Shown: piece after piece, positions 1 to 64,000 of the stretch
Numbering within the stretch: position 1 is the stretch's first letter
Layout: each line of letters begins with the position of its first letter
Assembly: GCA_018831265.1 (NCBI GenBank)
Contig: JAHJCO010000041.1
Location: 33,700-97,699 of the forward strand
Direction: 5' to 3'
From: Actinomycetota bacterium
GTDB lineage: Bacteria > Actinomycetota > Geothermincolia > Fen-727 > Anoxymicrobiaceae
DNA: 64,000 nucleotides
The notes under the pieces: generated by a model
What the model saw: only the letters and a program-made list of their open reading frames with translations
What the model was told of the DNA's origin: nothing
Databases searched by the model: none
Position numbers and translations under genes: made by a program

Positions 1-2
1 GC

Positions 3-254
3 TCCCAGGCCGGACTGAACGGACTCTTCTTCGAGGATGCGCAGGACAGGTGCACCAAAGCATGGTACTACATCGACATCGACGGGCCTTACACTGTCGA
101 TAACTTGTTGTACGGGTTGTATGACCATTTGAATCATGTGCCGACGTGCGTCTGGTCTGAGACGGGATACGAAGGGGGATACAAGAAATGGCAGGAAGCT
201 ATCCCGGACACACAAGTAATGGACCCGGAAAAGGTACTTCCACGGTATCCATGA
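3..254 (+). CDS. 3' end of an upstream gene (5' truncated by the window edge), hypothetical protein
   Basis: Frame 3 is open from the window edge to TGA at 252-254 (...WYYIDIDGPYTVDNLLYGLYDHL...KVLPRYP*). The stop overlaps the next start as ATGA. No recognisable family. Confidence 0.35.
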   Translation, partial: SQAGLNGLFFEDAQDRCTKAWYYIDIDGPYTVDNLLYGLYDHLNHVPTCVWSETGYEGGYKKWQEAIPDTQVMDPEKVLPRYP

Positions 255-3019
255 GAAGACGCCAGTCGTCCTTTGCGGTGTTTGTCGTAGCACTAATACT
301 ACTGACCCCCGTTGCTGCAGTTGCCGGCGGAGGTCCGACTTTCCCGCTTGGGCAGGAGGGCGTGGAGGTGTCACTCCCTCGATTCCATGAGGGGGGCGTA
401 CGAGAACTCGAGAGCGACGGCGGTTTCTACGAGGCCTACGCCAGGGTAGGCGGAGAGTTCACCGAGTGGGAGAAGTACGACGTCTGCCTCCAGAAGGTCG
501 ACCCCGATGGCCGCATCCATGATGGCTGGCCCGCCGACTCCCTCCCGATCTGCACGCTGCCGGGATGGCAATCCCCGTACAAAGCCATATTGACGAACGA
601 CGGAGGCGTGATCGTGCTCTGGGGGGACGACCGCCCGGCATCACAAGGTGGGCCCGGCTGTTACTGCCAGCGGGTGGATTCAGACGGCGGAGTCCATCAA
701 GGTTGGCCGCAAAACGGATTCAAATACCATGGCGCCGAAACTTGGAGATCCGAGTGGCCAATCTATTTCACGGACGAGCAGAACGGCTTCTACGAATTCT
801 GTCTCGACTCGAGGGACTTTCCGCAGACGACCGATGCGGACGACCAGAAGTACGACATCTACGGGTATCGGTGCACCGGGGAACCAGCCACGGCCCCGGG
901 CTGGCAGTACGGCGGGAAGCGTATCCTTCCCAACCTCGCCTCCAGGCACGATCTCAAGGTTGTGCCCGACGGTAAGGGCAACGCGCTGCTCACCTGGATA
1001 GAGGATGACGATGTAGGCCAGGCATATTACGTCAAGGCTCTCAAGATAGGTCCTGACGGCAACGCCTGTCCCGGCTGGGACCCCGACGGGGTCATGCTGA
1101 TGAACGGGGATGAGATCTGGGATAGCGGAAACGACGTGTGGCTCGGTGGATGCGTTATGGTGAACGACGGCTTCGGTGGAGCGGTGGCGGTCTGGCTAGA
1201 CGTGCTCAGGGGTGGAACGTACCCCCACGGTGACTACTTCGCCCAGAGGGTGGACGCGAACGGAAACGTCCTCTGGCAGAAGAACGGCAGGCTGGTCTAC
1301 GACACGGAGTCGATTCTCGGCGACCCACACTCCGCCTCCTGCCCGGACATGCTCGGAGGAGCGTTCGTCCTGTTCGAGGCCCCGGAGGGAGACCCCTGGC
1401 AGGTGGTACACCTGTCTGCCGACGGCACGCCCAACGTGTTCAGCCTGGGGAGCTACCCCGCCGATACGAGTGAAAACGACATCTGGATCGAGGAGGACCG
1501 CTCGGGGGGCGTCTTCAGCCGGTTCACCGACGAAGACGGTGTCGTGTACGGCAAGAGCGACGTAACCGATATCAAGCGCTTCACCAGCCAGGGTACCCCG
1601 TATCCGGGATGGGAAACTCCCGTCATCGTAGAGCACGATGTCGACTACCTGGGCGCCTACATGCCCGGGGAGTGCGTGGTCACCTGGAAGATCGGCGCTT
1701 TCAATTGGGAGTCCATAGGCTACACACGCATTTGCGACCCCCCCAACTTCTCCACCTACATACTGCTGGCGAACCCCAACGACCAGGCGGCCGACGTCGA
1801 CCTCACCTTCATGCTGCCGGGAGGGATGACAAAGGACCACAGCGTAAGCGTCCCGGCAGAGGGAAGGGAGACCGTGTTCTTGAACGAGCTTCTCCCCGCC
1901 GTGGACGTCTCCACCACGGTGAGCGTGGAGGCGACCTTGCCCATAATAGCCGAGCGCTCCATGTACTTCGACTATCTCGGCTCCTATGAGGGTGGGCACG
2001 ACTGCGCGGGGATGACCTCTCCCTCGGACACCTGGTACTTCGCCGAGGGATACACGGCCGGGTCGTTCGACACCTACCTGCTGCTTCAGAACCCCCAAGG
2101 TACAGCAGCGAACGTAACTGTCACCTACATGCTCCCGGGTGCACAGACCATCACCGGCACGTACCAAGTGGCACCACATGCCCGCTACACGGTGAAGGTG
2201 GACGATATTCCTGGACTGGAATCAACCGAGCTATCCATGAAGGTGGACTCAGATCTTCTGATAACCGCGGAGAGGGCCATGTACTTCGACTACTACGGCA
2301 GGATAGGGGGACACGGACAGGCCGGGGTCCCGGCACCTTCAGCCACCTGGCACCTGGCTGAAGGCTACACCGCCCAGTCCTTCGATACCTACATACTGGT
2401 GCAGAACCCGGGAGATGCTCAAGCTACCGTCACCTACTCTTACCTGAAGGAGAACGGAGAGCCCGTAGAGAGGCAGGAGACGATAGCCCCCCACTCGCGC
2501 TTCACGGTGAAGGTGGACGAGGTTACCGGAATGGAGGCCGCCTCCTTCTCCACCACGCTCACCTCCAATGTCCCTGTGATAGCCGAGAGGGCCATGTACT
2601 TCGACTACTACGGTAAGCTCGGGGGACACGACTCGGTGGGGGCCACCTCACCTTCGGCCACCTGGTACCTTGCAGAGGGATACACCGCCGAGGGCTTCGA
2701 CACATTCGTACTGATGGAGAACCCGGGAACGGAGAGCGCCACCGTGAAGGCCACCTATATGAAGCCCTCCGGCGATCCCATCGAGAAGACCTACGTGCTC
2801 GAGCCCAAATCGCGCTTCACCCAGAAGGTGGACGACATACCTGGATTGGAGGCCACGGAGGTCTCCACCAGGCTGGAAACCACAGGCGGCAGCGAGATCG
2901 TGGCCGAGCGGGCGGTCTACTTCGCCTACAAGGGACTCTGGGCGGGGGGACACGACGCCATCGGGGTCACCGCCCCGTCTGCCTCCTGGTACTTCGCCGA
3001 AGGGTACACGGGGTACTGA
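251..3019 (+). CDS. secreted repeat protein: unknown ~480-aa N-domain (recurring D..G...GWP motifs) + 4 tandem ~110-aa 'WYxAEG...QNP...ERAMY' modules
   Basis: ORF 188..3019. Start moved to ATG 251 because MRRRQSSFAVFVVALILLTPVAAVA is a clean signal peptide and ATGA couples it to the upstream stop. The ~110-aa periodicity is visible in the translation; the protein ends on a terminal WYFAEGYTGY strand. Confidence 0.8.
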   Translation: MRRRQSSFAVFVVALILLTPVAAVAGGGPTFPLGQEGVEVSLPRFHEGGVRELESDGGFYEAYARVGGEFTEWEKYDVCLQKVDPDGRIHDGWPADSLPICTLPGWQSPYKAILTNDGGVIVLWGDDRPASQGGPGCYCQRVDSDGGVHQGWPQNGFKYHGAETWRSEWPIYFTDEQNGFYEFCLDSRDFPQTTDADDQKYDIYGYRCTGEPATAPGWQYGGKRILPNLASRHDLKVVPDGKGNALLTWIEDDDVGQAYYVKALKIGPDGNACPGWDPDGVMLMNGDEIWDSGNDVWLGGCVMVNDGFGGAVAVWLDVLRGGTYPHGDYFAQRVDANGNVLWQKNGRLVYDTESILGDPHSASCPDMLGGAFVLFEAPEGDPWQVVHLSADGTPNVFSLGSYPADTSENDIWIEEDRSGGVFSRFTDEDGVVYGKSDVTDIKRFTSQGTPYPGWETPVIVEHDVDYLGAYMPGECVVTWKIGAFNWESIGYTRICDPPNFSTYILLANPNDQAADVDLTFMLPGGMTKDHSVSVPAEGRETVFLNELLPAVDVSTTVSVEATLPIIAERSMYFDYLGSYEGGHDCAGMTSPSDTWYFAEGYTAGSFDTYLLLQNPQGTAANVTVTYMLPGAQTITGTYQVAPHARYTVKVDDIPGLESTELSMKVDSDLLITAERAMYFDYYGRIGGHGQAGVPAPSATWHLAEGYTAQSFDTYILVQNPGDAQATVTYSYLKENGEPVERQETIAPHSRFTVKVDEVTGMEAASFSTTLTSNVPVIAERAMYFDYYGKLGGHDSVGATSPSATWYLAEGYTAEGFDTFVLMENPGTESATVKATYMKPSGDPIEKTYVLEPKSRFTQKVDDIPGLEATEVSTRLETTGGSEIVAERAVYFAYKGLWAGGHDAIGVTAPSASWYFAEGYTGY

Positions 3020-3051
3020 GATCCCGCATTGAACAAGCCAGGTCAAACCAC

Positions 3052-3168
3052 CGGGGACTTCAGTCCCGGGTGAGATGGCGGACTGAAGTCCGCCCCCAAG
3101 CCTCACTGATTGGGCCGGGACTTCAGTCCCGGTAAGCGCGTTCGACGGCGGACTGAAGTCCGCCCCCA
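3052..3168. repeat. array of 4 short hairpin units (GGGACTTCAGTCCCGG / GCGGACTGAAGTCCGCC, alternating orientation) with shared spacer CCTCACTG..GATTGGG
   Basis: Read directly from the sequence. The same composite element recurs at 23706-23887, downstream of a paralogous gene. Confidence 0.75.
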
Positions 3169-3199
3169 AACATCAAAAGGCGTCAGCCCTGGATTTGTT

Positions 3200-3478
3200 T
3201 CACCCGCCCGCCAGCGGGAAGATCACCAGCAGCTCTTCACCGTCCCGGAGGGTGTCCGACCTTGCCAGCACCGGCCCGCCGCATCGGGCCAGCCTTATGC
3301 TCCTGTGAAAGCGGCCGTTTTCCGCGTCCCATAAGCCGGACGGCAGGCGCGAGCAGCGCTCCTCACCCAGGTGGTTGAGCAGGTCTCCCGCGGTGGAACC
3401 GTCGGCGACCTCGAAGACCGCCCCCCTCTCGCCCATGTATACGCCGAACACGCCCGTGAACAGGGTTGTGACCGTCAT
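3200..3478 (-). CDS. MoaD/ThiS-family small sulfur-carrier-like protein (ends in Gly-Gly)
   Basis: 92 aa with C-terminal ...FPLAGG and a beta-grasp-like pattern. Sits immediately downstream of AOR (TGA-gcc-ATG); MoaD-like genes commonly accompany AOR genes. Confidence 0.55.
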   Translation of the reverse strand: MTVTTLFTGVFGVYMGERGAVFEVADGSTAGDLLNHLGEERCSRLPSGLWDAENGRFHRSIRLARCGGPVLARSDTLRDGEELLVIFPLAGG

Positions 3479-3481
3479 GGC

Positions 3482-5359
3482 TCAGGACCCCCGCGCACCG
3501 TCGAGCATCAGCCCGGCGACCGACTTCAGGCCGAACCTCTCCAGCGTTTCGGCCGTCGGACGCCCATCGGGCCGCAGGCCTCGCAGCTCGTAGAACTCGC
3601 GGAGCATGGTCCCCATGTCGGGCACCGAGCCCGCTATCATACCGTCCCCGGTCGGGGTCATTATCCTCTCGCCGAGCCTGTCGTCCTCTCCGGTGGCGCC
3701 CCAGAGAAAGCCGAGGCAGCGCTGCAGGTGCCAGATGCGCGCTCCCGCCTCCATCATGGTCTCGATGTCGTAGCCGTATCCCGCCACCGTGTTGAACGCC
3801 TCCACCAGCTGGGGGATGGTCAGCGCCGTGGCCGGGAACTCGCACCAGCACGCCGAGTTGAATATCGCCCCCAGGTCGCTGGTGACCGCCGTCCCCAGCG
3901 CCTTGTGCTCGGTGGACTGCTCCTTCAGGATCATGTCCAGCCCCAGCTCCGGGTACTCCACCGCTCCCCACTCCAACAGGAACATCAGGTTGGAGACGTG
4001 GCAGGCACCGCGCACCGAGACGGCGTAGGCGAGCCCGTCCCCCCAGTTGCAGCGCGGGTCGTGCATCGGCGCCTCCAGGCCCTTGCTGTCGGTCAGGAAG
4101 CGCTCGCTGCCTCCTCCGACCTCGGCGGCGGCCGCCCTGGACCCCATCGCCAGGAGCCGGGCGAGTTTCCCTTCCCGGGCGGCGATCCTCGGCAGCAGCT
4201 CCAGCACCTCGTCTATCCCGCCCCACTCGAGCTTTACACCCTCGTAGTCCTCGGGCCTGAGGATACCGGCCTCGTAGCAGTCCATGGCCCAGGCGATGGT
4301 GGACCCGCAGGTCATGGTATCCATACCCAGCCGGTTGCACAGGTCGTTGGCGACCGCGACGGCCTCGAGGCTCGGGTTCATGAGCATGGTGCCGAACGCG
4401 GCGATGGTCTCGTACTCGGGCCCGGGCGTCTCAGGCATGCGATAGCGCCCCTCATCGACCCTGACCACCGGCTTGCACTTCACCGCGCACCCTCGACACC
4501 CCCGCGTTCCGGTCCGGATGGTGTCGGACATGGCGATGCCGCTCAGGGTCCGGGGGGCTTCCATCCAGGTCCCCCGCGACCAGTTCCTGGTGGGGACGTC
4601 CCCCTCCATCATCTTCATCTCCATGTTGGCGGCGGTGCCGAACGCCTGGACCGTCCGGCAGAAGATGCTCTCCTCGATCCGCGGGCGCAGGGTGCCGTCC
4701 CAGAGCTCCCGGAACCCCTCGGGATCGGCGAGCTCCGGCCTGCCGCCGCCGCTCGCGACTATCGCCTTGAGGTTCTTCGAGCCCATCACGGTGCCCATCC
4801 CCGCGCGTCCGAAGTGGTGCGCGCAGTCGTTTGTGATGCTGCCGAAGGGGACCCCGTTCTCCGAGGCCGGACCGATCGCCAGGACCTTGTAGCGGCGGCC
4901 GTGCCTCTTTTTCAGGAACCCGGTCGTCTCGAAGGTATCCATGCCCCACATTCGCCAGGCGGGCAGCAGCGCGGCGGTCCATTCCGTGATCATAAGGTAG
5001 ACAGGCTGCGCGGCCCGTCCCTGCAGCACCACCGCGTCGAACCCGCACCTCTTGAGCTCCGGGCCGAAGTTGCCGCCGCAGGATGACTGCCCCCAGATAC
5101 CCGTCAGTGGCGAGCGCGCGCCCGCGGAGAACCGGCTGGTGCCGTGCATCCCCGTCATGGCCATGGGGCCGGTGGCGAAGATAAGGACGGCCTCGGGGTC
5201 GAGCGGCCCCGCCTCGATGTCGCCGAGGTCCAGCAGCAGCTTCGCCGCGAGACCGCCGCCGCCGATATACCGCCGGTACGTCTCTTCCTCGAGCTCGATG
5301 GTCTCCGTCGTGCCGGCCGTGAGGTCTACCTTCAGGACTCTTCCGGTGTTGGCGTACAT
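3482..5359 (-). CDS. aor: tungsten-type aldehyde:ferredoxin oxidoreductase (AOR family)
   Basis: 625 aa. N-terminus MYANTGRVLKVDLT...YIGGGGLAAKLL and the RGCRGCAVKC Fe-S motif are typical of the AOR family. GGAGG sits 5 nt upstream of the ATG. Confidence 0.9.
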   Translation of the reverse strand: MYANTGRVLKVDLTAGTTETIELEEETYRRYIGGGGLAAKLLLDLGDIEAGPLDPEAVLIFATGPMAMTGMHGTSRFSAGARSPLTGIWGQSSCGGNFGPELKRCGFDAVVLQGRAAQPVYLMITEWTAALLPAWRMWGMDTFETTGFLKKRHGRRYKVLAIGPASENGVPFGSITNDCAHHFGRAGMGTVMGSKNLKAIVASGGGRPELADPEGFRELWDGTLRPRIEESIFCRTVQAFGTAANMEMKMMEGDVPTRNWSRGTWMEAPRTLSGIAMSDTIRTGTRGCRGCAVKCKPVVRVDEGRYRMPETPGPEYETIAAFGTMLMNPSLEAVAVANDLCNRLGMDTMTCGSTIAWAMDCYEAGILRPEDYEGVKLEWGGIDEVLELLPRIAAREGKLARLLAMGSRAAAAEVGGGSERFLTDSKGLEAPMHDPRCNWGDGLAYAVSVRGACHVSNLMFLLEWGAVEYPELGLDMILKEQSTEHKALGTAVTSDLGAIFNSACWCEFPATALTIPQLVEAFNTVAGYGYDIETMMEAGARIWHLQRCLGFLWGATGEDDRLGERIMTPTGDGMIAGSVPDMGTMLREFYELRGLRPDGRPTAETLERFGLKSVAGLMLDGARGS

Positions 5360-5370
5360 GAGTACCTCCG

Positions 5371-5823
5371 CTACTTGACCGATATCACCTTGGTCATGTG
5401 GGTGAGCGCCAGGTTATGGGCGAACATGCCCTTTATCTTGAGCTCGCCCTTGAGCAGCTTCTTGAGTACCATCCTTCCGACTTCGTCGAAGTAGTAGGGC
5501 AGCCCGAACCTGATCTGGATGTTGGCCAGGTCCAGGAGGGTCGAGGAGTCGGTCGATATCTGCAGCATGGGGTATCCCACCTTGCCCGGGTAGACCTTCA
5601 GACTTCCGCCGTCGAACAGCATGGTCATCTCGGTGTCCGCGTCGTCCGCCGTGATCCACACGTACCCGTCGAGCTTGTTGAAGTCCTTTACCCTGTCCGG
5701 CTTGTCCTTCAGGTTTGTCCGTATCATCTCCGCCATCATCACGGCCATTCCCGCGTCCCCGACGTCCGGTGCGAGGGTGATGTCCACCTCGCCGTTCCCA
5801 CCGGTGGTTGTCGCCTGTTCCAT
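5371..5823 (-). CDS. SCP2 (sterol/lipid carrier) domain protein
   Basis: The C-terminal ...LLKGELKIKGMFAHNLAL... pattern is SCP2-like. Start set to internal ATG 5823 (MEQATTT...) because GGAGG lies 5 nt upstream; the ORF-table start at 5862 directly abuts the ADH stop. Confidence 0.55.
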   Translation of the reverse strand: MEQATTTGGNGEVDITLAPDVGDAGMAVMMAEMIRTNLKDKPDRVKDFNKLDGYVWITADDADTEMTMLFDGGSLKVYPGKVGYPMLQISTDSSTLLDLANIQIRFGLPYYFDEVGRMVLKKLLKGELKIKGMFAHNLALTHMTKVISVK

Positions 5824-5863
5824 CTCTGCCTCCGTTTCCGGCTCCCCCATGGGAGCCCTCATA

Positions 5864-7027
5864 TCACCAGGCCTGCGCGAAAACCTCGAGCACCTGCTCC
5901 GGCTCGAGGATGGGGGTGGGGTTGTAGACGATGCTGCCGTCGTACATGCACAGCTCCGCGGCCTGCTCCAGGCCCTCGGATGGGACCCCCGCGTCTCGAA
6001 GTCTCTGCACTATCCCCAGGCTCTCGGTCAGGGCACAGATCGCCTGAATCGCCGCCTCGGCGGCCTCCCGGTCGCTCACCCCGGCCACGTCGATGCCCAT
6101 CGCCAGCGCGACCAGCCTGTACCTGTCGGGGCATGTCTCGATGTTGAATCTCATGGCGTGGGGCAGGACGATGCTGTTGGCCACCCCGTGCGGCACACCG
6201 AAGAGGCCGCCCACCGAGTGCGCCATGGCATGTGGCAGCCCGACCTGGGCGTTGTCGAAGGCGACCCCGGCCATGGTCGCGGCGCACTGCTGCTGACCGC
6301 GCGCCACCAGGTCGCCGCCGTCCGCGACGCACCTGGGCAGGTATTGCGTGATCAGCCTTATCGCGTGCAACGCCATGGCGTCGGCTACCGGTGAGGCCTG
6401 CAGTGTATGAATGGCCTCCACGGCGTGCGTGAAGGCGTCCATCCCGGTCGCCGCGGTAAGCAGCGGCGGAAGGCCCTCCACTATGGTGGGGTCCAGTATG
6501 CCGACGTCGGGGATTATGTGGTTGTCGGAAAAGAGCAGCTTCTGGTGCTTGTCCCAGTCCTTGACCACCGCGGTCATCGTGGCCTCACTGCCTGTCCCGG
6601 CGGTGGTGGGCACCACGACGTGCGGCGTCTGGGGGCGCTTGAGCAGCTGGAACCCGGAGTAGTCCTGGAGCCTCCCCCCCTCCTTGAGCAGGATCGCCAT
6701 GCCCTTGGCGGTGTCTATGGTGCTGCCGCCGCCCACGCTTACAAGGCAGTCGGCGCCCGCTTCCCTGGCGGCAGCCGTCGCCTCGTTTATGACGTGGATG
6801 CCCGAGTCCTGGATGCACGCGTCGAATGTGCCAGCGTGCTTTCCACCGAGCGCCTTCTCGATACGCTGCGAGATACCGGCCTCGACCACCCCCGGGTCGG
6901 TGACCACGAACGCCCGGTTGCATCCCAGCTCGCCGACCTCTATCCCCACGTCGGCAGCGGTCCCCTCGCCGAAAACGATCCTGGTGGGGTTCCTGTAGAC
7001 GAACGCAAGGTCCCTGTCGTACTCCAT
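5864..7027 (-). CDS. iron-containing (group III) alcohol dehydrogenase
   Basis: 387 aa. GGGSTIDTAKG and other Fe-ADH signatures are present. AAAGGAGG sits 6 nt upstream of the ATG. Confidence 0.9.
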   Translation of the reverse strand: MEYDRDLAFVYRNPTRIVFGEGTAADVGIEVGELGCNRAFVVTDPGVVEAGISQRIEKALGGKHAGTFDACIQDSGIHVINEATAAAREAGADCLVSVGGGSTIDTAKGMAILLKEGGRLQDYSGFQLLKRPQTPHVVVPTTAGTGSEATMTAVVKDWDKHQKLLFSDNHIIPDVGILDPTIVEGLPPLLTAATGMDAFTHAVEAIHTLQASPVADAMALHAIRLITQYLPRCVADGGDLVARGQQQCAATMAGVAFDNAQVGLPHAMAHSVGGLFGVPHGVANSIVLPHAMRFNIETCPDRYRLVALAMGIDVAGVSDREAAEAAIQAICALTESLGIVQRLRDAGVPSEGLEQAAELCMYDGSIVYNPTPILEPEQVLEVFAQAW

Positions 7028-7126
7028 CTAAGACCTCCTTTCAAAGACACCCGAGCGGCCCGGGCGCGGGGCGCCGCCCCGTGAACCCGTCCCACCGCCC
7101 CCGCCGGGGCAGCGGCCCCCGCCACC

Positions 7127-7711
7127 CTACACCGCCGGTGTCGCCGCTTTGATGCCCAGGAAGCGCTCGGCCAGCTCGTTGTTGATATGCCTGAACTCCG
7201 GGATCTCGTCGGAGGGGAGGTCGGGGGGAAACTTGCCGCCGACCTCCGCGCTGATGTCCGTGAGCCTCTGGGCGGCCCGGACCGCGCGCACGATGGTGGG
7301 AAGATCGCCCTTGAGCTTGAGCTTGCCCTGCATCATGCCCTTGACCGCGTCCAGCTCCCTCTTGCCGACCTGCGTCCAGCGATCGAGCGACCCGCTGATG
7401 ATGAAGTCGCCGGCCAGGCCCGCGCTCTCGGGGACGATCCTCACCGAGCGGCACTCGCCGTGCCAGAGGTCCATGAAGACGTAGAGGTCGAACTCGAGGC
7501 CGCGCTCCGGGTCGGGCTCGACGTGCAGGACCACGCTGCCCTCCCAGTCCTTCGCGGCCTCCTTGTAGATTTCGTCCATCCGGATCGCCTTCTCGAACAG
7601 CGCGACCCATTCCGGGGTGAAGTAGATGTAGGGCGGCGGGCTCTTGCTCTTCTCCGCGACCACCGCCTGGTACTCCTGCTCCCACTCGTCGGTTCCGTAC
7701 TGAAGTGTCAT
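7127..7711 (-). CDS. SCP2 domain protein
   Basis: ...KGMMQGKLKLKGDLPTIVRA... is an SCP2 signature. Start moved to ATG 7711 (MTLQYGTDEW...) with GAGGAGGG upstream. The ORF-table 5' extension runs into the intergenic region. Confidence 0.6.
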   Translation of the reverse strand: MTLQYGTDEWEQEYQAVVAEKSKSPPPYIYFTPEWVALFEKAIRMDEIYKEAAKDWEGSVVLHVEPDPERGLEFDLYVFMDLWHGECRSVRIVPESAGLAGDFIISGSLDRWTQVGKRELDAVKGMMQGKLKLKGDLPTIVRAVRAAQRLTDISAEVGGKFPPDLPSDEIPEFRHINNELAERFLGIKAATPAV

Positions 7712-7896
7712 GATTCCCTCCTCGATATCGTGGCTGCGCCCGTATGCCGTCAGCCTGACTGCTATTACGGTGAAGTGACGAAAACCATTTGCCGGAGCGC
7801 GGGCGCATGATTCGTCGAGCGCGTCCGTAATGACAGGCATACGGACAGGGGTCGAAGGTGCCGGGCGCTTTTGACCCCCGGTGAAAGGAGACCCCG

Positions 7897-9702
7897 ATGA
7901 GAGACGGCACGATAGGGGGCATGTTCTTCAACCGCGTGGAGAAGTACGGGGACCGGGTGATGATGAAGCACAAGGGCCCCGGAGTCTGGACCGACATCTC
8001 CTGGAACGAGTTCGGCGAAAAGGTCCGTCAGCTGGGCCTCGCGATGATAGTCTCGGGGGTTCAGCCGGGCGACCGCGTGGCGATCTTCTCGCCCAACTGC
8101 CCGGAGTGGCAGATGGCGGACATGGCCATCCAGTCGATCGGGGCGGTCAACGTCCCGCTGTATGCCACCATAACCGCGAAGCAGGCGGAGTACATACTCG
8201 AGGACTCCGGCTCGAAGATGGTTTTCGTGGGAAGCGAGGACCACATGAACAGGGTCCTGGAGGTCCGCGACAACCTGCCGGCGCTGGAGAAGATCGTGAC
8301 GATCTGCGAGACATCCTCCGATCACCCGGCGGTGATGAGCTTCGAGGAGCTTCGCATGTTCGGCGCGACCGGCGCAACGGACGACGAGTTCGGCGACCGC
8401 CTGGAGGCGGTGAAGCCCGACGATCTCTGCAGCATCGTCTATACATCGGGGACGACCGGGAACCCCAAGGGTGTAATGCTCACCCACCGCAACTTCATGT
8501 CCAACGTCCGGGCGGCATCGAGCCTGGTCGAGGTGGACGACTCGGACATCTGCCTGTCGTTCCTCCCACTGAGCCACGTGCTCGAGCGCATGAGCGGGTA
8601 CTATACGGCCGTCTACAACGGCGTCAGCATCGCGCACGCGCAGTGCATCGACACGCTCGCCGAGGACATCGCGGAAATAAAGCCCCACTGGATGGTCAGC
8701 GTCCCCCGGCTGTACGAGAAGGTCTACGCCGGCGTCCAGGCCAACGTCGCGGCCGAGCCGCCCGTCAAGCAGAAGATCTTCAACTGGGCGGTGGGCATAG
8801 GCCGTCAGGCGAGCCAGTTGAAGGTCGACCGGAGGCCTTTCCCCCTCGGGCTCAAGATAAAGTACGCGATCGCGAGCAAGCTGGTCTTCTCCAAGATAAG
8901 CGAGAAGCTTGGCGGCCGGCTCCGGTTCTTCTTCTCGGGCGGCGCCCCCCTCGCGCGCGAGATCGCCGAGTTCTTCAGCGCCCTGGGCGTTACCATCCTG
9001 GAGGGATTCGGGCTCACCGAGACATCGCCGGTGCTCACCGTGAACCGGCCCGACGCGATGAGGTTCGGCTCGGTGGGAACTCCCCTGCCCGGCGTCCAGG
9101 TGAGGATCGCTCCCGACGGCGAGATACTGGCCAGGGGACCGAACATCATGCGCGGCTACTGGAACAGGCCCGCCGATAGCTCCGAGGCCCTGGCCGACGG
9201 CTGGTTCCACACCGGCGACATCGGCCACATCGATCCCGAAGGGTTCCTGTTCATCACCGACCGCAAGAAGGACCTCATCGTCACGGCGGGCGGCAAGAAC
9301 GTCGCCCCCCAGAACGTGGAGAACGCGCTCAAGCTGGACAGCTACATCGAGCAGGCGGCGGTAATAGGCGACCGGCGCAGGTTCATCAGCGCGCTCATCG
9401 TGCCGGCGTTCGAGGTGCTGGAGGCATGGGCCGGGGAGAACGGCATCGATACCGCCGACAGGGCGAAGCTGGTCGCCGACCCCAGGGTCGTCCGGTTCAT
9501 GCAGCAGCGCGTGGACGAGGCGCAGGCCGACTTCGACCGCCACGAGCGGGTGATGAGGTTCGTGCTCCTGGGCGAGGAGATGACCGAGGAGTCCGGCCTC
9601 CTCACACCGACGCTGAAGGTCAAGCGCAAGGAGGTCGCTTCCCGGTTCGCCGAGCAGATCGAGTCGATGTACGCCGAGGAGCCCGAGCCGGCGCTGGTCT
9701 GA
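7897..9702 (+). CDS. long-chain-fatty-acid--CoA ligase (AMP-binding enzyme family)
   Basis: 601 aa. AMP-binding motif YTSGTTGNPKGVMLTHRN. AGGAGA sits 6 nt upstream. Divergent from the AOR/ADH operon. Confidence 0.9.
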   Translation: MRDGTIGGMFFNRVEKYGDRVMMKHKGPGVWTDISWNEFGEKVRQLGLAMIVSGVQPGDRVAIFSPNCPEWQMADMAIQSIGAVNVPLYATITAKQAEYILEDSGSKMVFVGSEDHMNRVLEVRDNLPALEKIVTICETSSDHPAVMSFEELRMFGATGATDDEFGDRLEAVKPDDLCSIVYTSGTTGNPKGVMLTHRNFMSNVRAASSLVEVDDSDICLSFLPLSHVLERMSGYYTAVYNGVSIAHAQCIDTLAEDIAEIKPHWMVSVPRLYEKVYAGVQANVAAEPPVKQKIFNWAVGIGRQASQLKVDRRPFPLGLKIKYAIASKLVFSKISEKLGGRLRFFFSGGAPLAREIAEFFSALGVTILEGFGLTETSPVLTVNRPDAMRFGSVGTPLPGVQVRIAPDGEILARGPNIMRGYWNRPADSSEALADGWFHTGDIGHIDPEGFLFITDRKKDLIVTAGGKNVAPQNVENALKLDSYIEQAAVIGDRRRFISALIVPAFEVLEAWAGENGIDTADRAKLVADPRVVRFMQQRVDEAQADFDRHERVMRFVLLGEEMTEESGLLTPTLKVKRKEVASRFAEQIESMYAEEPEPALV

Positions 9703-9745
9703 TCACTTTGGGGGCCTACCCGGCCCCCCTCCGCAAGGGAGACAA

Positions 9746-9790
9746 GAGCGGGCGGCATGCTTCATGCGCCGCCCGCTCGACCCGTTTTAT
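9746..9790 (+). terminator. intrinsic terminator: 11-bp GC stem (GAGCGGGCGGC...GCCGCCCGCTC) followed by a GTTTTAT tract
   Basis: Perfect inverted repeat plus T-run 45 nt after the fadD-like stop. Confidence 0.55.
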
Positions 9791-9855
9791 GGCGACCTCC
9801 CGCTTCGAGTGCTTTAATTGACTCGAGCCACTGTGCGTCTACCGGGAGGATGACC

Positions 9856-10014
9856 ATGTGTCCGAACTACGTCGAGAAATGCTGCACCCTGGAGCCGGAG
9901 AAGGGCGAGGTCGCCCAGCCGCTGCCGGTCTACTTCTGCAAGGGGCTCAAACCGGACTCCCACCTGGAATGCCCGGTGTTCAAGACCAGGGCGGCCGAGG
10001 AGAAGAAGGAATAG
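9856..10014 (+). CDS. small cysteine-rich hypothetical protein (52 aa, 6 Cys)
   Basis: MCPNYVEKCCTLEPEKG...YFCKG...LECPVF. GGAGG lies 7 nt upstream of ATG 9856. No family recognised; it could be a leader peptide for the downstream membrane-protein/MmpL genes. Confidence 0.35.
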   Translation: MCPNYVEKCCTLEPEKGEVAQPLPVYFCKGLKPDSHLECPVFKTRAAEEKKE

Positions 10015-10078
10015 CACCCCCACCCAGGCCCTCCCCCCTCGAGGGGGAGGGAGGAATCGGGCTCGTGAAAGCAGGGCT

Positions 10079-11287
10079 GTGGCAAGGGCCAGGAACGCGA
10101 TAGGGAACACGCTCGTACTTATCGGCGTCGCGATGCTCATCTTCGCGGTGCTCTGGTGGGGCGTGGCAGTAAAACGAATCGTCGTCTTCCCGAGGGGATA
10201 CGATCTCTCGTTCCGCGCCGAAGCCACCGTAACCCGCCTCGCCGAGAAGCACGGCCTGCTCGAGACAACTCCCGCTCAGACGGGTCGGGTCGCACTCGAC
10301 CGCAACCTCTCGTCGATGGACGGCGACTACCACGGCGACATAGCGGTGGTGGAGGAGGTCATCGAGGCCGACGGGCAGGCTCCCTTCGGGCTGAACCTCG
10401 ACGAGCGCAACATCTACGTGATGGACCGGCGCAGTTGCGAGAACATGAGCAGCACCCTTTCGACATCATCCGGCGAGGTGGTTGACCGGTCAGGCTCCTG
10501 GTACGTGAACTTCCCGTTCGGCGCGGGCAGGGACAGCCGCAACCTGTTCGACAACGACGTCGCCTCCGCGTTCGCGGTCAGCTTCGAGAAGAAGGACGTG
10601 ATCAACGGCGTCGGCGTGTATCTCTTCAAGGGTTCTCACGGCCATCGGCCCATGGTGGATCACGAGGTCAGGGCCATCGGTCTTCCCACGGAGACGACGT
10701 TCGGGGAGATCAAGGGAGAGCTCGCGGCCGCCGGCATACCTATCGACACTCTGGTGCGGTCCGCCTCCAGCAACCTGACCTCGGAGGAGCGGCAGACCTT
10801 CGCGCAGTTCCCCGACTCGCGGCCCATCGCGCTCGAGTACAGCATCAAGCTGGAGTGGGCAGGGGCCGTAGAGCCGGTGACGGGGACGATCGTGAAGATC
10901 GGGCGCTGCCGGAGATCCGTGTACGTGAACACGGAGGTAAGGGCGTTCCTGCCGCTCTTCGAGATACTGGCGAGGCACGCAGAGGACCCCCAGGTCCTGC
11001 AGTACCTGAGCCAGGTCGAACAGCAGAAGCTGCTGGAGCCCAAGGAGCTGTACCGCATCGATTACGGATGGACGGACGCTCAGGCCGCCCAGGCGACCGA
11101 GTACGCGGGTAGCCGTATCGGCCCGATGCGTTTCGTGCAGGACTACATGGTAACCATGTTCCTGCTGCTCGGTGCGGGGTTCTTCCTCGGCGGCTTCATT
11201 GTCCGCAGGAAGGAGCACATGAGGACCGCGCACGACGCGGCGGGCCCGGACGAAGGGAAAGGCGCTGAGGAAGAAAAAGGGCCCTGA
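10079..11287 (+). CDS. membrane-anchored hypothetical protein (N- and C-terminal TM helices), possibly DUF3068-like MmpL accessory protein
   Basis: 402 aa with TM helices near both ends and a large middle domain. Lies directly upstream of an MMPL transporter, as DUF3068 proteins do in Actinobacteria. Assignment is from topology and context only. Confidence 0.45.
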   Translation: MARARNAIGNTLVLIGVAMLIFAVLWWGVAVKRIVVFPRGYDLSFRAEATVTRLAEKHGLLETTPAQTGRVALDRNLSSMDGDYHGDIAVVEEVIEADGQAPFGLNLDERNIYVMDRRSCENMSSTLSTSSGEVVDRSGSWYVNFPFGAGRDSRNLFDNDVASAFAVSFEKKDVINGVGVYLFKGSHGHRPMVDHEVRAIGLPTETTFGEIKGELAAAGIPIDTLVRSASSNLTSEERQTFAQFPDSRPIALEYSIKLEWAGAVEPVTGTIVKIGRCRRSVYVNTEVRAFLPLFEILARHAEDPQVLQYLSQVEQQKLLEPKELYRIDYGWTDAQAAQATEYAGSRIGPMRFVQDYMVTMFLLLGAGFFLGGFIVRRKEHMRTAHDAAGPDEGKGAEEEKGP

Positions 11288-11345
11288 TCTGCGGACAAGG
11301 GCGCTGAGCTGGATAGGGAGCACCGCGACCAGGCGCTGGTACCTG

Positions 11346-13625
11346 GTGCTGCTGCTGGTCGCCGCCTCTCTGGTGCCATGCTTCTTCGCGATCCGGACGC
11401 TTCAGGTGAGCACGCGCTACGTCGACCTCCTCCCCCAGGAGCATGCGGCGGTCAAGAACTACTTCAAGGCGTTCGAGAAGTTCGGCGGCACCGACTACAT
11501 GATCGTGCTCATCGAGGCGAATGACGCCGGGCAGGCCCGCGGGCTGGCCGACGAGATGGCCTTCGAGATGGACGAGACCGGCCGGTTCAAGTACATCCAG
11601 TACAAGGCGGACGTGACCCGGTTCCAGCGATACGGGCTCCTGTTCCTGGACAAGGACACGCTGAACGAGCTGGACCGGCTGCTGGCCGAGAGGAACATCG
11701 ACGAGCTCGCGAAGATGGCGCAGTCGTTCCTGGCGCTGCGCGAGGAGCTCTCGCAGGCGTTCGGCGGCGGTATAACAATAGATGACCAGGGGTACTTCAC
11801 CAGCGACGACGGCAAATCGGTGCTGCTGGTGGCCCGGCCGTCCTTCAACGCGGACGACAGCGCGAAGGCCGGTCCCCTGGGCAGGGAGATGGGCGAGCTC
11901 GCCGGCGACATGGAGAAGCAGAACCCGGGCGTCAAGGTGTGGCAGGCGGGCAACTACGCGCTGCAGTACGAGCAGAGGAACGTGGTCAACCGCGACATCC
12001 TGGTGGTGGGGCTGATAGCCCTCCTGGCGATCGTGGTGGTGCTGGCCGTCGCCTTCAGGGGTCTGACCGAGCCGCTGCTGGCCATCGCTTCGCTGGGTGT
12101 GGGCGTGATGTGGACGCTGGCCTTCGCGCGGATGACGGTGAAGTCCCTGAACACGGTGTCGTCGGTCTTCGCCGCCGTGCTGATGGGCATCGGCATGGAG
12201 TACGGCATAGCGCTCCTGGCACGTTACCGGGAGGAGAGGGACCGGGGCAGCGACGGCCGGCAGGCGTTCGTGTCCGCGCTGTCAAACACCGGGAAGGGGA
12301 TAATCACCGGCGCGCTTACCACCGCCGGCGCCTTCTACGCCATAGTCTTCTCCGAGTTCAAGGCCATGCACGACATGGGACTGGTCCTGGGCACGGGCGT
12401 GCTGTGCACTCTGCTCGCCACCTTCTTCGTCCTGCCCGCCCTGATGACCATGAAGGAGAAGCTGATCCCCTACAAGCCCAGGGAAGGCGAGAGCTCCAGC
12501 AGGCTGATGCGCCGGGAGGGCTCGTTCGTCGCCGGGCGCCCGTGGTGGATCATCGTGGTGGGGCTGGTGATAACCATCGGCCTGGGGACCAGCGCGGGCT
12601 TCATCAAGTACGAGAGCAACATCCGCAAGGTGGAGCCGCGGGGGATGGAGGTGACAGAAGCCGAGGAGAAGCTGGCTTCCGAGTTCGGCATGGGCTCGGA
12701 CTTCGTGATCGTGCTGTCGAACAACGAACCGGCCATGCGAGAGGTGACCGATAAGCTGGCGGAGCTGCCCAGCGTGCGGGCGGTCGAGTCCCTGGCGACC
12801 ATCATCCCGTCGGAACAGCTCGGCAAGCTGGTGCTGATGTCGCGCATAAGGACCAAGATCCAGAGCATCAACCCGGACTGGCTGTCCTACGTGCCGCCGG
12901 AGATGCTCGTCGTGCTGGACGACATAGGCTCGGACACCCTCACCGTGGACAAGCTGCCCTCGGACGTGCTGCAGAAGTACGTCTCCACCGACGGGACGTA
13001 CGCGACCTACGTCTATCCCAGGAAGAGCATGTCCGAGGAGAAGAACGTCAACGAGTTCCTCGACCAGGTGCGGCAGGTGTCCACGGACGTGATCGGCTTC
13101 CCGGTGATAGTGCAGGACCTGCTGGAGTCGACCCGCAAGGGCCTGAGCGATACCACCCTGCTCTCGGCGGTGGTGGTCATGCTGATGGTGGTGATCGACT
13201 TCCAGGCGGTGCTACCCTCGCTGCTGGCGCTGCTCCCGCTGGCCTTCGCCATGGTCTGGATGATCGGGGCGTTCAACCTTCTTGGGATGAAGTTCAACAT
13301 AGTCAACATCGCCGTCACGCCCATGATACTGGGCATCGGGGTGGACTTCGGCGTCTACGTGCTGCACCGCTACGAGGAGGAGCACCTCCTGGAGGGCGAG
13401 ACCATCCCCTCCGTGCTCGCACATACCGGCAAGGCCATACTGGTCTCGGGCCTGACCGTGGTGGCGGCGTTCGCCGCTCTGTTGCTGGCGCGCTACCGGG
13501 GGCTGGCCTCCCTGGGTCTGGCGGCGGCGCTCGGCATCGGCTCGGCGGTGATAATCTCGGTGACGCTGCTGCCGGCCATCCTGCGGGTCCTTGAGAAGAA
13601 GCGCAAGAGCGGCCGCGCCTTCTGA
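11346..13625 (+). CDS. MMPL/RND-superfamily lipid exporter (MmpL-like)
   Basis: 759 aa with two 6-TM bundles and two soluble loops. Start is GTG/ATG-ambiguous, but the family is clear from the TM architecture and conserved GxxxD/E patches. Confidence 0.8.
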   Translation: MLLLVAASLVPCFFAIRTLQVSTRYVDLLPQEHAAVKNYFKAFEKFGGTDYMIVLIEANDAGQARGLADEMAFEMDETGRFKYIQYKADVTRFQRYGLLFLDKDTLNELDRLLAERNIDELAKMAQSFLALREELSQAFGGGITIDDQGYFTSDDGKSVLLVARPSFNADDSAKAGPLGREMGELAGDMEKQNPGVKVWQAGNYALQYEQRNVVNRDILVVGLIALLAIVVVLAVAFRGLTEPLLAIASLGVGVMWTLAFARMTVKSLNTVSSVFAAVLMGIGMEYGIALLARYREERDRGSDGRQAFVSALSNTGKGIITGALTTAGAFYAIVFSEFKAMHDMGLVLGTGVLCTLLATFFVLPALMTMKEKLIPYKPREGESSSRLMRREGSFVAGRPWWIIVVGLVITIGLGTSAGFIKYESNIRKVEPRGMEVTEAEEKLASEFGMGSDFVIVLSNNEPAMREVTDKLAELPSVRAVESLATIIPSEQLGKLVLMSRIRTKIQSINPDWLSYVPPEMLVVLDDIGSDTLTVDKLPSDVLQKYVSTDGTYATYVYPRKSMSEEKNVNEFLDQVRQVSTDVIGFPVIVQDLLESTRKGLSDTTLLSAVVVMLMVVIDFQAVLPSLLALLPLAFAMVWMIGAFNLLGMKFNIVNIAVTPMILGIGVDFGVYVLHRYEEEHLLEGETIPSVLAHTGKAILVSGLTVVAAFAALLLARYRGLASLGLAAALGIGSAVIISVTLLPAILRVLEKKRKSGRAF

Positions 13626-13770
13626 AAGAAAACCTCAGACCATTTCTTTCATCCATGAAAGAAAACCTCAGACCATTTCTTTCATCCATGGCCTGAGACT
13701 GATCTTCTGTGAAACTTCTGGTCTGAGGTAATCTTTCAGTGAAACTTTTGGTCTGAGGTAATCTTTCAGT
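13625..13770. repeat. 4 tandem units of an AT-rich ~30-bp element (2x GAAAGAAAACCTCAGACCATTTCTTTCATCCATG, then 2x inverted variant CTGAAAGATTACCTCAGACCARAAGTTTCAC)
   Basis: Read directly; begins at the MmpL stop. The same element recurs at 38776, 49844 and 51876. Not CRISPR-like: there are no unique spacers. Confidence 0.8.
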
Positions 13771-13771
13771 A

Positions 13772-14890
13772 TTAGGTCTTGCCCAGCTCCGGAGCGAGTT
13801 CGCCTGAGGGTTCCTCGGCGCGGCGTCGCAGCGGGAACATGGAAAGGCCGATGAGACCGGCCGCTATCGGCAGCCAGAAGGAGAAGAGGCGGTAGGCAAG
13901 GACCCCGGCTATGGCGACCTCCGGCCTGATGCCCATGGCCACGTACACCAGGACCAGGCTGCCCTCGACCAGGCCCAGCCCCCCGTGGGTCACCGGCACC
14001 ACCATCATCGCCATCCCGATCCCGTAGCCGAAGAGGAGGACCCAGAGGTTCACGCCGCGGGAGAACGCCAGGAAGCAGGCGGCCAGGCAGAGCATGTCGA
14101 ACGCCCAGTAACCGACCGATCCGGCCATGGCGCCGGAGAGGCGGCCCCGACCCCCCAGGAACGATCGCAGCTGCGCCCCCGACTCCACCACGGTCTCGTC
14201 CACCTTCTCGCTGAGCCTGATCCTGCCGCGGGATACCTTCAGCAGCCGTGGCCGCAACCACCGCAGGCTCGAAAGCAGGACGTCGGTCCTCACCAGCAGC
14301 CAGAAGCAGGCCGCGAACACACCGCTCAACAGGGCCGCCCCGGCGAGCGCCGCGGCAGCGTAGCCCGAAGACAGCAGGCCCGTGACCGTCGTCATCACCG
14401 CGCCTAAGCAGAAGAAGGCCGCCAGTACCGCGCCCGAGACCAGGTTGGCGACGACCACGTAGGCGACGCTGCGCTCGGGCGTGCAACCGTTGTTGGTCAA
14501 CCCCTTGTAGTAGAAGTAGAGCCCCCCGGCCCCGCCTCCCGGCGTCACGTTGCCTATGCCGTACGCCGTGACCTGCGTGTGCAGCGCTCGCGGGAAGGTG
14601 AAGCGCGGAGTGCCCGGCCTGCACAGCCGGTAGAAGAAGTACGAGTAGCCCAGGTAGCTCACCGCCTCCAGCCCGAAGGCGACGCCGATCAGCCGCAGGT
14701 CGGCCCCACGGATGACCCGCAGGGTCCTGGCAAGGCTGGACCGCTGGCTCAGCACCGTGTAGAGGGCGAACGCCACCAGTGCCACCACCAGAAGGTCCAG
14801 CAGCAGCTTGAAGTGCCGGCTCGCGCTTCCTTTCTGAGGGGAATCCACCGGTTGCCTCCAACCAGGAATCGAGGTAGGTCTATAGTACAC
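13772..14890 (-). CDS. integral membrane protein, lysylphosphatidylglycerol-synthase TM-region/UPF0104 (flippase-like) family
   Basis: 372 aa, ~8 TM helices, with the ...AYRLFSFWLPIAAG... motif typical of the LPG_synthase_TM domain. The overlapping ORF 13668..14861 in another frame was rejected. Confidence 0.5.
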   Translation of the reverse strand: MYYRPTSIPGWRQPVDSPQKGSASRHFKLLLDLLVVALVAFALYTVLSQRSSLARTLRVIRGADLRLIGVAFGLEAVSYLGYSYFFYRLCRPGTPRFTFPRALHTQVTAYGIGNVTPGGGAGGLYFYYKGLTNNGCTPERSVAYVVVANLVSGAVLAAFFCLGAVMTTVTGLLSSGYAAAALAGAALLSGVFAACFWLLVRTDVLLSSLRWLRPRLLKVSRGRIRLSEKVDETVVESGAQLRSFLGGRGRLSGAMAGSVGYWAFDMLCLAACFLAFSRGVNLWVLLFGYGIGMAMMVVPVTHGGLGLVEGSLVLVYVAMGIRPEVAIAGVLAYRLFSFWLPIAAGLIGLSMFPLRRRAEEPSGELAPELGKT

Positions 14891-14951
14891 TGAAGGTCAG
14901 TGGTATCCTACCGGCGGAGGCCCGCCGGACCGCCGAGAAACGGGAAAGGGA

Positions 14952-15485
14952 TTGCAGGAAACATCATCAGCCGAAGCCATACCGGCCAGGAAGCGCGTCG
15001 CGGACATGCTGACGGCCTCGCGGCTGGTGATCGCTCTCGCAGTGATCACGGTCGGGCTGCTGTTCGGTCGCGAGGCGGTCGGCATCGTTCTCATGCTGAT
15101 CCTCATCGGGTGGACCACCGACGTGGTGGACGGGCAGCTCGCCCGCAGCCTGGAGACCCCCGTGCAGAGCCGGATCGGCGACAACGACCTCGCCGTCGAC
15201 CTGGTCCTGGACCTGGCGGGTTACATCTACTTCATCGCATGCGGGTTCCTGGCGCCGGTCTGGTCGCTGGGATACCTGCTGGCGGCGTGCATAATCGTGA
15301 GCTTCGTGCGGACCCGACGTATCATCCTTATACTGGAGATGCCGCTGCTCATGATCACGCCGATAATCGCCTTCACCCAGCTCAACTGGGTAAGTATCAT
15401 CTACGTGGCCTGGCTCCTGGGGATCCTGGCCTACAACTGGAGCCGGATGATATCCATCATCGGCTTCATGTGGGGCAGGGACTAA
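14952..15485 (+). CDS. CDP-alcohol phosphatidyltransferase
   Basis: Signature D-G-x2-A-R-x8-G-x3-D-x3-D is present (DVVDGQLARSLETPVQSRIGDNDLAVDLVLD), with multiple TM helices. Confidence 0.8.
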   Translation: MQETSSAEAIPARKRVADMLTASRLVIALAVITVGLLFGREAVGIVLMLILIGWTTDVVDGQLARSLETPVQSRIGDNDLAVDLVLDLAGYIYFIACGFLAPVWSLGYLLAACIIVSFVRTRRIILILEMPLLMITPIIAFTQLNWVSIIYVAWLLGILAYNWSRMISIIGFMWGRD

Positions 15486-15508
15486 AAGCCGGCTCGTTAG
15501 AGACTATT

Positions 15509-15573
15509 CCCCCTCTCCCCTCGGGGGAGAGGGTCGGGGTGACTATTCCTCCCTCCCCCTTGAGGGGGGAGGG
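15509..15573. terminator. two tandem G/C-run hairpins (CCCCCTCTCCCC-TCG-GGGGAGAGGG and CCTCCCTCCCCC-TTGA-GGGGGGAGGG)
   Basis: Sits between convergent genes. The same hairpin type recurs at 10029, 35868 and 38870. Confidence 0.5.
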
Positions 15574-15642
15574 CTGGGGTGGGGGTGATTCGCTGAAGCG
15601 AGTGACTTGAATCCCGCCTGACCCCGATTCGAGTCAGACTCC

Positions 15643-16815
15643 CTATAGCCTGATCGTGATATCGCCCAGCGGGTAGGACATGCAGGGATGGATGTAGCCG
15701 AAAGCCACGTCGGCCTTGCGCAGCACCACCGAGGCGGGCATGAACACCTCGCCGGAAACCAGTTGAGAGCGGCAGACCCCGCATTCCCCCGAGCGGCAGA
15801 GGTTCTCGACCGCGACACCGTTGCGCTCGAGCGAGTTGAGCAGCGGCTCCCCGCAAAGGGCCTCGAAGCTCGACCGCGTGCCCTCTATCCTGACGGTGGC
15901 CTTCTTCGAGGGCTTGATCTTCTTCGGCCAGCCTTCGACCAGGGTAATGTCAGGCGGCGGGCCGCTCGCCTCCTTCTTGACGCTCGCCGGGGAGACCCCG
16001 AGCCCCTCCAGCGCCCCGGTGCACAGCCCGTACATCGCGTGGGGCCCGCAGATGAAGAACGTCTTGCCCTCCGCCCCGTCCAGCAGGGACGAGAGCATCG
16101 GAGCGTCGAGGAAGCCGCGGCAGCCGCTGAACTCGTCCGGCGGCTCGCTGATTACCAGGTCCAGCCGGAAGCTCTCATGGGTACGGGCCATCGCGGCCAG
16201 CTCATCCTCGAAGATGACATCGTCGAGGGTGCGCGAGCCGTACACCAGGTGGACGCGCGGCCCGGCGTCCAGGTCGGCGAAAGAGCGGACCATGCTCATG
16301 AAGGGGGTCACGCCGCTGCCCCCGGCCAGGAACACCAGCTCACGTGAGTCGGTCATCGGCTCGTGGTAGAAGGAGCCCCCGGGGCCCGAGAGCTCGAAGA
16401 CGTCGCCCACGGCGGCTTCTTCGCAGAGGTACACCGAGACGAACCCTGACGGCATCTTACGAACCGTGATGTCCAGGTAGCTCCTGGTGGGAGGAGACGA
16501 GACACTGTAGGCGCGGCTGGTGCGCACCCCGCCCACCTCGCAGAGTAGGGCGAAGAACTGCCCCGCGCGAAACGGCGGGAACGGCTCGCCGACCGGCACC
16601 AGGCGGAGCGTCCTGGTGCTGGCCGTCTCCTCTATGATCTCCGCGACCCTGCCGGGCACGCGCCGGGGGTGCAGGCGCTCCACCAGCTCGTCGGGGAGCC
16701 CCGGCTCCACGTCCCTGACGTCGGCCAGCGAATCGGCCACCATCTGCTTGCCCAGCACGAGCCCGATGGAGGCCACGTCGTGAAGCCCGTCGGCCAGGTC
16801 CCTCAGCGCCATCAC
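15643..16815 (-). CDS. ferredoxin-reductase-type oxidoreductase: FAD-binding + NAD(P)-binding + C-terminal plant-type 2Fe-2S ferredoxin domain
   Basis: RxYS FAD motif (RAYSVSSPP), GGSGVTP NAD-binding motif, and C-terminal CRSGECGVCRS...C cluster. Confidence 0.8.
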   Translation of the reverse strand: MMALRDLADGLHDVASIGLVLGKQMVADSLADVRDVEPGLPDELVERLHPRRVPGRVAEIIEETASTRTLRLVPVGEPFPPFRAGQFFALLCEVGGVRTSRAYSVSSPPTRSYLDITVRKMPSGFVSVYLCEEAAVGDVFELSGPGGSFYHEPMTDSRELVFLAGGSGVTPFMSMVRSFADLDAGPRVHLVYGSRTLDDVIFEDELAAMARTHESFRLDLVISEPPDEFSGCRGFLDAPMLSSLLDGAEGKTFFICGPHAMYGLCTGALEGLGVSPASVKKEASGPPPDITLVEGWPKKIKPSKKATVRIEGTRSSFEALCGEPLLNSLERNGVAVENLCRSGECGVCRSQLVSGEVFMPASVVLRKADVAFGYIHPCMSYPLGDITIRL

Positions 16816-16830
16816 ACTCTCCTTATGAGT

Positions 16831-18369
16831 CTACCCGGTGGCAGGGAGCAGCTTCGCGAGCCCCCTGGTGCCCCGCAGGTCCTTCATAACCTCGCCGTAG
16901 GCGAAGAGCCCCGAGGTGATGCAGGTCTCCATGCCGCCGCCCATCCTCACCCACGCGTTCGCGAAGAAGAGCCGCTCCAGCGGGCCGCGGTTCGACAGGC
17001 GGAACGGCGGGCTGCCCGCCAGGTCGTAGTCGAACCCGAGGATGGAGCCTCCCGGGTTCCCACTGTAGCGCATGTTGGTGATGGGGGTGGAGACCTCCAC
17101 CACCGCGAGGTGGTCCTTCAAGCCCGGAAAGCGGCGGTCGGTCGCCTCGATCATCTCGCGGGCAATCCGGTCCTTGGTCTCGCGATAGCGGTCGGCGGGC
17201 AGGTGCGCCCACGGGGTGTAGTCGACCAGCGCGGTCAGCACCACCACCGAGGTGCCGGGTGGGGAGAACTCCGGGTCGGCGTGGTTGTAGTTGGTCACCG
17301 CCCAGTACGACGGCCGGTCCGTGGTGAACATCCTCAGGTACTGATCGTCGTAGTCGTACCCCTCGTTGATGAAGAACTCGTGCCCGTCGAGCCCCAGATC
17401 GGCGGCCGGGTGGTCGAGGCCCATGTACACGTTGAAGGTGGACACCGCGATGTGGCGACCCGCGAGGGCCTTGAGGTAATCGGCCGGCACCTTGTCCGGC
17501 CCGATGAGCGAGAAGCAGGTCGTGATGGGATTGGCGCTGCACACCACGAAGTCGGCCTTGTGCCTGCCGCCCTGCCCGGTCACCACCCCGGTGGCGCGAC
17601 CGTCGGCGACCTCGATGCTGACGACCCCGTCGCGAAGGTGCACCCGCCCACCGTTGTCCTCGATGGACTCGACGAACGCGTTGGAGAGCGCCTGGGTGGT
17701 CCCCTTGACGTGGTAGGGGCCGTGCTCGATATAGGAGGCGTTGGCGACGGCGAAGAGCAGCCAGGAGAGGCGCGAGGGCGGCAGTCCGTAGTACCCCCAG
17801 ATGTTGGTGAACAGCGCCTTCAGCCCGGGGTCCTTCATCTCGCGGTCGAGCGCCTGCGCTACTGTGATACCCATGGAGCGCACCAGGTCGCCGGCCTTGA
17901 AGGGGAGGGTCAGCGCGTCGGACGCCTTTGTGATCTTCGAGGCCTCGGCGGACGCGTCGTTTATCCTGCGCATGGCCTGCATTACCCTGCTTATCCCCTT
18001 GCGCTCCCGGGGGAACTGATCGCAGTATGCCTCCTCGGCCGCCTCCCAGCCGTGGGGCACCCTCACCGTGAAGTCGGGGAAGATGGAGGTGTAGAAGTCA
18101 TCTATCGGGAGGAACTCCACCCGGCGCGCGACGTCGCAACCCTCCAGCACGCGGTAGCACGAGCCGCGGTTGCCGGGTGGGCCGATGCCCGAGAGCTCGT
18201 GCAGCGAGGCCTCGAACTCGTACGGGCCCCGGACGAAGCTGCAGGCGTAGCCGCCCGGGTAGCTGTTGCGCTCGAAGACGTCCACCTCGAGGCCGGCCCT
18301 GGCGAGATAGGCCGCCGCCGAGAGCCCGCCGAGCCCCGCGCCTACCACGATCGCGCGCTTGTCTTTCAT
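16831..18369 (-). CDS. phytoene-desaturase-family (CrtI-like) FAD/NAD(P)-dependent oxidoreductase
   Basis: MKDKRAIVVGAGLGGLSAAAYLARAG...GGYACSF is the CrtI-family N-terminus. Start set to ATG 18369 (GGGGAG 5 nt upstream); the ORF-table start at 18513 is an upstream extension. Apparently cotranscribed with the downstream reductase. Confidence 0.8.
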   Translation of the reverse strand: MKDKRAIVVGAGLGGLSAAAYLARAGLEVDVFERNSYPGGYACSFVRGPYEFEASLHELSGIGPPGNRGSCYRVLEGCDVARRVEFLPIDDFYTSIFPDFTVRVPHGWEAAEEAYCDQFPRERKGISRVMQAMRRINDASAEASKITKASDALTLPFKAGDLVRSMGITVAQALDREMKDPGLKALFTNIWGYYGLPPSRLSWLLFAVANASYIEHGPYHVKGTTQALSNAFVESIEDNGGRVHLRDGVVSIEVADGRATGVVTGQGGRHKADFVVCSANPITTCFSLIGPDKVPADYLKALAGRHIAVSTFNVYMGLDHPAADLGLDGHEFFINEGYDYDDQYLRMFTTDRPSYWAVTNYNHADPEFSPPGTSVVVLTALVDYTPWAHLPADRYRETKDRIAREMIEATDRRFPGLKDHLAVVEVSTPITNMRYSGNPGGSILGFDYDLAGSPPFRLSNRGPLERLFFANAWVRMGGGMETCITSGLFAYGEVMKDLRGTRGLAKLLPATG

Positions 18370-18557
18370 GTCACTCCCCGCCCGAGCCGATAACAGATGA
18401 GTCGTGTGGCTATTCTCTTCCCACCCGGGGGACAACGCAAGGCCGCCGGCCCTTGTGCTACACAGGCAGCCATTAGCGTTAGAATGGTGCAAAAGGGTCA
18501 GGCACTTTTGCACGAGTCGAGGAACAGCCCCTGGAAGAAGACGGGAGGGTCCCTGCG

Positions 18558-20831
18558 ATGAGGACGAGCAGATTCGTACTGATAGGCGTTACTGTCTGCG
18601 CACTGGCGATGCCCGCGAGCGCGGCGGCGGTCGCCCAGCCCGTGATCCAGGGGTGGGTCGAACAGGTCTCCGGGGTTACGCACAGGCTGCAGTCCGTCGG
18701 CGCGGTCAGCCAGGATGTGGCATGGGCGGTGGGCACCAACGATACCATCCTCAAGACGACGGACGGCTCGACCTGGCAGGCGCAGGCCTCCGGGACCACC
18801 GGTGAGGACTTCGCCTGCGTCGACGCCCTGGACGCCAGCAACGCCTGGATCGTGGGCGATGGGGGCACGGTGCTGCGCACCACCAACGGGACCGCCTGGA
18901 ACCCGCCGCCGGCGCCGGTGCCGACGGGCACCAAGAACCTGAGGGGCGTGAAGATGCTCAGCGCCACCACGGTCTGGATAGTGGGCTACGACGGGACCAT
19001 CCTGAAGACGACCGACGGCGGTACCGTCTGGGACAACCAGAGTGTAGCGGGAAAGAGCCTGTGGAGCATAGATGCCACCGACTCGAACCACGCCTTCGCG
19101 GTCGGAGACGAGGGCAGGGTCGTCAGGACCATCAACGGCGGGGGCACCTGGTACGAGCGCGACCCGGGGACGACGAGTAAGCTGCGGGGAGTGGTGATGA
19201 CCGACTCCAACACCGCCTGGGCGGTCGGGTACAACGGGACCATCGTGAAGACCACCAACAGCGGGACCAACTGGACGACGCAGCCCAGCCCGACCGACGA
19301 CATCCTCTTCGACATAAGCGCGGCGGGCTCGAACACGGCATGGACGGTCGGGTACAACGATTTCAGCAGCCTGGGCGGGTTCATACTCCAGACGGGGAAC
19401 GGGGGAAACGGCTGGTTCAAGCAGCCCGCCCCCCCGGTCGGCGACCTGTACGGCGTGTCCGCCGTGGACGCCAACACCGCCTGGGCGGTGGGGGCCGGCG
19501 GAACGATCCTAAAGACCGAGAACGGGGGCGAGTCACTGACCACCTGGTACCTGGCGGAGGGATCCTCCGACTGGGGCTTCGAGACCTTCATCGCCATCGA
19601 GAACCCCAACACGGTGCCGGTCACCGCGGAGGTGACCTACCAGACCAGGGACGGCGAGCAGACACGCCCGGACCTGCCGCTCGCCGCGCAGTCCCAGGTG
19701 GTCATCGATCCCAGGGGCGACGTGGGTGCGACCGACTTTTCGACCAGGGTCGAGTGTAAGGAAGGCTATACCATCGCGGTGGACAGGCGCATGATGTGGA
19801 CCGGCCCTGGCGCCGGCTGCCAGGAGTCCCACAGCTCGGTGGGGGTGACCGCCCCCGACACGACCTGGTTCCTCCCCGAGGGTTCCTCCAAGTGGGGTTT
19901 CGAGTGCTGGCTCCTCGTTCAGAACCCCAACGGCGCCCAGGCGAACTGCGAGGTCACCTACATGATAGAAGGCGAAGGGCCTCAGGTGATCGCGCATACT
20001 GTACCGGCGAACTCGAGGGCTTCTTTCGACATGTCACAGGACATCGGCGCGAAGGACGCCTCGATCCGCGTGGACTCGGACCTGCCGGTGATCCCCGAGA
20101 GGGCGATGTACCGGTACAACCGGCGCGAGGGCCACGAATCCATCGGGACCATCAACCCTTCGATGGACTACTACCTGGCCGAGGGGTGCACTTCCTACGG
20201 TTTCACGTCCTTCATCCTGGTGCAGAACCCCCAGGCGACGGCCACCGATGTCACTGTGACGTACATGACCGGCGCGGGGCCCGTGGACATGCCCGTCTTC
20301 AGGATGGAGCCCAACACCAGGCGGACCATAAACGTGAACGCCGAGGCGGTGCTCCCCGATCCCAACTTCTCGACCCGGGTCCACGGCACGCAGCCCATAA
20401 TCGCCGAGCGGGCCATGTACTGGGACCGCGGGTACGGCGAGGCCTGTCACGACTCAATAGGCATGCCCGCCCCGGACTACGTGTTCTACCTGCCGGACGG
20501 GGATTCCAGCCCACAGTTCGAGACCTGGACGCTCATCCAGAACCCGAACCCCGTGGATGCCCAGGTGATCGTCTCGTACTTCAGGCCCAACGGGCAGGGA
20601 AACGTGACGAAGATGGAGACGATCCCCGCCAACAGCCGGAGGACCTACGAGATGGGAGCGCACTCGGGTGCCGCCGGCCGCGCGGCGGTGATGGTCAGCA
20701 GCGACCCCGAAGCGGGCCGCCCGGTGATGGTCGAGCGCTCCATGTACTGGCCCAGGGAGAGCGTGAACCCCTCGCTGTGCAGGGGCGCCGGCACGGACAC
20801 GATCGGCGGTTCTTCGAGCTTCCAACCGTAG
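18558..20831 (+). CDS. secreted protein: 7-bladed BNR/Ycf48-like beta-propeller + 4 tandem 'WYLAEG...QNP...ERAMY' modules
   Basis: Signal peptide MRTSRFVLIGVTVCALAMPASAAAVA. Seven WAVG..GTILKTTDGG.TW blades. The same ~110-aa module as genes 251-3019, 21031-23712 and 33512-35851. Confidence 0.8.
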   Translation: MRTSRFVLIGVTVCALAMPASAAAVAQPVIQGWVEQVSGVTHRLQSVGAVSQDVAWAVGTNDTILKTTDGSTWQAQASGTTGEDFACVDALDASNAWIVGDGGTVLRTTNGTAWNPPPAPVPTGTKNLRGVKMLSATTVWIVGYDGTILKTTDGGTVWDNQSVAGKSLWSIDATDSNHAFAVGDEGRVVRTINGGGTWYERDPGTTSKLRGVVMTDSNTAWAVGYNGTIVKTTNSGTNWTTQPSPTDDILFDISAAGSNTAWTVGYNDFSSLGGFILQTGNGGNGWFKQPAPPVGDLYGVSAVDANTAWAVGAGGTILKTENGGESLTTWYLAEGSSDWGFETFIAIENPNTVPVTAEVTYQTRDGEQTRPDLPLAAQSQVVIDPRGDVGATDFSTRVECKEGYTIAVDRRMMWTGPGAGCQESHSSVGVTAPDTTWFLPEGSSKWGFECWLLVQNPNGAQANCEVTYMIEGEGPQVIAHTVPANSRASFDMSQDIGAKDASIRVDSDLPVIPERAMYRYNRREGHESIGTINPSMDYYLAEGCTSYGFTSFILVQNPQATATDVTVTYMTGAGPVDMPVFRMEPNTRRTINVNAEAVLPDPNFSTRVHGTQPIIAERAMYWDRGYGEACHDSIGMPAPDYVFYLPDGDSSPQFETWTLIQNPNPVDAQVIVSYFRPNGQGNVTKMETIPANSRRTYEMGAHSGAAGRAAVMVSSDPEAGRPVMVERSMYWPRESVNPSLCRGAGTDTIGGSSSFQP

Positions 20832-20854
20832 CGCCGGCATCCTGCCGACTAAGA

Positions 20855-20950
20855 TCGGGGTCAGGCACGATTCAAGTCACAAGCTGATTGAGCCCGGCCT
20901 CTCAGGCCGGGATCTGACTCAGTTTGGGGTCAGGCACCATTCAATTCACT
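20855..20950. repeat. composite intergenic repeat: GGGGTCAGGCACGATTCAAGTCA - GATTGAGCCCGGCCTCTCAGGCCGGGA (hairpin) - GGGGTCAGGCACCATTCAATTCA
   Basis: Units recur at 27567-27650, 28003-28045 (reverse complement), 42748-42800, 46640-46665 and 23706-23760 (variant), always intergenic. Confidence 0.75.
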
Positions 20951-21030
20951 CGTAAAGAATCGGGCACCGGGGTCGTCTACCGGTTAAAGGACGCACCAGC
21001 TCGAACCGAATAACTGGTAGAGGGCCGAAA

Positions 21031-23712
21031 ATGAAGGCTGGAACAGTGGCGGTGGCGCGGATAGCGCTCCTCTTCGTCGTCCTGGCGGTGATGGGGACGG
21101 TGCCCGCGCGCGCGGCAGGCAGTACGGGCGGGGATGCGCAGACCTACTACGTGTCCCCGTCCGGCCTCGACTCCAATCCGGGGACGCTCGACAAGCCCTT
21201 CAAGACACCTGGTTACGCCTCAAAGCAGATCCAGGCGGGCGATACCCTCATCATCCAGGGCGGCCGGTACGTGCTCTCCACCTTCTACGACGACATGATC
21301 ACCCCCCCGACCGGGACCGCTACCGCGCCGATAATCATCAAGGGGGAGGAAGGAAACCGCCCCGTGCTCGCCGGGCGCGACAACCTCTTCTCGGCGGTGG
21401 ATATCGGGGGGACCAGCTACATAACCATCGAGAACCTGGAGATAACCTCCGACAACGGGGCGCTGTTCCGGGGAGGTATCGCCGGGTCGAGCGGGCCGGT
21501 CGATCACCTGACGCTGAAAGATCTCTATATCCACCATATAGACGAGGGAGCGATGGACTTCGCGGACCTCTCGGCCGCGATCATCCAGGGCTGCGTGATG
21601 TCGTACTGCGGGTTCGGCTGCCTGGGCGGGCCCGTGGGCCAGCAGGGGGGATGGCGCGACGTCACCGTGCGCGGCTGCACTCTCTCCTACTCGGGGCACT
21701 ACTACCAGGGCGGCCCGGGGCCGAGCCCCTACGACCGGCCGGACGGGTTCGGGGTCGAGCCCTCCGAGGGGCCCATTGAGATCGTGGACACGGTCGCCGA
21801 GCACAACAGGGGCGACGGGCTGGACTCCAAGTGCAGGAACACCCATATCCACGAGTGCGTGGTCGCGAACAACTCCTGCGACGGGGTGAAGCTCTGGGGC
21901 GACGGCAGCCGGGTCGAGAACACGCTCGTCTACGGCACGGGCGACGGAGTGGGCGGCGCCTCTCCCTGGGCGGGGCTGGTCATCGGCACCGAGCAGGAGG
22001 GCGCGGACTTCGAGATAGTGAACTGCGCCATTGCCGACAACCCCGAGCGGGAGGCGTACCCGATGTACGTCGAGTACGGGGGGGCGGCCAACATCAGCGT
22101 CCTGTTCCGCAACAACATCGTCGCCGACGGCTACGGGGCGCCGTACTTCGCGCCCGAGGCCGACCTCACGCTCGACCACTGCATCCTCTACAGCCCGGAC
22201 CACCCCGACAACTCGCTGGAGGCGAACGGGAAGACCTACAGCGCCGACGAGCTGGAGGCCGGGGCGGTCGGGGAGGGAGTCCTGTGCGACGACCCGAAGT
22301 TCCTGCAGCCTGCCTGGGGCTCGGCCGGTGATTACCACCTGGAGGCGGGAAGCCCGGCAATCGACTCCGGGTCGTCGGACGGCGCTCCGGCCATCGACCT
22401 GGACGGTGCGGCCCGACCGTTCGGCGCGGGGTACGACATCGGCCCCTACGAGTACGGGGCTTTGAGGCCGGTCACGGGAGAGAGGACCTGGGGGACCGGC
22501 GCTCCGGGGGTCACGCAGCCCGGGGTCACCTGGTACCTGGCCGAGGGCTGCACCGCCGGAGGGTTCGAGACCTGGGTCCTGGTGCAGAATCCGAATAGCA
22601 CGCCCGCAACCGTGGACATCACCTACATGACCGGGGAGGGGGAGAAGCCCGGGCCCCGCGTCACCCTCCCGCCGGACTCGAGGGCGACGGTGAACGCGGC
22701 CGACACGGTGGGACAGGCCTGGGAGGTCTCGGCGAAGGCGTCCTCCAACGTACCGGTGGTTGTGGAGCGCGCCATGTACTGGGGCGGCCGGACCGGGGCC
22801 CACGGCTCGACGGGGGTGAGCGGGCCGGCAACGGACTGGTACCTGGCCGAGGGCTGTACCGCCGGCGGCTTCGAGACCTGGGTGCTCCTGCAGAACCCCG
22901 GAAGCGTCGAAGCCAACGCACAGCTCACTTTCATGACGGATACCGGACAGGTAACGGGCCCTTTAGTGGTATTGCCCCCGGGCACGCGCCGGACGGTGAA
23001 CGTCGCGGAGACGGTGGGCGAGGCCTGGAACGTTTCCACCGGGGTTGACTCCGATGAGCCGGTCGTCGCCGAGCGGGCGATGTACTGGAACGGGCGCGCG
23101 GGCGGCCACGACTCGGTGGGGGTGACGGCGGCCTCGAAGACCTGGTACCTCGCCGAGGGCTCCACCGGGGGCACGTTCGAGACCTGGCTTCTGCTGCAGA
23201 ACCCGGGAGACGTGCAGGCAAACGCGCAGGTGACCTTCATGACGGACGCCGGGCCGGTCACCGGCCCTTCGGTGGGGTTGCCCCCGGGCACGCGCCGGAC
23301 GGTCAACGTCGCGGAGACGGTGGGGGCGCAGTGGAGCGTATCCACCGAGGTGTCGTCAGACCAGCAGGTCGTCGCGGAGCGGGCGGTCTACTGGGACGGG
23401 CGGCGTGAGGGCCACGACTCGGCCGGGGTAACCTCGCGAGGCAAGACCTGGTATGTAGCCGAGGGCTGCACGGGCCAGGGTTTTCAGACCTGGATACTGG
23501 TACAGAACCCGGGCACGCAGAACGCCACGGTGAGCCTGGAGTACATGACGGGTAGCCGACAGGTGACCGGTCCCACGCTCATCCTCGGCCCCCGGACTCG
23601 CCGCACGGTGAACGTCGCCGACACCTGCCCTGGCGAATGGAGCGTCTCCACGAAGGTCACCTCCAGCCACGACATCACCGTCGAACGCGCCGTGTACGGC
23701 GTATCCCCTTGA
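21031..23712 (+). CDS. secreted protein: right-handed parallel beta-helix (pectate-lyase/DUF1565-like) head + 4 tandem 'WYLAEG...QNP...ERAMY' modules
   Basis: Signal peptide; YYVSPSGLDSNPGTLDKPFKT... and NNSCDGVKL... coils indicate a beta-helix fold, followed by four clear module repeats. Confidence 0.8.
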   Translation: MKAGTVAVARIALLFVVLAVMGTVPARAAGSTGGDAQTYYVSPSGLDSNPGTLDKPFKTPGYASKQIQAGDTLIIQGGRYVLSTFYDDMITPPTGTATAPIIIKGEEGNRPVLAGRDNLFSAVDIGGTSYITIENLEITSDNGALFRGGIAGSSGPVDHLTLKDLYIHHIDEGAMDFADLSAAIIQGCVMSYCGFGCLGGPVGQQGGWRDVTVRGCTLSYSGHYYQGGPGPSPYDRPDGFGVEPSEGPIEIVDTVAEHNRGDGLDSKCRNTHIHECVVANNSCDGVKLWGDGSRVENTLVYGTGDGVGGASPWAGLVIGTEQEGADFEIVNCAIADNPEREAYPMYVEYGGAANISVLFRNNIVADGYGAPYFAPEADLTLDHCILYSPDHPDNSLEANGKTYSADELEAGAVGEGVLCDDPKFLQPAWGSAGDYHLEAGSPAIDSGSSDGAPAIDLDGAARPFGAGYDIGPYEYGALRPVTGERTWGTGAPGVTQPGVTWYLAEGCTAGGFETWVLVQNPNSTPATVDITYMTGEGEKPGPRVTLPPDSRATVNAADTVGQAWEVSAKASSNVPVVVERAMYWGGRTGAHGSTGVSGPATDWYLAEGCTAGGFETWVLLQNPGSVEANAQLTFMTDTGQVTGPLVVLPPGTRRTVNVAETVGEAWNVSTGVDSDEPVVAERAMYWNGRAGGHDSVGVTAASKTWYLAEGSTGGTFETWLLLQNPGDVQANAQVTFMTDAGPVTGPSVGLPPGTRRTVNVAETVGAQWSVSTEVSSDQQVVAERAVYWDGRREGHDSAGVTSRGKTWYVAEGCTGQGFQTWILVQNPGTQNATVSLEYMTGSRQVTGPTLILGPRTRRTVNVADTCPGEWSVSTKVTSSHDITVERAVYGVSP

Positions 23713-23887
23713 GCCCATGCTTGAGCCCGGGCTCTAAGCCCGGGATTCATTCGGGGATTGGGCGCGGACTTCAGTCCGCTGACGGATCGCCTACCGGGAC
23801 TGAAGTCCCGGCCCAACCTCACTGCTGATTGGGAGCGGACTTCAGTCCGCTGACGGATCGGGCTTGGGCGCGGACTTCAGTCCGCGA
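23706..23887. repeat. GAGCCCGGGCTCTAAGCCCGGG hairpin + 4 GGACTTCAGTCC/GGACTGAAGTCC units (same element as 3052-3168)
   Basis: Read directly. Shared spacer CCTCACTGCTGATTGGG. Confidence 0.75.
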
Positions 23888-23928
23888 ATAATGGTCCGAT
23901 TCGAACAGGACTTAATCCCTGGCTCGGA

Positions 23929-24855
23929 TCAGTCCCACGCCTCGGGCATCACGGTCGGCCTGCCGTCTCTAACCTCGTGGTACGGCTGGCGCATGCCTTT
24001 CTCCAGCCTCTCCAGGCTCTCGACCCGCTCCTGCACGCCTGCCATCGAGGGCGGCACGAACATCATCACAGGTCGTACTCTGAACGGCGTCACCCTTTTC
24101 TTTTTCACCAACCACGAGACCTGGACAATCGCCTCTATGAGCGCACGTGGGTTCCCGGTGACCCTAGCGGCCAGGGTATCGGCGAGGACCCCCGGACGAT
24201 TCATGTACTCGTTGGCACCGAGCGCGAACCTGTGCCTGATCTCGTCGGAGAGCACCGGACCCCCCTCCACGGAGCCGCGCCTCTGCAGGGGGACGGCCGG
24301 TTTGGGCATGAGGATCAGCCTGGCGAGGATCGCCGCCATCACCGCCTCGACCTGCTGGTCGGATAGGTCCTGCTCCAGGAGCGTCGGGGTCACCGCCAGG
24401 CCGCGGCCCCCGGGTAGCACGTACGCGTTGGGCGACGGCAGGTCCATCACCTCCATGGGCGGGGCCTGTATCCCAAGCCCGATGCAGACCGCGTCGAGTG
24501 CCTCCCTGAATACGTGGCACCTTCTCGTGTTGTATGCCCTGGCGCGCCGACGCCCCCTTGCCGTGAAGCGTGATGCGTTGAGCTGTCGCCGGAGCATTAC
24601 TGCCAGCGCGAATCCACCTGCCACAGCCAGCGCTATCCCCAGGATGAGCCGGGCAACCCCTGCGGCGGCAGAGGGTTGCGGACCGACACGACTAACCGAC
24701 CCGAATGTGGAGATGAGCATCAGGATGCCCGCGACGGAAAGTATGAGGCTGAAGATCACGAGGATGTACCGGGCTCCATCCTTCGCCGGGTCGGCCGCGG
24801 CCCCCCGTGGCAATGGCTCGGCGGGCGGACGAGACCCGGTCGGATGCTCAGTCAC
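23929..24855 (-). CDS. membrane protein, catalytically degenerate M48/HtpX-like peptidase homolog (HEXXH replaced)
   Basis: N-terminal TM helices. ...SPNAYVLPGGRGLAVTPTLLEQDLSDQQVEAVMAAILARL aligns with the M48 zinc-binding region PNAFA..G..AVAVTtGLL..L..dELeAVLAHELGH, but His/Glu/His become Ala/Ile/Arg. The C-terminus PPSMAGVQERVESLERL resembles the M48 C-terminal helix. Confidence 0.5.
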   Translation of the reverse strand: MTEHPTGSRPPAEPLPRGAAADPAKDGARYILVIFSLILSVAGILMLISTFGSVSRVGPQPSAAAGVARLILGIALAVAGGFALAVMLRRQLNASRFTARGRRRARAYNTRRCHVFREALDAVCIGLGIQAPPMEVMDLPSPNAYVLPGGRGLAVTPTLLEQDLSDQQVEAVMAAILARLILMPKPAVPLQRRGSVEGGPVLSDEIRHRFALGANEYMNRPGVLADTLAARVTGNPRALIEAIVQVSWLVKKKRVTPFRVRPVMMFVPPSMAGVQERVESLERLEKGMRQPYHEVRDGRPTVMPEAWD

Positions 24856-24859
24856 GCAG

Positions 24860-25519
24860 TCACTCCCAGTACTCGGGTGTCAGGGAAGGCTTGCCCTCCC
24901 TGACCTCGTGGTGAGGCTCACGCACGCCTCTCTCCAGTCGCTCCAGGTTCTCGATCCTCTCCCGGATGCCGGCAAGCGAGAATGGAACGAACATCATCGG
25001 CGGCGATAGTCCAAAGGGGATCGTAACCCTGTACTCGCCCAGGATCACCGAGATTCTATTGATCGCCGAAATCAAGGCAAGCGGCTGACTGGTGATTCTT
25101 GCCGCCAGGGTGTCGGCGACGATGTCGGTCCGCTCCGAGTAGGGCCAATCGTGAAGGTCGTACTTCTTCCTGACCTCCGTGGGTGTCATTGAGTCGCTGT
25201 CAGGTGAACCTCGCGGCCTCAGCGGGTTCTTCCTGTCGGCTTCGAGGACGATCTTAGCCACCCCATCAGCCATGACCGCTTCCACCTCCAGATGCGAAAG
25301 GTCCTGCATGAGGAGCAGGGGTGTCACGGCAAGGCCTGCTCCGCGAGGCATCACGAAAGAGTTTGGAGCCGCGAGGTCTGCGACTACGAGAGGCGGGGTC
25401 TCTATACCGACCCCGATGCTCACACCGTCTAGGGCATCCCTGAAGACGTGATATCGACTTCGATCATAATCATCCGAGGACCTCAGGAACCGCCTTCCAC
25501 CCGTAAGGATTCGTTTCAC
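24860..25519 (-). CDS. tandem paralog of 23929-24855 (degenerate M48-like, no N-terminal TM region)
   Basis: Clearly alignable to its neighbour (RYHVFRDALDGVSIGVGIETPP...MMFVPFSLAGIRERIENLERLERG). The active-site stretch reads LEVEAVMADGVAKI, with no HEXXH. Confidence 0.5.
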   Translation of the reverse strand: MKRILTGGRRFLRSSDDYDRSRYHVFRDALDGVSIGVGIETPPLVVADLAAPNSFVMPRGAGLAVTPLLLMQDLSHLEVEAVMADGVAKIVLEADRKNPLRPRGSPDSDSMTPTEVRKKYDLHDWPYSERTDIVADTLAARITSQPLALISAINRISVILGEYRVTIPFGLSPPMMFVPFSLAGIRERIENLERLERGVREPHHEVREGKPSLTPEYWE

Positions 25520-26523
25520 AAGATATCCCGGGCGGCTTCCAGGATGCGGGCGACGCTGGGGAGGGCCTCGTCCTCCAGGCGGCGGGCGTAGGGGATGGTG
25601 CCCTCGGTGCAGATCCGGGCGAAGCGGGCGTCCGTGCCTGACTCGGCGATTACGGCGGCGACCTCGCCAGAGAGGCCGAAAGCGCGGTAGTCCTCGTCAA
25701 CGACGACTACGCGGCGGCAGCGGCGCGCCGCCTCTGAGATCACGTCGGTGTCGAGCGGCCGGACGGAGCGCAGGTCTAGGACCGTGGACCGCACCCCTTC
25801 GGAGCCCAGGGCCGCGGCGGCCTCCAGGCAGCGGTGGACGCTCAGGCCGAGCGATATGAAGGCGATGTCGGAGCCGTTCCTGAGTGTCGCGGCCACGCCG
25901 AGTGGGACGGGCTGGACAGGCAGCGGGACGTCTCCATTGGCGCCGGCCGCCGGGACGTCGAACTCCACTCCTTCACGGTTTCCTATGCCCATGTAGTCGA
26001 GCCAGTAGTCGGCCAGCATCTTGTGCTCCAGGTAGACCACCGGACCATCTTCCTGAACTGCGGCGAGCATCAATCCTGCTGCATCCGCCGGGTTGGACGG
26101 CACGACCACGGAAAGCCCCGGGACACCCGCGAGCATCCTTCAGAGGCTCTGCTCGTGCTGTCCTCCGTCGCCGTACCCCGCGCCGCACGAGGAGCGCACC
26201 ACCATGGGGACCTTGAACCCGCCACCCGAGAACGTCTCTATCTTGGCCGCCTGGTTCAGCAGCGCGTCGAAGCACACCCCGATGAAGTCCACCAGCATTA
26301 TCTCGACGACCGGCCGCAGGCCCATCATCGCCGCGCCGACAGCGGTGCCCAGGAAGGCGGACTCGCTGATGGGGGTGTTTCGCACCCGCTTGCCGCCGAA
26401 CCGGACCAGCAGGTCGTTTCGCAGCAGTTCGACGTCCTCGCCGAATACGATGACCGTCTCGTCGGCCTCCATCGCGGCCGCGAGCCCGGCTGAGATCGCC
26501 TCGGCGAATGTCATTTCAGGCAT
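25516..26523 (-). pseudogene. 2-oxoacid (pyruvate/acetoin) dehydrogenase E1 component beta subunit, interrupted by one in-frame TGA (at 26140-26142)
   Basis: ORFs 26140..26523 (transketolase pyrimidine-binding part, ...GGQHEQSL*) and 25516..26136 (RMLAGVPGL..., transketolase C-terminal domain) share a frame. Together they give a normal ~334-aa E1 beta; the TGA falls where Glu is usual (QSL-E-A..PGLKVV). Confidence 0.7.
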
Positions 26524-27538
26524 CGGGCCACGCTCCCAGCGCCTCCAGGGCGTTCGCGACCGCCTCGTTGACCTCCGAGCGCGCCTGCTCCTCGAGCTTC
26601 ACCCTGGCCTCGACCTCCAACTGCCTGCCGGCAAGGTCCACCGGGTCGCGCCTGGTGTAGGTATCGATTCCGAGCCCGGCCAGGGTCGCGCCGATACCGC
26701 CGAGGCTCGCGGCACGAGTGGTCCAGCCTGCGCCCGGCTGCTTGACGGCCGCGCCGAGCAGAGGCTCGCTCATCTGCTTCATCTGCCCCACCGGGTCCTC
26801 GTAGATGCGAAGGACGGGGTCGCCCAGGAAGTGGCCGTCCAGGTGCACGCAACGGGCGTGGATGAAGAAAGGTCCCTCCCCGGCACGCGCGCGGGCGACC
26901 GGCCCCTCCGAGGCGCCCCAGACCTTCTCTACCCTCAGACCGTTCACCTTGACACCTGGAACCCCCAGCGAACGGGCCCGGTCCGCCAGGTTGCCCGCCG
27001 TCACCGAGCCCGAGCGGGTGGTTATCGACCAGCGGTTGTCCTTGCAGACAACGATTAGCGGAAGCTTCCAGACCGCGGCCAGGTTGAGTGCCTCCATGGC
27101 CATACCCTGGTTCATCGCGCCCTCACCGAGGAACGCGACGGCCACCTTGCCGGGACGAAGGTGCTGGGCCGCCAGCGCGAACCCCGCGCCGAGCGGGACG
27201 GACGAGCCCACTATCCCGGATGATGCGGCCAGGCGCGCCGGGCAGAACAGGTGCATGTGGCCGCCCATGCCGCCGCAGAGGCCCTTCGAGTCGCCAAGTA
27301 GCTCGAGGACGATACGGGTCATGTCCACGTTGCGCCCCACGAACGCGGGCGTAGAGCGGTGGTCTAGGGAGACGGAGTCGCCGTCGGTGAGGTGGTCGAG
27401 GACCCCGGCGATGACCGCCTCCTCGCCGGTGCCCAGGTGCATCTCTCCGGATATCAGCCCGCGCCGCCACAGGCTGGCTATCGCCAGCTCGAAGGCGCGC
27501 ATGCGGGCCATCTGGAAGTAGAGCTGCTCGAGGTCCAT
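26516..27538 (-). CDS. 2-oxoacid dehydrogenase E1 component alpha subunit (ThDP-binding)
   Basis: MDLEQLYFQMARMRAFE...GTGEEAV...GxGAxNQG. The start is set at MDLEQ (about 27538, +/-1 nt by my counting) because the ORF-table extension to 27754 runs through an intergenic repeat. Overlaps the E1 beta start (ATGCCTGA). Confidence 0.8.
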   Translation of the reverse strand: MDLEQLYFQMARMRAFELAIASLWRRGLISGEMHLGTGEEAVIAGVLDHLTDGDSVSLDHRSTPAFVGRNVDMTRIVLELLGDSKGLCGGMGGHMHLFCPARLAASSGIVGSSVPLGAGFALAAQHLRPGKVAVAFLGEGAMNQGMAMEALNLAAVWKLPLIVVCKDNRWSITTRSGSVTAGNLADRARSLGVPGVKVNGLRVEKVWGASEGPVARARAGEGPFFIHARCVHLDGHFLGDPVLRIYEDPVGQMKQMSEPLLGAAVKQPGAGWTTRAASLGGIGATLAGLGIDTYTRRDPVDLAGRQLEVEARVKLEEQARSEVNEAVANALEALGAWPDA

Positions 27539-27566
27539 AACGGTACTATACGGCGCGAGAGGGTGA

Positions 27567-27650
27567 CTGGGATAGGGGTCAGGCGGGAGTCTATTCATAG
27601 ACTCCGTGATTCGACTCCCGCCTGACCCCGGTTTGAGTCGGACGAACGGA
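27567..27650. repeat. 17-bp inverted repeat GGGGTCAGGCGGGAGTC ... GACTCCCGCCTGACCCC flanking 21 bp (member of the GGGGTCAGGC repeat family)
   Basis: Read directly; intergenic between E1 alpha and the DUF2769 gene. Confidence 0.7.
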
Positions 27651-27678
27651 TCATGCCCGAACCGTCGGCGTCTACGGG

Positions 27679-27900
27679 CTACTGCGCCGCTCCCATCTCG
27701 CAGTAGAAGGAGTCTCCCAGGCTGAACTCGCTGTATATCGGACAGGTCGCGCATACACAGCTGACCTTCTCGAACTCACAGGTCGCCTTGCCCTTGGCAC
27801 AGAAGAACCCTTCCATCTTCTCCTTCATGCACTGGTTGTGGGTCGGACACGTCATGCAGATGCACTTCATCATGTTTTCCTGGGTGTCAGGTACGGGCAT
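27679..27900 (-). CDS. small cysteine-rich protein, DUF2769-like
   Basis: 73 aa with 12 Cys in the pattern MMKCICMTCP...C..E..FC..GK..C......C.CATCP...E....FYCE, which matches my recollection of DUF2769. Confidence 0.55.
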   Translation of the reverse strand: MPVPDTQENMMKCICMTCPTHNQCMKEKMEGFFCAKGKATCEFEKVSCVCATCPIYSEFSLGDSFYCEMGAAQ

Positions 27901-28041
27901 GTGTCACCTCCGTTAACGGGCTTCCAGGGTAAGGAAGCGGGTAACACTAGACTACGTCCGAAGCGTCATGATTCCTGCGCGCCGGCCTCAGGTTCGATCC
28001 ACCGAGATTGTGAATTGAATCGTGCCTGACCCCGGTTTTAG

Positions 28042-28836
28042 TCAGGCGACGTCCCTGCGCTGGAAGGCCCACAGGGCTCCCGCGAAGCAGGCCAGGCCGA
28101 ACAGGCAGGGCACGAGCACGTTCCTGGCGGGCAGGCTGGACTTCTGCAGCACCTCGAGCGGCTGGTAGTACTTGAAGATGCTGACCCACCCGATGAACTC
28201 TACGCTCTTCCAGTAGGACGCCGCGAAGTTCACGAGGTAGAAGAGCAGGGTCAGCCCCGCCGCTGCCATAGCCGCCGCGCCCGGGTCCTTGAGCAGGGCC
28301 GAGAACAGCATCGAGTAGCCGGCGATGGCGATCATCAGGGAGACTGCGGGCAGGATAAAGATAGCGAAGCGCCCGTAGTCGGAGCCAACCCCGAAGACGG
28401 CCGCCCAGCCGATGAGGCTACCTACCGTCACCAGCACGAACCCCACGATCGCGGCGAGCAGGAGGCCGGCCTGCACGCTCATCAGCCGCCATCGCTGGAC
28501 CGGCTGCGATAGTAGGAACTCCAGGGTCCCGTCCTTGAGCTCGCCTGCGACCATGCGCCTTGCCATGGCGATGACGAACGCCGCGACCAGTATCACCCAC
28601 ATGAGGCTCAGGAACTGTAGCGTTACGTAGTTGTTGAACGTGTCCAGGTTGAAGCTGCTGACCCCGAAGAGCTTGACGAAAGCCTTCGGCATCTGTTTCG
28701 CGTAGTCCGTCTTCATCTTGCCGACGGTCGGGTAGATGGCCGCTAGCAGCAGAGAGTACAGGACGATCACGCCGGCGAATATCGCGGCCATCCGCCAGCG
28801 TTCCTTGAGCGTCTTGAGGACGAGGCTCCAGGTCAA
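28042..28836 (-). CDS. ABC-2 type transporter permease
   Basis: 264 aa, 6 TM helices. Translationally coupled (4-nt overlap) to the upstream ATPase. Confidence 0.7.
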   Translation of the reverse strand: MTWSLVLKTLKERWRMAAIFAGVIVLYSLLLAAIYPTVGKMKTDYAKQMPKAFVKLFGVSSFNLDTFNNYVTLQFLSLMWVILVAAFVIAMARRMVAGELKDGTLEFLLSQPVQRWRLMSVQAGLLLAAIVGFVLVTVGSLIGWAAVFGVGSDYGRFAIFILPAVSLMIAIAGYSMLFSALLKDPGAAAMAAAGLTLLFYLVNFAASYWKSVEFIGWVSIFKYYQPLEVLQKSSLPARNVLVPCLFGLACFAGALWAFQRRDVA

Positions 28837-29732
28837 CGCGTCTCGCCCCCCTCCCGGCCGTAGAACTCCAGGAAGGCGTCCTCCAGGCTCGCGTGCCCTA
28901 TACTCAGGTCGAGCAGCTCCCTGCCGGTCAGGACCCCGAGCAGCGAGTTGAGGTCACCGCGGAACTTGAGCTGTATCCGGTTGCCGGCGCGCTCGAAGCC
29001 GCTGACCCCCTCGACGCGGTCGATGCCGTCCGGCGGGTCGGCGGCGTAGATGACCTCCACGTTGCGCAGGTGCTTGCCGCGGAGGTCCTCGATGCGCTCG
29101 GTACCCACCAGGGTACCCGCCCTGATGATGCCGACCCGGTCGGCCAGCCGCTCGACCTCGGGGAGGTTGTGTGACGAGAACAGGACCGTGGTGCCGCCCT
29201 CACGCCGCTCGTTGAGTATCTCGTAGAGGACGTGCTGGGTGATCGGGTCGAGCCCGTTGGTGGGCTCGTCCATTATAAGCAGCGGGGGGTCCTTCATGAG
29301 GGCGAGAACGATGGCCAGCTTCTGCTTCATGCCCCGTGAGTAGCCCTCCACTTTGCGGTCAAGGTCCAGCTCCAGGCGCGCGGCCAGCGCGCGGCCGGAA
29401 GCCTCCCGGCCGCCGTCGAAGCTGTCCACAAAGCGCACCAACTCTTCCCCGGTCATGCGCGGGTAGAGGGCAGGCTCGCCGGGCAGGTACCCCACCAGCC
29501 GCTTGACATCGACGCTCTTCTGCCAGGCGTCCAATCCCTTGACCGAGGCGCTGCCGCGGTTGGGCTTGAGCATCCCCATGATGAGGCGGATGGTGGTGGT
29601 CTTGCCCGCGCCGTTGGGGCCGAGGAAGCCGAACAGCTCGCCCTGGAAGACCTCCAGGTCGAGGTCCTGGACCCCGACGACCTTCCCGTAGTATTTGGTC
29701 AGGCCCTCGGTATGTATGACTGTCTCTGGCAT
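28833..29732 (-). CDS. ABC transporter ATP-binding protein
   Basis: Walker A GPNGAGKTT, signature YSRGMKQKLAIV and Walker B LLIMDEPTNGLD. Start set to ATG 29732 (MPETVIHTEGL...); the ORF table extends further upstream. Confidence 0.9.
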   Translation of the reverse strand: MPETVIHTEGLTKYYGKVVGVQDLDLEVFQGELFGFLGPNGAGKTTTIRLIMGMLKPNRGSASVKGLDAWQKSVDVKRLVGYLPGEPALYPRMTGEELVRFVDSFDGGREASGRALAARLELDLDRKVEGYSRGMKQKLAIVLALMKDPPLLIMDEPTNGLDPITQHVLYEILNERREGGTTVLFSSHNLPEVERLADRVGIIRAGTLVGTERIEDLRGKHLRNVEVIYAADPPDGIDRVEGVSGFERAGNRIQLKFRGDLNSLLGVLTGRELLDLSIGHASLEDAFLEFYGREGGETR

Positions 29733-29824
29733 GCCCCTGAGCCTATCAGATTTTCGCATCGGGGTCAGACGCCGATGCGGAAGGCGGTCTCGAAACGTCA
29801 TACTGTTGGTGGAGGTAGAGAAGA

Positions 29825-30730
29825 GTGATTGTATCGGCGAGCTACCGCACCGACATACCGGCCTACTACGGCGAGTGGTTCATTAACAGGCTGGCCGCCG
29901 GGTACTGCATGGTCGCCAACCCGTACGGCGGGCGGCCGTACCGGGTGCCCCTGCGAAGGGAGGAAGGTGTCGAGGCGTTCGTCTTCTGGACCAGGGACCC
30001 GGAGCCGTTCATCGACTGCCTGCGGGTCGTGGCCCGTGAGCACGGTTTCCCGTTCGTCGTCCAATACACAATCATCCCGTACCCCGAGGCGCTGGACCGT
30101 GAGGTCACCGACCCCGAGCGCGCCGCCGCCTGCGTGCACCTCCTGCGCGACGAGTACGGACCGAGGGCCATGGTCTGGCGCTACGATCCCATCGTCTTCT
30201 CGTCGCTCACCCCTCCGGAGTGGCACCTGGAGCGCTTCGAGACCCTGGCCTCTTCGCTGGAGGGCGCAACAGACGAGGTGGTCGTCTCGTTCGCGCAGGT
30301 GTACCGCAAGACCGAGCGCAACCTGGACGCGGCCGCCCGCGAGCACGGCTTCACCTGGGAGGACCCGCCCGACGATGCGAAGCGGCGATTTCTCCTCGAG
30401 CTTTCCAGCACCGCCTCCGGACACGGGATGCGCCTCAGTATCTGCGCCCAGCCCCGGCTACTGGCCCAGGGAGTCGAACCCGCCTCATGTATAAACCCTG
30501 GGCGGCTCGGGGACGTGGCCCGCCACCTTGGCATCGAGCCCGCGACCGTTCGCGCCAGGCGAAAGCCTCACCGCGAGGACTGCGGCTGCTGGGAGAGCCG
30601 CGACATAGGCGCCTACCACACCTGCCCCCACGGCTGCACCTACTGCTACGCGGTGAACGACCGGGAGCGGGCTGCCCACCGTTTCGCCGCCCACGACCCG
30701 GAAGGCGAGTTCCTCCTGCCTCCAGGCTGA
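29825..30730 (+). CDS. DUF1848-family protein (C-terminal Cys cluster)
   Basis: The N-terminus MIVSASYRTDIPAYYGEWFINRL matches my recollection of DUF1848 N-termini. C-terminal CGCW...CPHGCTYCYA. GTG start with GGAGG 9 nt upstream. Confidence 0.55.
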   Translation: MIVSASYRTDIPAYYGEWFINRLAAGYCMVANPYGGRPYRVPLRREEGVEAFVFWTRDPEPFIDCLRVVAREHGFPFVVQYTIIPYPEALDREVTDPERAAACVHLLRDEYGPRAMVWRYDPIVFSSLTPPEWHLERFETLASSLEGATDEVVVSFAQVYRKTERNLDAAAREHGFTWEDPPDDAKRRFLLELSSTASGHGMRLSICAQPRLLAQGVEPASCINPGRLGDVARHLGIEPATVRARRKPHREDCGCWESRDIGAYHTCPHGCTYCYAVNDRERAAHRFAAHDPEGEFLLPPG

Positions 30731-30838
30731 TTCAACATCAATAGCACCACCGATGTGGCCGCTGATTTGACCTTGACTAATAATAACGTTAATATGTCAT
30801 TATTATTGCATAATATTGACATGCTAAGGATAGTGATA

Positions 30839-32131
30839 ATGGACCTAATCACGTTCAATCCCTGGTGGAGGGACGGCAGGGTGTCTGCGGCTCTCGTTGG
30901 CAGGAAACGGCGGTTGCTGGCCGGGCTCTCGGAATATATGGGCCTGCGGCAGATGCTCATCCTCTACGGCCTGCGGCGGGTCGGTAAGACGACCACCATG
31001 TTCCAGTTGATCGATGGCCTCCTGGAGCGCGAAGAGGCAGATCCGTACCACATCCTCTACTTCTCTTTCGACGAAGAGAAGGCCGATATCAAGGAGATTC
31101 TGGCGGCTTACGAGAGGCAGATCATCAGAGAAGACCTGCCCCGCGACAGGAAGACCTACCTGTTCCTCGACGAGGTGCAGAAGCTCGACGACTGGCCGGA
31201 CAAGGTCAAAGTCATCTATGACATGTACCCCAGCGTGAAGCTCTGCCTCTCGGGTTCGGCCGCCATAGCCATCACCAAAGGGGTGAAGGAAAGCCTGGCG
31301 GGAAGGTTCTTCGAGACCATGATCGAACCCCTCGACTTCGACGAATACCTGGAGTTCTCAGGGGATGACATCGACCGCGAGCAGGAGAGGGTCTTTGAGC
31401 TGCGAATACGCCGCAGGTTCGAGGAGTTCATGGCGAACGGGGGCTTCATCGAGGCGCTGGAGCTTTCCGATTCCCACAGAAACAGGTACTTCAAGGAGGG
31501 CCTTCTAGAAAGAGTCATCTACCGCGACCTGCCGGACAGCTTCCATATCAACGCGCCCGACCTTCTGTACAGGTGCATGCGCGTCTGCGCCGAGAAGCCG
31601 GGTATGCTCCTCGACTACAGTAGCCTGGGGCGGGACCTCGGTCACGACCAGCGGACCATTGCAGCATACTTCTCTCACCTCGAATACGCTCTGCTGGCGA
31701 ACAAGCTCTACAATTACTCGCCCAATCTCCTCACGAGCGAGAAGAAGATGAAGAAGGTCTATCTATCGAGTACGGCGTTCAGCGTAGCGCTCTCCCCGCC
31801 GGTCGGCCGCCCGGAGCTTATCGAGCAGTTCTTCGCGAACGTCCTCAAGGCCCGGTTCTTCTCGAGGACCCCCCAGAGGGACGAGGTGGACCTGGTCCTG
31901 TCAGGCGATGGGGAGGTGGTCCCGATCGAGGTCAAGATCAGGTCCGAAGTGAAGAAGCGGGACGCCACGCCCCTGTTCAAGTTCCTGCACAGGTACAAAG
32001 CCGCCAGGGGGTACATGATCTCGGACGGTACCGAGACCGTGTTCTCGGATGGCGAGAAGGAGGTAGAGGTCATTCCCTACTGGATGTACTGGACGTTGAT
32101 GGACAGACTTGGTGGTATTCTCGACAGGTGA
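30839..32131 (+). CDS. AAA+ ATPase (AAA_14-like) fused to a DUF4143/PD-(D/E)xK-like C-terminal domain
   Basis: Walker A GLRRVGKTT and Walker B LFLDEVQ. C-terminal EVDLVL...VVPIEVK looks like a D...ExK nuclease motif. Start is ATG 30839 with AAGGA upstream. The gene and its upstream region are markedly AT-rich relative to the window. Confidence 0.8.
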   Translation: MDLITFNPWWRDGRVSAALVGRKRRLLAGLSEYMGLRQMLILYGLRRVGKTTTMFQLIDGLLEREEADPYHILYFSFDEEKADIKEILAAYERQIIREDLPRDRKTYLFLDEVQKLDDWPDKVKVIYDMYPSVKLCLSGSAAIAITKGVKESLAGRFFETMIEPLDFDEYLEFSGDDIDREQERVFELRIRRRFEEFMANGGFIEALELSDSHRNRYFKEGLLERVIYRDLPDSFHINAPDLLYRCMRVCAEKPGMLLDYSSLGRDLGHDQRTIAAYFSHLEYALLANKLYNYSPNLLTSEKKMKKVYLSSTAFSVALSPPVGRPELIEQFFANVLKARFFSRTPQRDEVDLVLSGDGEVVPIEVKIRSEVKKRDATPLFKFLHRYKAARGYMISDGTETVFSDGEKEVEVIPYWMYWTLMDRLGGILDR

Positions 32132-32275
32132 CAGGACATCGGTTATTCGATGACGGTTTTTTCAGGAGGGCAGAACCCTTGGACTCTGTTCAACCGGCTA
32201 GCTTGTTATCGGGTCTTTCGTAACTGAACCGAGCTCGGTGAATACCGTTGGTAGTCTGCCGCAGAATGTAGCCAG

Positions 32276-32842
32276 CTACTGTGCAGGTCTGCGTATCACT
32301 GCCCTCTCGGCATATTCCACTGTAGGCTCGGCCTCAAATTCCTCGATAGCCTGGTCCTCGTCCTTGCCTTCTGTCAGATGTACCGAGACGCCAAACCTAT
32401 CAGCACCAGTTCCAATGTTCCAGATACATGTCACAGAAGCCTGGTGCCTCGCCACGACCTCGCGAGCGGTCTCTTCAGATACGCCTTCTTTGAATTGGAC
32501 GATCACTTCCCCCTCCTGAAAATCACCTTCCGGCGTCGTGGTCGGAGGCGCAGGGGTCGTCTCAGGTGTCGTAGGAACCGTATCTACAGTTGGGGGAACG
32601 TCTTCTGAGGCCTGGGGCTCTTCCGCCTGGCCGCTAGTTGACTCGTCGCCCTGCGCGCTATTACTGGTGGAAGGGAGAGAAGTTGGGAGAGACGGCAACG
32701 AGAAAGATAGGCCGCCTCCGGATTCCTTCTTGTCGGAAGGCTTGACCTGGCTGCAGCCACCGATGATTAAGCTAATCGCCAAGAGCGCGAATGCAATGCA
32801 CACACATATGACCGAAGTAGACTTCTTTTGCCACATCCTCAT
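32276..32842 (-). CDS. lipoprotein with low-complexity Pro/Thr linker and a C-terminal peptidase-inhibitor-I9 (subtilisin propeptide)-like domain
   Basis: Lipobox LIIGGCS. C-terminus GEVIVQFKEGVSEETAREVVARHQASV...DEDQAIEEFEAEPTVEYAE resembles I9 prodomains. Lower GC than surrounding genes. Confidence 0.5.
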   Translation of the reverse strand: MRMWQKKSTSVICVCIAFALLAISLIIGGCSQVKPSDKKESGGGLSFSLPSLPTSLPSTSNSAQGDESTSGQAEEPQASEDVPPTVDTVPTTPETTPAPPTTTPEGDFQEGEVIVQFKEGVSEETAREVVARHQASVTCIWNIGTGADRFGVSVHLTEGKDEDQAIEEFEAEPTVEYAERAVIRRPAQ

Positions 32843-33061
32843 TGAGGCATTCTCCCCGTTTGCTCGAGGTTACTATAAAGCACGTTACAGGCCCGGTCCA
32901 ACTCGTACCACGCTTGTCGGCCCACGACCCTGAGTGAGTTCATCCTGCCTCCTCCTTGGCAGGCGTGACCTGGTCTCTTTGATTCATTTGCTTCCTTCCG
33001 TGTTACAGTTGCTTGATATGCTTGATCAGTTGCTTCAGCGAGGAAGGATTGGACGAGAGCG

Positions 33062-33256
33062 TTGAAGGTGCGTGATATCATCAGGATACTTGAAAAGGAC
33101 GGGTGGTTTCTGGTGACGACCAGGGGAAGTCATCGACAGTACAAGCATCAGATGAAGCCGGGCAGGGTTACGATAGCCGGTCACTTGAACGACGATCTGT
33201 CTCCGGGCACATTGGACAGCATATACAAGCAGGCGGGCTTGAAGGAGAGCCGATAG
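33062..33256 (+). CDS. hicA: HicA-family toxin (mRNA interferase)
   Basis: 64 aa; ...ILEKDGWFLVTTRGSHRQYKH...GRVTIAGH...LSPGTLDSIYKQAGL fits HicA/YcfA. Confidence 0.8.
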   Translation: MKVRDIIRILEKDGWFLVTTRGSHRQYKHQMKPGRVTIAGHLNDDLSPGTLDSIYKQAGLKESR

Positions 33257-33257
33257 G

Positions 33258-33485
33258 ATGTTCCGCTTTCTAGTCGTGATCGAGAAGGCAAACGGGAACT
33301 ACTCCGCATATTCTCCGGACCTGCCCGGATGCGTAGCATCCGGGGCGACCGTGAAAGAGGCGGAACGAAATATGCACGAGGCGATCGAGCTCCACGTGAA
33401 GGGGCTGATCGAAGACGGCCAGCCGGTTCCCGTCTCCGAATCCTTCGCGGAGTATTTCGCCATACCGGAGGATATCGCGCAGTAG
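33258..33485 (+). CDS. hicB: HicB-family antitoxin (UPF0150)
   Basis: 75 aa; ...VIEKANGNYSAYSPDLPGCVASGATVKEAERNMHEAIELHV is the HicB N-domain. Separated by 1 nt from hicA. Confidence 0.75.
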   Translation: MFRFLVVIEKANGNYSAYSPDLPGCVASGATVKEAERNMHEAIELHVKGLIEDGQPVPVSESFAEYFAIPEDIAQ

Positions 33486-33511
33486 TGTCCCATTGACCAC
33501 CCGGAGGTCTC

Positions 33512-35851
33512 ATGCTCCGCAAAACGATAATTGCGCTGGGGGTGGCCGTTCTCTCGGTCGCCTTCGCGCCCATGGCACTCGCCTCGAGCGGCTGGACCGG
33601 GGGGCACGACGTGGTCGGGTGCACTCAGGCCGCCACCACCTGGTACTTCGCGGAGGGGACGACCCGCACCGGGTTCAACGAGTGGGTCTGCCTGTACAAC
33701 CCCGCGGACAACGATACCAGCGCGACCTTCACCTATATGCTCGAGGACGGCAGCACCGAAGTGAAGACGTACGAGCTGCGCGCCGCGAGCCGCACCACCG
33801 TGGATGTGAACCTCGAGCTGGGGCCCGGGCACGACGTTTCGATAAAGGTCGATTCGGCAGCCCCGGTGGTCGCCGAGCGTCCCATGTATTTCCGCTATAA
33901 CGGCATGTGGACCGGTGGTCACGACGTGGTGGGGACCAACGGACCCCTGCCGGAGTGGTTCTTCGCCGAGGGCACTTGCCGTCCGGGCTTCGATCCCTAC
34001 ATCTGCATCCAGAACCCGGGCTCTGGAGACGCCGCCGTGCTCGTCACCTACATGCTGGGCGACGGCACCACGCGCGAGGAGAACCTGACCGTCGGTGCGC
34101 ACAGCCGTTCGACGGTCGTCCCCAGGCAACTGCTGGGCGAGGGCGACGACGCCGCGCACGACTTCTCCGCGCACGTGGAGACGACCAACGGCGCGCTTAT
34201 CGTGGCCGAGCGCCCGATGTACTTCAACTACAAGGGCGGCTGGAGCGGCGGGCACGACGTGGTGGGCGCGACCGCCCCATCGACCGCGTTCCACTTCGCC
34301 GAGGGGACGTGCCGCCCCGGCTTCGATCCTTACCTCTGCATCCAGAACCCGAGCGACAAGACCTCCCGCCTCCGGATCACCTACATGCTGGGTAGCGGCG
34401 CTACCCAGGCCCAGTCCCTGGCCATCAGCCCCCACTCGCGGTCAACGGTCGTCGTCAAGCAGGTGCTGGGAGAGTTCGACGACCCGGCCCACGACTTCTC
34501 TGCCAGCGTGGAGACGACCGACGGGAGCAAGGTCATCGCCGAGCGGCCGATGTACTTCAATTACAAGGGGGCCTGGACGGGCGGGCACGACGTGGTCGGG
34601 GCTACCTCTCCCGCCCAGTCGTTCTCCTTCGCCGAGGGCACCTGCCGTCCAGGCTTCGACGCCTACCTGTGCATCCAGAACCCCGGGCCCGAGACCTCCG
34701 CCATCAATATCACGTACGTGCTGGGGGACGGGACCAGCCGGCAGCAGGCGCTCGACGTCGGCCCCAACAGCCGGGCGACCGTCTTCGTCAAGGACGTGCT
34801 GGGGGAGGGCAACGACCCGGCGCACGACTTCTCCGCCACCGTCGCCACGACCAACGGCACGGAGATAATCGCCGAGCGGCCCATCTACTACGACTACTAC
34901 AGCACCGCGAAATGGTCGATGGCCGTGCTCGGGGACGTGAACCTCGGTGGCGACGTGTCGCCGACTCTGGCCGCCAACGGCTTCGGGTACGTGTGGACCG
35001 GGGTCGGCCCGTATATCTCGGAGGCGACCCTGGGATTCGCGAACCTGGAGTGCACCATGTCATACCAGGGCTCGCCGGTCCCCGGGAAGACGTTCACCTT
35101 CGAGGGCGACCCAAACGCTCTGCCCGCGATGCGTGACGCAGGGGTTGACGTCGTTTCGCAGGCCAACAACCACGCCCGGGACTACGGGGCGGTGGCACTG
35201 CTGGACTGCCTGGGTTACCTGGACGGGTTCGGCATCGCTCACTGCGGCGCGGGGGCCGACTACGAGAGTGCACACGTCCCCGCGTACCTCGACGCCGAAG
35301 GACTGCGCGTGGCATTCCTGGCGTACGACGACATCGGTACCGCGGGATGGTACGCCGACGCCGGCTACCCGGGGGTCTGCGACGCGACCGATACGGGCAG
35401 GCTCATCGCCGACGTCCAGGCGGCGAGCCTCAACGCCGACTTCGTGGTGGTCTCCTTCCACTGGGGCAACGAGAAGGAGTACACCCCGACGGCGCGCCAG
35501 GCGAACCTCGCGCGGCTGTCAATTGACTGCGGCGCGGACATCGTGCTTGGCCATCACCCGCACGTGGTGCAGGGGATGGAGATATACAACGGCGGACTGA
35601 TCTGCTATTCGCTGGGCAACTTTGTGTTCAACCCTGGCAGCGACGCCGGGCACTACACGATACTGACCCGGATATCACTCGACTCGCGTGGGTTCCTGCA
35701 GGCCGAGTCGCACCCGGTCCACATAGACAGCTGCCGACCGACCATCATGGGGGGCGAGGCCGGGGCCGCCTGGATTAACCAGGTGGCGGCCATAGTGCAG
35801 GGGCTGGGGACACCCGCCCGGGTGCAGGACAACGTGATGTACGTACCGTGA
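33512..35851 (+). CDS. secreted protein: 4 tandem 'WYFAEG...QNP...ERPMY' modules + C-terminal CapA/PGA_cap-like metallophosphoesterase domain
   Basis: Signal peptide, then four ~110-aa modules, then LGNFVFNPGSD...HWGNEKEYTPT...VLGHHPHVVQG, typical of CapA-family domains. Confidence 0.85.
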   Translation: MLRKTIIALGVAVLSVAFAPMALASSGWTGGHDVVGCTQAATTWYFAEGTTRTGFNEWVCLYNPADNDTSATFTYMLEDGSTEVKTYELRAASRTTVDVNLELGPGHDVSIKVDSAAPVVAERPMYFRYNGMWTGGHDVVGTNGPLPEWFFAEGTCRPGFDPYICIQNPGSGDAAVLVTYMLGDGTTREENLTVGAHSRSTVVPRQLLGEGDDAAHDFSAHVETTNGALIVAERPMYFNYKGGWSGGHDVVGATAPSTAFHFAEGTCRPGFDPYLCIQNPSDKTSRLRITYMLGSGATQAQSLAISPHSRSTVVVKQVLGEFDDPAHDFSASVETTDGSKVIAERPMYFNYKGAWTGGHDVVGATSPAQSFSFAEGTCRPGFDAYLCIQNPGPETSAINITYVLGDGTSRQQALDVGPNSRATVFVKDVLGEGNDPAHDFSATVATTNGTEIIAERPIYYDYYSTAKWSMAVLGDVNLGGDVSPTLAANGFGYVWTGVGPYISEATLGFANLECTMSYQGSPVPGKTFTFEGDPNALPAMRDAGVDVVSQANNHARDYGAVALLDCLGYLDGFGIAHCGAGADYESAHVPAYLDAEGLRVAFLAYDDIGTAGWYADAGYPGVCDATDTGRLIADVQAASLNADFVVVSFHWGNEKEYTPTARQANLARLSIDCGADIVLGHHPHVVQGMEIYNGGLICYSLGNFVFNPGSDAGHYTILTRISLDSRGFLQAESHPVHIDSCRPTIMGGEAGAAWINQVAAIVQGLGTPARVQDNVMYVP

Positions 35852-35867
35852 GACCCCCTCACCCCTA

Positions 35868-35893
35868 CCCTCTTCCCCCAGGGGAGAGGGGGA
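35868..35893. terminator. G/C-run hairpin CCCTCTTCCCCC-AGG-GGAGAGGGGG
   Basis: 17 nt after the CapA-fusion stop; same hairpin family as 10029 and 15509. Confidence 0.45.
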
Positions 35894-35915
35894 AAGGAAG
35901 CCGGGACTTCTACGG

Positions 35916-37037
35916 ATGAGCGGAATGATGCCCAACCCGGAGACGGTCGAGATCCAGACCGCGGACGGGGTCACGCTGCGGTGCCGGCGATACAGGAAGC
36001 CCGGCGCCAGGGCGGTCGTCTGCGGCCACGGGCTGGCCTCCAGTGCCTACGCCTTCGACCTCCCGCTGTACGGGTTCAACATCGCGAGGGTGCTCTACGG
36101 CCTGGGGTACGAGGTCTGGCTGGTGAACTTCCGCGGCGCGGGGCACCCGCCCTGGCGAAGCGACGACGGAGGTTGGGGCGGGGCCGGCGACGAGCTGGGA
36201 GTCTTCGACCTGCCCGCGGTCATCGAGCATGTGTACCGGGAGACCGGCCGGCCGGTCTTCTACACGGGACACTCGTTCGGAGGTATGTCCATCTACGTCT
36301 ACCTGCAGGGAGCGGCGATGGAGCCCGGTGACCCCGAGCGCAAGGTCCACCGCGATCCCGCCGAGGCGAGAAGGCGCAACCGGATGGTCGCGGGCGCGCT
36401 GACCGTCGGGAGCATGTCGGTCCTGGTGGACGACCCCCGGCCCCCGCTGCTGGAGCGTATAAGCAGGTTTCCGCGCGTCAGGAGAGTGTTGAAGCGTTTC
36501 GAGGACTGGCTGATCAGGCGCGCGTTTCGAAAGCCCGGCCTGGCGATCGGCAGGATGTCCCGCCGGCTCGGGTTCCGGCATCCACTGCTGGCCGGTCTCG
36601 TAATGTCCAGCCCGTTCCTGGACCTGTACATGGTCTCGCGCAACATGGGGTTCGAGGCGTGCAGGCTGTTCGGGATATGGGCGGGCGGTGACGTCGCTGT
36701 CCGCGAGGTGGCACAGACGGTCCGGGACATCAGGACCGGTGAGTTCTCCTCCTACGCGCCCGAGGGCCACGAGCCCTTCGACTACGGCGCCGGCATGGGA
36801 GAGATAACCACCCCGCTGGTCGCAGCCGCGGGTACCGAGGACTTCATCCGACCGTTACACGTGAAGGGCGGGGTCATCGACCGGATCTCCTCGGAGCGCA
36901 AACGGTTCATAGAGATGAAGGGGTACGGGCACGTGGACATGCTCTATCACCTGCCGTATGCCGAGATTATGGCATTCCTGGAGGAGGGTGCCGGGCAACA
37001 GGACGCCCCCACCCCCACCGACGGCGAAGAAGGTTAG
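35916..37037 (+). CDS. alpha/beta-fold hydrolase
   Basis: Nucleophile elbow YTGHSFGG and an HGxxSS-type oxyanion region; 373 aa. Confidence 0.8.
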   Translation: MSGMMPNPETVEIQTADGVTLRCRRYRKPGARAVVCGHGLASSAYAFDLPLYGFNIARVLYGLGYEVWLVNFRGAGHPPWRSDDGGWGGAGDELGVFDLPAVIEHVYRETGRPVFYTGHSFGGMSIYVYLQGAAMEPGDPERKVHRDPAEARRRNRMVAGALTVGSMSVLVDDPRPPLLERISRFPRVRRVLKRFEDWLIRRAFRKPGLAIGRMSRRLGFRHPLLAGLVMSSPFLDLYMVSRNMGFEACRLFGIWAGGDVAVREVAQTVRDIRTGEFSSYAPEGHEPFDYGAGMGEITTPLVAAAGTEDFIRPLHVKGGVIDRISSERKRFIEMKGYGHVDMLYHLPYAEIMAFLEEGAGQQDAPTPTDGEEG

Positions 37038-37044
37038 GGGAAGG

Positions 37045-38028
37045 ATGGATATCCTCGTCTGCCCGGCCTGTCGCGGAGAGCTGGCCGATACCTGTGATGC
37101 CGGGTCGTACGCCTGCATCTCCTGCGGCCGTTCGTACCCCGTGTTCGAGGGACACGCCAGCTTCGTCGCCGCGGACGAGATGGGGGAGTTCGCCCGCTGG
37201 CAGATGGACATCTACGACGGGAACCGTCCCGACCTCGCACCGCCCGACTACTCGGACCTCGAGCGGGTTCGCTCTCACAACGAGGGCTCGGTGGAGGTCA
37301 CGCGGGCCTGCGGGGCGCTCTCCCCGAACTGGAAGGGGATGAAGTCCCGCGAGGTCGTGGACCGTCTCGGGCCGCAACCGGGCGAGCTGGTACTGGACGT
37401 CGGGTGCGGGCTCGGTACCCTCCTGGACACCATGGCCGCCGCCTACGGCACCATGGGGGTCGGCATCGACCTGGGACACGCGGGCCTCAAGGCCGCTATC
37501 GCCTGCAACACCTCCGGGCACGGCTTCCACGAGGCTGACGCCCTGAACCTGCCGTTCCGCGACGGCGCCTTCGACCTCGTGGTGTCCTACGACGTGATTG
37601 AGCACGTGGACGATCCGGCCAGGTTCGTCTCCGAGATGGCCCGCGCCCTCCGCCCGGGCGGCAGGCTACTCGTCTACACCCCGTCCGCGCGTGACCGCTG
37701 GACCTGGCACTGGTGGGAGCGCCTCCTGCTCCGCGGGCGTTACAACCTCGGGATGGACAACCTGGCGGGCCACGACCCGGACAGGTTCCTCGAGCCTGGA
37801 AGGCTGGCCGCGCTACTCGAGGAAGCGGGCCTGGAGCGCGTCGGCACCGAGTCGTTCCACTCGCTGTTCACGCTCATATTTGACGAGGTCTATCCCGGGT
37901 TCTTCTACCGGGTGTTGAGGCGCGCGAGGTTCGTCCGGCCCGTATTCAGGATGCTCGAGAACGCGGATTCTCCGCTGAGCTCGTGGGGCTACGGAAACGG
38001 GTTCTTCGCCTGGGGGTGGAAGTCGTGA
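37045..38028 (+). CDS. class I SAM-dependent methyltransferase with N-terminal Trm112-like zinc ribbon
   Basis: MDILVCPACRG...CISCGRSYPVFEGH zinc ribbon and VLDVGCGLGTLL SAM motif. Start ATG 37045 with GGGGAAGG upstream; the ORF-table start at 36958 overlaps the previous gene. Confidence 0.85.
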   Translation: MDILVCPACRGELADTCDAGSYACISCGRSYPVFEGHASFVAADEMGEFARWQMDIYDGNRPDLAPPDYSDLERVRSHNEGSVEVTRACGALSPNWKGMKSREVVDRLGPQPGELVLDVGCGLGTLLDTMAAAYGTMGVGIDLGHAGLKAAIACNTSGHGFHEADALNLPFRDGAFDLVVSYDVIEHVDDPARFVSEMARALRPGGRLLVYTPSARDRWTWHWWERLLLRGRYNLGMDNLAGHDPDRFLEPGRLAALLEEAGLERVGTESFHSLFTLIFDEVYPGFFYRVLRRARFVRPVFRMLENADSPLSSWGYGNGFFAWGWKS

Positions 38029-38035
38029 TGCCGCT

Positions 38036-38242
38036 ATGAGCCTGCTCGGTCGACTCGTGAATCTGTCGCGAGACCTGGTACGCTGGCGCGACCTGGACTA
38101 TACGTCCAAACAGGTGTTGCTACGGAAGCTCTTCAGCATCCCATTCCTGGCGATGCTGCCGGTGATGCTTATCGCCGGGTTACTCCTGCGGCTCGTCAGA
38201 GGCCGGCTCGACGAAGCACTCGGCCAGCGGTATCTCGCATAG
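38036..38242 (+). CDS. possible small membrane protein (68 aa)
   Basis: ATG lies 4 nt after the methyltransferase stop and there is one predicted TM helix, but it overlaps the 3' end of the convergent gamma-CA gene by ~60 nt. Weak call. Confidence 0.25.
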   Translation: MSLLGRLVNLSRDLVRWRDLDYTSKQVLLRKLFSIPFLAMLPVMLIAGLLLRLVRGRLDEALGQRYLA

Positions 38243-38749
38243 ACCCTCGTAGCAGCGGCCGGGGAGCGTCTGGTACAGGCGGGTGCCGTACCAGGTGGCT
38301 TGAGCCATCGGCTCACCGACCTCCCTGACCACGCGCGCGGGGACGCCCACGACCAGCGACCCGGGTGGTATCTCGGTGCCGGGCAGGACGACCGCCCCGG
38401 CCCCTATCACCGACCCTTCGCCGACTACCGACCTGTCCTGCACTATCGCTCCCATGCCCACCATGACGTGCTCCTCCAGGGTGCAGTTGTGCAGGATCGC
38501 CCCGTGCCCCACGTGCGAGTTCTCGGCGAGCCTCATTACCGCCCCGAACCCCGCGTGGATGACCACGTTCTCCTGTATGTTGGAGCCGTCGCCCACGATC
38601 AGCTCGCCCCAGTCGGCGCGCAGGCAGGCCCCGGCCGAGACCAGGCAGTTCTCGCCTATGGTCACGCTCCCGATCAACACGGCGGTATCGTGGATGAAGG
38701 AAGTCCTGCCCACACGGGGCCTGCGGCCCTCGAACTCGTACAGCGCCAT
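38180..38749 (-). CDS. gamma-class carbonic anhydrase family / hexapeptide-repeat (LbH) protein
   Basis: Hexapeptide repeats and conserved His ligands (...VIHAGFG...SHVGHGAILHNCTL...), CaiE/PaaY/YrdA-like. Confidence 0.85.
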   Translation of the reverse strand: MALYEFEGRRPRVGRTSFIHDTAVLIGSVTIGENCLVSAGACLRADWGELIVGDGSNIQENVVIHAGFGAVMRLAENSHVGHGAILHNCTLEEHVMVGMGAIVQDRSVVGEGSVIGAGAVVLPGTEIPPGSLVVGVPARVVREVGEPMAQATWYGTRLYQTLPGRCYEGLCEIPLAECFVEPASDEPQE

Positions 38750-38775
38750 CTGAACTCCTCCGGTCTGAACGGTCT

Positions 38776-38804
38776 ATGAAAGAATACCTCAAACCATTTC
38801 TTGC
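38776..38804. repeat. degenerate copy of the GAAAGAAWACCTCAGACCATTTCTTTC element
   Basis: ATGAAAGAATACCTCAAACCATTTCTTGC, located in the promoter region shared by the gamma-CA and MerR genes. Confidence 0.5.
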
Positions 38805-38920
38805 ACGGACGCAACCGGGGCCGATCCGTATTAGAATCGCATGCGAAAAAACTCGGGCGAACACCTTGACTCTCCCCCCGGGGGAGGGCCGAAGATGGCG
38901 GCGGGAAGGGAGGTGAGACG

Positions 38921-39739
38921 GTGGACGGGCTGTTCAGCATAGGGGAGTTCTCCAGGATGTCCTGGCTGACCGTGAAGGCGCTGCGCCTGTACGACGAGGA
39001 AGGGATACTCAGGCCTGGCTTCGTGGACCCGGCGACGGGGTACCGGTACTACAGCAGCACGCAGCTGCCCGAGGCCAGGACCATTCGGATGTTGCGCTCG
39101 CTGGACATGCCGCTGGAGGAGGTCCGCGAGTTCCTCAAGGAGACGTCCCCGGGCGCCAGGACGAAGCTCCTGGAGGGACACCGGGAACAGCTCGAGAACA
39201 GGCTGGAGTCGTACCGCGCCATCATCTCATCGATAGACGACCTAACCGAGAGGAAAGGAGACGCCATGGAAAGGGAAGTGGAGGTAAAGGACCTCGCGAA
39301 CCTGCCGGTACTGTCCATCAGGTTCAAGACCTCGATGGCCGGGATAGGCGATGCAGTGGGGGTCGCCTTCGGCAAGATATTCGGGTTCCTGGGGCAGACG
39401 GGCACGCCGCCAGCGGGGCCGCCGTTCGCCCTGTACTACGACATGGAGATGAAAGAAGAGGACATCGACATGGAGATCTGCGTGCCGGTTTCCGGAGAGA
39501 TGGAAGGCGCGGGCGAGGTCGTGGGTCGCGTGGTCCCGGGCGGTGCCGCGGTCTCCACCATGCACGCGGGACCCTACGACCAGGTGGGCGGCGCCTACGA
39601 GGCGCTTATGACCTGGATGAAGGATAACGGCTACGAGCCCGCCGGACCCGCCCGCGAGGTATACCTGGTGGGCCCGGACAAGGTGCAGGACCCGGCGGAG
39701 TACCGCACGGAGGTGCTCATCCCGGCAAAGAAGGCATAG
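38921..39739 (+). CDS. MerR-family transcriptional regulator with C-terminal GyrI-like effector-binding domain (BmrR/TipA type)
   Basis: N-terminal MerR HTH (FSIGEFSRMSWLTVKALRLYDEEGIL) and coiled-coil linker, then a GyrI-like domain. Confidence 0.85.
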   Translation: MDGLFSIGEFSRMSWLTVKALRLYDEEGILRPGFVDPATGYRYYSSTQLPEARTIRMLRSLDMPLEEVREFLKETSPGARTKLLEGHREQLENRLESYRAIISSIDDLTERKGDAMEREVEVKDLANLPVLSIRFKTSMAGIGDAVGVAFGKIFGFLGQTGTPPAGPPFALYYDMEMKEEDIDMEICVPVSGEMEGAGEVVGRVVPGGAAVSTMHAGPYDQVGGAYEALMTWMKDNGYEPAGPAREVYLVGPDKVQDPAEYRTEVLIPAKKA

Positions 39740-39815
39740 ACAGCGGACTCAGTGAGCATTCACCTCAACCATTATCTCTCAACTGAGAAACAATGGTTGA
39801 GGTGAATTCTCGTCG

Positions 39816-40925
39816 TCAGTCGTTGGGGACAAGGACGTAGCCGGTTCCGCCGCAGTCCTGGCAGGTCACCCAGCCGGTCCAGCCCATCTCGTCGGTCATC
39901 CACCAGCCGCCCGTGCCGCCGCAGGTGCCGCAGACGACCCAGATATCGCTGGGGTACGGAGAGGGCGCGGGCTGTGCGTTGCGCCTGGCCTCCTCGGCCG
40001 CGGCGGCCGCCGCGGCGGCCGCCTTGCGGTTGTTGCACTCGCCTATGACGAAGTTGGCGTAGAAGGCGACCGAGTCCTGTTCCCCCACGAGCTGCTCTAT
40101 CTTCGTCGCGTTCTCGAGAAGGAACGAGCACTTGTCCAGGTAGTCGGGTAGCCCCGAGGCGTCGATGGCGCTGTTGTTCAGGTCCCCGACCGCGGCAACC
40201 GCCTCGTTGGTCCGGTCGTAGGCGCGCTGCCAGGCGTCGTCCCACTCGGCCTGTCGCTGCTTCTCAGCCTCCGCCTCAGCTTCTTCCTCGGCCGCCTTGC
40301 CGCCGCCGGCCTCGGCCGTGTACTGCATCTCGTCGGAGTCACCCCGCTTGTCCGCCCCGGACTCGAGCTCCAGCCTGGCCTCGACGTCCAGCGGCTTGCC
40401 GGTGCCGGAGGTCATCGTATACTCGATGGAGTACTCCTGTTCCGAGGAGCTCGATTTGCACTTGATGCTCTTGTTGATGAGGTTGGAGCCCTCAGAATCC
40501 ACAACCTTGACGAAAAGCCTGGCCTTGCCGTCCTCGGGGAACCTGGCCGTGTAGGCCACGGTCAGCTTGAGCTCGACATCCAGCGGGACTTCGTCCAGGT
40601 CGAGCTCGTCGTCATTCGCCTTCGTCAGATCGATGGACTCCAGCTTTGCCTCGAGGGTCGGTCCACCCCCGACAACGAGCACGAGACCGACGACGGCTCC
40701 GCCCGCCACCAGGACCGAGAGGGCGGTCACGAGGACTATCATCCACGTGGGGATCCTCCTGCCGCCGGAGGAGACCCCGACCGCTGAAGGAGCAACGGCC
40801 GGCGGGACGGCGCCGCGGGCGCGCCGGACCGCGGCACCGGCGTCCACCGCGTCGAGAGGGGTCCCGCAGCTCTCGCAGAACCTGTTCCCCTCGGGGACCG
40901 TCGAGCCGCACTGTTCGCAGTACAT
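39816..40925 (-). CDS. membrane protein: N-terminal zinc ribbon, one TM helix, extracytoplasmic domain ending in CGTCGGTG...CQDCGGTGYV (DnaJ-like CxxCxGxG pair)
   Basis: MYCEQCGSTVPEGNRFCESCG, then TM IVLVTALSVLVAGGAVVGLVLVV. Start taken as the second ATG (40925) for Shine-Dalgarno spacing; the ATG at 40931 is also possible. Confidence 0.5.
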   Translation of the reverse strand: MYCEQCGSTVPEGNRFCESCGTPLDAVDAGAAVRRARGAVPPAVAPSAVGVSSGGRRIPTWMIVLVTALSVLVAGGAVVGLVLVVGGGPTLEAKLESIDLTKANDDELDLDEVPLDVELKLTVAYTARFPEDGKARLFVKVVDSEGSNLINKSIKCKSSSSEQEYSIEYTMTSGTGKPLDVEARLELESGADKRGDSDEMQYTAEAGGGKAAEEEAEAEAEKQRQAEWDDAWQRAYDRTNEAVAAVGDLNNSAIDASGLPDYLDKCSFLLENATKIEQLVGEQDSVAFYANFVIGECNNRKAAAAAAAAAEEARRNAQPAPSPYPSDIWVVCGTCGGTGGWWMTDEMGWTGWVTCQDCGGTGYVLVPND

Positions 40926-41029
40926 CCTCATCACCTCAAGCTCTTGAATCCTCCCCGTACACACAGATTATCGGTCAAACGTGCGCGGTTCCATACCTCT
41001 GAGCAAAAAGGGGTCAAACCTGAGATTTT

Positions 41030-41120
41030 GCGTTTTTTGCATCAGGACGAACCTCGACCAAGACCTCGCGCAAAAAACGCAAAATCTCAGGTTTGACCCC
41101 AATTGGGTAGAATTGGTGTC
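41030..41120. repeat. perfect 31-bp inverted repeat GGGGTCAAACCTGAGATTTTGCGTTTTTTGC ... (29-bp spacer) ... GCAAAAAACGCAAAATCTCAGGTTTGACCCC
   Basis: Read directly; lies in the divergent intergenic region 40926-41120 and ends 1 nt before the methyltransferase ATG. Confidence 0.85.
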
Positions 41121-41870
41121 ATGAGCAAGCAGGGTGAGATCGAGTACCTCGGGAATCTCGGGGACGGGGGCGCGCGGCACGCCGCCGCCAAGCCGTTCTC
41201 GGACGACTCCTGCGCGGACAACCTAATGGAGATCGGCGCCGTTATGCTCCTGCTGCCCCCACCGCCCGCGAGGCTGCTCGACCTGGGCTGCGGGTCCGGC
41301 TGGACCTCGGTCTTCTTCGCCAGGCGCGGGTACGAAGTCACCGGGGTGGATATCGCGCCGGACATGATCGAGCTGGGCAGGCGGGCCGGGGAGCGCGAGG
41401 GGCTCGACAACGTGCGCTTCGCGGTCGGGGACTACGAGAGCCTCGACGTCGGCGCGGAGTTCGACTGCGCGGTCTTCTACGATTCCCTCCACCACTCCTC
41501 CGACGAGCGAGCGGCCCTGGCCTGCGCGTACCGGTCTCTGAGGACCGGGGGCGTCTGCGTGACCAGCGAGCCGGGCAGGGGACACTCCGAGACCCTCCCG
41601 GCCAGGAACGCCGTCAGCATGTACGGCGTCACCGAGCGCGACATGGAGCCGGAGCGCATCGTCGCCGCCGGGCGGGCCGCGGGTTTCAGGTCGTACGAGA
41701 CATACCCGCACGCCAACGTGCTGGTCGCCAGCATGTTCAGGGCCCCCACCCGAAGGCTCCTGAGCAGGGTAGACACCGCTGCGGTCATGAGGACACCGCT
41801 GCGCCTGTCGCTGCTGGCCTATCGCGTGGCGCGCAAGAGGGACAGCGCGATAGTCGCGCTCGTCAAATGA
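41121..41870 (+). CDS. class I SAM-dependent methyltransferase
   Basis: LLDLGCGSGWTSVFFARRGYEVTGVDIAPDMI motif I. Start taken as ATG 41121 (MSKQGEIEY); the ORF-table TTG at 41103 lies inside the inverted repeat. Confidence 0.8.
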   Translation: MSKQGEIEYLGNLGDGGARHAAAKPFSDDSCADNLMEIGAVMLLLPPPPARLLDLGCGSGWTSVFFARRGYEVTGVDIAPDMIELGRRAGEREGLDNVRFAVGDYESLDVGAEFDCAVFYDSLHHSSDERAALACAYRSLRTGGVCVTSEPGRGHSETLPARNAVSMYGVTERDMEPERIVAAGRAAGFRSYETYPHANVLVASMFRAPTRRLLSRVDTAAVMRTPLRLSLLAYRVARKRDSAIVALVK

Positions 41871-42030
41871 CGGCCTGCGCCGTCCGTGGCGCAGAGCCCG
41901 GCCTCGTGGTGTTTATTCCGAGGTACGCATGGAGGAGTCCTCAAGTCGGCCGGGAATTTTCCGATAGCAGGTAATAACGGAACGACAGGGAGCCGTTGCC
42001 GGCCGGTCGTCTGAAAGGGGATCCGACTCG

Positions 42031-42369
42031 ATGGAAGGACAGCGGGAAGAAAAGGCGCCGCAGAAGCGCGTCGTCGTCATCACGGACCGTGAGACCGCGG
42101 ACGGCTTCCTGTTGTCCGGCACCGAGCTCAGGGCCTTTGATAATGCTGAGGAGGGCGCCAGGGAGATCGAGCGGCTCCTTCATGACACGGCCATAAAGGC
42201 GATTCTGGCCAACGAGGAATTCCTGGAAGCGCTCGACGAGAGGACGCGGCGCCTGGCCGAGGAGTCGCCCATCGTGGTGATCGAACTCCCGGCGCAGAGG
42301 GGCGGCCTGGCGATGCCGGCGCACGAGGACCTGCTGAAGATGATCAACCGCCTGAAGCCGCAGTTCTAG
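42031..42369 (+). CDS. V-type ATPase subunit F (Vma7)-like stand-alone protein
   Basis: KRVVVITDRETADGFLLSG...ILANEEFLEAL...PIVVIELP follows the ATP-synt_F pattern (...iaViGd.dtv.GFrLaG...ilit...). No other V/A-ATPase genes are nearby, so the function is unclear. Confidence 0.4.
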   Translation: MEGQREEKAPQKRVVVITDRETADGFLLSGTELRAFDNAEEGAREIERLLHDTAIKAILANEEFLEALDERTRRLAEESPIVVIELPAQRGGLAMPAHEDLLKMINRLKPQF

Positions 42370-42404
42370 AATGCCCGGGCGCGCGAAGCCCGCGGGAGGA
42401 CCGC

Positions 42405-42746
42405 TTGGAGAACCCGCAGCAAGAAGAGAACCGCTATACATGTCACGTCTGCGGCCACCAGATGGAGAGGTTCACCCGGATCTGCGAGAAGTGCGGCTCC
42501 ATCCGGCGGCCGAGCGCCGCGAGGGGAGTCGGGGAAGCCGTTGACGTTACCGGTGCCAGGGGTGCCTGCAAGAGATGCGGTGTCGCGGTCAAGAAAGGTA
42601 AGCCCTACTGCCCCGAGTGCCAGCAGTACATGGACGAGAAGGAGAGGGCCGCCAGGCAGGCCGGGAAGAAAGGCTTCTTCCGTACCATCATCGAGTTCCT
42701 CCGCTCGATCCTGAACGCGATCACGGGAAAACCCGGCGAATCCTGA
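42405..42746 (+). CDS. zinc-ribbon hypothetical protein
   Basis: Three CxxC pairs (CHVCGH...CEKCG...CKRCG...CPEC); 113 aa. Confidence 0.45.
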   Translation: MENPQQEENRYTCHVCGHQMERFTRICEKCGSIRRPSAARGVGEAVDVTGARGACKRCGVAVKKGKPYCPECQQYMDEKERAARQAGKKGFFRTIIEFLRSILNAITGKPGES

Positions 42747-42803
42747 TCAAGCGATTGAGCCCGGCCTCTCAAGCCGGGAACGTCCGACACGATTGAGCAC
42801 GGC

Positions 42804-44750
42804 CTAGAGCCCCAGCCTGGCCCTGTTCGCCTCAATGTGCGCGAGCATACCCTCCGCCGCCTCCGCCGCGTCGTTCTCGAGGTGGAGAACGCCACCTGTG
42901 ATCCCGGGCAGCTCCTCGGTCAGCATCCGGACCAGGTTGGGTGCGCCGGTGACGGTTGGCACGGGGTGCACGTATGTGTACAGCCCGAAAGCCAGCGCGA
43001 ACACGGCGTCGATCGTCGCCTTCTGCTCCATGTACTGCGGAGCGCAGGCCACCACGGGCAGGTCGGGTATCGGCACGCCGCCGAGAGCGTCCGAGACGGC
43101 GGCGATGAGGTCGGCCACCCTCCCGGTGTCCGTGCATGTGCCGTAGCTGAGCACCGGTGGGATCCCCAGCCCGGCGCAGAGCGCCTCGAGCCCCGGCCCC
43201 GCCTGCTCCGCGGCCTCGGGGAGGCACAGCCCCGCAACCTGGACCGCCCCGTTGCCGCACCCCATGGATAACACGAGGACGTCCCGCTTGATAAGCTCGC
43301 GGGCGACCGCCACCGTGTGCGAATCGTGCGCGTCGTCGCGGAGGGTCGTGCAGGACACCATCCCGGCCACGCCCCGGATGCCGCCACTCTTTATCGCGTC
43401 GAGCAACGGCTCGAGCGTGCCGCCGAGCGCCTCCAGGATGCTCTCCGTGGAGAATCCGACCACGACTTCGCCCATCGGTTGACCGGTGAAAGGCCGGATG
43501 GCGGCCTTACGCCCTCCGAAGTTCTCGACCGCCATCTCCAGCAGCCGGTCGGCCTGCGCCCCGGCCTCCTCGGGCACGTAGTCCAGCCGGTCGGATATAC
43601 CCTCGAACGCGACCAGGTCGCTCACCGGGATCAGCTTGAACCCGTACTTCTCCGCGTAGATCGGGTCTATGGGCATGGAGCAGTTCATGTCCGCCGCGAA
43701 CAGGTCCACGCATCCCGAGGCCATGACCGCCTCCTGCATTATCCAGTTGCCGGTGAACCCGTAGAAGACGTCGTCCATCTCCCAGCGCTGTATCATCTCC
43801 TGTCCGGTCTCGATGTTGGCGATCACCCGCAGGCCTTTCGCCCCGGCGGTCCTCGCCCGCTCCTGCCAGTGGGGAGACCTGGCCCTCTCGACCATGGCGA
43901 AGCCGAGGAAGGGCTCGTGCCCGTTGACCAGCACATTCACGTAGTCGGCGTCCAGCACGCCCAGGTCCACCCTCATCCGGTGAGGGCGTGGCACGCCGTA
44001 CAGGATGTCCATGCCGTACTCGTTGACTATCTGGCTCTGGTAGGCCATGGCTATGCCCATGCGCATGGCCTTGAGTGCCAGGCTCCGGTAGTAGCCGTCG
44101 ACGTTGGTCAGGCAGGAGCTGGTGGACTTCATCATCTCGCCGTAGATGCCGCCCGGGAAGATGTCCAGCTCCCTCCACAGTGCCTTGCGCTCGGGAGGGG
44201 CCAGTGCCTCGACCACGAGGCTCGGCCGGTCGGCCGGGCGGTTGAAGTCCTCGGTCACCAGGTCGCAGAAGCGCACCGCGACGTCGGGACCCGAGCCGCG
44301 GGTGTCAACGCCCAGTCGCGCCGCGAACGATTTGAGCTTGTCGGGCTCGCTTATCCTGTATGGCGCTTCCCCCAGGGCCGTGGCGCGCAGGGTCTTCACG
44401 GTCTGCTCCGTGTGGTAATGGTAGGTGGAGGCTCCCAGGACGTTTCGCAGGAGCATCATGCGCATCGCCATGCCGTCGGCGGTGATGCCGCACACGCCCC
44501 GCTTGTCCTTCTCAGCGTCGGAGCGGCAGGGCCCGTTGGAGCACAGGTCGCAGCGGGTCCCGGCCATGCAGAACGGGCAACGCTTGTCGGGTGCGCCGAT
44601 CCCCTGGGCCTCGTAGCGGTCCCATATGTTGGTGACGCCGTCCGGCTTTATGCGCTCGGCGTATATCCGGCGCACCGACTCGTGGTATGAGATCCTGTCT
44701 GAATCCATTTCTCCTCCCCGGAGACACTGTCGGTATTCATCGAGTTCCAT
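42804..44750 (-). CDS. cooS: anaerobic Ni-Fe carbon-monoxide dehydrogenase catalytic subunit (CooS/AcsA, prismane family)
   Basis: 648 aa. N-terminal cluster motif CPFCMAGTRCDLCSNGPCR...GVCGITADGMAMR is CooS-like. No cooF or cooC is adjacent. Confidence 0.85.
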   Translation of the reverse strand: MELDEYRQCLRGGEMDSDRISYHESVRRIYAERIKPDGVTNIWDRYEAQGIGAPDKRCPFCMAGTRCDLCSNGPCRSDAEKDKRGVCGITADGMAMRMMLLRNVLGASTYHYHTEQTVKTLRATALGEAPYRISEPDKLKSFAARLGVDTRGSGPDVAVRFCDLVTEDFNRPADRPSLVVEALAPPERKALWRELDIFPGGIYGEMMKSTSSCLTNVDGYYRSLALKAMRMGIAMAYQSQIVNEYGMDILYGVPRPHRMRVDLGVLDADYVNVLVNGHEPFLGFAMVERARSPHWQERARTAGAKGLRVIANIETGQEMIQRWEMDDVFYGFTGNWIMQEAVMASGCVDLFAADMNCSMPIDPIYAEKYGFKLIPVSDLVAFEGISDRLDYVPEEAGAQADRLLEMAVENFGGRKAAIRPFTGQPMGEVVVGFSTESILEALGGTLEPLLDAIKSGGIRGVAGMVSCTTLRDDAHDSHTVAVARELIKRDVLVLSMGCGNGAVQVAGLCLPEAAEQAGPGLEALCAGLGIPPVLSYGTCTDTGRVADLIAAVSDALGGVPIPDLPVVACAPQYMEQKATIDAVFALAFGLYTYVHPVPTVTGAPNLVRMLTEELPGITGGVLHLENDAAEAAEGMLAHIEANRARLGL

Positions 44751-44856
44751 GACAGGGAGGTCAGCCTGGCCGAGCCCTGTTTCCCCGACGAGGAATGATC
44801 CCCGGGTTTCCCCGGTCTATGAGCCGCCTCCTGCGGGCATCCGACCCGCGGCCGCG

Positions 44857-46551
44857 CTACTCCTTCCTGAGAACCTTCTTGTCGACCTTACCCACGGCGG
44901 TCAGCGGCAGCTCCTGCCTTATCTCGATCGTCTTGGGGACCTCGTAAGGTGTCAGCTTGTCCTTCGCCATCTTCATGATGTCCGCTTTCAGGCCCTCGTC
45001 GTCGCCCTGGAACTTGTTCCCGGGAACGGGTGTGACGAGGGCCTTCACGAGCTCCGACCCCGGACGCTCGGGATTGGGAACGCCGATGAGTGCGACCATG
45101 TCGACCGCGGGGTGCTCGGCGAGGACCTCCTCGACCTTCTTGGAGAACACCTTGAACCCGCTCACGATGATCATGTCCTTGGTCCGGTCCACGATCCTGA
45201 GGTAGCCCTCGGGGTCCTGCACCGCCACGTCACCGGTGTGCAGGTATCCCTCGGAGTCGAAGACGAGGGCCGTCTCCTCGGGCTTGTTGTAGTAACCGGG
45301 CATGACCATCGGCCCCTTGACGCAGATCTCGCCGGGCTCGCCGAGCGCGGCCTCCCTGCCGGTGTCGGGATCGATCAGCCTGATGTCGGTGTTGGGCAGC
45401 GGCAGGCCGATGCTGCCGAGCTTCTTCACTCCCCGGTACGGGTTCATCGCCGTCAGAGGGGAGGTCTCGGTCATCCCGTAGACCTCCATCAGCTTGCCTT
45501 TCCCCACGACGCTTTCGAGCTGCTTCTGGGACTCCTCGGGGAAGGGCGCGGCGGCGGTGACGCACACCTCGATGTTGGAGTGATCGAGCTCCATGAACTT
45601 CGGGTTTGCGATGAGCATCTGGAATAGTGAAGGAACGTTGACCAGCGCGGTCGGCCTGTACTTGGCCAGCTCCTTGCAGATGTGGTCGGTGTCCCTCGGG
45701 TTGGGGATGAGCACCTGGGTCCACCCCAGGTAGATGCAGTTCTCGTTGAAGAACAGTCCGGCCACGTGGAAGAACGGGAAGCCGGACAAGGCCACTCCCT
45801 TGCCCTTCTCCCAGCCCAGCCAATCCTGCACCAGCAGCAGGTCGGAGACCGCGTTCCTGTGCGTGAGCATGGCGCCCTTGGGGCTGCCGGTCGTTCCGCC
45901 GGTGTACTGGATGTAGGCTATGTCATCGGGAGTGATCTCCACGGTCGGATGCTCCGCCGAGTACTTCGGGTCACCGATGACCTCTTTCATGTCGACGACC
46001 GTCTTGCCGGGCAGGGGCGTGACCTGACCCGTGGGGATCTTCTTGAGCAGCTTGCCCAGGAACCTCTTTATCCAGGGCAGAAACCCCCCGACGCTGGCGG
46101 TCGCCACCAGCTTCAGGTCGGGGAGGTTGGAGCTTATGCCCACCAGCCTTCCGGCGAAGATGGCGTCGAGCGTTACCAGGGCCTTAGCGTTCACGTCGCT
46201 CAGCTGGTACTCCATCTCCTCGGCCGAGAGCAGCGGTGAGACGCCCGACACGACACAGCCTGCGCGCAGGGTGCCCAGCCAGGCAATGACGTACTCGGGG
46301 ATGTTGGGCAGGTTTATCCCGACGACGTCCCCCTTCTTCAGTCCGTTCTTGATGAGCATGTCGGCGAACCGGTTGGCGTAGCGGTCCAGGTCGCCGTAGG
46401 TGACCTCGACGCCCATGTATGCCAGGGCCGCCTTGTTGGGGAACTCCTTGAAGATCTGCTTCACCGCCTCGACGTAGGTCGTCTCCCAGCTCTCCGGGTC
46501 CAGGTCGGTGATGCCGGCATCGTAGGACTTGGTCCAAAACCGCTCTGCCAT
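44857..46551 (-). CDS. long/medium-chain acyl-CoA synthetase (AMP-binding family)
   Basis: 564 aa with QYTGGTTGSPKGAMLTHRN. Confidence 0.9.
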   Translation of the reverse strand: MAERFWTKSYDAGITDLDPESWETTYVEAVKQIFKEFPNKAALAYMGVEVTYGDLDRYANRFADMLIKNGLKKGDVVGINLPNIPEYVIAWLGTLRAGCVVSGVSPLLSAEEMEYQLSDVNAKALVTLDAIFAGRLVGISSNLPDLKLVATASVGGFLPWIKRFLGKLLKKIPTGQVTPLPGKTVVDMKEVIGDPKYSAEHPTVEITPDDIAYIQYTGGTTGSPKGAMLTHRNAVSDLLLVQDWLGWEKGKGVALSGFPFFHVAGLFFNENCIYLGWTQVLIPNPRDTDHICKELAKYRPTALVNVPSLFQMLIANPKFMELDHSNIEVCVTAAAPFPEESQKQLESVVGKGKLMEVYGMTETSPLTAMNPYRGVKKLGSIGLPLPNTDIRLIDPDTGREAALGEPGEICVKGPMVMPGYYNKPEETALVFDSEGYLHTGDVAVQDPEGYLRIVDRTKDMIIVSGFKVFSKKVEEVLAEHPAVDMVALIGVPNPERPGSELVKALVTPVPGNKFQGDDEGLKADIMKMAKDKLTPYEVPKTIEIRQELPLTAVGKVDKKVLRKE

Positions 46552-46698
46552 CTCGTTCCCCCCTTAATCGGTGACCCTGCCGCTACAGGGCAAGATTGTA
46601 CAACGCCCGGCCAGTCCAGTGAATAGCCTGGGGGTCAGGCACCATTCAATTCATTCGCGGGAGGGGGAGCAGGACGGAGCCAAACCTGATCCCGGTAA

Positions 46699-46753
46699 GT
46701 AGACTGACGTGTCAATCTCCTATATTGACATGTCAGTCTACCACCGCTATAAT
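46699..46753 (+). promoter_or_regulatory. sigma70-type promoter (TTGACA-17 nt-TATAAT) overlapped by an 18-bp inverted-repeat operator GTAGACTGACGTGTCAAT-N7-ATTGACATGTCAGTCTAC
   Basis: -35 TTGACA at 46725-46730 and -10 TATAAT at 46748-46753, about 35 nt upstream of the lipase start. The palindrome has one mismatch and sits in the divergent region with the acyl-CoA synthetase gene. Confidence 0.6.
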
Positions 46754-46788
46754 CATCGCAACCAGGAGGCAACAAGGGGCAGGGGGCG

Positions 46789-48129
46789 GTGCCAGTGAAT
46801 CGGTCCTTCAAGTCGGCGATAACCATCCTGATCGTCCTTGCGATGCTTGTGTGGCTGGTGCCCGCGGCGGTCGCGGCCCCCAGGCCGGACCCCTCCGCTC
46901 CGTACACCGCCAGGACGCAGGACGGCGTGACGCTCGCCCTCAAGCGTTACCTCCCCGCCTCCGGTGTGGCATTCCACACCGGGGCGCAACCTGTCATCCT
47001 AATGCCCGGCCTGGGATGCAACCTCAACTACTTCGATATAAGGACCCCTGCCGGAGAGTGTTACCGGTTGAAGCTCCCGGGCGAGTTGGCCTCGTGGGCC
47101 AGGAACGACCCGTACGTCGCGAAAGATCCCATGAAGTACTACAGCATGGCCCACTACCTGTGGAGCCAGGGGTACGACGTCTGGTGCGCCAACTACAGGG
47201 GCGAGGGCAGGCTGCCGTACCGTAGCGGCGGCGCTTATGGATACAGCATCGACGAGCTTGGCATCTACGACATGCGTGCGATAGTCGGTACGGTGTTCGA
47301 CAATACGGGCAGGCACCCGGTCTGGATCGGTCACAGCATGGGCTCGAGTATGGCCTACGAGTACCTGGAGGGTTGCCGGTTCGGCGGGGGCTGGAATCCC
47401 CACGTGGTATCGGACGCGGGCCTGACGGCCGAGCGGAACGGCGGCTCGGGACGCGAGGCGCTCAAAGGGTTCGTGGACCTGGACGGGCCCATGGTCCCGG
47501 TCATGAACTCGGTGCCCCAGGTGAAGCTCCTCTGGGTACCGCTGAGCCTTCCCGTGTATATCAACGTGCGTCCCATCGTAAAACTGTTCGGAGAGGTCGC
47601 GGCGCCGGTCTTCGAGGGGTTCGAGTACGTCGCCTGGTTCATCTGGAGCACCCTGGGCTCCCCGGACCTGGGCCTGATAAACAGCCTCTTCAGCATGAAC
47701 CCGGCCAACATGGACGTGGACGTGGCCCGGTACATGATCGAGTACTGCGTGGACGGCATGAGCACCAGGACGATCTCCCAGTACGCCGACGCCGGCGCGT
47801 TCGGCAAGTTCCGCGAGGACTACAAGAACGGCACCTGGAACGCCCTCAGGGTCGCCCCCGGCAGGCCGAGGTCGGGGGACGGTTACTACTACTACACGGA
47901 CAACCTGGCCAGGATAAGCCTGCCGGCCCTGGTCATCGCGGACGCGACCGAGGACGTCACGAGTCCCGGGGACATAGAGAACTTCTACAAGGGCAAGACC
48001 CGGAACGCGCTGGACGAGTTCTACGTCGCTCCCGACACCGCGCACGTGGACGTCGTCCTGGGGCTGAACGCTCCGACAACGACCTTCCCGAAGATCGGTG
48101 GCTGGCTCAAGAGGCTGGGCACGAACTAG
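46789..48129 (+). CDS. secreted alpha/beta-hydrolase (lipase/esterase)
   Basis: Signal peptide (GTG start) and nucleophile elbow GHSMGSS; 446 aa. Confidence 0.8.
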   Translation: MPVNRSFKSAITILIVLAMLVWLVPAAVAAPRPDPSAPYTARTQDGVTLALKRYLPASGVAFHTGAQPVILMPGLGCNLNYFDIRTPAGECYRLKLPGELASWARNDPYVAKDPMKYYSMAHYLWSQGYDVWCANYRGEGRLPYRSGGAYGYSIDELGIYDMRAIVGTVFDNTGRHPVWIGHSMGSSMAYEYLEGCRFGGGWNPHVVSDAGLTAERNGGSGREALKGFVDLDGPMVPVMNSVPQVKLLWVPLSLPVYINVRPIVKLFGEVAAPVFEGFEYVAWFIWSTLGSPDLGLINSLFSMNPANMDVDVARYMIEYCVDGMSTRTISQYADAGAFGKFREDYKNGTWNALRVAPGRPRSGDGYYYYTDNLARISLPALVIADATEDVTSPGDIENFYKGKTRNALDEFYVAPDTAHVDVVLGLNAPTTTFPKIGGWLKRLGTN

Positions 48130-48176
48130 ACACCACCCGGGGTGGCAAGAGGGGACCCGGCCCGACAGCAGGAGCG

Positions 48177-48210
48177 CGGACGGTGAGGATTCTCACCGTC
48201 CGTTTTCTTA
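48177..48210 (+). terminator. intrinsic terminator CGGACGGTGAG-GATTC-CTCACCGTCCG + TTTTCTTA
   Basis: Perfect 11-bp stem plus T-tract 48 nt after the lipase stop. Confidence 0.65.
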
Positions 48211-48283
48211 GGCGTTGACCCCGTGGCGGGCCCTCTCGATAATTGTGTGGGCCGGGACGGGTCTGAAAGAAGAAGGGTGGCAG

Positions 48284-49087
48284 TTGGCAAGTAGGGTGAC
48301 ACTGGATCGCGAGCAGCGGGAGCGACAGCTGCTCGACGTCGCGTGCGCGGTGTTCGCGGAGAAAGGGTACAGGTGCTCGAACGTTGCGGATATCGTCGAG
48401 CGGGCGGGAGTCTCCCGTGGCACGTTCTACCATTACTTCGAGTCCAGGGAGGCGATCTTCGCTCGGCTCCTGGAGGATTACTTCCAGCGCTTCGAGGCGA
48501 TCGTCGAAGCGAACCACGACAGGTTGATGGCGGCGATCCTGGGCGACGGCGACGTGATAGGAGCGTGGCGTGAGAACACCCTGGAGGTGCTACGCTTCCA
48601 CGCCGACAGGCCGGAGCTGACGACGTTGATATACCGCGAGGCGATAGGCCTGGGCCGGCCCTTCGCCAGACGGATGGACCGATTGACCGGGCTCTCCAAG
48701 CGCCGGCTGGCCGAGGAGTTCGGCGCCCTGTCGTCCCGGGGGATGATCGTCCCCTTCGATCTCGAACTGCTGCTGCTGATAGTGAACGGCAGCGTGCTGG
48801 GGCTGATCATGGAATGGGTGCTTGAGAAGAAGACGGAGGACCTGGAGACGCTCGCGGACAACTTCGTCCGGTACCACACCAGGGCGTTGTCGCCGATCCC
48901 GGCCGAGCCGCCGGCCGCGAGGGTGACTCCCACCACGGAACGTCGGTTGGGCGCGCCCGACAGGAGAGCCTCCGGGTCCGGGGACCGCAGGGAGTCCGGC
49001 AGGGGCCACCGGCGTGCCCCGGGCATGAGCGACCGCACAAAGGCCGAGCGCGAGATGAGGCGGGACGGCCGGGGGGGCTCGGAATGA
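48284..49087 (+). CDS. TetR-family transcriptional regulator with long disordered Arg/Gly-rich C-terminal tail
   Basis: HTH ...NVADIVERAGVSRGTFYHYFESREAIF. The start is uncertain: the ORF-table TTG at 48215 lies inside the upstream terminator, so TTG 48284 (AAGGGTGG upstream) or GTG 48296 are candidates. The stop overlaps the next TetR (ATGA). Confidence 0.7.
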   Translation: MASRVTLDREQRERQLLDVACAVFAEKGYRCSNVADIVERAGVSRGTFYHYFESREAIFARLLEDYFQRFEAIVEANHDRLMAAILGDGDVIGAWRENTLEVLRFHADRPELTTLIYREAIGLGRPFARRMDRLTGLSKRRLAEEFGALSSRGMIVPFDLELLLLIVNGSVLGLIMEWVLEKKTEDLETLADNFVRYHTRALSPIPAEPPAARVTPTTERRLGAPDRRASGSGDRRESGRGHRRAPGMSDRTKAEREMRRDGRGGSE

Positions 49088-49755
49088 ACGAAGTACACGA
49101 GCCTGACTCCAGACCCGGCCGGGAGGAGCGCCGGGAGCGGATAATGAAGTCGGCCGCGACGGTGTTCGCGTCGAAGGGTTTCGAGTCATCGACCATCACC
49201 GACATCATCCAGGCGGCCGGCGTCGCCAGGCGGACCTTCTACAACTACTTCGAATCGAAGAAGGAAGTCTTCCTGAAGCTGGTCGAGGCATACTTCGATG
49301 GCTACACCACCGTCCTCGGCCGGGGGTATGACAACCTCGTACTGGTGCTGGAGCGGGACCCGTCCGGGACCATAGACGCCTGGCGCGAGCTGGTGCTCTC
49401 CATCCTGGAGTTCCACAACGAGAACCGGGAGCTCACCGTGCTGGTGTGGCGGGAGGCGCAGGCGGAGGACGAGCACTTCACGGCCAGGGTGCAGGAGCTC
49501 ATCCGGATGGCGCGAGAGCGGGTGGTGGAGGAGTTCAGGCTGATGGCCGACAAGGGCCTGCTGGTGGACCTGGACGTCGAGCTGGCCACCACCATCATCA
49601 ACAGCGCCGTCATGACCATCGTGCTCGACCACGTGCTGCGGAAGGACGACCTCGACCTGAGAGCGATCGCGGACCAGCTGGTGCGCTACCAGGCGCGCGC
49701 CCTGGCGCCCGACCGCTCAGTGGTCGACCAGGCCTTCGGAAGCCAGGTCTATTAA
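49084..49755 (+). CDS. TetR-family transcriptional regulator
   Basis: ...ITDIIQAAGVARRTFYNYFESKKEVF HTH; 223 aa. Confidence 0.85.
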   Translation: MNEVHEPDSRPGREERRERIMKSAATVFASKGFESSTITDIIQAAGVARRTFYNYFESKKEVFLKLVEAYFDGYTTVLGRGYDNLVLVLERDPSGTIDAWRELVLSILEFHNENRELTVLVWREAQAEDEHFTARVQELIRMARERVVEEFRLMADKGLLVDLDVELATTIINSAVMTIVLDHVLRKDDLDLRAIADQLVRYQARALAPDRSVVDQAFGSQVY

Positions 49756-49843
49756 ACGACAGGTTGGCTCGCACCACGTCACGGCTGCAATTGGTCGACC
49801 TACATTCACAGCGAAAAGGATTCTGACGGAACCCGATATGCCG

Positions 49844-49915
49844 TGAAAGAAAACCTCAGACCATTTCTTTCATCCGATGGTCCTCTGAGAGAAAACCTCT
49901 GAGGTATTTTTTCAC
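49844..49915. repeat. GTGAAAGAAAACCTCAGACCATTTCTTTCATCC element + adjacent variant GAGAGAAAACCTCTGAGGTATTTTTTCAC
   Basis: Between the TetR stop and the glycoside-hydrolase lipoprotein start. Confidence 0.75.
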
Positions 49916-49982
49916 CTGCCTTTAACGCGGCATAAACACGCGCGCGGGACAATGACTTCGATGGTCGGATGAAGGGACGACG

Positions 49983-51053
49983 ATGGGGCGAGGATGGTCA
50001 TTCGCGGCGGTGGTCCTGGTGGCGATGCTGTCGCTGGTCTGCCTCGCCGGTTGCGGTAACCCGACGGCCGGGACCGACGCCGGCATGGACCCGGGCCTGT
50101 TCGGTATCCACCTGAGCAACAGGCTCGGCACCGGGTACGACGAGACTTTCGCGGCCTTCAGCGAGCTGGGCGCGACCTGGGTGAGGACGAGCATACCCTG
50201 GGAGAAGGTAGAGCCCGAGAACGGGGCGTTCGACTGGGAGAACACGGACAGGATGGTCGAAGCGGCTTCTGAGCACGATATCCACCTGCTGATAACGATC
50301 CGCGCGCTCAGTACCTGGGGCTGCTCCCGCGTGCCGGCGAACTGGTCGAAGCCGGGATATCACGCCGCGGTCCCCCCGGCGGACATGGCCGAGTACGAGG
50401 AGTTCGTCCGGGCGTTCGTGGGAAGGTACTCGGGACGCGGCGTCGCCTGGCAGATCGACAACGAGCCGAACGCGAAGGCGTTCTGGGACGGAACGATGCA
50501 GGAGTACTTGGCACTGCTCGAAGCGGGGTACACCGCGGCTCACGAGGCTGACCCGGGTGCGGTGGTCCTTCCGGCCGGGCTGGCATGCGGGTTCTCGCTG
50601 ACCGGTTACCCAGAGGAGAAGCGCGACCGGATCGGGGACTGGTTCACCGCGATCCTGGACACGGAGGCACACGACGCGCTGGACATGCATGACTACTACC
50701 CGGCCGAAGGGGCAAACCCCTGGGGCATAGCCTTCGGCGAATACATAGACTGGCACCGTGTGTGGATGGATGAACGGTCGGTGGACGCGCCGCTCTGGAT
50801 GAGCGAGGCGGGGGTGCCCAGTGAGCCAATCACCATCGGCGGACGGGAGATCGGCCACACGGAGTCGCGGCAGGCATCAGGCCTGGAAGCTATTTACGAG
50901 ACCTCCGCCTCGAAAGGGATCGCGCACGTATTCTGGTTGAAGCTGGTCGACACCGACGAGTACTCGTTCTCCTCGATGGGGCTGATGACCGACGATCTCG
51001 TGAAGAAGCCGGCGTGGGAGTCGTACCGGGACCTGGCGAAGAGCGACCTTTAG
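49983..51053 (+). CDS. lipoprotein glycoside hydrolase ((beta/alpha)8 barrel, GH5/GH39-like, NEP catalytic motif)
   Basis: Lipobox VCLAGCG; ...WQIDNEPN... acid/base motif; 356 aa. Confidence 0.65.
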   Translation: MGRGWSFAAVVLVAMLSLVCLAGCGNPTAGTDAGMDPGLFGIHLSNRLGTGYDETFAAFSELGATWVRTSIPWEKVEPENGAFDWENTDRMVEAASEHDIHLLITIRALSTWGCSRVPANWSKPGYHAAVPPADMAEYEEFVRAFVGRYSGRGVAWQIDNEPNAKAFWDGTMQEYLALLEAGYTAAHEADPGAVVLPAGLACGFSLTGYPEEKRDRIGDWFTAILDTEAHDALDMHDYYPAEGANPWGIAFGEYIDWHRVWMDERSVDAPLWMSEAGVPSEPITIGGREIGHTESRQASGLEAIYETSASKGIAHVFWLKLVDTDEYSFSSMGLMTDDLVKKPAWESYRDLAKSDL

Positions 51054-51056
51054 CCC

Positions 51057-51737
51057 TCAGCGGGCGCCCTTGCGCGTGGCCTTGCCCTTCCTGTCCCGGG
51101 GCTCCACGCCCGTCCACAGGACGTCCAGGAAGACCTTGATCATGTCGACCATGCCGCGCATCGGCACGTCCGGGCCGGGCGGGAAGACGGTCATCGGGGA
51201 TATGACCATCGAGTTGATCATCATGGCCAGGAGCATTACCGGGATGTCATCCCGCACCTCGCCCTTCTCCAGACCCCGCGCAAGCACGCCCGCCACAAGA
51301 TCGAGGAAGGTGGGGATCCCCTCGCCCAGCATCGCCTCGAAGCGCCTGCGGTCCCGGGCGACCTCCCGCAGCACGGCCGCGTAGAGGTGCGGCGGAGCGT
51401 TGGTGTCGGCCATCGCGGTGTAACCGGCGAAAAGGATCTCCTTGGTGCCCATGTCCGGGTCCCGCTCGGACTCCTCGATCGCACGGCGCACCCGCCCGAA
51501 CTCGCCGGCGGCTATGGACAGGAGCACATCCTCCTTGCGCGGGAAGTAGTGGAAGAAGGTCCCCCTGCTGACTCCCGCCTTCTCGATGATGTCCTCTATC
51601 CTCGCTCCCTCGACGGTGTCGCGGGAGAACACGCTCACCGCGGCGTCGATGAGCTTCTGCCGCGTATCCACGCCTCTCTGCTGGCGGGGACGCGCGCCGA
51701 ACGGCGGGGCCGGCTTACCGGGCTTTCTCTCAGGCAA
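51057..51737 (-). CDS. TetR-family transcriptional regulator
   Basis: ...IEDIIEKAGVSRGTFFHYFPRKEDVL HTH. Confidence 0.85.
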   Translation of the reverse strand: MPERKPGKPAPPFGARPRQQRGVDTRQKLIDAAVSVFSRDTVEGARIEDIIEKAGVSRGTFFHYFPRKEDVLLSIAAGEFGRVRRAIEESERDPDMGTKEILFAGYTAMADTNAPPHLYAAVLREVARDRRRFEAMLGEGIPTFLDLVAGVLARGLEKGEVRDDIPVMLLAMMINSMVISPMTVFPPGPDVPMRGMVDMIKVFLDVLWTGVEPRDRKGKATRKGAR

Positions 51738-51875
51738 TATTCATCGCGTCCTTTGAGGGCGGTCGGATAAGTACCAATACATAGAGCATGGTATGGGTTT
51801 TGATGAAATTATTCAAACGCCAGGAGGAGCTCAGACTCATTCCGTCATCGTCGATCGACCGCTTTGAGGCTTCCG

Positions 51876-51908
51876 ATGAAAGAAATGGTCTGAGGTATTC
51901 TTTCAGTC
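51876..51908. repeat. reverse-orientation copy of GAAAGAATACCTCAGACCATTTCTTTCATCGG
   Basis: In the promoter region of TetR 51057-51737. Confidence 0.75.
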
Positions 51909-51910
51909 AG

Positions 51911-53191
51911 TCAGGGCCAGTCCGTTATGGTGGTCCGGCCTGCCGGCACCGTGCGCACGCGTTCGTCGTTCACGGGCAGGCGCCTGTAGTGGAGGACCGC
52001 GAGCAGGGTCATGGAAAGGAGCATGGCCAGTATCAGCGCGTAGCCGGGCAGGTGGCGCCAGTTCTGATTGAGCACCGCGTAGATGATGAAGGCGACCAGC
52101 AGGACGCACGGCCATGAGAGCTTGACCACGGCCGCCCTCCTGGCCTTCCTCGTGTCGAAACCATCCCCGCCGACGAAGGTACCCGGGGAGCGTGCGGCAA
52201 GCGCGATCATGACCAGGCAGGCTGCCGCCAGCAGCGGCACGAAGACCATGCTCCTGGTTCTGTGGTAACCCCAGACGGCGACGAAAGGAGCCGCGAAGAG
52301 GAGGAACCCGATTGCCGCCCGCCTCACACGCTCGGCCACAGGGACCTGTACGAGACCCGACTGCCGCAGCTCAGCGACGCGACGCGAGTAGTGGTAGACA
52401 CACTCGAAGCACCCGGCACCCGCCACCATCACCGAGCACGAGAACGCCAGAGCGATGACGACCGCAGGCGCCTGCAGAGAGCCGCCGGGCGCGAGGAGCT
52501 CCGCGATGGACAGCGGCCAGAAGACTCCGTTCGCCGCGAGTACGAGCACTCCCGCCAGGATGAGGGAGGGGTACCACCGGACCTCGCGGAACAGCCGGAA
52601 GCCCGACGCGACGCCGGAGAAGGGATTCCCGGTCCCCTCGTAGACGGCGCAGTGATAGCCGAGGAGGAACGGCGATATCAGGGGCGCCGCCGGCACCACC
52701 GTCGCTCCCAGAAGCACCGAGCCGACGAGGAACCCGACAACGCCGCCGAGATCCGCACGCGCCGCGTCGGGCACCATGACCTCCATGAAACGGGACATAA
52801 GGTAGATGCTCGCGAACGACACCGAGAGGACGATGACACCGAGGGCGAGCGCGGTCGGTATCATCGGGGCGAAGCGGCGGACGGAGCCCTTCAACCGGGG
52901 CCACCCCGCCAGGCCGAACGAGCCCTCCGCGAGGTAAGCGACGGCGAAACCGTAGAGGATCAGTAGCACACCGACGGCAACAACAGCGCACAGCACGAGT
53001 GCGGGCGTGGCGTCGCCGACTCCCGGCATGCGTACCCCGGTGCGGGCCAACCATGGGAGGAGGATCGCCGTGGCGGGCAGCAGCAGTGCCCCCACCGCCA
53101 GAGGGCTGCGGCCGAGCGAGACCAGGCCGTGCGACAAGGTCCGCGCTATCAGCAGGAAGCCTCCACGCAGCCCGAGACCCTCTTCGCCCAT
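51911..53191 (-). CDS. polytopic integral membrane protein, unknown function
   Basis: 426 aa, about 10 TM helices, no recognisable motifs. Confidence 0.5.
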   Translation of the reverse strand: MGEEGLGLRGGFLLIARTLSHGLVSLGRSPLAVGALLLPATAILLPWLARTGVRMPGVGDATPALVLCAVVAVGVLLILYGFAVAYLAEGSFGLAGWPRLKGSVRRFAPMIPTALALGVIVLSVSFASIYLMSRFMEVMVPDAARADLGGVVGFLVGSVLLGATVVPAAPLISPFLLGYHCAVYEGTGNPFSGVASGFRLFREVRWYPSLILAGVLVLAANGVFWPLSIAELLAPGGSLQAPAVVIALAFSCSVMVAGAGCFECVYHYSRRVAELRQSGLVQVPVAERVRRAAIGFLLFAAPFVAVWGYHRTRSMVFVPLLAAACLVMIALAARSPGTFVGGDGFDTRKARRAAVVKLSWPCVLLVAFIIYAVLNQNWRHLPGYALILAMLLSMTLLAVLHYRRLPVNDERVRTVPAGRTTITDWP

Positions 53192-53200
53192 GCTGTATCC

Positions 53201-54637
53201 TCAGTTCAAGACGCGTTCATCTGTACAGACTCCGGGGGAGGGAGCCGGCATCGCGGCCTGGCCCCGCCCTTCCCGGAGGTATTCGTCGATCGAGCGCGCG
53301 GCCCGCCTGCCGTGCGCGAGGGCCTTGCACACCAGCCCCGCCTCACCCGTGCAGTCGCCGCCCGCGAACACGCCCGGCAGGGACGTCATCATCCCCCGGT
53401 CCACCCGCACCCCATCGCGCCCGCCCCGGTCGATGCCGGCCGGCGCGCAGAACTCCGGGGCCCGGGGCCTGAAGCCGAATGAGACCACGACGAGGTCGGC
53501 ATCCAGACTCTTCCCTTCGCCGGGAACGCGCCAGAACTCGGGGGCGCCGTCCGAAGGGACGCATTCGACCCCGGTCAGCGCGACCGCGCGGACGGCTGCG
53601 GCCCCGTCGCCGCGGAAGCGCGTGGGCCCGAAGCCGGGCAGCATCCTGACTCCCTCGGCCCGGGCGACGCGGTACTCCGATGGAGAGCCGGGGCGAAGCT
53701 CCTCGCTCTCCCGGAACGCGCAGGTAACGGGCGAGTAGCCGAGCCTCACGGCGGCACGGGCACAGTCCATCGCGGAGTCCCCGCCTCCAAGGACCACCGC
53801 CTTGCCGGGGCCGCGCCGCCCTTCACCGCGGTTGAACGCTCTCAGGAACTCTTCCGCGCCGAGCACGTTTTCCAGTTCCCTTCCCGGCGCATCGGGAATG
53901 TCGATGGCGTGGTGGGCGCCGGTCGCTATGAACACGGCGTCGTACCCGTCTCTGAGCTCCTGCATGCTCATGGACGTGCCGACCTCCGCGCCGAGCCTGA
54001 ACTCGACACCGCGCCGCTCGAGCGCCTCCAACCGCCGGTTCAACAGGCCCTTCTCCAGCTTGAAGCCTGGGATGGTCGTGGCCGGTAGGCCCCCCGCCAC
54101 GGGCTCCTTCTCCATCACGGTCACCCTGTGCCCCGCCCGGCTCAGGAACTCCGCGCAGGAGAGCCCGGCCGGACCCGAGCCTACGACCGCAACCGATGTG
54201 TCCAGGGGCCGTATCGAGGCCTCTATCTCCGGCATGACACACTCGAGGGCTATCCCGGCCAGGAACCGCTCGGCGTACTGGATCGTGACCGCGCCTGTCC
54301 TGTCGCCGACGGCGCAGGCGCCCTCGCACAGACGGTCGGCCGGGCAGATCCTGCCGGTGACCTCCGGGAGGGGGTTGGTGAGGGCAAGAACCCGCGCGGC
54401 CTCCGTCACGAGCCCCTCCCGCAGCAGGTCCATCCAGGTCGGAATGTCGTTCCCCAGCGGGCAGGAATCGGCGCAGCGCGGAATGCAGCACGTTATACAG
54501 CGCCGGGTCTGCCCGGCCACGGCCACCGGGCCCAGCCCCTGGTGGATCTCGCCGGCGTCCCCGATGCGCCGCGAGACCCTCCTCTCCACGGGCCGCACCC
54601 GCACCGTCTTCTCGAAGGCCGGTCTCCGCCTGCTCAA
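53201..54637 (-). CDS. glutamate-synthase small-subunit (GltD)-like NAD(P)H oxidoreductase (N-terminal 2x[4Fe-4S] + FAD/NAD(P)-binding)
   Basis: ...RCITCCIPRCADSCP...; GxGxxG VAVVGSGPAGLSCAEFL and a second dinucleotide fold. TTG start at 54637 (GGAGAAGGTGGAG upstream) preferred; the ATG at 54715 would overlap the ferredoxin gene by 82 nt. Confidence 0.75.
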   Translation of the reverse strand: MSRRRPAFEKTVRVRPVERRVSRRIGDAGEIHQGLGPVAVAGQTRRCITCCIPRCADSCPLGNDIPTWMDLLREGLVTEAARVLALTNPLPEVTGRICPADRLCEGACAVGDRTGAVTIQYAERFLAGIALECVMPEIEASIRPLDTSVAVVGSGPAGLSCAEFLSRAGHRVTVMEKEPVAGGLPATTIPGFKLEKGLLNRRLEALERRGVEFRLGAEVGTSMSMQELRDGYDAVFIATGAHHAIDIPDAPGRELENVLGAEEFLRAFNRGEGRRGPGKAVVLGGGDSAMDCARAAVRLGYSPVTCAFRESEELRPGSPSEYRVARAEGVRMLPGFGPTRFRGDGAAAVRAVALTGVECVPSDGAPEFWRVPGEGKSLDADLVVVSFGFRPRAPEFCAPAGIDRGGRDGVRVDRGMMTSLPGVFAGGDCTGEAGLVCKALAHGRRAARSIDEYLREGRGQAAMPAPSPGVCTDERVLN

Positions 54638-54933
54638 CTGACTCCACCTTCTCCGCCTGAATTCGCATCGGCGTCCGACCCCGATGCGATCAACGCTCCC
54701 GTGCCGAGAGCACAATCCGCTTCCCAGGCCTGGGTCCTCTCCCTGCGCGCGGGATCCACGCGGACGGCTCCGACCGGGCAGGTGAGCTCGCAGTTGTAGC
54801 AGGTCATACAGTCGTCCCTGTACCTGATCTTCGCCTTGCGGCTTGGCGGATCGAGGTGGATGACGTCCATCGGACAGCAGACGTCACAGTTCCCGCATCC
54901 CAGGCAGAGCTCCTCGTCGATACGGTCTATCAT
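54634..54933 (-). CDS. 2x[4Fe-4S] ferredoxin
   Basis: CLGCGNCDVCCP and CMTCYNCELTCP motifs; 99 aa; 4-nt overlap with the upstream flavoprotein gene. Confidence 0.8.
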   Translation of the reverse strand: MIDRIDEELCLGCGNCDVCCPMDVIHLDPPSRKAKIRYRDDCMTCYNCELTCPVGAVRVDPARRERTQAWEADCALGTGALIASGSDADANSGGEGGVS

Positions 54934-56678
54934 CTTGCCGCTCCCACCTCCCGGATCCGGTCGCTCTTCAGGTCCGGGCCGAACGGGTATCGGTCCAGCG
55001 GCACGTCCTCCCTTTCAAAGGAGGCGCTGCCGTCCGGCTCCCTGCGCACGTTGATCCAGGCGAGCCAGCTCTCGTCGTCGGTTGAAGGGAAGTCCACCCT
55101 GAAATGGTCAGCCCGCGACTCCTGGCGGATCAGGGAGACCCGCAGGTACAGCTCGGCCACCGCGACCATGTTCGCCGTCTCGTGAGCCTTGACGAGCTGG
55201 TGAGGGTCCTCGGCGCTGAGCGCGGGCACGAGCTCGTCCCGGAGCCTCTCGACCTCCCGGAGCGCGCCGGAGAGAGAACCGGCGTCCTTGCACACGGAGA
55301 CACCGTACGGGAAGACCGCTCGCTGGAGCGCCGCGCAGACCCCGTCGGGGTCGGATCCGCCCCGGCACCTCAACGGGGCGAGGGCGCGTCGAGCGAGCTC
55401 TTTCTCTTCCCCCGGGTCCCGGCCGGCGTCGTCGCATGACAGGACGAACCCGGCGGCGGCCTCCCCGGAGCGTTCTCCGGACCACATCGCCCTCATGCTG
55501 GACCACCCGTTGAAGAGCCCCGGGTCCACGGACTGGGACAGCCCCGCCGCGAAGAGCCCGGGGAGGTCGGACATGCAGTCGGTCGATGTCCTGATCCCGC
55601 CGCGCAGGCTGTGGACGGCCGGGACCCACTCCTGGGGCCCGCGGAAGACGTCCACCCCCGTCTCCCTGAGCCGCTCGAGGTTGAGCGGTACCATGTTGCC
55701 GATGCGGTCCAGCAGCATGTGGATGATGTAGCTCGAAGGCTTGGAGGACATGTCGAAAAAGAACGGTGGTCCGTTTCCCTGCAGCAACTGGTCTGCCATG
55801 GCCTGAACGATGTAGCGGATCTCGGCGGAGTCGGCCCGCGGGTGGTACCGCTTCATGAACGGTTGCAGGTCCCGGTCGAGGAATCTCGCGAAGCGCGCGG
55901 CCATCCCCGTACCCTCGAACCCGTAGCGGGGCGAGCCCGTGTTGGACACCAGGAACTCCATGTTGTTCAGGCGGACGCCGGCGTCGTAGGCGAGCTTGAA
56001 CGCGTCACCGGTCACCTGGTCCACGCACAGGTAGTTGCCCCGGAAGCTGCAGTCCGCTCCGGCGAGTATGACCGCCCTGCTCCTGAAAGCGATCGGTTCA
56101 GCGGTGCGGCGGTCGACCCCGACCGCCCCGACCGCGCGACCGCCGCGGACCATGATGCCGGTGATCATCTTGCGCGGGTAGAGATCCACCCGGTGCTCGA
56201 AGTCGGGCGGTGCCTTGACCTGGCGAAGCATCGCTCGGACGACCGCCGATCCGCCCCTGGAGCCCGACCCCTTCGGGACCACCAGCATCCTCGCGCGCTC
56301 GAAGCCGCGGGAGGGGAGGGTGAAGTAACCGCCCCCGGGCAGGCGCATGTACTCGATGCCCCAGGACTCGAGCTTGCGCAGCCGCGAGTAGGAGGTCTCG
56401 AGGATCAGCGAGAGTATGTCCTGCCGCGAGAGGTACGAGTTGGCCCGGGCCATGTCGTCGAGCCACTCGTCGGGCCGGTGCTGCGGAAGGCAGAATATCG
56501 TGGCCCCGGCCGCCATCTTCGACTGGCTGGTGAGACTGATCGCCCCCTTGTCCGCGATCGCTATCCTCTTCACGCCCTTCGAGCGCGCGCTTATCGCCGC
56601 CCAGAGGCCGGCGAAGCCGCTGCCTACTATGAGCAGGTCGCAGTCGACTACATCGATGCCGTCATGGTCCACAGGCAC
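54930..56678 (-). CDS. FAD-binding flavoprotein of the fumarate-reductase/succinate-dehydrogenase/AprA superfamily
   Basis: N-terminus DCDLLIVGSGFAGLWAAISA...; 582 aa; paired with a small 2x[4Fe-4S] ferredoxin, as AprA is with AprB. Confidence 0.75.
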   Translation of the reverse strand: MPVDHDGIDVVDCDLLIVGSGFAGLWAAISARSKGVKRIAIADKGAISLTSQSKMAAGATIFCLPQHRPDEWLDDMARANSYLSRQDILSLILETSYSRLRKLESWGIEYMRLPGGGYFTLPSRGFERARMLVVPKGSGSRGGSAVVRAMLRQVKAPPDFEHRVDLYPRKMITGIMVRGGRAVGAVGVDRRTAEPIAFRSRAVILAGADCSFRGNYLCVDQVTGDAFKLAYDAGVRLNNMEFLVSNTGSPRYGFEGTGMAARFARFLDRDLQPFMKRYHPRADSAEIRYIVQAMADQLLQGNGPPFFFDMSSKPSSYIIHMLLDRIGNMVPLNLERLRETGVDVFRGPQEWVPAVHSLRGGIRTSTDCMSDLPGLFAAGLSQSVDPGLFNGWSSMRAMWSGERSGEAAAGFVLSCDDAGRDPGEEKELARRALAPLRCRGGSDPDGVCAALQRAVFPYGVSVCKDAGSLSGALREVERLRDELVPALSAEDPHQLVKAHETANMVAVAELYLRVSLIRQESRADHFRVDFPSTDDESWLAWINVRREPDGSASFEREDVPLDRYPFGPDLKSDRIREVGAAR

Positions 56679-56679
56679 C

Positions 56680-58197
56680 TCACTCGTTCACCCTGGCGAT
56701 CGCCGCCAGCGCTCGTTCCATCGAAGGGAACACCGGCACCCCTCTCTCGTGCAGGCGCGTCCTCATGCTGCGCAGGACGCCCTCGTAGTGGAGGTCGTCC
56801 TCGCCGCACGCCCGGGAATACAGGACCGCGGCCACAGGCTTGCCGCTGCGCGCGCGCGCTCCGAGCAGGGAATCCACCGACCGCTCGATGCTGTCCGCTC
56901 CGTAGAGCAGGTGCGCGAAGTTGACCGCCAGGTCGAAGACGAGCACGTCGGTGGTGGCGTTTCGCGACGCCTCGTCGATCGTCCGCTCGAAGAGCGCCGG
57001 GGGTATCAGGGGCGAGCCGATGTCGAGCGGGTTGGCGACCACGGTCCCGGCGCGGTCGAGCACCTCGCGCAGACGCGCCCCGGTACCCGCCTCCAGTGCC
57101 GGTACCTCGAGACCCGACTCCTCGGCGATATCGGCGCCCGAGGTCCCGAGCGCGCCGCCACCTCCACAGATGAGGACGCGGCGGCCGGGCCGCCTGCCCA
57201 TGTGCTTCAGGGCGAGCAACACGTCGCACAACCCGTCGATCCCCGAGGTCGTGATCACCCCGCACTGCCTCAACAGCGAGTCCCAGATGACGGGAGAGCC
57301 GGCCAGGCTTCCGGTGTGCGTCTGCACCGCGCGGCCGGCGGACGCGCCGCGGCCCGACTTCCACACGACGACCGGCTTTACCACAGCCGCCTCGCGGACC
57401 GCCTCGAAGAACCGATGTCCGCTCGAGGTACCTTCTATGTAGCAGGAGATGACGGCCGTGGCCGGGTCACGCGTGAAGTACCGGATGAGGTCTATCTCGT
57501 CGAGGTCCGCGGCGTTGCCGTAGCTGACCACGGCGCTGAAACCGACGCCGAGTCCCTTGCCCATCCGGGCGACATGGGCGCTGAACCCTCCGCTCTGCGA
57601 GATGAAGGCCACGTCACCCGGTTCGTGTGAGAAGTCGGGCCCGGGAAGCATGGTGAGCCGCGTGCGGGGGTTGTAGATGCCGAAGCAGTTCGGCCCGAGT
57701 ATCCGGAAGCCTCCTCGCCTGGCGATGCGGAGCGCCTCCCGCTCGAGCCGCAGACCGTCCTCCCCGATCTCTCGGAAACCGGAGGCTATCATCATCACGC
57801 ACCGGACGCCCACCGCGGCGCAATCGCGAAGTACGTCGATGGAGAGGTGCGCGGGAATGGCGAGGTAGACCAGGTCGGGCCTGCTCGGGAGGCTGAGCAG
57901 GTCGGGGTACGCCCGGACGCCGAAGACCTCGTCCTCGTTGGGATTTACAAGGAACACATCGCCGTCGAAATCCATCTCGAGCTGGGACCTGGTGTAGTAG
58001 TAACCGAACTTGGCGGGGGAGTTCGAGGCGCCCACCACCGCCAGGGAACGGGCGTTGATGATCGAGTCCATCTGGCGGAAGTCGAACGGGCGGAGCAGTT
58101 CACCGTCGTCTTCCCGTCCCCGCTCCCCCCGTGCCGACAGGTCCGCCCCTGACCCGGCGCTGCCTGCCTCTGCTGTGTAAATGGAATGACTAGTCAT
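56680..58197 (-). CDS. acyl-/acetyl-CoA synthetase (NDP-forming) alpha-type subunit (CoA-binding + CoA-ligase domains)
   Basis: ...INARSLAVVGASNSPAKFGYY..., succinyl-CoA-synthetase-like flavodoxin domain. ATG 58197 has GGAGG 7 nt upstream, and the start codon sits inside the palindrome GGAATGACTAGTCATTCC. Confidence 0.75.
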   Translation of the reverse strand: MTSHSIYTAEAGSAGSGADLSARGERGREDDGELLRPFDFRQMDSIINARSLAVVGASNSPAKFGYYYTRSQLEMDFDGDVFLVNPNEDEVFGVRAYPDLLSLPSRPDLVYLAIPAHLSIDVLRDCAAVGVRCVMMIASGFREIGEDGLRLEREALRIARRGGFRILGPNCFGIYNPRTRLTMLPGPDFSHEPGDVAFISQSGGFSAHVARMGKGLGVGFSAVVSYGNAADLDEIDLIRYFTRDPATAVISCYIEGTSSGHRFFEAVREAAVVKPVVVWKSGRGASAGRAVQTHTGSLAGSPVIWDSLLRQCGVITTSGIDGLCDVLLALKHMGRRPGRRVLICGGGGALGTSGADIAEESGLEVPALEAGTGARLREVLDRAGTVVANPLDIGSPLIPPALFERTIDEASRNATTDVLVFDLAVNFAHLLYGADSIERSVDSLLGARARSGKPVAAVLYSRACGEDDLHYEGVLRSMRTRLHERGVPVFPSMERALAAIARVNE

Positions 58198-58200
58198 TCC
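58183..58200. promoter_or_regulatory. perfect 18-bp palindrome GGAATGACTAGTCATTCC overlapping the acyl-CoA synthetase start codon (copy 1 of 3)
   Basis: Other copies are GAATGACATGTCATTC at 59397-59412 and GGAATGACAAGTCATTCC at 59665-59682. Confidence 0.7.
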
Positions 58201-58369
58201 ATGACCTCCAACAAAAACCCCGTCATAATTGTACGGCAGTGTTATGTGGCTTATTCTAGCACTTTAAGGGGATATTCCGCAAGAAGAAAATTATAGTGAA
58301 TAATGTCTGGATTGGTGAAGTGCCTATATAGTTACTACATAATACCTCTACGTAGCAGCGTGGGCGGGG

Positions 58370-59215
58370 TTAATCCATGACCTTCTTCCAGTTCGACTTG
58401 GTGGTGAGCTCGAACATCACATCGAGCAGATGCTGCGGGTCCCACTCGCTGTCCAGGTTGACCAGCAGCAGGGCGGTCTCGATGACGCCGACCAGGAAGT
58501 ATCCCCAGACCTGCGCGGTGATGGGCGGCAACTGGCGGTTCTTCACGGCCTCCTCCAGGTCCTGCTGGATGGTCGCCGCCACGATGCCGTATACCTCTCT
58601 TCTCTTGGCCTCGAGGCGCACGTCGCTCTCCACGGTGTGATACATCGCCTGCAGCAGGTCGATGAACTGGGGGTAGTTGATCAGGACCACTTCACCCCTC
58701 GCTCTCAGGCGCTCGAGGGGGTCCTCGATCTGCTCCACCTTCTCCCAGACCCCGGTGAACATCGCCTGGATGACCCTGTCGACGCACTCCATGAAGAGCG
58801 TCTTCTTGCTGGGGAAGTAGAGGTAGAAGGTGCTGTGGCCCACACCGACCTCTTTGGCGATGTCGCTGATGGTGGTATTGTGGTAGCCCTTGCGCGAAAA
58901 TACCTCAACCGCCCTGTCCATTATCTGCGCCCGGCGGCCCATGGACTCGATGGGGAGCCTTTCCCCCGACTCACCCTTTCTCTCCCTCTCCAGGATGTTC
59001 CTGATATAAGAGAGGGGGAACCCCTCCTCCCTCATCTCCTTGATCTCGACCAGCTCCCTGAGGTGGTCCTCGTTGTAGTAGGCCATCGTCTTGCCGGTCT
59101 TGTGGGGTGCGGTAAGGATCCCCTCCCGGAGGTAGTAGTGTATGGTGTTCCTGCTGATCCCCGTCGCCTTCTCGAGGTCGGAGATCCTCAGCGGCGCGCC
59201 TGCCGATTCTTCCAT
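58370..59215 (-). CDS. transcriptional regulator: N-terminal MerR-like HTH fused to a TetR-family HTH + ligand-binding domain
   Basis: LRISDLEKATGISRNTIHYYLREGIL is MerR-type; ...TISDIAKEVGVGHSTFYLYFPSKKTLF... is a TetR HTH. Divergent from the etf operon and flanked by GGAATGAC palindromes. Confidence 0.7.
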   Translation of the reverse strand: MEESAGAPLRISDLEKATGISRNTIHYYLREGILTAPHKTGKTMAYYNEDHLRELVEIKEMREEGFPLSYIRNILERERKGESGERLPIESMGRRAQIMDRAVEVFSRKGYHNTTISDIAKEVGVGHSTFYLYFPSKKTLFMECVDRVIQAMFTGVWEKVEQIEDPLERLRARGEVVLINYPQFIDLLQAMYHTVESDVRLEAKRREVYGIVAATIQQDLEEAVKNRQLPPITAQVWGYFLVGVIETALLLVNLDSEWDPQHLLDVMFELTTKSNWKKVMD

Positions 59216-59396
59216 CTGACCTCCCGGTTTTCAAGCTGTATTATGTATTATCTAATTACTTATACTATACAGTACGCACTGCCTGTCAATAGCTGCGCTC
59301 TCGACAGAACCATTGCTATTTGGCTTATTAATAGCCTTATACCCTCTTTCGTAACCAGTTCCACCATTAGAGATCATCCCGCCGACCATATCTTTA

Positions 59397-59412
59397 GAAT
59401 GACATGTCATTC
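59397..59412. promoter_or_regulatory. palindrome GAATGACATGTCATTC (copy 2)
   Basis: In the ~500-bp AT-rich intergenic region, about 185 bp upstream of the regulator start. Confidence 0.6.
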
Positions 59413-59664
59413 CATCTCCGCAGCCAAGCCGCGAGAAGTGTTGCCCGATCCCGCTTTGATACATAGACAGGGATACGCAGCATCGGCTGGACCTGACGGC
59501 TGCGTGCTATGTAGTGGTTAGGTACTGTAACTACATAATATTGTGTGGGCTTCGGGTTGCAGGACAAGACACAACCTGGCGAAATAATGCAGTCAAACCC
59601 GAGAAAAGCGAAGAATACTATTGACTTTAGTATATTAGAGTCAGTACTATACTGTAGTGTAAAA

Positions 59665-59682
59665 GGAATGACAAGTCATTCC
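59665..59682. promoter_or_regulatory. palindrome GGAATGACAAGTCATTCC (copy 3), ~30 bp upstream of the etfA start
   Basis: Read directly. Confidence 0.65.
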
Positions 59683-59713
59683 ACATCCATAAAGTAAGCG
59701 GAAGAGGGCGAGC

Positions 59714-60745
59714 ATGAAAGGCGAGTTGAACGGTAGCAGTGGCGTGATGGTCTTCGCCCAGTGCTCCGGGGAAAAGGGTATGAACCGGCTTGCCGGAGAG
59801 CTGGCCGGACTCGGGATGAGGCTTGCGAAAGACCTGGGCGAAGATGCGACCGTCGTGGTCTGTGGACCTGGGGCTGAACGGGCGGCGGACGAGCTGGCGG
59901 GGCTCGGGATGAGGACCTGCCTCGTGGAAGGCGCGGAAGCCGTCGCGGGGAGCGGTTGCGTACCGGCGACCGTCGCGGGGCCCCTCTGCCTGAGAGAGCG
60001 CCCGAGGCTTGTGATGTACGGGCATGTTCCCCCCGGCGACGAGGAGGCGGTGAGGCTCGCCTACCTGCTGGGCGCGGGGGTCACCAGCGACTGCACGGCC
60101 ATGGAGGTGTGTGACGAACGCGAGATAGTCCTGAGCAAGCCCGTGTACGGAGGCAACGTCATGGCCAGGTTCAACCCCGAGTCCTATCCGTATGTGGTGA
60201 CGGTGAGGCCGCACGTCGGCGTCGCCCCGGAGCCGGGAACGTCCGTGGTCGGAGAGATCGTACGACTGGAGGCCTCGGATCTTCTGCCCGACGGCGACGA
60301 CGCCGCGCGTCGGGGAGCCACCCTCGTCAGCAGGGAGCAGGTCCCCTCGAACGGGGTGTGCCTCGAGGAGGCGGGCGTGGTGGTGGCCGGCGGCCGGGGC
60401 ATGGGCGGACGGGAGGGGTTCGAGAGCCTGGAGAAGCTCGCGGGACTGCTGGGCGGGGCCGTGGGAGCCTCCCGGCCCCCGTGCGATTCGGGCTGGGCCA
60501 ACTCCGCTTCGCAAGTCGGCATCACCGGGAAGATTGTGGCGCCCGACATCTACATCGCGGTCGCGATCTCGGGCTCGACCCAGCACCTGTCCGGCATGTC
60601 CGACGCCGGGACGATAGTCGCGGTCAACCGCGACCCTGACGCCTACATATTCAAGGTCTCCGACTACGGTGTCACCGGTGACTGGAAGGAAGTGCTCCCG
60701 GCCTTCACGGCGAGGCTCGCGGAGATGAAGCGCCAGGAGGGATGA
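59714..60745 (+). CDS. etfA: electron transfer flavoprotein alpha subunit (EtfA/FixB-type)
   Basis: C-terminal FAD-binding region ...IVAPDIYIAVAISGSTQHLSGM...VAVNRDPDA...; GAAGAGGG upstream. Confidence 0.9.
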   Translation: MKGELNGSSGVMVFAQCSGEKGMNRLAGELAGLGMRLAKDLGEDATVVVCGPGAERAADELAGLGMRTCLVEGAEAVAGSGCVPATVAGPLCLRERPRLVMYGHVPPGDEEAVRLAYLLGAGVTSDCTAMEVCDEREIVLSKPVYGGNVMARFNPESYPYVVTVRPHVGVAPEPGTSVVGEIVRLEASDLLPDGDDAARRGATLVSREQVPSNGVCLEEAGVVVAGGRGMGGREGFESLEKLAGLLGGAVGASRPPCDSGWANSASQVGITGKIVAPDIYIAVAISGSTQHLSGMSDAGTIVAVNRDPDAYIFKVSDYGVTGDWKEVLPAFTARLAEMKRQEG

Positions 60746-60749
60746 GAGG

Positions 60750-61550
60750 ATGGAAGAGCTCGATATCATCGTCTGCGCCAAGCAGGTCCCCGACCCGGAA
60801 GCGCCTCCGTCCTCCTTCAGCATAGACCGGGAGTCGATGTCGGTCGTGCCCCACGGCGTGCCGCCGGTGACGAACCCGTTCGACGAGAACGCGCTCGAGC
60901 TGGCCATACGCATCAGGGAGCTGACCGGTGGGACCATAACCATGCTCAGCATGGGGAAGTCCATCTCGCGGGCGGTCCTGCTGAAGGCGATGGCCACGGG
61001 AGCGGACAGGGCGGTCCTGATCGAGGATCCGGCGGCCGAGGTCGGCCCGGCCGCCGGCTCAGCCACCGCGAGAGTGCTGGCAGAGGCGGTGCTGAGGATC
61101 GGGAGGTTCGACCTCCTGCTCGCCGGCCGGCAGGCGGCAGACACGAACTCTGGCCAGGTCGCCATCGGCCTGTCGGTGCTCCTCGGCATCCCCTGCGTAA
61201 CGCGGGCATCCTCGGTCGAGGTCCGGGACGGACGCCTGCTGGTAGAGCGTACGCTGCCCGACTCGCTGGAGGTCGTGGAGGTCTCGCCGCCGGCGGCCCT
61301 CATAACCGGCCCGGAGGCGGGAGACCTCCGGTACCCGAAGATCGCCGATATCAAGGCCGCAAAGGGTAGGCCGTGTGAGGTGCTCCACCTGGCCGACCTC
61401 GGCGTGGAGCAGTCCGGTGCACCGCGCGTGCGGCTGCTGGACCTCACCCAGCCCGTACGAGAGCGTCGGTGCCGGATGGTTGACGGCGAGAGCGGGGCGG
61501 AGGCGGGCGAGAGGCTGGCCGCCCTGCTGCAGGGAAAGGGAGTTATCTGA
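60750..61550 (+). CDS. etfB: electron transfer flavoprotein beta subunit (EtfB/FixA-type)
   Basis: MEELDIIVCAKQVPDPEAP... is the EtfB N-terminus; 266 aa. Confidence 0.9.
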   Translation: MEELDIIVCAKQVPDPEAPPSSFSIDRESMSVVPHGVPPVTNPFDENALELAIRIRELTGGTITMLSMGKSISRAVLLKAMATGADRAVLIEDPAAEVGPAAGSATARVLAEAVLRIGRFDLLLAGRQAADTNSGQVAIGLSVLLGIPCVTRASSVEVRDGRLLVERTLPDSLEVVEVSPPAALITGPEAGDLRYPKIADIKAAKGRPCEVLHLADLGVEQSGAPRVRLLDLTQPVRERRCRMVDGESGAEAGERLAALLQGKGVI

Positions 61551-61574
61551 GCCGCTCGACGGCGGCTGATAGGA

Positions 61575-62057
61575 ATGGGAATGGAGACCCGCAGGGTCAC
61601 GACCAAGGAGGTGAAGCGGATGGCCATGGAAGCGTCCGACGTCTCGGCGTTCATGTTGTCCGCGTATCGTAACGGCGTGCTGGACCGATTCGTCCCGATC
61701 CTGGGAAAGGCAATGGACGGCGCCCTGGCCGAAGCCGGCGTCGGCCTCGAGCAGATCGTCTACCAGATAGACGAGGCCGGAGAGGATACCCTGCGAAGGC
61801 TGGGCCTCTACTTCTCGCGGTCCGCCGTGTTGATGCGGCTGGCGGCGAGCGACGCCGTCATGAAGGTGCTCTCGGTGATGCTGGGTACCCGCCTTGTCTC
61901 GCGCTCGGTCGAGGCCGTCCTGCGCTTCTCGCTGGGGCTGGTGCTGTCATCCGGAGCGGACGCGGGCACGCTCGGTGAACGGTTGAAAGCCCGTGCCGGG
62001 GCGCGGCGGGGAGGACCTCGCCGCGAGGCGCAAGGTGGTGGTGAAAATGGCCGTTAA
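61575..62057 (+). CDS. hypothetical protein (160 aa), uncertain
   Basis: Open frame between etfB and the FAD oxidase with no recognisable motif; the Gly/Arg-rich C-terminus overlaps the next gene's leader. Could be non-coding. Confidence 0.3.
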   Translation: MGMETRRVTTKEVKRMAMEASDVSAFMLSAYRNGVLDRFVPILGKAMDGALAEAGVGLEQIVYQIDEAGEDTLRRLGLYFSRSAVLMRLAASDAVMKVLSVMLGTRLVSRSVEAVLRFSLGLVLSSGADAGTLGERLKARAGARRGGPRREAQGGGENGR

Positions 62058-63525
62058 GGCTGTGGAAGACCTCAAGGAACGGCTGGCCGGGATAGTGGGA
62101 GAGACCTCCGTCAACGACGACAGGAACGACCTCCTGCAGTACGCGCGGCCCGACGGAGACGGTCACCTGCCGACCTGCGTGGTCAGGCCCGTGAACCCGG
62201 AGCAGGTCACGGCGCTGGTCGTCCTGGCCAACGAGACCGGGCTGAACCTGGTGCCGGTCTCGTCCGGCCCCCCCCACGCCCGTGGAGGGACCGCCCCGGA
62301 GAGCGGTGCGGTGATGGTGGACCTCTCGGCCATGGACCGGATAGTCAGGATGGACAGGAGGAACAAGGTCGCCATCGTCGAGCCCGGGGTCACGTTCGGG
62401 CGGCTGGCGTCAGAGGCCTCGAAGGTGGGCCTGAAGGCTCTCATGCCACTGCTACCCAGGCAGCGTAAGTCCGTGCTCGCTAGCTACCTGGAGCGCGAGC
62501 CGATAATCATCCCCAAGTACCACTGGGACGCGACGGACCCCCTGCTCTGCATGGAGGTGGTCTTCGGTACCGGGGACATGTTCCGCACCGGCTCGGCGGC
62601 GGGCCCCGGCAGCCTGGAACAGCAGTGGGAGCACGGGGAGGCGCAGAAGAACCCCATGGGGCCGGGCCAGACCGACTTCGGCAGGCTCGTGCAGGGTGCC
62701 CAGGGGACCATGGGGATAGTCACCTGGGGCTCGGTCAAGCTCGAGGTCATGCCCTCCGAGCACAGGATCTACTTCGTCAACGACTCGCTGGAACGGCTGA
62801 TCGAGTTCGCCTACCCGGTGCTGAGGAGAAAGATGGCCGACGAGTTCCTGATCCTGGACGGGACCGCGTTTGCGACCACGATGCGAGGGGGCGCCGCGGA
62901 GATAGGCGATCTCGCGGGCCGGATCCCGGGCTACGTGCTGGTGCTGGGGATCTCCGGGTACGAGTACTTCCCCGGGGAGCGGGTGACCTACCTGGTGAAC
63001 GACATGGCGGACCTGGCCAAGGAGGCAGGCGTCGCGCTTACCAGGAGCGCCGCTGGTGTCGATCACCTGGAGGCGGAGCGCGCGCTTTCGGGTCCGTCGG
63101 GCGAGCCGTACTACAAGCACAGGATGAAGGGCGGCTCGAGGGACCTGTTCTTCCTCACCACCCTGGACCGGGTGCCGGCATTTACCGCGGCAATGGAGTC
63201 GCTTGCACAGGAGCACGGTCATCCCGTCGGGGAGATCGGGACGTATATCCAGCCGATCCAGCACGGCCGCACCGTGCATCTAGAGTTCGACATCTACTTC
63301 GATCCGGGTTCGGCGAAGGACGCCGCCCGGGCGGGCGGGTTGTTCTCCGCCGCGGCGAAGGCCTGCCAGGAGATGGGAGGCTTCTTCTCCCGCCCGTACG
63401 GTCCCTGGGCGGATATGGCCTTCGAGGCGTGCCCGGACACGGTGGACGCCCTGCTCAAGGTCAAGAGGGTCCTCGATCCACGCGGCGTGATGAACCGGAA
63501 CAAGCTCTGCTTCAAGGAGGCGTAG
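62047..63525 (+). CDS. FAD-linked oxidase (GlcD / D-lactate dehydrogenase-like, PCMH-type FAD-binding + C-terminal oxidase domain)
   Basis: ...VVRPVNPEQVTALVVLANETGLNLVPVSSG... FAD_binding_4. Start ATG 62047 with AAGGTGGTGGTGA upstream. Confidence 0.85.
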   Translation: MAVKAVEDLKERLAGIVGETSVNDDRNDLLQYARPDGDGHLPTCVVRPVNPEQVTALVVLANETGLNLVPVSSGPPHARGGTAPESGAVMVDLSAMDRIVRMDRRNKVAIVEPGVTFGRLASEASKVGLKALMPLLPRQRKSVLASYLEREPIIIPKYHWDATDPLLCMEVVFGTGDMFRTGSAAGPGSLEQQWEHGEAQKNPMGPGQTDFGRLVQGAQGTMGIVTWGSVKLEVMPSEHRIYFVNDSLERLIEFAYPVLRRKMADEFLILDGTAFATTMRGGAAEIGDLAGRIPGYVLVLGISGYEYFPGERVTYLVNDMADLAKEAGVALTRSAAGVDHLEAERALSGPSGEPYYKHRMKGGSRDLFFLTTLDRVPAFTAAMESLAQEHGHPVGEIGTYIQPIQHGRTVHLEFDIYFDPGSAKDAARAGGLFSAAAKACQEMGGFFSRPYGPWADMAFEACPDTVDALLKVKRVLDPRGVMNRNKLCFKEA

Positions 63526-63527
63526 GC

Positions 63528-64000
63528 TATGGCGCTCACAGATTACGTCAGGGACATGAGGGGCTGCTCCCGCTGCTCGTCGTGCAAATGGGTCCCGTTC
63601 AACCAGGTCAAGAGCTGGCGGAACGCCATGAACTGCCCGGCGATCACCAGGTTCAACTTCCACGCCTACTCGGGCAGCGGCAAGATGAACATGGGCCTGT
63701 CGCACCTGCAGGGCAGGAGCGAGCTGACAGAGGGCGCGGCCGACATCATCTACCACTGTCAGCTCTGCGGGGCGTGCGAGGTCTCGTGCAAGGTCTACCG
63801 CGACGACATAGACCTGACCGACGTGCTGCTGGAGCTGCGCGCCACATGCGTGGAGGAAGGCCAGCTCATGGTCGAGCACATGGCCATGCTGGACTTTCTG
63901 AAACGTGACGACAACCCGCTCGGAGAGCCCAAGAGCACGCGCGGCGACTGGACCGAAGGGCTGGGGCTCAAGGATATAAACCGGGAGCCCGCCGACGTCA
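63528..64000 (+). CDS. Fe-S oxidoreductase (GlcF/LutA-like, Cys-rich CCG-type), 3' truncated by the window edge
   Basis: MALTDYVRDMRGCSRCSSCKWVP...CPA...YHCQLCGACEVSCKV: two Cys clusters typical of GlcF/HdrD-like proteins. ATGG overlap with the upstream gene stop. Confidence 0.7.

Follow-up and report, generated by a model that had tools for sequence, protein, structure and literature searches.

Four genes of the 64-kb window (the whole stretch of DNA analysed, 64,000 nucleotides long, from an uncultured anaerobic actinobacterium) encode proteins in which a block of four tandem units is joined to a different partner domain each time. We show that the unit is an ASRAH domain, the eight-stranded beta-sandwich of ASRT and TM1070, whose secreted form is catalogued as Pfam DUF5719. 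The four-unit blocks, hereafter called tetrads, come in three circularly permuted phases, all three of which are found within the window. This is a new result, unmentioned in the 2009 paper on the ASRAH superfamily (De Souza, Iyer & Aravind 2009, Biol Direct 4:25; PMC2739507). Recognising the ASRAH/DUF5719 tetrad puts these proteins, and thousands alike, into one likely cell-surface class.

Four genes with four units each

The four genes, numbered 1 to 4, all lie on the forward strand, with open reading frames at 188/251..3019, 18558..20831, 21031..23712 and 33512..35851. Each contains exactly four tandem units, of 100 to 111 amino acids per unit. A hidden Markov model (HMM) built from the 16 hand-cut units of these genes recovers four full units in each ORF, with E-values per unit from 1e-30 to 5e-43, and detects no other copy of the module in the six reading frames of the 64 kb. 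The four-copy module proposed by the first-pass annotation is thus real, and its periodicity holds in alignment. The repeats are also visible at the DNA level: gene 1 has a period of 315 nt, gene 2 of 303-321 nt, gene 3 of 306 nt and gene 4 of 333 nt, and the repeats are 60-75% identical across most of their length. The motifs quoted in the same annotation are the conserved columns of the unit alignment, namely WYxAEG, GF[DE]T..L.QNP, TYM, ERAMY and GGHD..G, and the residues F, N, P, S and R are invariant in it.

By inspection, all four proteins begin with a positively charged N-terminus followed by a hydrophobic stretch and an AxA-type site; inspection revealed no second transmembrane segment, no LPXTG motif, and no lipobox in a signal-peptide context. 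The four proteins look secreted, by a Sec-type route, as had been claimed.

The claim that the partner domain differs in each gene was borne out: there are two propellers, a beta-helix and a CapA-type domain. Gene 1 (188..3019, + strand) encodes a signal peptide, a propeller and a tetrad, in 943 amino acids from the ATG at 188 or 922 from the ATG at 251. The first of these codons is preceded by a strong Shine-Dalgarno sequence, and may be the start rather than the second; the signal-peptide features were counted from M22. The partner, at 326..1744 (+ strand), had been described as an unknown GWP-repeat domain: the domain is present but not unknown, since its unnamed repeat of about 58 amino acids (DG.GGAI..W.D.R....DIYAQR.D..G...W) makes an 8-bladed beta-propeller.

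Gene 2 (18558..20831, + strand; 757 amino acids) consists of a signal peptide, a BNR/Ycf48-like propeller at about amino acids 26-325, and a tetrad; the propeller matches PSII_BNR with E 5e-17, and its seven blade motifs agree with the 7-bladed structure first assigned to it. Gene 3 (21031..23712, + strand; 893 amino acids) has a signal peptide, a right-handed, pectate-lyase-like beta-helix, as originally described (Beta_helix, E 5e-10; Pel9A-like, E 5e-7), a choice-of-anchor Q domain (Choice_anch_Q, E 6e-13, amino acids 429-475) directly N-terminal of the tetrad, and the tetrad itself. Genes 2 and 3 are also the sole pair of neighbours that is conserved, in a related MAG. Gene 4 (33512..35851, + strand; 779 amino acids) has the opposite arrangement: a signal peptide, an N-terminal tetrad, and a C-terminal domain of metallophosphoesterase fold at about 34919-35632, where the expected CapA-type phosphoesterase is confirmed by a PGA_cap match with E 3e-70.

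Identity of the module

Pfam family DUF5719 (PF18986) scores above its gathering cut-off of 26.2 bits in all four proteins: E 1e-15 and 58.0 bits in gene 1, 6e-10 and 39.2 bits in gene 2, 8e-19 and 68.3 bits in gene 3, 2e-16 and 60.4 bits in gene 4. For this module it is the best-scoring Pfam family in all four. Against the sequences of the PDB, a tetrad profile matches ASRT (E 0.002-0.003) and TM1070 (E 0.015); the unit profile matches TM1070 with E 0.003, aligning the WFFPDGY of TM1070 with WYLAEG. The Pfam family ASRT does not appear among the matches of the window proteins themselves at E < 0.1; it matches 14 of 59 representative homologues, with a best E of 1e-20, and reaches 38-41 bits on homologues, for a cut-off of 25. 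In structural comparisons, the module is an eight-stranded beta-sandwich with the topology of TM1070, and Foldseek assigns probability 1.0 solely to TM1070 and ASRT. One candidate was rejected: the unit profile matches a streptococcal R4/Rib surface protein with E 0.0013, but domain by domain the match falls to E 3.4 and 16, over a short compositional stretch.

The hallmarks of ASRAH domains are a Trp following a polar residue at the opening of strand 1, and a near-invariant Asn closing strand 2 (PMC2739507). The first is found as T/D/E-W in most of the 16 units; the Asn is present in all 16, and is also invariant across sets of 51 and 59 homologues. The four units per gene agree with the tetramers, dyads and tetrads in which ASRAH domains occur.

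The first-pass annotation had called the module unrecognised and treated it as novel, and the public NCBI names do not mention it: gene 2 is a 'hypothetical protein', gene 3 a 'right-handed parallel beta-helix repeat-containing protein' and gene 4 a 'CapA family protein', so that the module is left unnamed in all three. However, the idea of a previously unrecognised module defining a new paralogous family is almost certainly wrong: PF18986 is above its cut-off in each protein, NCBI already calls relatives 'DUF5719 family protein', ASRT and TM1070 have crystal structures, and the domain, its tetrads in secreted proteins and its predicted role were all published in 2009 (PMC2739507). Of the finding that would have refuted the annotation, membership of a well-characterised family whose function is known, one half holds: the family is named and has a solved fold, while a function for its secreted versions is still a prediction. 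A full-text search of the literature returned no paper that mentions 'DUF5719' and only the 2009 paper for 'ASRAH' as a domain name; papers on 'Geothermincolia' are silent about the envelope.

Circularly permuted tetrads

In gene 2, the tetrad (19533..20789, + strand; units 19533-19853, 19854-20156, 20157-20471 and 20472-20789; unit HMM E 2e-30 to 2e-38) runs from strand 1 to strand 8. The final strand 8 is degenerate (GAGTDTIGG), and the score of a strand-8 PSSM after unit 4 exceeds background. The tetrad of gene 4 runs from strand 8 to strand 7, because its unit 4 lacks strand 8: a leading strand 8, WTGGHDVVG, comes immediately after the signal peptide, and leading strand and tetrad together span 33590..34909 (+ strand; units 33629-33943, 33944-34276, 34277-34609 and 34610-34909; unit HMM E 2e-32 to 8e-41). 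The same PSSM scores +18.3 on the stretch ahead of unit 1 and -14.7 on that following unit 4. Gene 3 is in the phase of gene 4, because the protein stops four residues past its last ERAVY; its leading strand 8 is degenerate (RTWGTGAPG, about 22471-22518), and with the tetrad it spans 22471..23709 (+ strand; units 22519-22824, 22825-23130, 23131-23436 and 23437-23709). In gene 1, whose tetrad is at 1721..2974 (+ strand; units 1721-2020, 2021-2335, 2336-2650 and 2651-2974; unit HMM E 6e-32 to 2e-41), the first strand of unit 1 exists only in degenerate form (NWESIGYT), and an extra strand 1, SWYFAEGYTGY, is found at the C-terminus (2975..3016, + strand). In a closed ring, this strand would probably complete unit 1.

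Terminal strands tend to be found at one end or the other. The strict strand-8 motif, GGHDxxG, occurs at both ends in 0 tetrads, before unit 1 in 33 and after unit 4 in 120 (Fisher, 5e-9), the strand-8 PSSM gives 4, 72 and 160 respectively (p 1e-28), and no tetrad with a canonical strand 1 in its unit 1 has an extra one at the C-terminus (0/266/11/19; Fisher, 2e-12), all of these p-values being computed on related sequences and thus overstating independence. The mutual exclusion of terminal strands argues for a closed "velcro"-type pseudo-tetramer. An AF2 model of the tetrad, 397 amino acids without linkers, has a pLDDT of 96.1 and a pTM of 0.92, and in it the four units would pack as one compact body. 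This body most probably mimics, in a single chain, the homotetramer of stand-alone ASRT and TM1070, and it is probably ring-closed, the unit at either extremity being completed by a terminal strand supplied from the opposite one; both ring closure and equivalence with the TM1070 tetramer are probable in view of the pTM and of the circular-permutation statistics. That dyads and tetrads mimic the tetramer is a published idea (PMC2739507). To this 2009 prediction, which had no follow-up, the permutation statistics add a structural one: a ring closed by a terminal strand.

Size and context of the family

At 50% identity the family forms 8,678 clusters. In a search of 1.84 billion representatives the arrays mostly have four copies, with some of double length reported as 7-9 stretches (about 8); of the 120 best homologues, 115 have exactly four units, as do 96 of 111 ORFs of related loci. 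The lineage-specific expansion suggested from the window alone is supported by these thousands of relatives, and by the best 78 loci: up to 8 come from one related MAG, and 20 carry 2-3 tetrad genes. The expansion is in Geothermincolia-like Actinomycetota.

Among the four window proteins, units at the same position are 35.2% identical and units at different positions 35.0%, with no signal of positional orthology; units within one protein are 46.6% identical. Over 119 tetrads, the average signal is weak (45.4% for the same position versus 44.1%), and the nearest neighbour of a unit is the same-position unit of another protein in 66% of cases. From this pattern it follows that tetrads were copied whole, with units tending to stay, or to become, alike.

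The neighbours of the four genes are metabolic or regulatory (AFOR, Fe-ADH, acyl-CoA ligases, an E1 dehydrogenase, an ABC transporter, a CooS-like protein, TetR and others). When a conserved operon was sought around these genes, nothing emerged beyond the pair formed by genes 2 and 3, and no operon for wall-polymer synthesis adjoins them. The 64-kb window contains no tRNA genes and no Rfam matches.

A possible role for the tetrad

On balance, we lean towards the closed ASRAH tetrad being a non-covalent, cell-wall glycan-binding anchor for varied exoproteins, a reading drawn from its fusion partners and its architecture. Each secreted protein would then combine a variable working domain with a constant block of about 400 amino acids made of four ASRAH domains. 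The ring would offer up to four equivalent clefts for a repeating glycan in the wall of the cell itself, which would be peptidoglycan or a secondary wall polymer, and would hold its cargos non-covalently and multivalently on a Gram-positive-type cell surface, much as three SLH or three CWB2 domains do in Firmicutes.

Four observations lead to the anchor. Homologous tetrads are fused to peptidoglycan hydrolases and to other diverse partners: they are found with Amidase_3, Peptidase_M23, Peptidase_M99-like carboxypeptidase and class A beta-lactamase-like domains, and also with S8 proteases, CAP, GDSL, TIG and many propellers. In homologues of the gene 1 propeller from other phyla, the position of the tetrad is occupied exactly by a T9SS C-terminal sorting domain. 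In gene 3, a 'choice-of-anchor' domain directly precedes the tetrad. Finally, each of the four proteins shows signal-peptide features, and none has an anchor of another kind. Binding of sugars or peptidoglycan by secreted ASRAH domains is also the published prediction (PMC2739507), and the initial guess of an envelope-anchoring or polymer-binding module agrees with it and with the fusion partners found here. Counting against the anchor are the neighbourhood of metabolic genes, the changed cleft residues described below, and partners such as the pectate-lyase-like helix, which suit an external polysaccharide just as well. Viral sequences have no say in the matter: in 2.9 million viral contigs, the tetrad alignment finds one locus, L081, a tetrad-only ORF at a contig end, beside recombination genes, and since this lone viral tetrad is not an endolysin, the cross-check is silent on wall binding.

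The same glycan-binding capacity could be turned outwards, the tetrad targeting its cargo, like a carbohydrate-binding module (CBM), to an external polysaccharide of plant, algal or biofilm origin. The nearest structural neighbours of this beta-sandwich outside ASRAH are indeed CBMs and accessory domains of glycoside hydrolases, BNR propellers are common among glycan-active proteins, and the published prediction says 'sugar-binding' only (PMC2739507); the pectate-lyase-like helix of gene 3 fits such targeting equally well. We nevertheless consider external targeting unlikely, for the partners include many that work on the producer's own wall or are no glycan enzymes (Amidase_3, M23, M99, beta-lactamase-like, S8 protease, CAP, TIG-only and tetrad-only proteins), and an identical module on many unrelated cargos of one genome, in the slot of T9SS sorting domains, is better explained by an anchor.

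It is quite improbable that the tetrad serves protein-protein assembly with no glycan ligand, as a lattice, an S-layer-like block or a rigid stalk. Oligomerisation is the defining trait of stand-alone ASRT and TM1070, and there are tetrad-only secreted proteins as well as double tetrads, in proteins of 2,000-2,900 amino acids. However, a lattice is unsupported, and throughout the family all four units keep one set of polar residues (E, N, R, S, E-R and Y), which points to four retained sites and not to a mere packing surface. One homologue has a Pfam match to Slr4, an S-layer protein of Pseudoalteromonas, but this match is single, weak, and to a gammaproteobacterial family; it is absent from the four proteins and from a census of 59 proteins, and we discarded it as due to chance or composition.

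The cleft itself has changed. The pocket His and Cys of TM1070 (SHEshChhN) are replaced by F-[ED]-T...L in most units, and therefore a ligand is not transferable by homology. Gene 4 alone keeps the Cys, three residues N-terminal of the invariant Asn in all four units, as in TM1070. This retention would suit a tetrad that senses small molecules and thereby controls its cargo allosterically, the role suggested for intracellular ASRT-like proteins; small-molecule sensing by stand-alone members has been proposed, and a ligand cleft is present in TM1070 (PMC2739507). But the proteins are extracellular, their cargos include non-enzymatic propellers and TIG domains, and the tetrad occurs at either protein end, often alone, which argues against a specific regulatory coupling: a sensor is very improbable.

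If the wall anchor is the right reading, the module marks surface-attached secreted proteins of an uncultured subsurface class of Actinomycetota, and could serve as a display or targeting handle. A broader proposal, tentative and in our view possible rather than probable, is that the tetrad is the general surface anchor of this whole deep-branching, uncultured, anaerobic class (Geothermincolia, Anoxymicrobiaceae, Solincola-like): a velcro-closed, single-chain ring of four sandwiches would bind a lineage-specific wall glycopolymer at four sites, and the ring would be opened at three strand positions at least to accept cargos at either end. If true, this would be a rare circular permutation in a closed, non-propeller repeat assembly.

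Comparison with known systems

The closest known system is the family of secreted ASRAH tetrads described as always fused to an amidase, mainly in Chloroflexi (Roseiflexus, Chloroflexus, Herpetosiphon) (PMC2739507). Its members share with the window proteins the domain, the four tandem copies, secretion, and the predicted tetramer mimicry and peptidoglycan or sugar binding; moreover, proteins combining Amidase_3 and a tetrad are among the close homologues of the window genes. In contrast, the tetrads studied here belong to Geothermincolia-like Actinomycetota, have dozens of partners, stand at either end of the protein and come in three phases. By Pfam, Amidase_3 is absent from the four window proteins, and only some homologues have it.

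Canonical DUF5719 proteins are cell-surface lipoproteins of actinomycetes, with two ASRAH domains, unique N- and C-terminal extensions and a lipobox Cys, and are linked to WhiB, a glycosyltransferase and an inactive zincin (PMC2739507). The window proteins are likewise secreted and from Actinomycetota, but they have four units, not two, no lipobox Cys in a signal-peptide context, and DUF5719 matches that cover about positions 34-256 of the 319 of the profile instead of its full length with extensions; none of the linked genes is among the Pfam-scanned genes of the window. ASRT (PDB 2II7) and TM1070 (PDB 1NC7), for their part, are single-domain cytoplasmic proteins that form homotetramers of four chains, bear the cleft signature SHEshChhN and are linked to sugar-metabolism operons or to rhodopsin; the window proteins carry four domains on one exported chain, with GF[ED]T..L.QNP as the signature of strand 2.

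Two further comparisons involve modules of other kinds. The T9SS sorting domains (Por_Secre_tail, CHU_C, FlgD_ig) are architectural equivalents of the tetrad for attachment to the surface, having the same C-terminal slot on homologues of the gene 1 propeller. Each is a single domain of about 80 amino acids, not homologous to ASRAH, and is recognised by a dedicated secretion system of double-membraned bacteria. The SLH and CWB2 triplets of Firmicutes are functional analogues only: a small, fixed number of tandem repeats forms one pseudo-symmetric body, found at either terminus of many unrelated secreted cargos of one genome, which it anchors non-covalently to a wall glycopolymer. Their ligands, pyruvylated SCWP and PSII, are experimentally proven, whereas that of the tetrad is predicted, they count three repeats against four, and their folds are unrelated to that of ASRAH. 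If the class-wide ring anchor is true, it would stand beside SLH, CWB2 and LysM/SH3b as a fourth independent solution to non-covalent wall anchoring.

Units and their number

The first-pass annotation described four genes, each with exactly four tandem copies of a module of about 110 amino acids, and alignment, an HMM of the unit and DNA periodicity agree on this count. The translated ORFs lie on the forward strand at 188-3019 (gene 1), 18558-20831 (gene 2), 21031-23712 (gene 3) and 33512-35851 (gene 4); in the unit alignment, their units span 1721-2974, 19533-20789, 22519-23709 and 33629-34909, respectively. Motifs are spaced by 100-111 residues, with four repeats in each protein, and the periodicity holds in a proper alignment: all 16 units can be aligned over their whole length, with invariant residues F, N, P, S and R. 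The unit HMM recovers four full copies per ORF, with E-values per unit from 1e-30 to 5e-43, and, with all 64 kb of the window translated in six frames, no further copy. At the DNA level, the periods for genes 3, 4, 1 and 2 are 306, 333, 315 and 303-321 nt, with 60-75% identity.

The start first assigned to gene 1, at 251, is the second ATG. Of two candidate starts within 160-330, the ATG at 188 has the better Shine-Dalgarno sequence, a strong one (GAAGGGGGA) 8 nt upstream, and the signal peptide may thus have 21 extra residues ahead. Read from ATG 251, the protein begins with MRRRQSSFAVF..., whose triple Arg is loosely twin-arginine-like. Neither start gives an exact-sequence match in the public protein collection; NCBI labels the products of genes 2, 3 and 4 as 'hypothetical', 'right-handed parallel beta-helix repeat-containing' and 'CapA family'. 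The signal peptides proposed for all four proteins are recognizable by inspection, as a charged start, a hydrophobic core and an AxA-type site; the same inspection finds no further transmembrane segment, LPXTG motif or lipobox in context in any of them.

Units of one protein are on average 47% identical (58% in gene 3, 53% in gene 4), whereas units at the same position in different window proteins share 35%, and in gene 3 a 36-nt stretch shared by units 2 and 3 reaches 97% identity. This pattern suggests that the units are either homogenised by gene conversion or selected for pseudo-symmetry. Strand 2 carries the GF[ED]T motif, whose acidic residue is missing in exactly one unit per protein: unit 1 of gene 1, unit 3 of gene 2, unit 4 of gene 3 and unit 1 of gene 4.

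The number four prevails elsewhere: it is the unit count in 115 of the 120 best homologues, the others being fragments, in 96 of 111 ORFs of related loci and in most entries of the list drawn from 1.84 billion representatives. That list also contains double-length arrays of 7-9 stretches, mostly 8, or two tetrads, in proteins of 700-2,049 amino acids (P0121-P0130, P0258); single-tetrad proteins in the same library reach 2,888 amino acids. Copy number thus appears to be quantised in fours. About 20 entries show '5' stretches, possibly because of extra terminal strands.

Identity of the module

The module had been presented as unrecognised, but it is catalogued: Pfam PF18986 (DUF5719) exceeds its gathering cut-off of 26.2 bits in all four proteins, with 39-68 bits, the matches spanning mainly the repeat part of the 319-position model. 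Against all PDB sequences, a profile of the tetrad, or four tandem units, finds the Anabaena sensory rhodopsin transducer (E 0.002) and Thermotoga TM1070 (E 0.015); the unit profile matches TM1070 with E 0.003, aligning WYLAEG...iliqN to WFFPDGY...LCIMN, and the Pfam ASRT model scores above its own cut-off on homologous tetrads. These two proteins share the eight-stranded beta-sandwich of the ASRAH domain, defined in 2009 by De Souza, Iyer and Aravind (PMC2739507). An AlphaFold2 model of the gene 3 tetrad (51 sequences, leading strand s8 left out) has eight strands per unit and no linkers between neighbouring units, with a mean pLDDT of 96.1 and a pTM of 0.92; the latter indicates a tetrad predicted to be a single rigid body, not a loose string of units. 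The window domain shows all the ASRAH features that could be tested, and we regard the modules as ASRAH tetrads with little room for doubt.

The ligand of TM1070 is a different matter, and on sequence grounds cannot be carried over to the window units. With the invariant Asn as anchor, 12 of 16 units have an acidic residue opposite the cleft His of TM1070, an equivalence made uncertain by a HMMER gap at that position, and most units have Leu, Ile or Val opposite the cleft Cys. All four units of gene 4 retain a Cys three residues ahead of the invariant Asn, where TM1070 has its ligand-contacting Cys29 (PMC2739507). That the tetrad serves as a small-molecule sensor seems very improbable.

Circularly permuted tetrads

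Let s1 to s8 be the strands of a unit, from s1 (WYxAEG) to s7 (ERAMY), plus s8 (GGHDxxG). For about 290 non-redundant arrays, we recorded where the tetrad starts and where it ends: s8 occurs before unit 1 or after unit 4, not both. As these sequences are related, the following p-values overstate independence: with the strict s8 motif, the counts are both 0, before 33 and after 120 (Fisher 5e-9), and with a PSSM trained on internal unit junctions, both 4, before 72, after 160 and neither 52 (p 1e-28). The four 'both' cases look spurious, and most of the listed 'neither' cases have an s8-like motif close to the C-terminus, where the scoring window is incomplete. Arrays with a leading s8 end 2-4 residues past the last ERxMY. 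In a third phase, unit 4 is followed by an extra s1 (WYFAEGYTG-stop), which is present only where unit 1 has no canonical s1 (counts 0/266/11/19 for extra s1 versus unit 1 s1; p 2e-12, with the same overstated independence).

Terminal strands being mutually exclusive, each tetrad has exactly four copies of each strand, and the chain can be 'opened' at three or more places. All three phases are present in the window: s2 to s1 in gene 1, s1 to s8 in gene 2, and s8 to s7 in genes 3 and 4. The simplest explanation of these sequence patterns would be a closed ring, in which the terminal strand would complete the unit at the opposite end, like the velcro closure of beta-propellers. Dyads and tetrads have been proposed as probable mimics of the tetramer of stand-alone proteins (PMC2739507), and a closed pseudo-tetramer is what the tetrad probably forms. 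A role purely in assembly or as a scaffold is improbable.

Partner domains

The partners named in the first-pass annotation were recovered: a PSII_BNR/Ycf48-like propeller with seven blade motifs in gene 2, a pectate-lyase-like right-handed beta-helix in gene 3, together with NCBIfam 'choice-of-anchor Q', and PGA_cap (E 3e-70) in the CapA-type gene 4. The N-terminal domain of gene 1 (326-1744) is an 8-bladed propeller of a repeat of about 58 amino acids, with consensus DG.GGAI..W.D.R....DIYAQR.D..G...W...G...C.....Q..P. It has no Pfam model, occurs in many phyla, including one Promethearchaeota MAG, usually with T9SS sorting tails, and is a candidate for the definition of a new repeat family.

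Homologous tetrads are fused to peptidoglycan-active domains (Amidase_3, Peptidase_M23, M99/AstE-like carboxypeptidase, class A beta-lactamase-like), to S8 and other proteases, and to CAP, GDSL, TIG and many propellers; tetrad-only proteins also exist.

A predicted wall anchor

Homologues of the gene 1 propeller from other phyla, Krumholzibacteriota and Cloacimonetes among them, carry C-terminal T9SS sorting domains (Por_Secre_tail, CHU_C, FlgD_ig) precisely at the tetrad's place. In gene 3, a 'choice-of-anchor' domain directly precedes the tetrad, a class named for taking alternative C-terminal anchors. The tetrad therefore sits in an 'anchor slot'. This position, the partner fusions, the signal peptides and the lack of another anchor in the four proteins point to a binder of wall glycan, as do the same polar residues conserved in all four units, taken with the published prediction that sugar or peptidoglycan is the probable ligand (PMC2739507). 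The tetrad would bind glycan of the cell's own wall, multivalently and non-covalently, and so keep varied exoproteins at the cell surface. The envelope-anchoring or polymer-binding role first suggested agrees with that prediction and with the fusions and anchor slot; we give a wall anchor an even chance. A carbohydrate-binding module targeting external polysaccharides is unlikely.

Distribution and neighbouring genes

A word-indexed search gave at least 2,090 relatives of the tetrad among 8,000 scored candidates; an exhaustive search of 1.84 billion representatives gave 8,678 clusters with E <= 1e-3, of which 3,703 reach E <= 1e-30. Where a source is named, it is Candidatus Geothermincolia, Candidatus Anoxymicrobiaceae, Candidatus Solincola or an unclassified Actinomycetota MAG. 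Of the 78 best genomic loci, up to 8 come from a single MAG and 20 have 2-3 tetrad genes inside 13 kb, which supports the lineage-specific expansion proposed at first; the adjacent genes 2 and 3 are kept in a related MAG at 89-93% identity. The sole tetrad among 2.9 million viral contigs (L081, 5878-7266 of IMGVR_UViG_3300014204_000035) is a tetrad-only ORF at a contig end, adjoining an HTH repressor, a Gp3-like recombination directionality factor and a PD-(D/E)XK nuclease; it may belong to host DNA flanking a prophage.

Positions 30755-33485, immediately upstream of gene 4, have a GC content of 0.58 versus about 0.65, and may be a small acquired island: they hold an AAA_14/DUF4143 ATPase (30755-32131), a HicB-like antitoxin (33258-33485), for which the ORF calls in the window show no HicA partner, and one ORF on the opposite strand. 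A second patch of low GC (0.56) contains a reverse-strand gene (58370-59215) that encodes an unusual 280-aa double-HTH regulator, MerR-type (aa 9-76) and TetR-type (aa 97-142). On the same strand, an E1 beta-type gene (Transket_pyr and Transketolase_C, 25516-26523) is split into the adjacent ORFs 26140-26523 and 25516-26136, breaking the Transket_pyr profile at about position 122 of 131: a frameshift, pseudogene or assembly error. A pairing typical of Actinomycetota envelopes, PorA (PF11271) family protein and then MMPL transporter (10079-13625), lies close to LPG_synthase_TM and CDP-alcohol phosphatidyltransferase genes.

Relation to known families

Two secreted ASRAH forms have been described: Chloroflexi proteins with 'tetrads' fused to N-acetylmuramoyl-L-alanine amidase, and an actinomycete lipoprotein with a 'dyad', now Pfam DUF5719 (PMC2739507). 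A full-text literature search found no later paper on secreted forms, and both the evidence for permutation and ring closure and the anchor-slot argument go beyond anything found in print. Unlike the amidase tetrads that define family 2 (PMC2739507), the window proteins have no amidase; unlike the DUF5719 lipoprotein, they carry four units instead of two and lack a lipobox, the family-specific extensions and, in the window, the WhiB/glycosyltransferase neighbourhood. They therefore do not have the architecture that defines either published secreted family, and are new members of the catalogued ASRAH family, with new partner architectures. Functional analogues of the proposed anchor would be the triplets of SLH or CWB2.

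Follow-up and report, generated by a model that had tools for sequence, protein, structure and literature searches.

The 64,000-nucleotide stretch of DNA analysed here (the window), from an uncultured anaerobic actinobacterium, was found to carry an operon that is undescribed yet widely conserved, in which the gene for an iron-type alcohol dehydrogenase (Fe-ADH) is bracketed by those of two dissimilar SCP2-fold proteins (SCP2-A and SCP2-B) and accompanied by that of an aldehyde:ferredoxin oxidoreductase (AOR). The conserved core is SCP2-A-ADH-SCP2-B plus AOR, the MoaD, acyl-CoA ligase and MMPL genes around it being lineage-specific. The module may catalyse the two-step interconversion of the alcohol, aldehyde and acid forms of a hydrophobic compound, which the SCP2 pair would hand to the enzymes, a reading whose chances of being right or wrong we regard as evenly balanced. 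It starts from the domains and folds that were identified, from catalytic and cofactor residues that are intact and from gene order kept across phyla; that the substrate is hydrophobic, that it is physically handed over or a complex is formed, the direction of catalysis and the metal (tungsten versus molybdenum) are inferred from these. A full-text literature search, in which the colon form 'aldehyde:ferredoxin' may escape phrase matching, found neither SCP2 paired with AOR nor a description of the operon, in agreement with the initial annotation, to which this exact arrangement was not known as a described system.

Five co-directional open reading frames (ORFs) with coding-type GC3 values (0.85-0.91) lie on the minus strand in the order SCP2-A, Fe-ADH, SCP2-B, AOR and MoaD/ThiS-like GG protein (Table 1); the operon has the protein accessions MBU1670876-880. 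The initial annotation had proposed these five genes on this strand, and all five of its domain assignments hold. The interval 5371-7711 that it gave for the operon encloses SCP2-A, ADH and SCP2-B, but AOR and MoaD are located at 3200-5359. It had also described tight junctions, each with a GGAGG. The ADH stop junction reads TGAtATG, the AOR/MoaD junction TGAgccATG, and SCP2-B and AOR are separated by 11 nt; however, a GC-rich spacer of 99 nt lies between SCP2-A and ADH, and GGAGG-type Shine-Dalgarno sequences were seen upstream of four of the five starts, that of MoaD having GGGGG only. The sequence GAGGAGGG is located 4 nt 5' of the SCP2-A ATG. The 99-nt spacer was considered as a structured element and rejected, its fold energy being no better than that of shuffled sequences (z = -0.42). 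As GGAGG precedes the SCP2-B ATG at 5823, where a 100%-identical NCBI protein and all homologues also start, translation probably does not begin at the upstream TGATATG (5862). The terminator-like hairpin and T-run form the probable end of the operon, beyond which a convergent gene ends at 3019. The promoters of the two divergent genes are presumed to lie in the intergenic region between them; a sigma-70 consensus scan of the operon region, this interval included, returned 0 promoter-like sites.

Table 1. Features of the operon and its divergent neighbour, in window coordinates.
Feature	Position	Strand	Description
SCP2-A	7127..7711	-	First operon gene; 194 aa; PF02036
Fe-ADH	5864..7027	-	Group III iron-type alcohol dehydrogenase; 387 aa; PF00465 + PF25137
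SCP2-B	5371..5823	-	150 aa; divergent SCP2 fold; ORF extends to upstream ATG at 5862
AOR	3482..5359	-	Single-subunit aldehyde:ferredoxin oxidoreductase; 625 aa; AFOR_N + AFOR_C
MoaD/ThiS-like protein	3200..3478	-	Putative beta-grasp protein; 92 aa; C-terminal GG
Terminator-like hairpin + T-run	3177..3190	-	Consensus scan; directly 3' of MoaD stop
Intergenic region, SCP2-A to acyl-CoA ligase	7712..7896	.	185 bp; divergent
FadD11-like long-chain acyl-CoA ligase	7897..9702	+	AMP-binding + AMP-binding_C_3; divergent

Relatives of SCP2-B were present in 111 species genomes, from which 80 loci were fetched. ADH was adjacent in 69 of 74 loci, and the triplet SCP2-A-ADH-SCP2-B was retained in the same order and on the same strand in 65 of 71 informative loci, ranging over Actinomycetota, Thermodesulfobacteriota, Nitrospirota and others (at least four phyla). 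As one gene order recurs so often across several phyla, the arrangement is far beyond chance, and the conservation in relatives on which the initial annotation had staked its proposal was observed. A fortuitous adjacency of unrelated genes, for which the only point is the lineage-specific MoaD, ligase and MMPL neighbours, is refuted by this cross-phylum constancy amid otherwise unrelated flanks, and was left with practically no probability. AOR was adjacent in 45 of 57 loci (31 upstream, 14 downstream); Actinomycetota have it on the downstream side and deltaproteobacterial-type lineages mostly on the upstream side. The module-linked AORs form one clade, within which the change of gene order falls. 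A MoaD-like gene 3' of AOR was found in only seven loci, six of them actinomycetal and the other L032, so that the proposed five-gene module stood as regards the triplet and AOR but not as regards MoaD. Clustering of 1235 flanking ORFs, which also produced a number of spurious clusters from antisense ORFs, yielded no conserved partner beyond the four genes, other families occurring in 13 loci at most. Among the genomes with SCP2-B relatives, carriers of the module were almost exclusively MAGs, with no cultured organism carrying it, and the host lineages were those of syntrophs and sulfate reducers. Stordalen fen, SPRUCE peat and groundwater were the sources of L010, L048, L083, L084 and L019.

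SCP2-A scored 42.7 bits against Pfam SCP2 (PF02036), above the threshold of 21.3. Its AlphaFold (AF2) model (pLDDT 91.4) was matched best by Foldseek to 2cx7/1wfr, the Thermus thermophilus SCP2 protein TT1886 (35% identity, TM 0.92, rmsd 1.5 Å), which is its closest relative and of the same fold; SCP2-A differs from it by one additional helix at the N-terminus and by a helical extension at the C-terminus (about 55 residues in Actinomycetota), and TT1886 is without assigned function. The SCP2-A family comprised 1794 matches, and members were also seen standing alone, for example in Solincola (L003-L005), which weighs against the proposed reading of the module. SCP2-B, annotated as 'hypothetical protein' at NCBI and forming a family of 567 cluster representatives (among 1.84 billion), scored 17.2 bits, under the same PF02036 threshold. 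A PDB sequence search with its family profile gave no match, and a fold search was therefore required. With its AF2 model (pLDDT 86.9), Foldseek returned UbiJ-SCP2 first (E 4e-6), followed by TT1886, SCP2 and alkylsulfatase C-terminal domains. All PDB chains matched at E <= 0.001 (32 for SCP2-A and 11 for SCP2-B) were SCP2-type lipid/isoprenoid binders or alkylsulfatase substrate-recruiting domains, and the earlier view of SCP2-B as SCP2-like was thus upheld by its predicted fold despite the sub-threshold profile score.

The SCP2-B family has an invariant motif, G[LM]PYYFDxxG, and shares with SCP2-A a C-terminal G-x-LK-[IL]-KG motif. That the two are close paralogues from a recent duplication was rejected, as profile-profile comparison recovered only G-x-LK-x-KG (probability 3.5%). 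The best 150 of the 567 SCP2-B relatives and the best 120 SCP2-A relatives included no protein fused to ADH or AOR, and there was consequently no Rosetta-stone support for a complex. Longer SCP2-B relatives were discounted as fusions, three (P0185, P0204, P0208) having a membrane tail and no GLPYYFD, and another (P0057) a mis-called N-terminus. The mean column identity of both proteins is unusually high (57-67%), which is more in keeping with protein-protein interfaces, or with some other specific function, than with passive carriage.

Two kinds of known SCP2 system resemble this pair. UbiJ and UbiT (6h6n/6h6o/6h6p) are free-standing SCP2-fold factors of ubiquinone biosynthesis, which present a hydrophobic intermediate to soluble enzymes; although UbiJ is the top structural match of SCP2-B, sequence identity is only 12-14%, no ubi genes occur in any module neighbourhood, the hosts are strict anaerobes, and GLPYYFD is specific to the SCP2-B family. 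SCP2 domains are also fused to enzymes acting on hydrophobic substrates, namely MFE-2 (1ikt), SCPx and the alkylsulfatases SdsA1 and Pisa1 (2cfu, 2yhe), and structures of these types were among the Foldseek matches of SCP2-A and SCP2-B. In the module, however, the SCP2 fold comes as stand-alone proteins, with two distinct ones for each enzyme, and Fe-ADH and AOR are new partners for the fold.

The AOR matched AFOR_N and AFOR_C at 233.7 and 355.2 bits, far over the thresholds, its closest solved structures being 9mqx, 9g7j and 1aor. Residues C288/C291/C295/C506, E317 and H454 align with C288/C291/C295/C494, E313 and H448 of PfAOR, and the four [4Fe-4S] cysteines and catalytic Glu/His were invariant in 50 module-linked AORs. 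The first pterin motif, GMDTMTCG, is present, whereas the second reads N-S-A-C-W-C in place of the usual D-S-x-G-x-C (D-x-x-G-x-C), with N501 found in 45 of the 50, a departure that weighs against the proposed reading. The protein scored 267 bits with AorB (8c0z) and higher, 316-332 bits, with archaeal-type AORs, and no AorA/AorC-like genes (polyferredoxin, FAD subunit) were found in the operon or its neighbourhood. On its sequence, the enzyme is classed as a single-subunit type of the AOR sensu stricto clade. The small protein encoded after it, named 'MoaD/ThiS family protein' by NCBI (PGAP), ends in PLAGG and gave weak matches only (ThiS, 19.1 bits against a threshold of 22.5; SAMP1, 17.8 against 60). 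It is probably a sulfur carrier for the AOR pterin cofactor, and would serve synthesis of that cofactor in this genome; it is the exception in a 64-kb window in which no other W/Mo cofactor or tungstate transport gene was found. In Aromatoleum aromaticum, aorABCDE likewise places MoaD-like gene(s), aorD/aorE, 3' of a tungsten AOR gene, where they are thought to act in W-cofactor maturation (PMC6365974), but that AOR is a three-subunit AorABC complex using NAD, and the module is without AorA or AorC genes.

The Fe-ADH consists of N- and C-terminal iron-type domains and fell under every NCBIfam equivalog cut-off (ErcA, 309 bits against 550; lactaldehyde reductase/FucO, 304 against 523). It was assignable to none of the named equivalogs (FucO, ErcA, DhaT, EutG and others) and, judged by these scores, represents a distinct, unnamed clade. 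Methanol dehydrogenase, 1,3-propanediol dehydrogenase and FucO are among its PDB relatives, and across 58 ADHs of the module the GGGSxxD dinucleotide motif and D/H/H/H metal ligands showed conservation of 95% or more.

The genes flanking this core vary. An acyl-CoA ligase, an MMPL protein, a lipase and a second ligase had been cited as fitting a lipid context, a fit that conservation did not support: the divergent ligase (418 bits against the FadD11 model, cut-off 950) is syntenic only in L001, L007 and L012 (the last at 33% identity), the MMPL neighbour recurs only in the same closest relatives (partly in L012), and a distance of 28-39 kb separates the 'lipase' and second ligase from the module. 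This lineage-specificity of the lipid-gene neighbours is counted against a hydrophobic-substrate module. Acyl-CoA ligases of some kind adjoin the module in the window and in L001, L007, L012, L071 and L082. A hotdog thioesterase gene lies 17 nt 3' of SCP2-B in seven loci of one lineage, and in L031 two NAD-dependent aldehyde dehydrogenase (NAD-ALDH) genes occupy the usual AOR position. About 13 loci of deltaproteobacterial type have genes for a sensor kinase and a LuxR-type regulator ahead of the module, suggesting induction by substrate. In L029 and L034, paralogous SCP2-A-like/SCP2-B-like pairs flank DUF2148 Fe-S proteins amid acyl-CoA dehydrogenase, thiolase and CoA-ligase genes. A phytoene-desaturase/amine-oxidase-like flavoprotein and an FNR-like reductase are encoded directly 3' of SCP2-B in L082 and L067; a homologous pair is found 8 kb from the module in the window, which also contains a CooS/prismane gene and, within 10 kb of the module, MMPL and CDP-alcohol phosphatidyltransferase genes (lipid synthesis/export).

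In the proposed pathway, which would make the operon a catabolic or redox module, Fe-ADH would carry out the primary alcohol/aldehyde step with NAD(P) and the single-subunit tungsten-type AOR the aldehyde/acid step with ferredoxin, while the two SCP2-fold proteins, as probable binders of the hydrophobic substrate and of the aldehyde intermediate, which is reactive, would pass both to the enzymes. This hand-over role is proposed by analogy with the SCP2 domains fused to MFE-2, SCPx and the alkylsulfatases, and with UbiJ in the ubiquinone metabolon. An acid product may then be activated by the divergent acyl-CoA ligase. A hydrophobic or acyl substrate is suggested by the SCP2 folds, the paralogous beta-oxidation-type pairs, the adjoining acyl-CoA ligases and the hotdog thioesterase, and a long-chain fatty one may be proposed from the SCP2 fold and the scattered beta-oxidation neighbours. 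Both steps are reversible; with NAD-ALDH in the place of AOR in L031 and a CoA ligase next to the module in several loci, the likelier physiological direction would be oxidation from alcohol through aldehyde to acid.

The initial annotation had favoured the opposite direction, for which no specific support was found. In that scheme, AOR with reduced ferredoxin would convert fatty acids to aldehydes and ADH would convert these to alcohols, as an electron sink or for wax/ether-lipid alcohols, with the SCP2 proteins carrying lipids. The thioesterase variant would fit it, since free acid is released, as would the lipid synthesis/export genes of the window, and the CooS/prismane gene makes low-potential ferredoxin plausible. 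Against it stand the NAD-ALDH substitution, an enzyme type that is essentially one-way towards the acid, the adjoining acyl-CoA ligases, which are needless for free-acid reduction, and the two-component regulators, which look catabolic. Enzymes of the AOR sensu stricto type are able to reduce acids, but this requires very low potential or low pH (PMC6365974). Taken together, fatty acid reduction was judged unlikely.

Two further explanations alter the substrate. The SCP2-fold proteins could be structural or regulatory subunits of ADH (assembly, stabilisation or aldehyde channelling) in a module for short-chain or aromatic compounds, and the high conservation of both, polar, Trp and Tyr residues included (GLPYYFD motif; W35, W56, D81), their fixed places on both sides of ADH, the small alcohols used by the nearest characterised ADH relatives, and the hosts all agree with this; AOR-dependent ethanol oxidation occurs in syntrophs and sulfate reducers. 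The exclusively lipid-binding or substrate-recruiting character of the matched structures, the paralogous pairs in beta-oxidation-like clusters and the lack of ADH fusions among the best 150 SCP2-B relatives nevertheless make it quite unlikely. It is also conceivable that the module acts not on a straight-chain fatty compound but on an alcohol or aldehyde of the isoprenoid type (phytol, farnesol, polyprenol, a carotenoid-type aldehyde). UbiJ, the best structural match of SCP2-B, is a polyprenyl-binding accessory factor, and the flavoprotein/FNR-like pair would fit. However, that pair occurs in three lineages only, PF01593 enzymes have many non-isoprenoid substrates, Foldseek rank among SCP2 structures is not substrate-specific, and neighbours of fatty-acid type (FadD11-like ligase, ACAD, thiolase) occur more often, leaving an isoprenoid substrate very unlikely.

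A bolder extension of the hand-over reading, offered tentatively and in our view rather unlikely, is that SCP2-A and SCP2-B work together as a specialised lipid chaperone of two components, perhaps as a heterodimer, docking on soluble oxidoreductases of strict anaerobes. Insoluble substrate and toxic aldehyde would then be passed from enzyme to enzyme without release, and the pair would be a portable adaptor, serving Fe-ADH and AOR here and the DUF2148 iron-sulfur proteins in L029 and L034. If true, the pair would be a bacterial equivalent, unfused and hitherto undescribed, of the SCP2 domains found in peroxisomal enzymes, and tungsten AORs would gain a new accessory principle.

Two-step AOR and ADH routes are familiar from Pyrococcus/Thermococcus, where AOR acts with ADH, from acetogens, where AOR leads to ethanol, and from ethanol oxidation in syntrophs and Desulfovibrio. 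Such routes have a central place in how anaerobes metabolise alcohols and acids, and biotechnology employs them for converting acids to alcohols. The module employs the same two enzyme families, linking alcohol, aldehyde and acid with NAD(P) and ferredoxin, but the known routes act on small soluble substrates and, as far as the literature search shows, without SCP2-fold partners, whereas in the module the two SCP2 proteins are more constant neighbours of ADH than AOR is. To our knowledge, such routes have so far been known for soluble substrates only, and an ADH bracketed in this manner across phyla suggests a way in which strict anaerobes living in peat, aquifers, sediments and digesters might deal with insoluble alcohols or aldehydes, candidates being wax and fatty alcohols, isoprenoid alcohols and ether-lipid-derived aldehydes. 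The 'hypothetical' SCP2-B family gains a genomic context, and for the large TT1886-type family of bacterial SCP2 proteins these are the first enzymes to stand out clearly as partners. Should the proposed hand-over be right, the module would supply components with which long-chain acid-to-alcohol conversion could be engineered.

Five consecutive minus-strand ORFs, with a third-position GC bias of 0.85-0.91 in a window of about 65% G+C, were found between 3200 and 7711, and encode, in order of transcription, a small SCP2-fold protein (SCP2-A), an iron-type alcohol dehydrogenase (ADH), a second small SCP2-fold protein (SCP2-B), an aldehyde:ferredoxin oxidoreductase (AOR) and a MoaD/ThiS-like protein. 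The initial annotation had placed this operon at 5371-7711, which spans just three of the five genes it named. SCP2-B and AOR are separated by 11 nt and AOR and the MoaD-like gene by 3 nt, the longest gap being a GC-rich 99-nt spacer 3' of SCP2-A. Ribosome-binding sites of the GGAGG type, previously ascribed to every gene, were seen before four of the five starts. The overlapping TGATATG start at 5862 proposed for SCP2-B is probably unused, as the Shine-Dalgarno sequence lies just 5' of another ATG, at 5823, where the identical NCBI protein and all homologues also begin. The five proteins are recorded from Actinomycetota MAGs (MBU1670876-MBU1670880; SCP2-B as 'hypothetical protein'), and their closest named relatives belong to Candidatus Geothermincolia and Anoxymicrobiaceae.

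Features of the window and of loci fetched from other genomes (L numbers)
Feature	Locus	Position	Strand	Details
SCP2-A	window	7711-7127	minus	194 aa; PF02036, 42.7 bits (threshold 21.3)
Fe-ADH	window	7027-5864	minus	387 aa; PF00465 + PF25137
SCP2-B	window	5823-5371	minus	150 aa; PF02036, 17.2 bits, under threshold
AOR	window	5359-3482	minus	625 aa; AFOR_N + AFOR_C
AOR second pterin motif	window	3842-3859		residues 501-506
MoaD/ThiS-like	window	3478-3200	minus	92 aa, C-terminal GG; ThiS 19.1 bits (threshold 22.5)
Terminator-like hairpin	window	3190-3177		3' of MoaD gene
GGACTTCAGTCC clusters	window	3055-3161; 23766-23883		just 3' of DUF5719 genes 188-3019 and 21031-23712
Secreted DUF5719 proteins	window	188-3019; 18558-20831; 21031-23712; 33512-35851
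Flavoprotein and reductase	window	15643-16815; 16831-18513	minus
CooS/prismane family	window	42804-44750
Ferredoxin, SdhA-like flavoprotein, ADP-forming acyl-CoA synthetase-like protein	window	54634-58197
EtfAB + FAD-linked oxidase	window	59714-63525
Solitary SCP2-A relatives	L003-L005	8001-8573
Second SCP2-A-family copy	L013; L014	13134-13697; 10587-10889	opposite to module
Tandem aldehyde dehydrogenases	L031	10478-13755		PF00171, 556 bits
MoeA, MoeA-PBP fusion, MoaA, MoaC	L086	10872-15310
Sensor kinase/response regulator examples	L049; L037	3508-5391; 5516-6172
SCP2 pair with DUF2148 proteins	L029; L034	5100-7891; 7998-10429
Flavoprotein and reductase after SCP2-B	L082; L067	7659-10409; 575-3154

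The SCP2-B motif was used to scan 185,579 species, each represented by a single genome; 111 genomes held relatives, and 80 loci were retrieved and mapped by tblastn with the window proteins. At informative loci, ADH lay immediately upstream of SCP2-B in 69 of 74, and the triplet SCP2-A–ADH–SCP2-B was kept in order and strand in 65 of 71, so that the cluster is indeed conserved in relatives. AOR directly adjoined the triplet in 45/57, downstream at 14 loci (Actinomycetota and a few others) and upstream at 31 (Desulfomonilia, Syntrophaceae, Desulfobacterales, Nitrospirota). As clustering of 1235 flanking ORFs gave no further partner common to more than 13 loci, the conserved unit is the triplet plus AOR; the earlier five-gene unit stands without its MoaD member, which is found 3' of AOR in seven loci only. 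Conservation of the acyl-CoA ligase, PorA-like and MMPL neighbours extends no further than L001 and L007, the nearest relatives; in L012 a different ligase takes the acyl-CoA ligase position. Many hosts are Thermodesulfobacteriota or 'Deltaproteobacteria' MAGs, obtained from peat, fen, groundwater, deep mines, digesters and a worm symbiont; Actinomycetota account for 17 hosts, Nitrospirota for four and Planctomycetales for one. Among the 111 genomes, none with the full module was seen to belong to a cultured organism. Module-linked AORs formed one clade against two non-module AORs (a weak test, with just these two outgroups), and one 'downstream' AOR nested among the 'upstream' ones; from this two-outgroup tree, the association with the triplet therefore looks ancestral and later rearranged.

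The AlphaFold model of SCP2-A (pLDDT 91.4) superimposed on Thermus thermophilus SCP2 TT1886 (2cx7, 1wfr) with TM 0.92, rmsd 1.5 Å and 35% identity, and has an additional N-terminal helix and C-terminal helical extension. The SCP2-B family, with its invariant motif G[LM]PYYFDxxG, gave no PDB sequence match by profile; all 11 PDB chains matching its model (42 homologues, pLDDT 86.9) at E <= 0.001 were nevertheless SCP2-type (UbiJ-SCP2 at E 4e-6, TT1886, sterol carrier protein 2), with alkylsulfatase C-terminal domains ranking just under the cut-off. The SCP2 identity first proposed for both ORFs is thus borne out, by Pfam match for SCP2-A and by predicted fold for SCP2-B. Close paralogy of the two was rejected, as the SCP2 hallmark G-x-LK-[IL]-KG is the sole sequence feature common to their families. 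The SCP2-A family (1794 matches) is broader than the module, since members also stand alone in Solincola, beside carAB and gltB, or occur as a second copy just 3' of the module.

The nearest structures to AOR were single-subunit AORs sensu stricto (9mqx, 9g7j, 1aor; 316-332 bits), AorB, FOR, WOR5 and BamB scoring well below. Aligned with PfAOR, the sequence retains all four [4Fe-4S] cysteines as well as the catalytic Glu and His, none of which varies among 50 module-linked AORs. At the second pterin motif, N-S-x-x-x-C stands in place of the canonical D-x-x-G-x-C, with N in 45 of the 50, a possible clade marker. Of 58 ADH orthologues, at least 95% keep the GGGSxxD motif and Asp/His/His/His metal site. 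As ADH reached the cut-off of no named NCBIfam equivalog, its substrate is not readable from homology.

Routes combining AOR with ADH are known, as are lipid enzymes with attached SCP2 domains, whereas the SCP2 pair here is unfused and dissimilar. As the initial annotation had supposed, no earlier description of the arrangement was found in searches of open-access literature, either of an Fe-ADH constantly bracketed by two such proteins or of a cross-phylum link of the pair to tungsten-type AOR. The aor operon of Aromatoleum aromaticum likewise has MoaD-like genes, aorD and aorE (PMC6365974).

Several loci carry other partners. In the paralogous loci L029 and L034 (Geothermincolia/Actinomycetota MAGs), SCP2-A-like and SCP2-B-like genes, without ADH, flank two DUF2148 ferredoxin-domain proteins (motif DCGACGFATCAE) amid acyl-CoA dehydrogenase, thiolase, AMP-ligase and SDR genes, an uncharacterised redox module; here the SCP2 pair thus serves again beside another type of redox enzyme, in acyl-CoA surroundings. 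In L086, molybdenum cofactor-type genes follow a triplet with no adjoining AOR, apparently tying it to a pterin enzyme encoded elsewhere. Two proteobacterial MAGs (L082, L067) have a PF01593 phytoene-desaturase/amine-oxidase-like flavoprotein and an FNR-like FAD/NAD/2Fe-2S reductase directly after SCP2-B; the window holds homologues of both (33% and 45% identity) some 8 kb away from the module, and this pair may be accessory to the module's pathway.

The 64-kb window carries further anaerobic redox genes, listed above, but apart from the MoaD-like gene none for tungstate uptake or Moco synthesis was found in it. There are 8 copies of the palindromic 12-mer GGACTTCAGTCC (0.5 expected), confined to two intergenic clusters that look like REP-like hairpin arrays. 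The four large secreted proteins, combining DUF5719 repeats with BNR/YCF48-like, beta-helix or PGA_cap domains, are a predicted expanded surface-protein family of this genome.

The best-supported reading of the module, in keeping with the first proposal, is a two-step alcohol/aldehyde/acid system. ADH would perform the alcohol/aldehyde step with NAD(P) and AOR the aldehyde/acid step with ferredoxin; its metal we infer, as we do the module's substrate, direction and complex formation. By analogy with the SCP2 domains of MFE-2, SCPx and alkylsulfatases, and with UbiJ in the ubiquinone metabolon, the SCP2 pair, the feature that sets this module apart, would solubilise a hydrophobic substrate and its reactive aldehyde and pass them on. 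The very high conservation of both proteins (57-67% mean column identity) suggests specific protein contacts, and they may instead be structural subunits rather than carriers.

Both steps are reversible, and the module may run from acid through aldehyde to alcohol, as originally proposed. Such a reductive route is consistent with an acetogen-like host, given the CooS gene, and would fit seven loci of one unclassified 'bacterium' lineage (L053, L058, L065, L074, L075, L077, L081), where a 137-aa 4HBT hotdog thioesterase, an acyl link, lies 17-18 nt past SCP2-B and no AOR was found within 10 kb. Against it, two tandem NAD-dependent aldehyde dehydrogenases occupy the AOR position in L031, 139 nt past SCP2-B, in what looks like a non-orthologous replacement; this indicates that the step following ADH is aldehyde to acid and, such enzymes being essentially one-way, favours oxidation. 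About 13 deltaproteobacterial-type loci also have, directly upstream of AOR–SCP2-A–ADH–SCP2-B, a putative multi-TM PAS/HisKA_3 sensor kinase and LuxR-type response regulator, assigned by reading of the sequences. Together with the ligases next to the module and these two-component regulators, the replacement makes oxidation, with subsequent CoA activation of the acid, somewhat better supported than reduction.

Follow-up and report, generated by a model that had tools for sequence, protein, structure and literature searches.

Repeat units in the window

The window, by which we mean the whole analysed stretch of 64,000 nucleotides, contains a gene for an MmpL protein and a convergent LPG_synthase_TM gene, and the entire 146-nt spacer between the two is taken up by an array of an AT-rich 29-bp element, TGAAAGAAAACCTCAGACCATTTCTTTCA, here named REP-A. 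Eight copies and one decayed copy of this element are found at four loci of the window. The features are as follows:

11346–13625, MmpL gene, whose stop TGA is the first 3 nt of REP-A copy 1
13623–13651, plus strand, REP-A unit 1, consensus sequence, its first TGA being the MmpL stop codon
13656–13684, plus strand, REP-A unit 2, 52 bits
13686–13709, minus strand, decayed REP-A unit, occupying the apex in the array hairpin, read from the sequence
13710–13738, minus strand, REP-A unit, GATT..GAAG variant, opposite in orientation to units 1 and 2
13740–13768, minus strand, REP-A unit, GATT..AAAG variant, 45.7 bits
13623–13768, no strand, array of two units, one decayed unit and two units, occupying the MmpL–LPG_synthase_TM convergent spacer
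13772–14848, minus strand, LPG_synthase_TM gene, convergent with MmpL
38777–38805, plus strand, diverged REP-A unit with ACCTCAAACCA core, 3 mismatches, 44 bits
39753–39781 (plus strand) and 39784–39812 (minus strand), inverted dimer of a sister family, REP-B, with a 2-nt spacer
49844–49872, plus strand, REP-A unit, consensus sequence, 88 nt past a TetR stop codon
49886–49914, no strand, palindromised REP-A unit, 34.5 bits
51819–51847, plus strand, candidate decayed inverted partner (..GAGCTCAGACTCATTCC..) of the 51877 unit, from alignment with a relative
51877–51905, minus strand, REP-A unit, 51 bits

The copy positions given in the first-pass annotation hold to within 1–2 nt, and its description of the set behind the MmpL stop codon as two direct plus two inverted copies is borne out by full units at 13623 and 13656 on the plus strand and at 13710 and 13740 on the minus strand. 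Five matches to the consensus with at most 3 mismatches occur in the window against none in 100 dinucleotide shuffles, and the 11-nt core of REP-A matches seven times against a shuffle mean of 1.3. Extending the scan to about 82 kb of this single contig yields 14 full units and one decayed unit at six loci, which are intergenic throughout except for shared stop codons, and a strict REP-A pattern finds only four loci in the whole of a related metagenome-assembled genome (MAG). Judged by that MAG, copy number looks modest. Assembled unitigs end at REP-A copies (L007, L012). Rfam at gathering thresholds gave no match in the window, and viral contigs scanned for both REP-A and REP-B gave none. One match from a pattern scan of the metagenome (L005) lacks the palindromic arms and was judged to be a chance match.

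Part of the family has clearly grown by local tandem duplication rather than transposition, with periods of 33, 30 and 50 nt in different arrays. In the MmpL array, unit 2 arose as an exact tandem copy, 33 bp in period, of unit 1 together with the TCCA spacer, Tandem Repeats Finder (TRF) reports a period of 30 with 2.7 copies, and the last unit (13740–13768) stands 3 nt from the stop of the convergent gene. The units at 49844 and 49886 form a dimer with a 13-nt spacer, the second member matching the inverted form at 23 of 29 positions and the direct form at 21 of 29. The unit at 51877–51905 lies in sense orientation 5 nt past the stop of a 426-aa gene (51911–53191, minus strand); the stretch at 51819–51847 may be its decayed inverted partner, an assignment of low confidence, and the relative has a perfect REP-B dimer there.

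Unit structure and a sister family

The internal inverted repeat noticed in the first-pass annotation is real: it spans 9 bp around ACCTCAGACCA. There the AT richness, palindromic core and position of the element were taken to suggest an operator or a site for a nucleoid-associated protein. In an operator for a neighbouring TetR or MerR protein the arms would bind a dimer and control the adjacent promoters, and the 9-N11-9 palindrome counts in favour of such a site. The pattern of conservation counts against it, since the asymmetric 11-nt core is better conserved than the arms, and the arms change in a compensatory manner that preserves pairing rather than half-site sequence. One such change is the replacement of AAA/TTT by TTT/AAA in L002a, and others separate REP-A from REP-B, whose stems have only the outer 6 bp in common while stem pairs 4 and 6 switch from AU to GC and from GC to AU with pairing kept. 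G-U pairs are tolerated in the stems. The ACCTC loop is invariant in both families, the loop as a whole being 11–17 nt long, and units begin with NTGAAAG in REP-A and NTGAGAA in REP-B, the preceding base being variable. A 5' GTAG or GTGG tag at the foot of the stem is absent from the units of both families, and neither contains GGGG or the GGGGWSAS motif.

Stems of single units are weak (-1.6 to -6 kcal/mol; for the 9-bp stem of REP-A, -5.6 to -6.7 kcal/mol with z of -1.9 to -3.7), and dimers and the 2+2 array form long hairpins. On each strand the array at 13623–13768 forms a hairpin some 150 nt long, at -78.5 and -81 kcal/mol with z of -7.8 and -6.9, and the REP-B dimer at 39753–39812 reaches -33.8 kcal/mol with z -9. 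This dimer, overlooked in the first-pass annotation, lies between a MerR stop (39739) and the stop of the convergent gene at 39816–40964. Head-to-head dimers recur at L002 (4904/4945), at 49844/49886 and 39753/39784 in the window and at L021 (11279/11312), and clusters are formed by the 13623–13768 array and by the flanks of a transposase gene described below.

Several other identities were considered and set aside. A five-codon mini-ORF on the reverse strand (ATG/GTG AAA GAA ATG GTC TGA) lacks a ribosome-binding site; reading through the UGA by SECIS-like recoding would yield merely a short nonsense extension; the 9-11-9 geometry and the many copies do not suit a dif/Xer- or lox-type recombination site; a CRISPR array would have spacers, which are absent; and the spacings and half-sites of Zur, DasR and CIRCE-like operators do not match.

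Placement relative to genes

Most copies lie 0–13 nt past stop codons, and several provide the TGA stop itself. The first-pass annotation placed the element mostly next to regulator genes, which holds for three of the four window loci, bordered by TetR or MerR genes, and for none of the five further independent loci outside the window. The copy at 38777–38805, in the divergent spacer between a hexapeptide-protein gene and MerR, counts in favour of an operator, as it lies in a promoter region with a start codon 27 nt downstream; it is also the sole copy that is not behind a gene. Elsewhere the sites include convergent-gene spacers, which need no promoter and one of which is filled by four to five units, and the distance to the next start codon varies from 21 to about 140 nt instead of being fixed as an operator would have it. 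With most copies at the 3' ends of genes, the link to TetR and MerR gone outside the window, and the orthologous sites of the relative free of REP-A although the same regulators are present, we regard a regulator operator or nucleoid-protein site as extremely unlikely.

A Y1 transposase bracketed by the repeats

About 5.4 kb beyond the right end of the window, on the same contig, lies the gene of a predicted transposase that we name RAYT-A:

L013 18684–19448, window-equivalent 69433–70197, Y1 (HUH) transposase gene RAYT-A, 254 aa, Y1_Tnp

REP-A units are found on both sides of this gene, at 18527 and 18571 on the plus strand upstream and at 19494, 19544 and 19575 on the minus strand downstream (L013). 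This arrangement of units inverted around the gene, known as a REPtron or TIRtron, occurs at L013 18527–19603 and at L001 4423–5365, and with the sister family at L017/L019. A paralogue of RAYT-A in the same genome, 68% identical (RAYT-B), is flanked by REP-B, as is its orthologue in the relative, so that two paralogous transposases are each accompanied by one of two sister repeat families.

The assignment of RAYT-A rests on profiles, motifs and predicted fold. Its score on Pfam PF01797 (Y1_Tnp) is 40.1 bits, above the cut-off of 23. Among NCBIfam models it is matched best by NF047646, which describes the REP-associated tyrosine transposase (E 2.4e-17), although the 63.2 bits obtained lie below the cut-off of 80 for that RAYT equivalog. 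Its motifs HHYHLLLE and KYIVLNPVRDGF align with the same motifs in 4ER8, and H60, H62, Y119 and N123-P124-V125 are invariant among 42 homologues. A profile of the RAYT-A family against the PDB has 4ER8, E. coli TnpA-REP, as its sole match (E 7.8e-4); kinase matches from a single-sequence PDB search were spurious, 4ER8 being recovered by the family profile only. The AlphaFold2 (AF2) model has a pLDDT of 90.3, and Foldseek ranks 4er8_A first in the PDB (E 4.8e-7, TM 0.74 on the target), with the TnpA proteins of IS608 and ISDra2 lower. RAYT-A carries about 110 extra residues, with a three-helix bundle at 210–244 in the model and a weak C-terminal match to a LacI-type HTH (E 5e-4); its homologues have C-terminal HTH_23/HTH_28 domains, match PF13384, PF13518 and PF13936, and are named RayT by JGI. 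A homologue from Thiobacter, 51% identical, is flanked by terminal inverted repeats (TIRs) with the GGGGWSAS motif.

The identity of the bracketed enzyme bears on a second suggestion of the first-pass annotation, a tiny MITE. A classical MITE would derive from an insertion sequence encoding a DDE transposase, would end in terminal inverted repeats and would be bordered by target-site duplications. REP-A resembles one in being short and AT-rich, in its dispersal and in its inverted termini, and unitigs break at its copies as they might at a MITE. Nevertheless MITEs are usually far longer than 29 bp, no target-site duplication shows in the aligned flanks of copies, the roughly 100 kb of annotated contig contain no DDE transposase, and the only repeat-bracketed transposase genes encode Y1 HUH enzymes. 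What survives of the suggestion is a non-autonomous repeat apparently served by a transposase, but of the REP/REPIN kind; a DDE-type MITE is hardly credible.

Comparison with a syntenic relative

The syntenic site in MAG JAZDFZ01 has the same arrangement of REP-A and transposase, with a protein 98% identical, and a single repeat copy on each flank; the number of units at the transposase flanks therefore varies. Both transposase paralogues are syntenic in the two MAGs. The relative's MmpL is 96% identical at the amino-acid level and syntenic regions are about 87% identical overall; BLAST matches of just 68–88% to the related MAG stem from paralogous DUF5719 genes and other non-orthologous loci. 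The MmpL spacer of the relative is free of repeats and contains no more than a GC-rich hairpin of 34 nt; at two further orthologous spacers, REP-B dimers stand where the window genome has REP-A. Units are present in one genome and absent from the other, and family identity changes between them, which indicates that the repeats turn over between lineages. A clean empty site with intact flanks was not found among these comparisons, as the MmpL spacer had been replaced and the other orthologous sites were occupied by REP-B.

Such turnover weighs against the idea that the HTH-bearing Y1 protein has been domesticated as a binder or nickase, with the repeats as fixed, immobile sites for chromosome organisation or replication-linked processing. 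Conservation of the transposase, syntenic in two species and 98% identical amid adjoining DNA of 73–98% identity, would agree with such a role, as would the C-terminal HTH and the published argument that RAYTs resemble genes inherited vertically in single copy (PMC5581495). Yet repeat positions, family identity and unit numbers at the transposase flanks all differ between the two syntenic genomes, which implies continuing turnover rather than fixed sites, and we find domestication of this kind very improbable.

The replacement of a native hairpin at the MmpL locus raises a further alternative, in which the units are host RNA elements selected as 3'-UTR hairpins (terminator, stabiliser or modulator of translation termination) and the link to the Y1 enzyme is historical or incidental. 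Sense-orientation units directly after stop codons at nearly all loci, a 2+2 array of -78 kcal/mol where the relative has a GC-rich terminator-like hairpin, the tolerance of G-U pairs and the 3'-UTR roles published for E. coli REPs (PMC3733652; bioRxiv 10.64898/2026.03.23.713779) are in its favour. Against this, single units are weak hairpins without U-tracts, Rfam has no match, and much of the sense orientation is automatic because head-to-head dimers are symmetric. Two paralogous transposases each bracketed by their own repeat family would also be left unexplained. As a primary explanation we therefore think a host RNA element unlikely, while as a secondary, exapted role it is compatible with a REP-type origin.

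Interpretation

Since inverted copies stand on both sides of a matching HUH transposase gene, the element belongs with a known type of mobile repeat and not with regulator operators. We conclude with good confidence that REP-A is a REP-like unit (REP/REPIN, or 'TIR-repeat'), short, extragenic and partly self-complementary, which goes with its own Y1 HUH tyrosine transposase, an enzyme akin to RAYT and TIRYT. Its singles, head-to-head dimers, clusters and stop-supplying termini match published descriptions of REPs and TIR-repeats (PMC3733652, PMC6006769). The lack of a GT[AG]G tag or GGGGWSAS, the long loop and the weak stems of single units speak against this reading, being unlike classical REPs. 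So do the modest copy number, the NCBIfam score below the equivalog cut-off, the growth of some arrays by tandem duplication and the absence of a clean empty site among the loci compared with the relative. We take REP-A to be a non-GTAG variant of the known repeat type in a new lineage.

From this layout we infer that REP-A is mobilised by the transposase and that the predicted RAYT-A acts catalytically on the repeats. Units would be recognised by the Y1 HUH enzyme as folded single-stranded DNA, likely through the invariant ACCTC(A) loop and the TGAAAG/CTTTCA stem of 6–9 bp, and would presumably be copied, excised or rearranged by RAYT-A, the inverted dimer being the likely mobile or stable unit. 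Units inserted behind a gene would be transcribed into its 3' UTR, where the long hairpins of dimers and arrays could terminate transcription or protect the 3' end, and the gene can come to use the TGA of the element as its stop codon.

A bolder proposal, to which we give a small though not negligible probability, treats the repeats as a mobile 'stop-and-hairpin' cassette: the HTH-bearing Y1 enzyme would insert units beside TGA, so that copies land on or right after stops and supply the gene's TGA, copies would replace native terminator hairpins, and the two co-resident enzyme/repeat pairs would be rivals for one set of intergenic sites. If true, it would provide a REP-like substrate for subclass 2.1 (TIRYT) enzymes, for which hairpin repeats were previously not found.

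On the REP-like reading, a tempting false lead is removed, namely a shared operator for TetR and MerR genes, and the repeats account both for breaks in the assembly and for the spurious DERNGLRFSF peptides. It documents a REP-like system in high-GC Actinomycetota of an uncultured lineage, where two transposase/repeat pairs co-evolve. The repeat substrates of HTH-bearing RAYT-like enzymes (TIRYT, subclass 2.1) have so far been poorly characterised, and a small non-GTAG hairpin with an invariant ACCTC loop offers a concrete substrate for the biochemistry of that class. Stop-adjacent placement, together with an array replacing a native hairpin, provides a natural case of repeats taking over 3'-end functions.

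Comparison with known systems

Insertion sequences of the IS200/IS605 family (IS608, ISDra2 TnpA) share the single-strand DNA transposase fold with HUH and Tyr, the recognition of subterminal hairpins and the lack of target duplication, and their insertion by a short specific sequence is a possible analogy to the link between REP-A and TGA. They differ in that the RAYT-A gene does not appear to be multicopy with its ends, as it is syntenic in two species, and in that TnpB is absent and the repeats disperse without the gene.

The resemblance is closer to REP/REPIN/BIME repeats and their RAYTs (the E. coli yafM REPtron, Pseudomonas fluorescens REPINs). Common to both are partly palindromic extragenic units of 20–40 bp found singly, in head-to-head inverted dimers or in clusters, a Y1 HUH transposase gene bracketed by inverted copies of its own repeat family, and the possibility of several transposase/repeat pairs in one genome. 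In both, neighbouring ORFs can end on a stop codon from a repeat terminus, and close relatives differ in the abundance and positions of the repeats; the fold of RAYT-A is nearest to 4ER8. On the other hand, REP-A has no 5' GT[AG]G tag, its loop is 11–17 nt with an invariant ACCTC instead of the short loops or the long, bulged stems of REPs, its AT-rich sequence stands in a genome of about 67% GC, and its copy number appears modest. RAYT-A differs likewise, falling below the NCBI cut-off for the RAYT equivalog and having a C-terminal HTH extension that E. coli TnpA-REP is without.

That extension is shared with the TIRtrons and their TIRYT enzymes (Di Nocera et al., 2013, PMC3733652), which are taken as TnpA-Y1 subclass 2.1 (Quentin et al., 2018, PMC6006769): a longer RAYT-like protein with a C-terminal HTH (HTH_23/HTH_28-like) is encoded by a gene flanked by terminal inverted repeats, possibly partly self-complementary, and moderately abundant families of dispersed repeats occur as singles, dimers and groups. 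The 51%-identical Thiobacter homologue has typical GGGGWSAS TIRs, a motif that REP-A and REP-B are without. REP-A also departs from TIRtrons in its host, an uncultured lineage of Actinomycetota, a phylum not among the REP/TIR-repeat hosts in the two surveys (PMC3733652, PMC6006769), and in its architecture, each unit being itself a hairpin and several tandem units standing on each side of the gene.

REP-A units and the array behind MmpL

The AT-rich element belongs to a REP-like repeat family (REP-A) whose cognate Y1 transposase (RAYT-A) is of the RAYT/TIRYT type and presumably acts catalytically on the repeats; alongside this pair, the genome has a sister pair, REP-B and RAYT-B. In the array at 13623-13768, the 29-bp unit TGAAAGAAAACCTCAGACCATTTCTTTCA lies within each of two exact 33-bp direct repeats; after these two direct units come one decayed unit and then two well-preserved variant units on the opposite strand (TGAAAGATTACCTCAGACCA[A/G]AAGTTTCA), so that the earlier description of two direct plus two inverted variants holds, with the decayed unit added. 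The array occupies the full 146-nt convergent spacer between the MmpL gene (11346-13625) and the LPG_synthase_TM gene (13772-14848, minus strand), and the TGA opening unit 1 is the MmpL stop codon. The further copies that the first-pass annotation had placed near 38776, 49844 (with a variant at 49878) and 51876 were also recovered.

Further REP-A units in the window
38777, REP-A unit
49844, REP-A unit
49886, REP-A unit, palindromised variant
51877, REP-A unit

At three or fewer mismatches, the REP-A consensus has five matches in the window and none in 100 dinucleotide-preserving shuffles, and a 15-unit covariance model, run with filters off, found no extra REP-A units there. Two Logan unitigs (L007 and L012), from independent short-read assemblies of the same population, stop inside REP-A units (window 13650, 49847 and about 51903), as expected if these sequences of 29-33 bp are repeated in the genome. 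The window also has two stretches of long tandem repeat (22765-23471 and 33961-34897), with 306-bp and 333-bp periods, within large DUF5719-type surface-protein genes, and a HicA/HicB toxin-antitoxin pair at 33060-33485 (L008 15265-15688; precomputed Pfam matches).

A Y1 transposase gene between inverted REP-A units

About 5.4 kb past the right end of the window, the same contig (L013) encodes a 254-aa protein with a Y1_Tnp domain, bracketed by REP-A units.

RAYT-A locus (L013 coordinates)
15752, single REP-A unit, 4 nt past the stop of a FAD-binding protein gene
18527 and 18571, REP-A units upstream of RAYT-A, direct orientation
18684-19448 (window-equivalent 69433-70197), RAYT-A gene
19494, 19544 and 19575, REP-A units downstream of RAYT-A, inverted orientation

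When inverted copies of a short, dispersed, palindromic repeat bracket a transposase gene, the layout is known as a REPtron, or as a TIRtron if the flanks are called terminal inverted repeats (PMC3733652, PMC6006769). RAYT-A scores 40 bits against Pfam PF01797 (cut-off 23); among NCBIfam models, that of the REP-associated tyrosine transposase fits it best (E 2.4e-17), at 63 bits under the 80-bit equivalog cut-off. The HUH motif reads HHYHLLLE and the tyrosine motif KYIVLNPVRDGF; H60, H62, Y119, N123, P124 and V125 do not vary across 42 aligned homologues. The profile of this alignment matched one PDB sequence only, that of E. coli TnpA-REP (4ER8, E 7.8e-4), with the same motifs aligned. For the AlphaFold2 model (pLDDT 90.3), Foldseek likewise ranks 4er8_A first (E 4.8e-7, target TM 0.74), before the IS608 and ISDra2 TnpA structures. 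From about residue 145 to residue 254, the model has an additional helical domain ending in an HTH-like three-helix unit. More than 3,800 homologues were found, frequently with HTH_23, HTH_28 or HTH_38 Pfam matches, and many are labelled 'REP element-mobilizing transposase RayT' by JGI. RAYT-A thus appears to match the HTH-bearing TnpA-Y1 subclass 2.1, which has been equated with TIRYTs (PMC6006769).

Upstream of RAYT-A, a conserved AT-rich region (TTGCTT...TACAAT) stops about 9 nt before the ATG (L013 18640-18686; L001, the locus in the relative, 5262-5310), which suggests a promoter of its own and a near-leaderless mRNA. The gene is about 98-100% nucleotide-identical between the two MAGs (L013 18684-19448, L001 4497-5261) and the flanking genes 66 to 98%, which points to either strong constraint or recent exchange of the segment.

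The sister pair and stem covariation

A paralogue of RAYT-A with 68% identity (RAYT-B; P0002, contig 75) is encoded elsewhere in the genome, flanked by four direct REP-B units upstream and three inverted units downstream, with a consensus of about TGAGAATTCACCTCA(A)ACCATTATTTCTCA. The relative, MAG JAZDFZ01, has the RAYT-B orthologue at the same place, also with REP-B. REP-B (TGAGNATTCACCTCAACCATT..TCTCA) is also present in the window, as a head-to-head dimer at 39753-39812 that the first-pass annotation had missed; it separates the stop of MerR from a convergent gene and has a folding energy of -33.8 kcal/mol. All 21 distinct REP-A and REP-B units that were aligned share the ACCTC loop motif and the terminal G2/C28-A29, and the stem pairs consistently kept are the outer six only. 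Between the families, pair 4 switches from A-U to G-C and pair 6 from G-C to A-U, and REP-A unit L002a has AAA/TTT exchanged for TTT/AAA. None of 500 shuffles and none of the slid controls reaches the covariation score, which has few independent events behind it, essentially the A/B split.

Placement and folding of the units

At 13 of the 14 REP-A or REP-B loci examined (the exception is 38777), a unit lies 0-13 nt past a stop codon, once 88 nt, and reads TGA...ACCTCA...TCA on the sense strand of the adjoining gene. In five independent cases (MmpL, the L003 ferredoxin-like gene, the 314-aa gene upstream of RAYT-B, and the 426-aa gene and TetR220 of the relative), the unit's own TGA (TCA on the other strand) doubles as the stop codon. 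This orientation is automatic in head-to-head dimers because they are symmetric, and among singles behind co-directional genes it is sense in 5/5, which is only suggestive. Stop-supplying termini and a predominance of head-to-head dimers are also found in REP surveys (PMC3733652); a possible preference for TGA, like the mechanism of insertion, is something that we infer.

Single-unit hairpins are weak (-1.6 to -6.7 kcal/mol). Dimers reach -34 to -46 kcal/mol, and the 2+2 array reaches about -80 kcal/mol whichever strand is folded, so it is at the level of the dimer or array that the structure becomes meaningful; any function at the RNA level is putative. A separate GC-rich hairpin repeat, CCCTCYCCCC-loop-GGGGRGAGGG, occurs just past genes at 10028-10053, 15510-15535, 15550-15575 and about 38868-38890, and at L013 19606-19640, once as a 40-bp tandem pair, and could represent either a third repeat family or a conserved type of terminator.

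The units were earlier said to lie mostly next to regulator genes and were read as a possible operator. Three of the four window loci do border TetR or MerR, in a stretch that is itself rich in TetR/MerR-type genes, and none of five further independent loci does; their neighbours are a FAD-binding/ferredoxin pair, a membrane protein and RAYT-A, a SpoIID-DUF5719 protein, a ferredoxin-like/unknown pair, and a glycosyltransferase/oxidoreductase pair. Siting in convergent spacers, start-codon distances that vary where an operator was proposed to keep a fixed one, compensatory arm changes and orthologous spacers without the element all speak against an operator. As for the alternative of a tiny MITE, the units are short and palindromic, and a classical one is unlikely because no target-site duplication was found and about 100 kb of annotated contig holds no DDE transposase.

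Turnover and distribution

The window lies on contig JAHJFB010000063.1 of the MAG GCA_018824995.1, which carries the label Actinomycetota. When one genome per species was scanned for the exact pattern, REP-A turned up in just one other MAG, JAZDFZ01 (GCA_043807425.1), at four loci; a JGI metagenome scan gave one match that looks like chance, the viral contigs scanned gave none, and Rfam has no match to the element. By these scans, the REP-A family belongs to a narrow lineage only. Contig 19 of JAZDFZ01 is syntenic with the window's contig, at 87.5% nucleotide identity over a 4.9-kb stretch, with MmpL 96% and the 426-aa protein 92% identical in amino acids.

The MmpL/LPG-synthase spacer of JAZDFZ01 has 34 nt, with a GC-rich 9-bp hairpin (-18.5 kcal/mol) and without the repeat, behind a TAA stop of MmpL, and no REP-A unit occurs in the 22-kb orthologous region around it. 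Since the array is placed where the relative has this terminator-like hairpin, the array may have assumed its role. Behind the 426-aa gene, the window has one REP-A unit and a possible decayed partner; in JAZDFZ01 a perfect REP-B dimer stands there, and its first TGA serves the gene as stop codon. Between the TetR genes, JAZDFZ01 has a REP-B dimer in the spacer, and the window has REP-A units with an extra glycoside-hydrolase gene. This glycoside-hydrolase-like lipoprotein gene (49983-51053) is missing from the otherwise syntenic contig of the relative (L021), and because REP-A 49844/49886 lie at its upstream junction, the junction is a possible indel hotspot. RAYT-A is flanked by 2+3 units in the window's contig versus 1+1 in JAZDFZ01. 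From these site comparisons, the repeat content is therefore dynamic and the enzyme genes stay put, which is the published RAYT/REPIN pattern (PMC5581495, PMC3733652). Part of the repeat growth is clearly local tandem duplication, as exact 33-nt and 50-nt blocks are duplicated.

Comparison with known systems

A 51%-identical homologue from Thiobacter has flanking 25-nt inverted repeats with the GGGGWSAS motif typical of TIRYT flanks, whereas this motif is absent from the repeats here. On the Thiobacter aerophilum contig (L022), a 1150-bp unit with the homologous Y1 transposase gene occurs twice in tandem, and 25-nt TIRs (TGGGGTCAGGCCTTTACTTTATACT) bracket each copy. Unlike textbook REPs, the present units lack the GTAG tag, have a long and conserved loop and are AT-rich within a GC-rich genome, and the enzyme bears an HTH. 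Actinobacteria are not listed among the host phyla in either of two REP surveys (PMC3733652, PMC6006769). The REP-A system fits within the published REPtron/TIRtron diversity.
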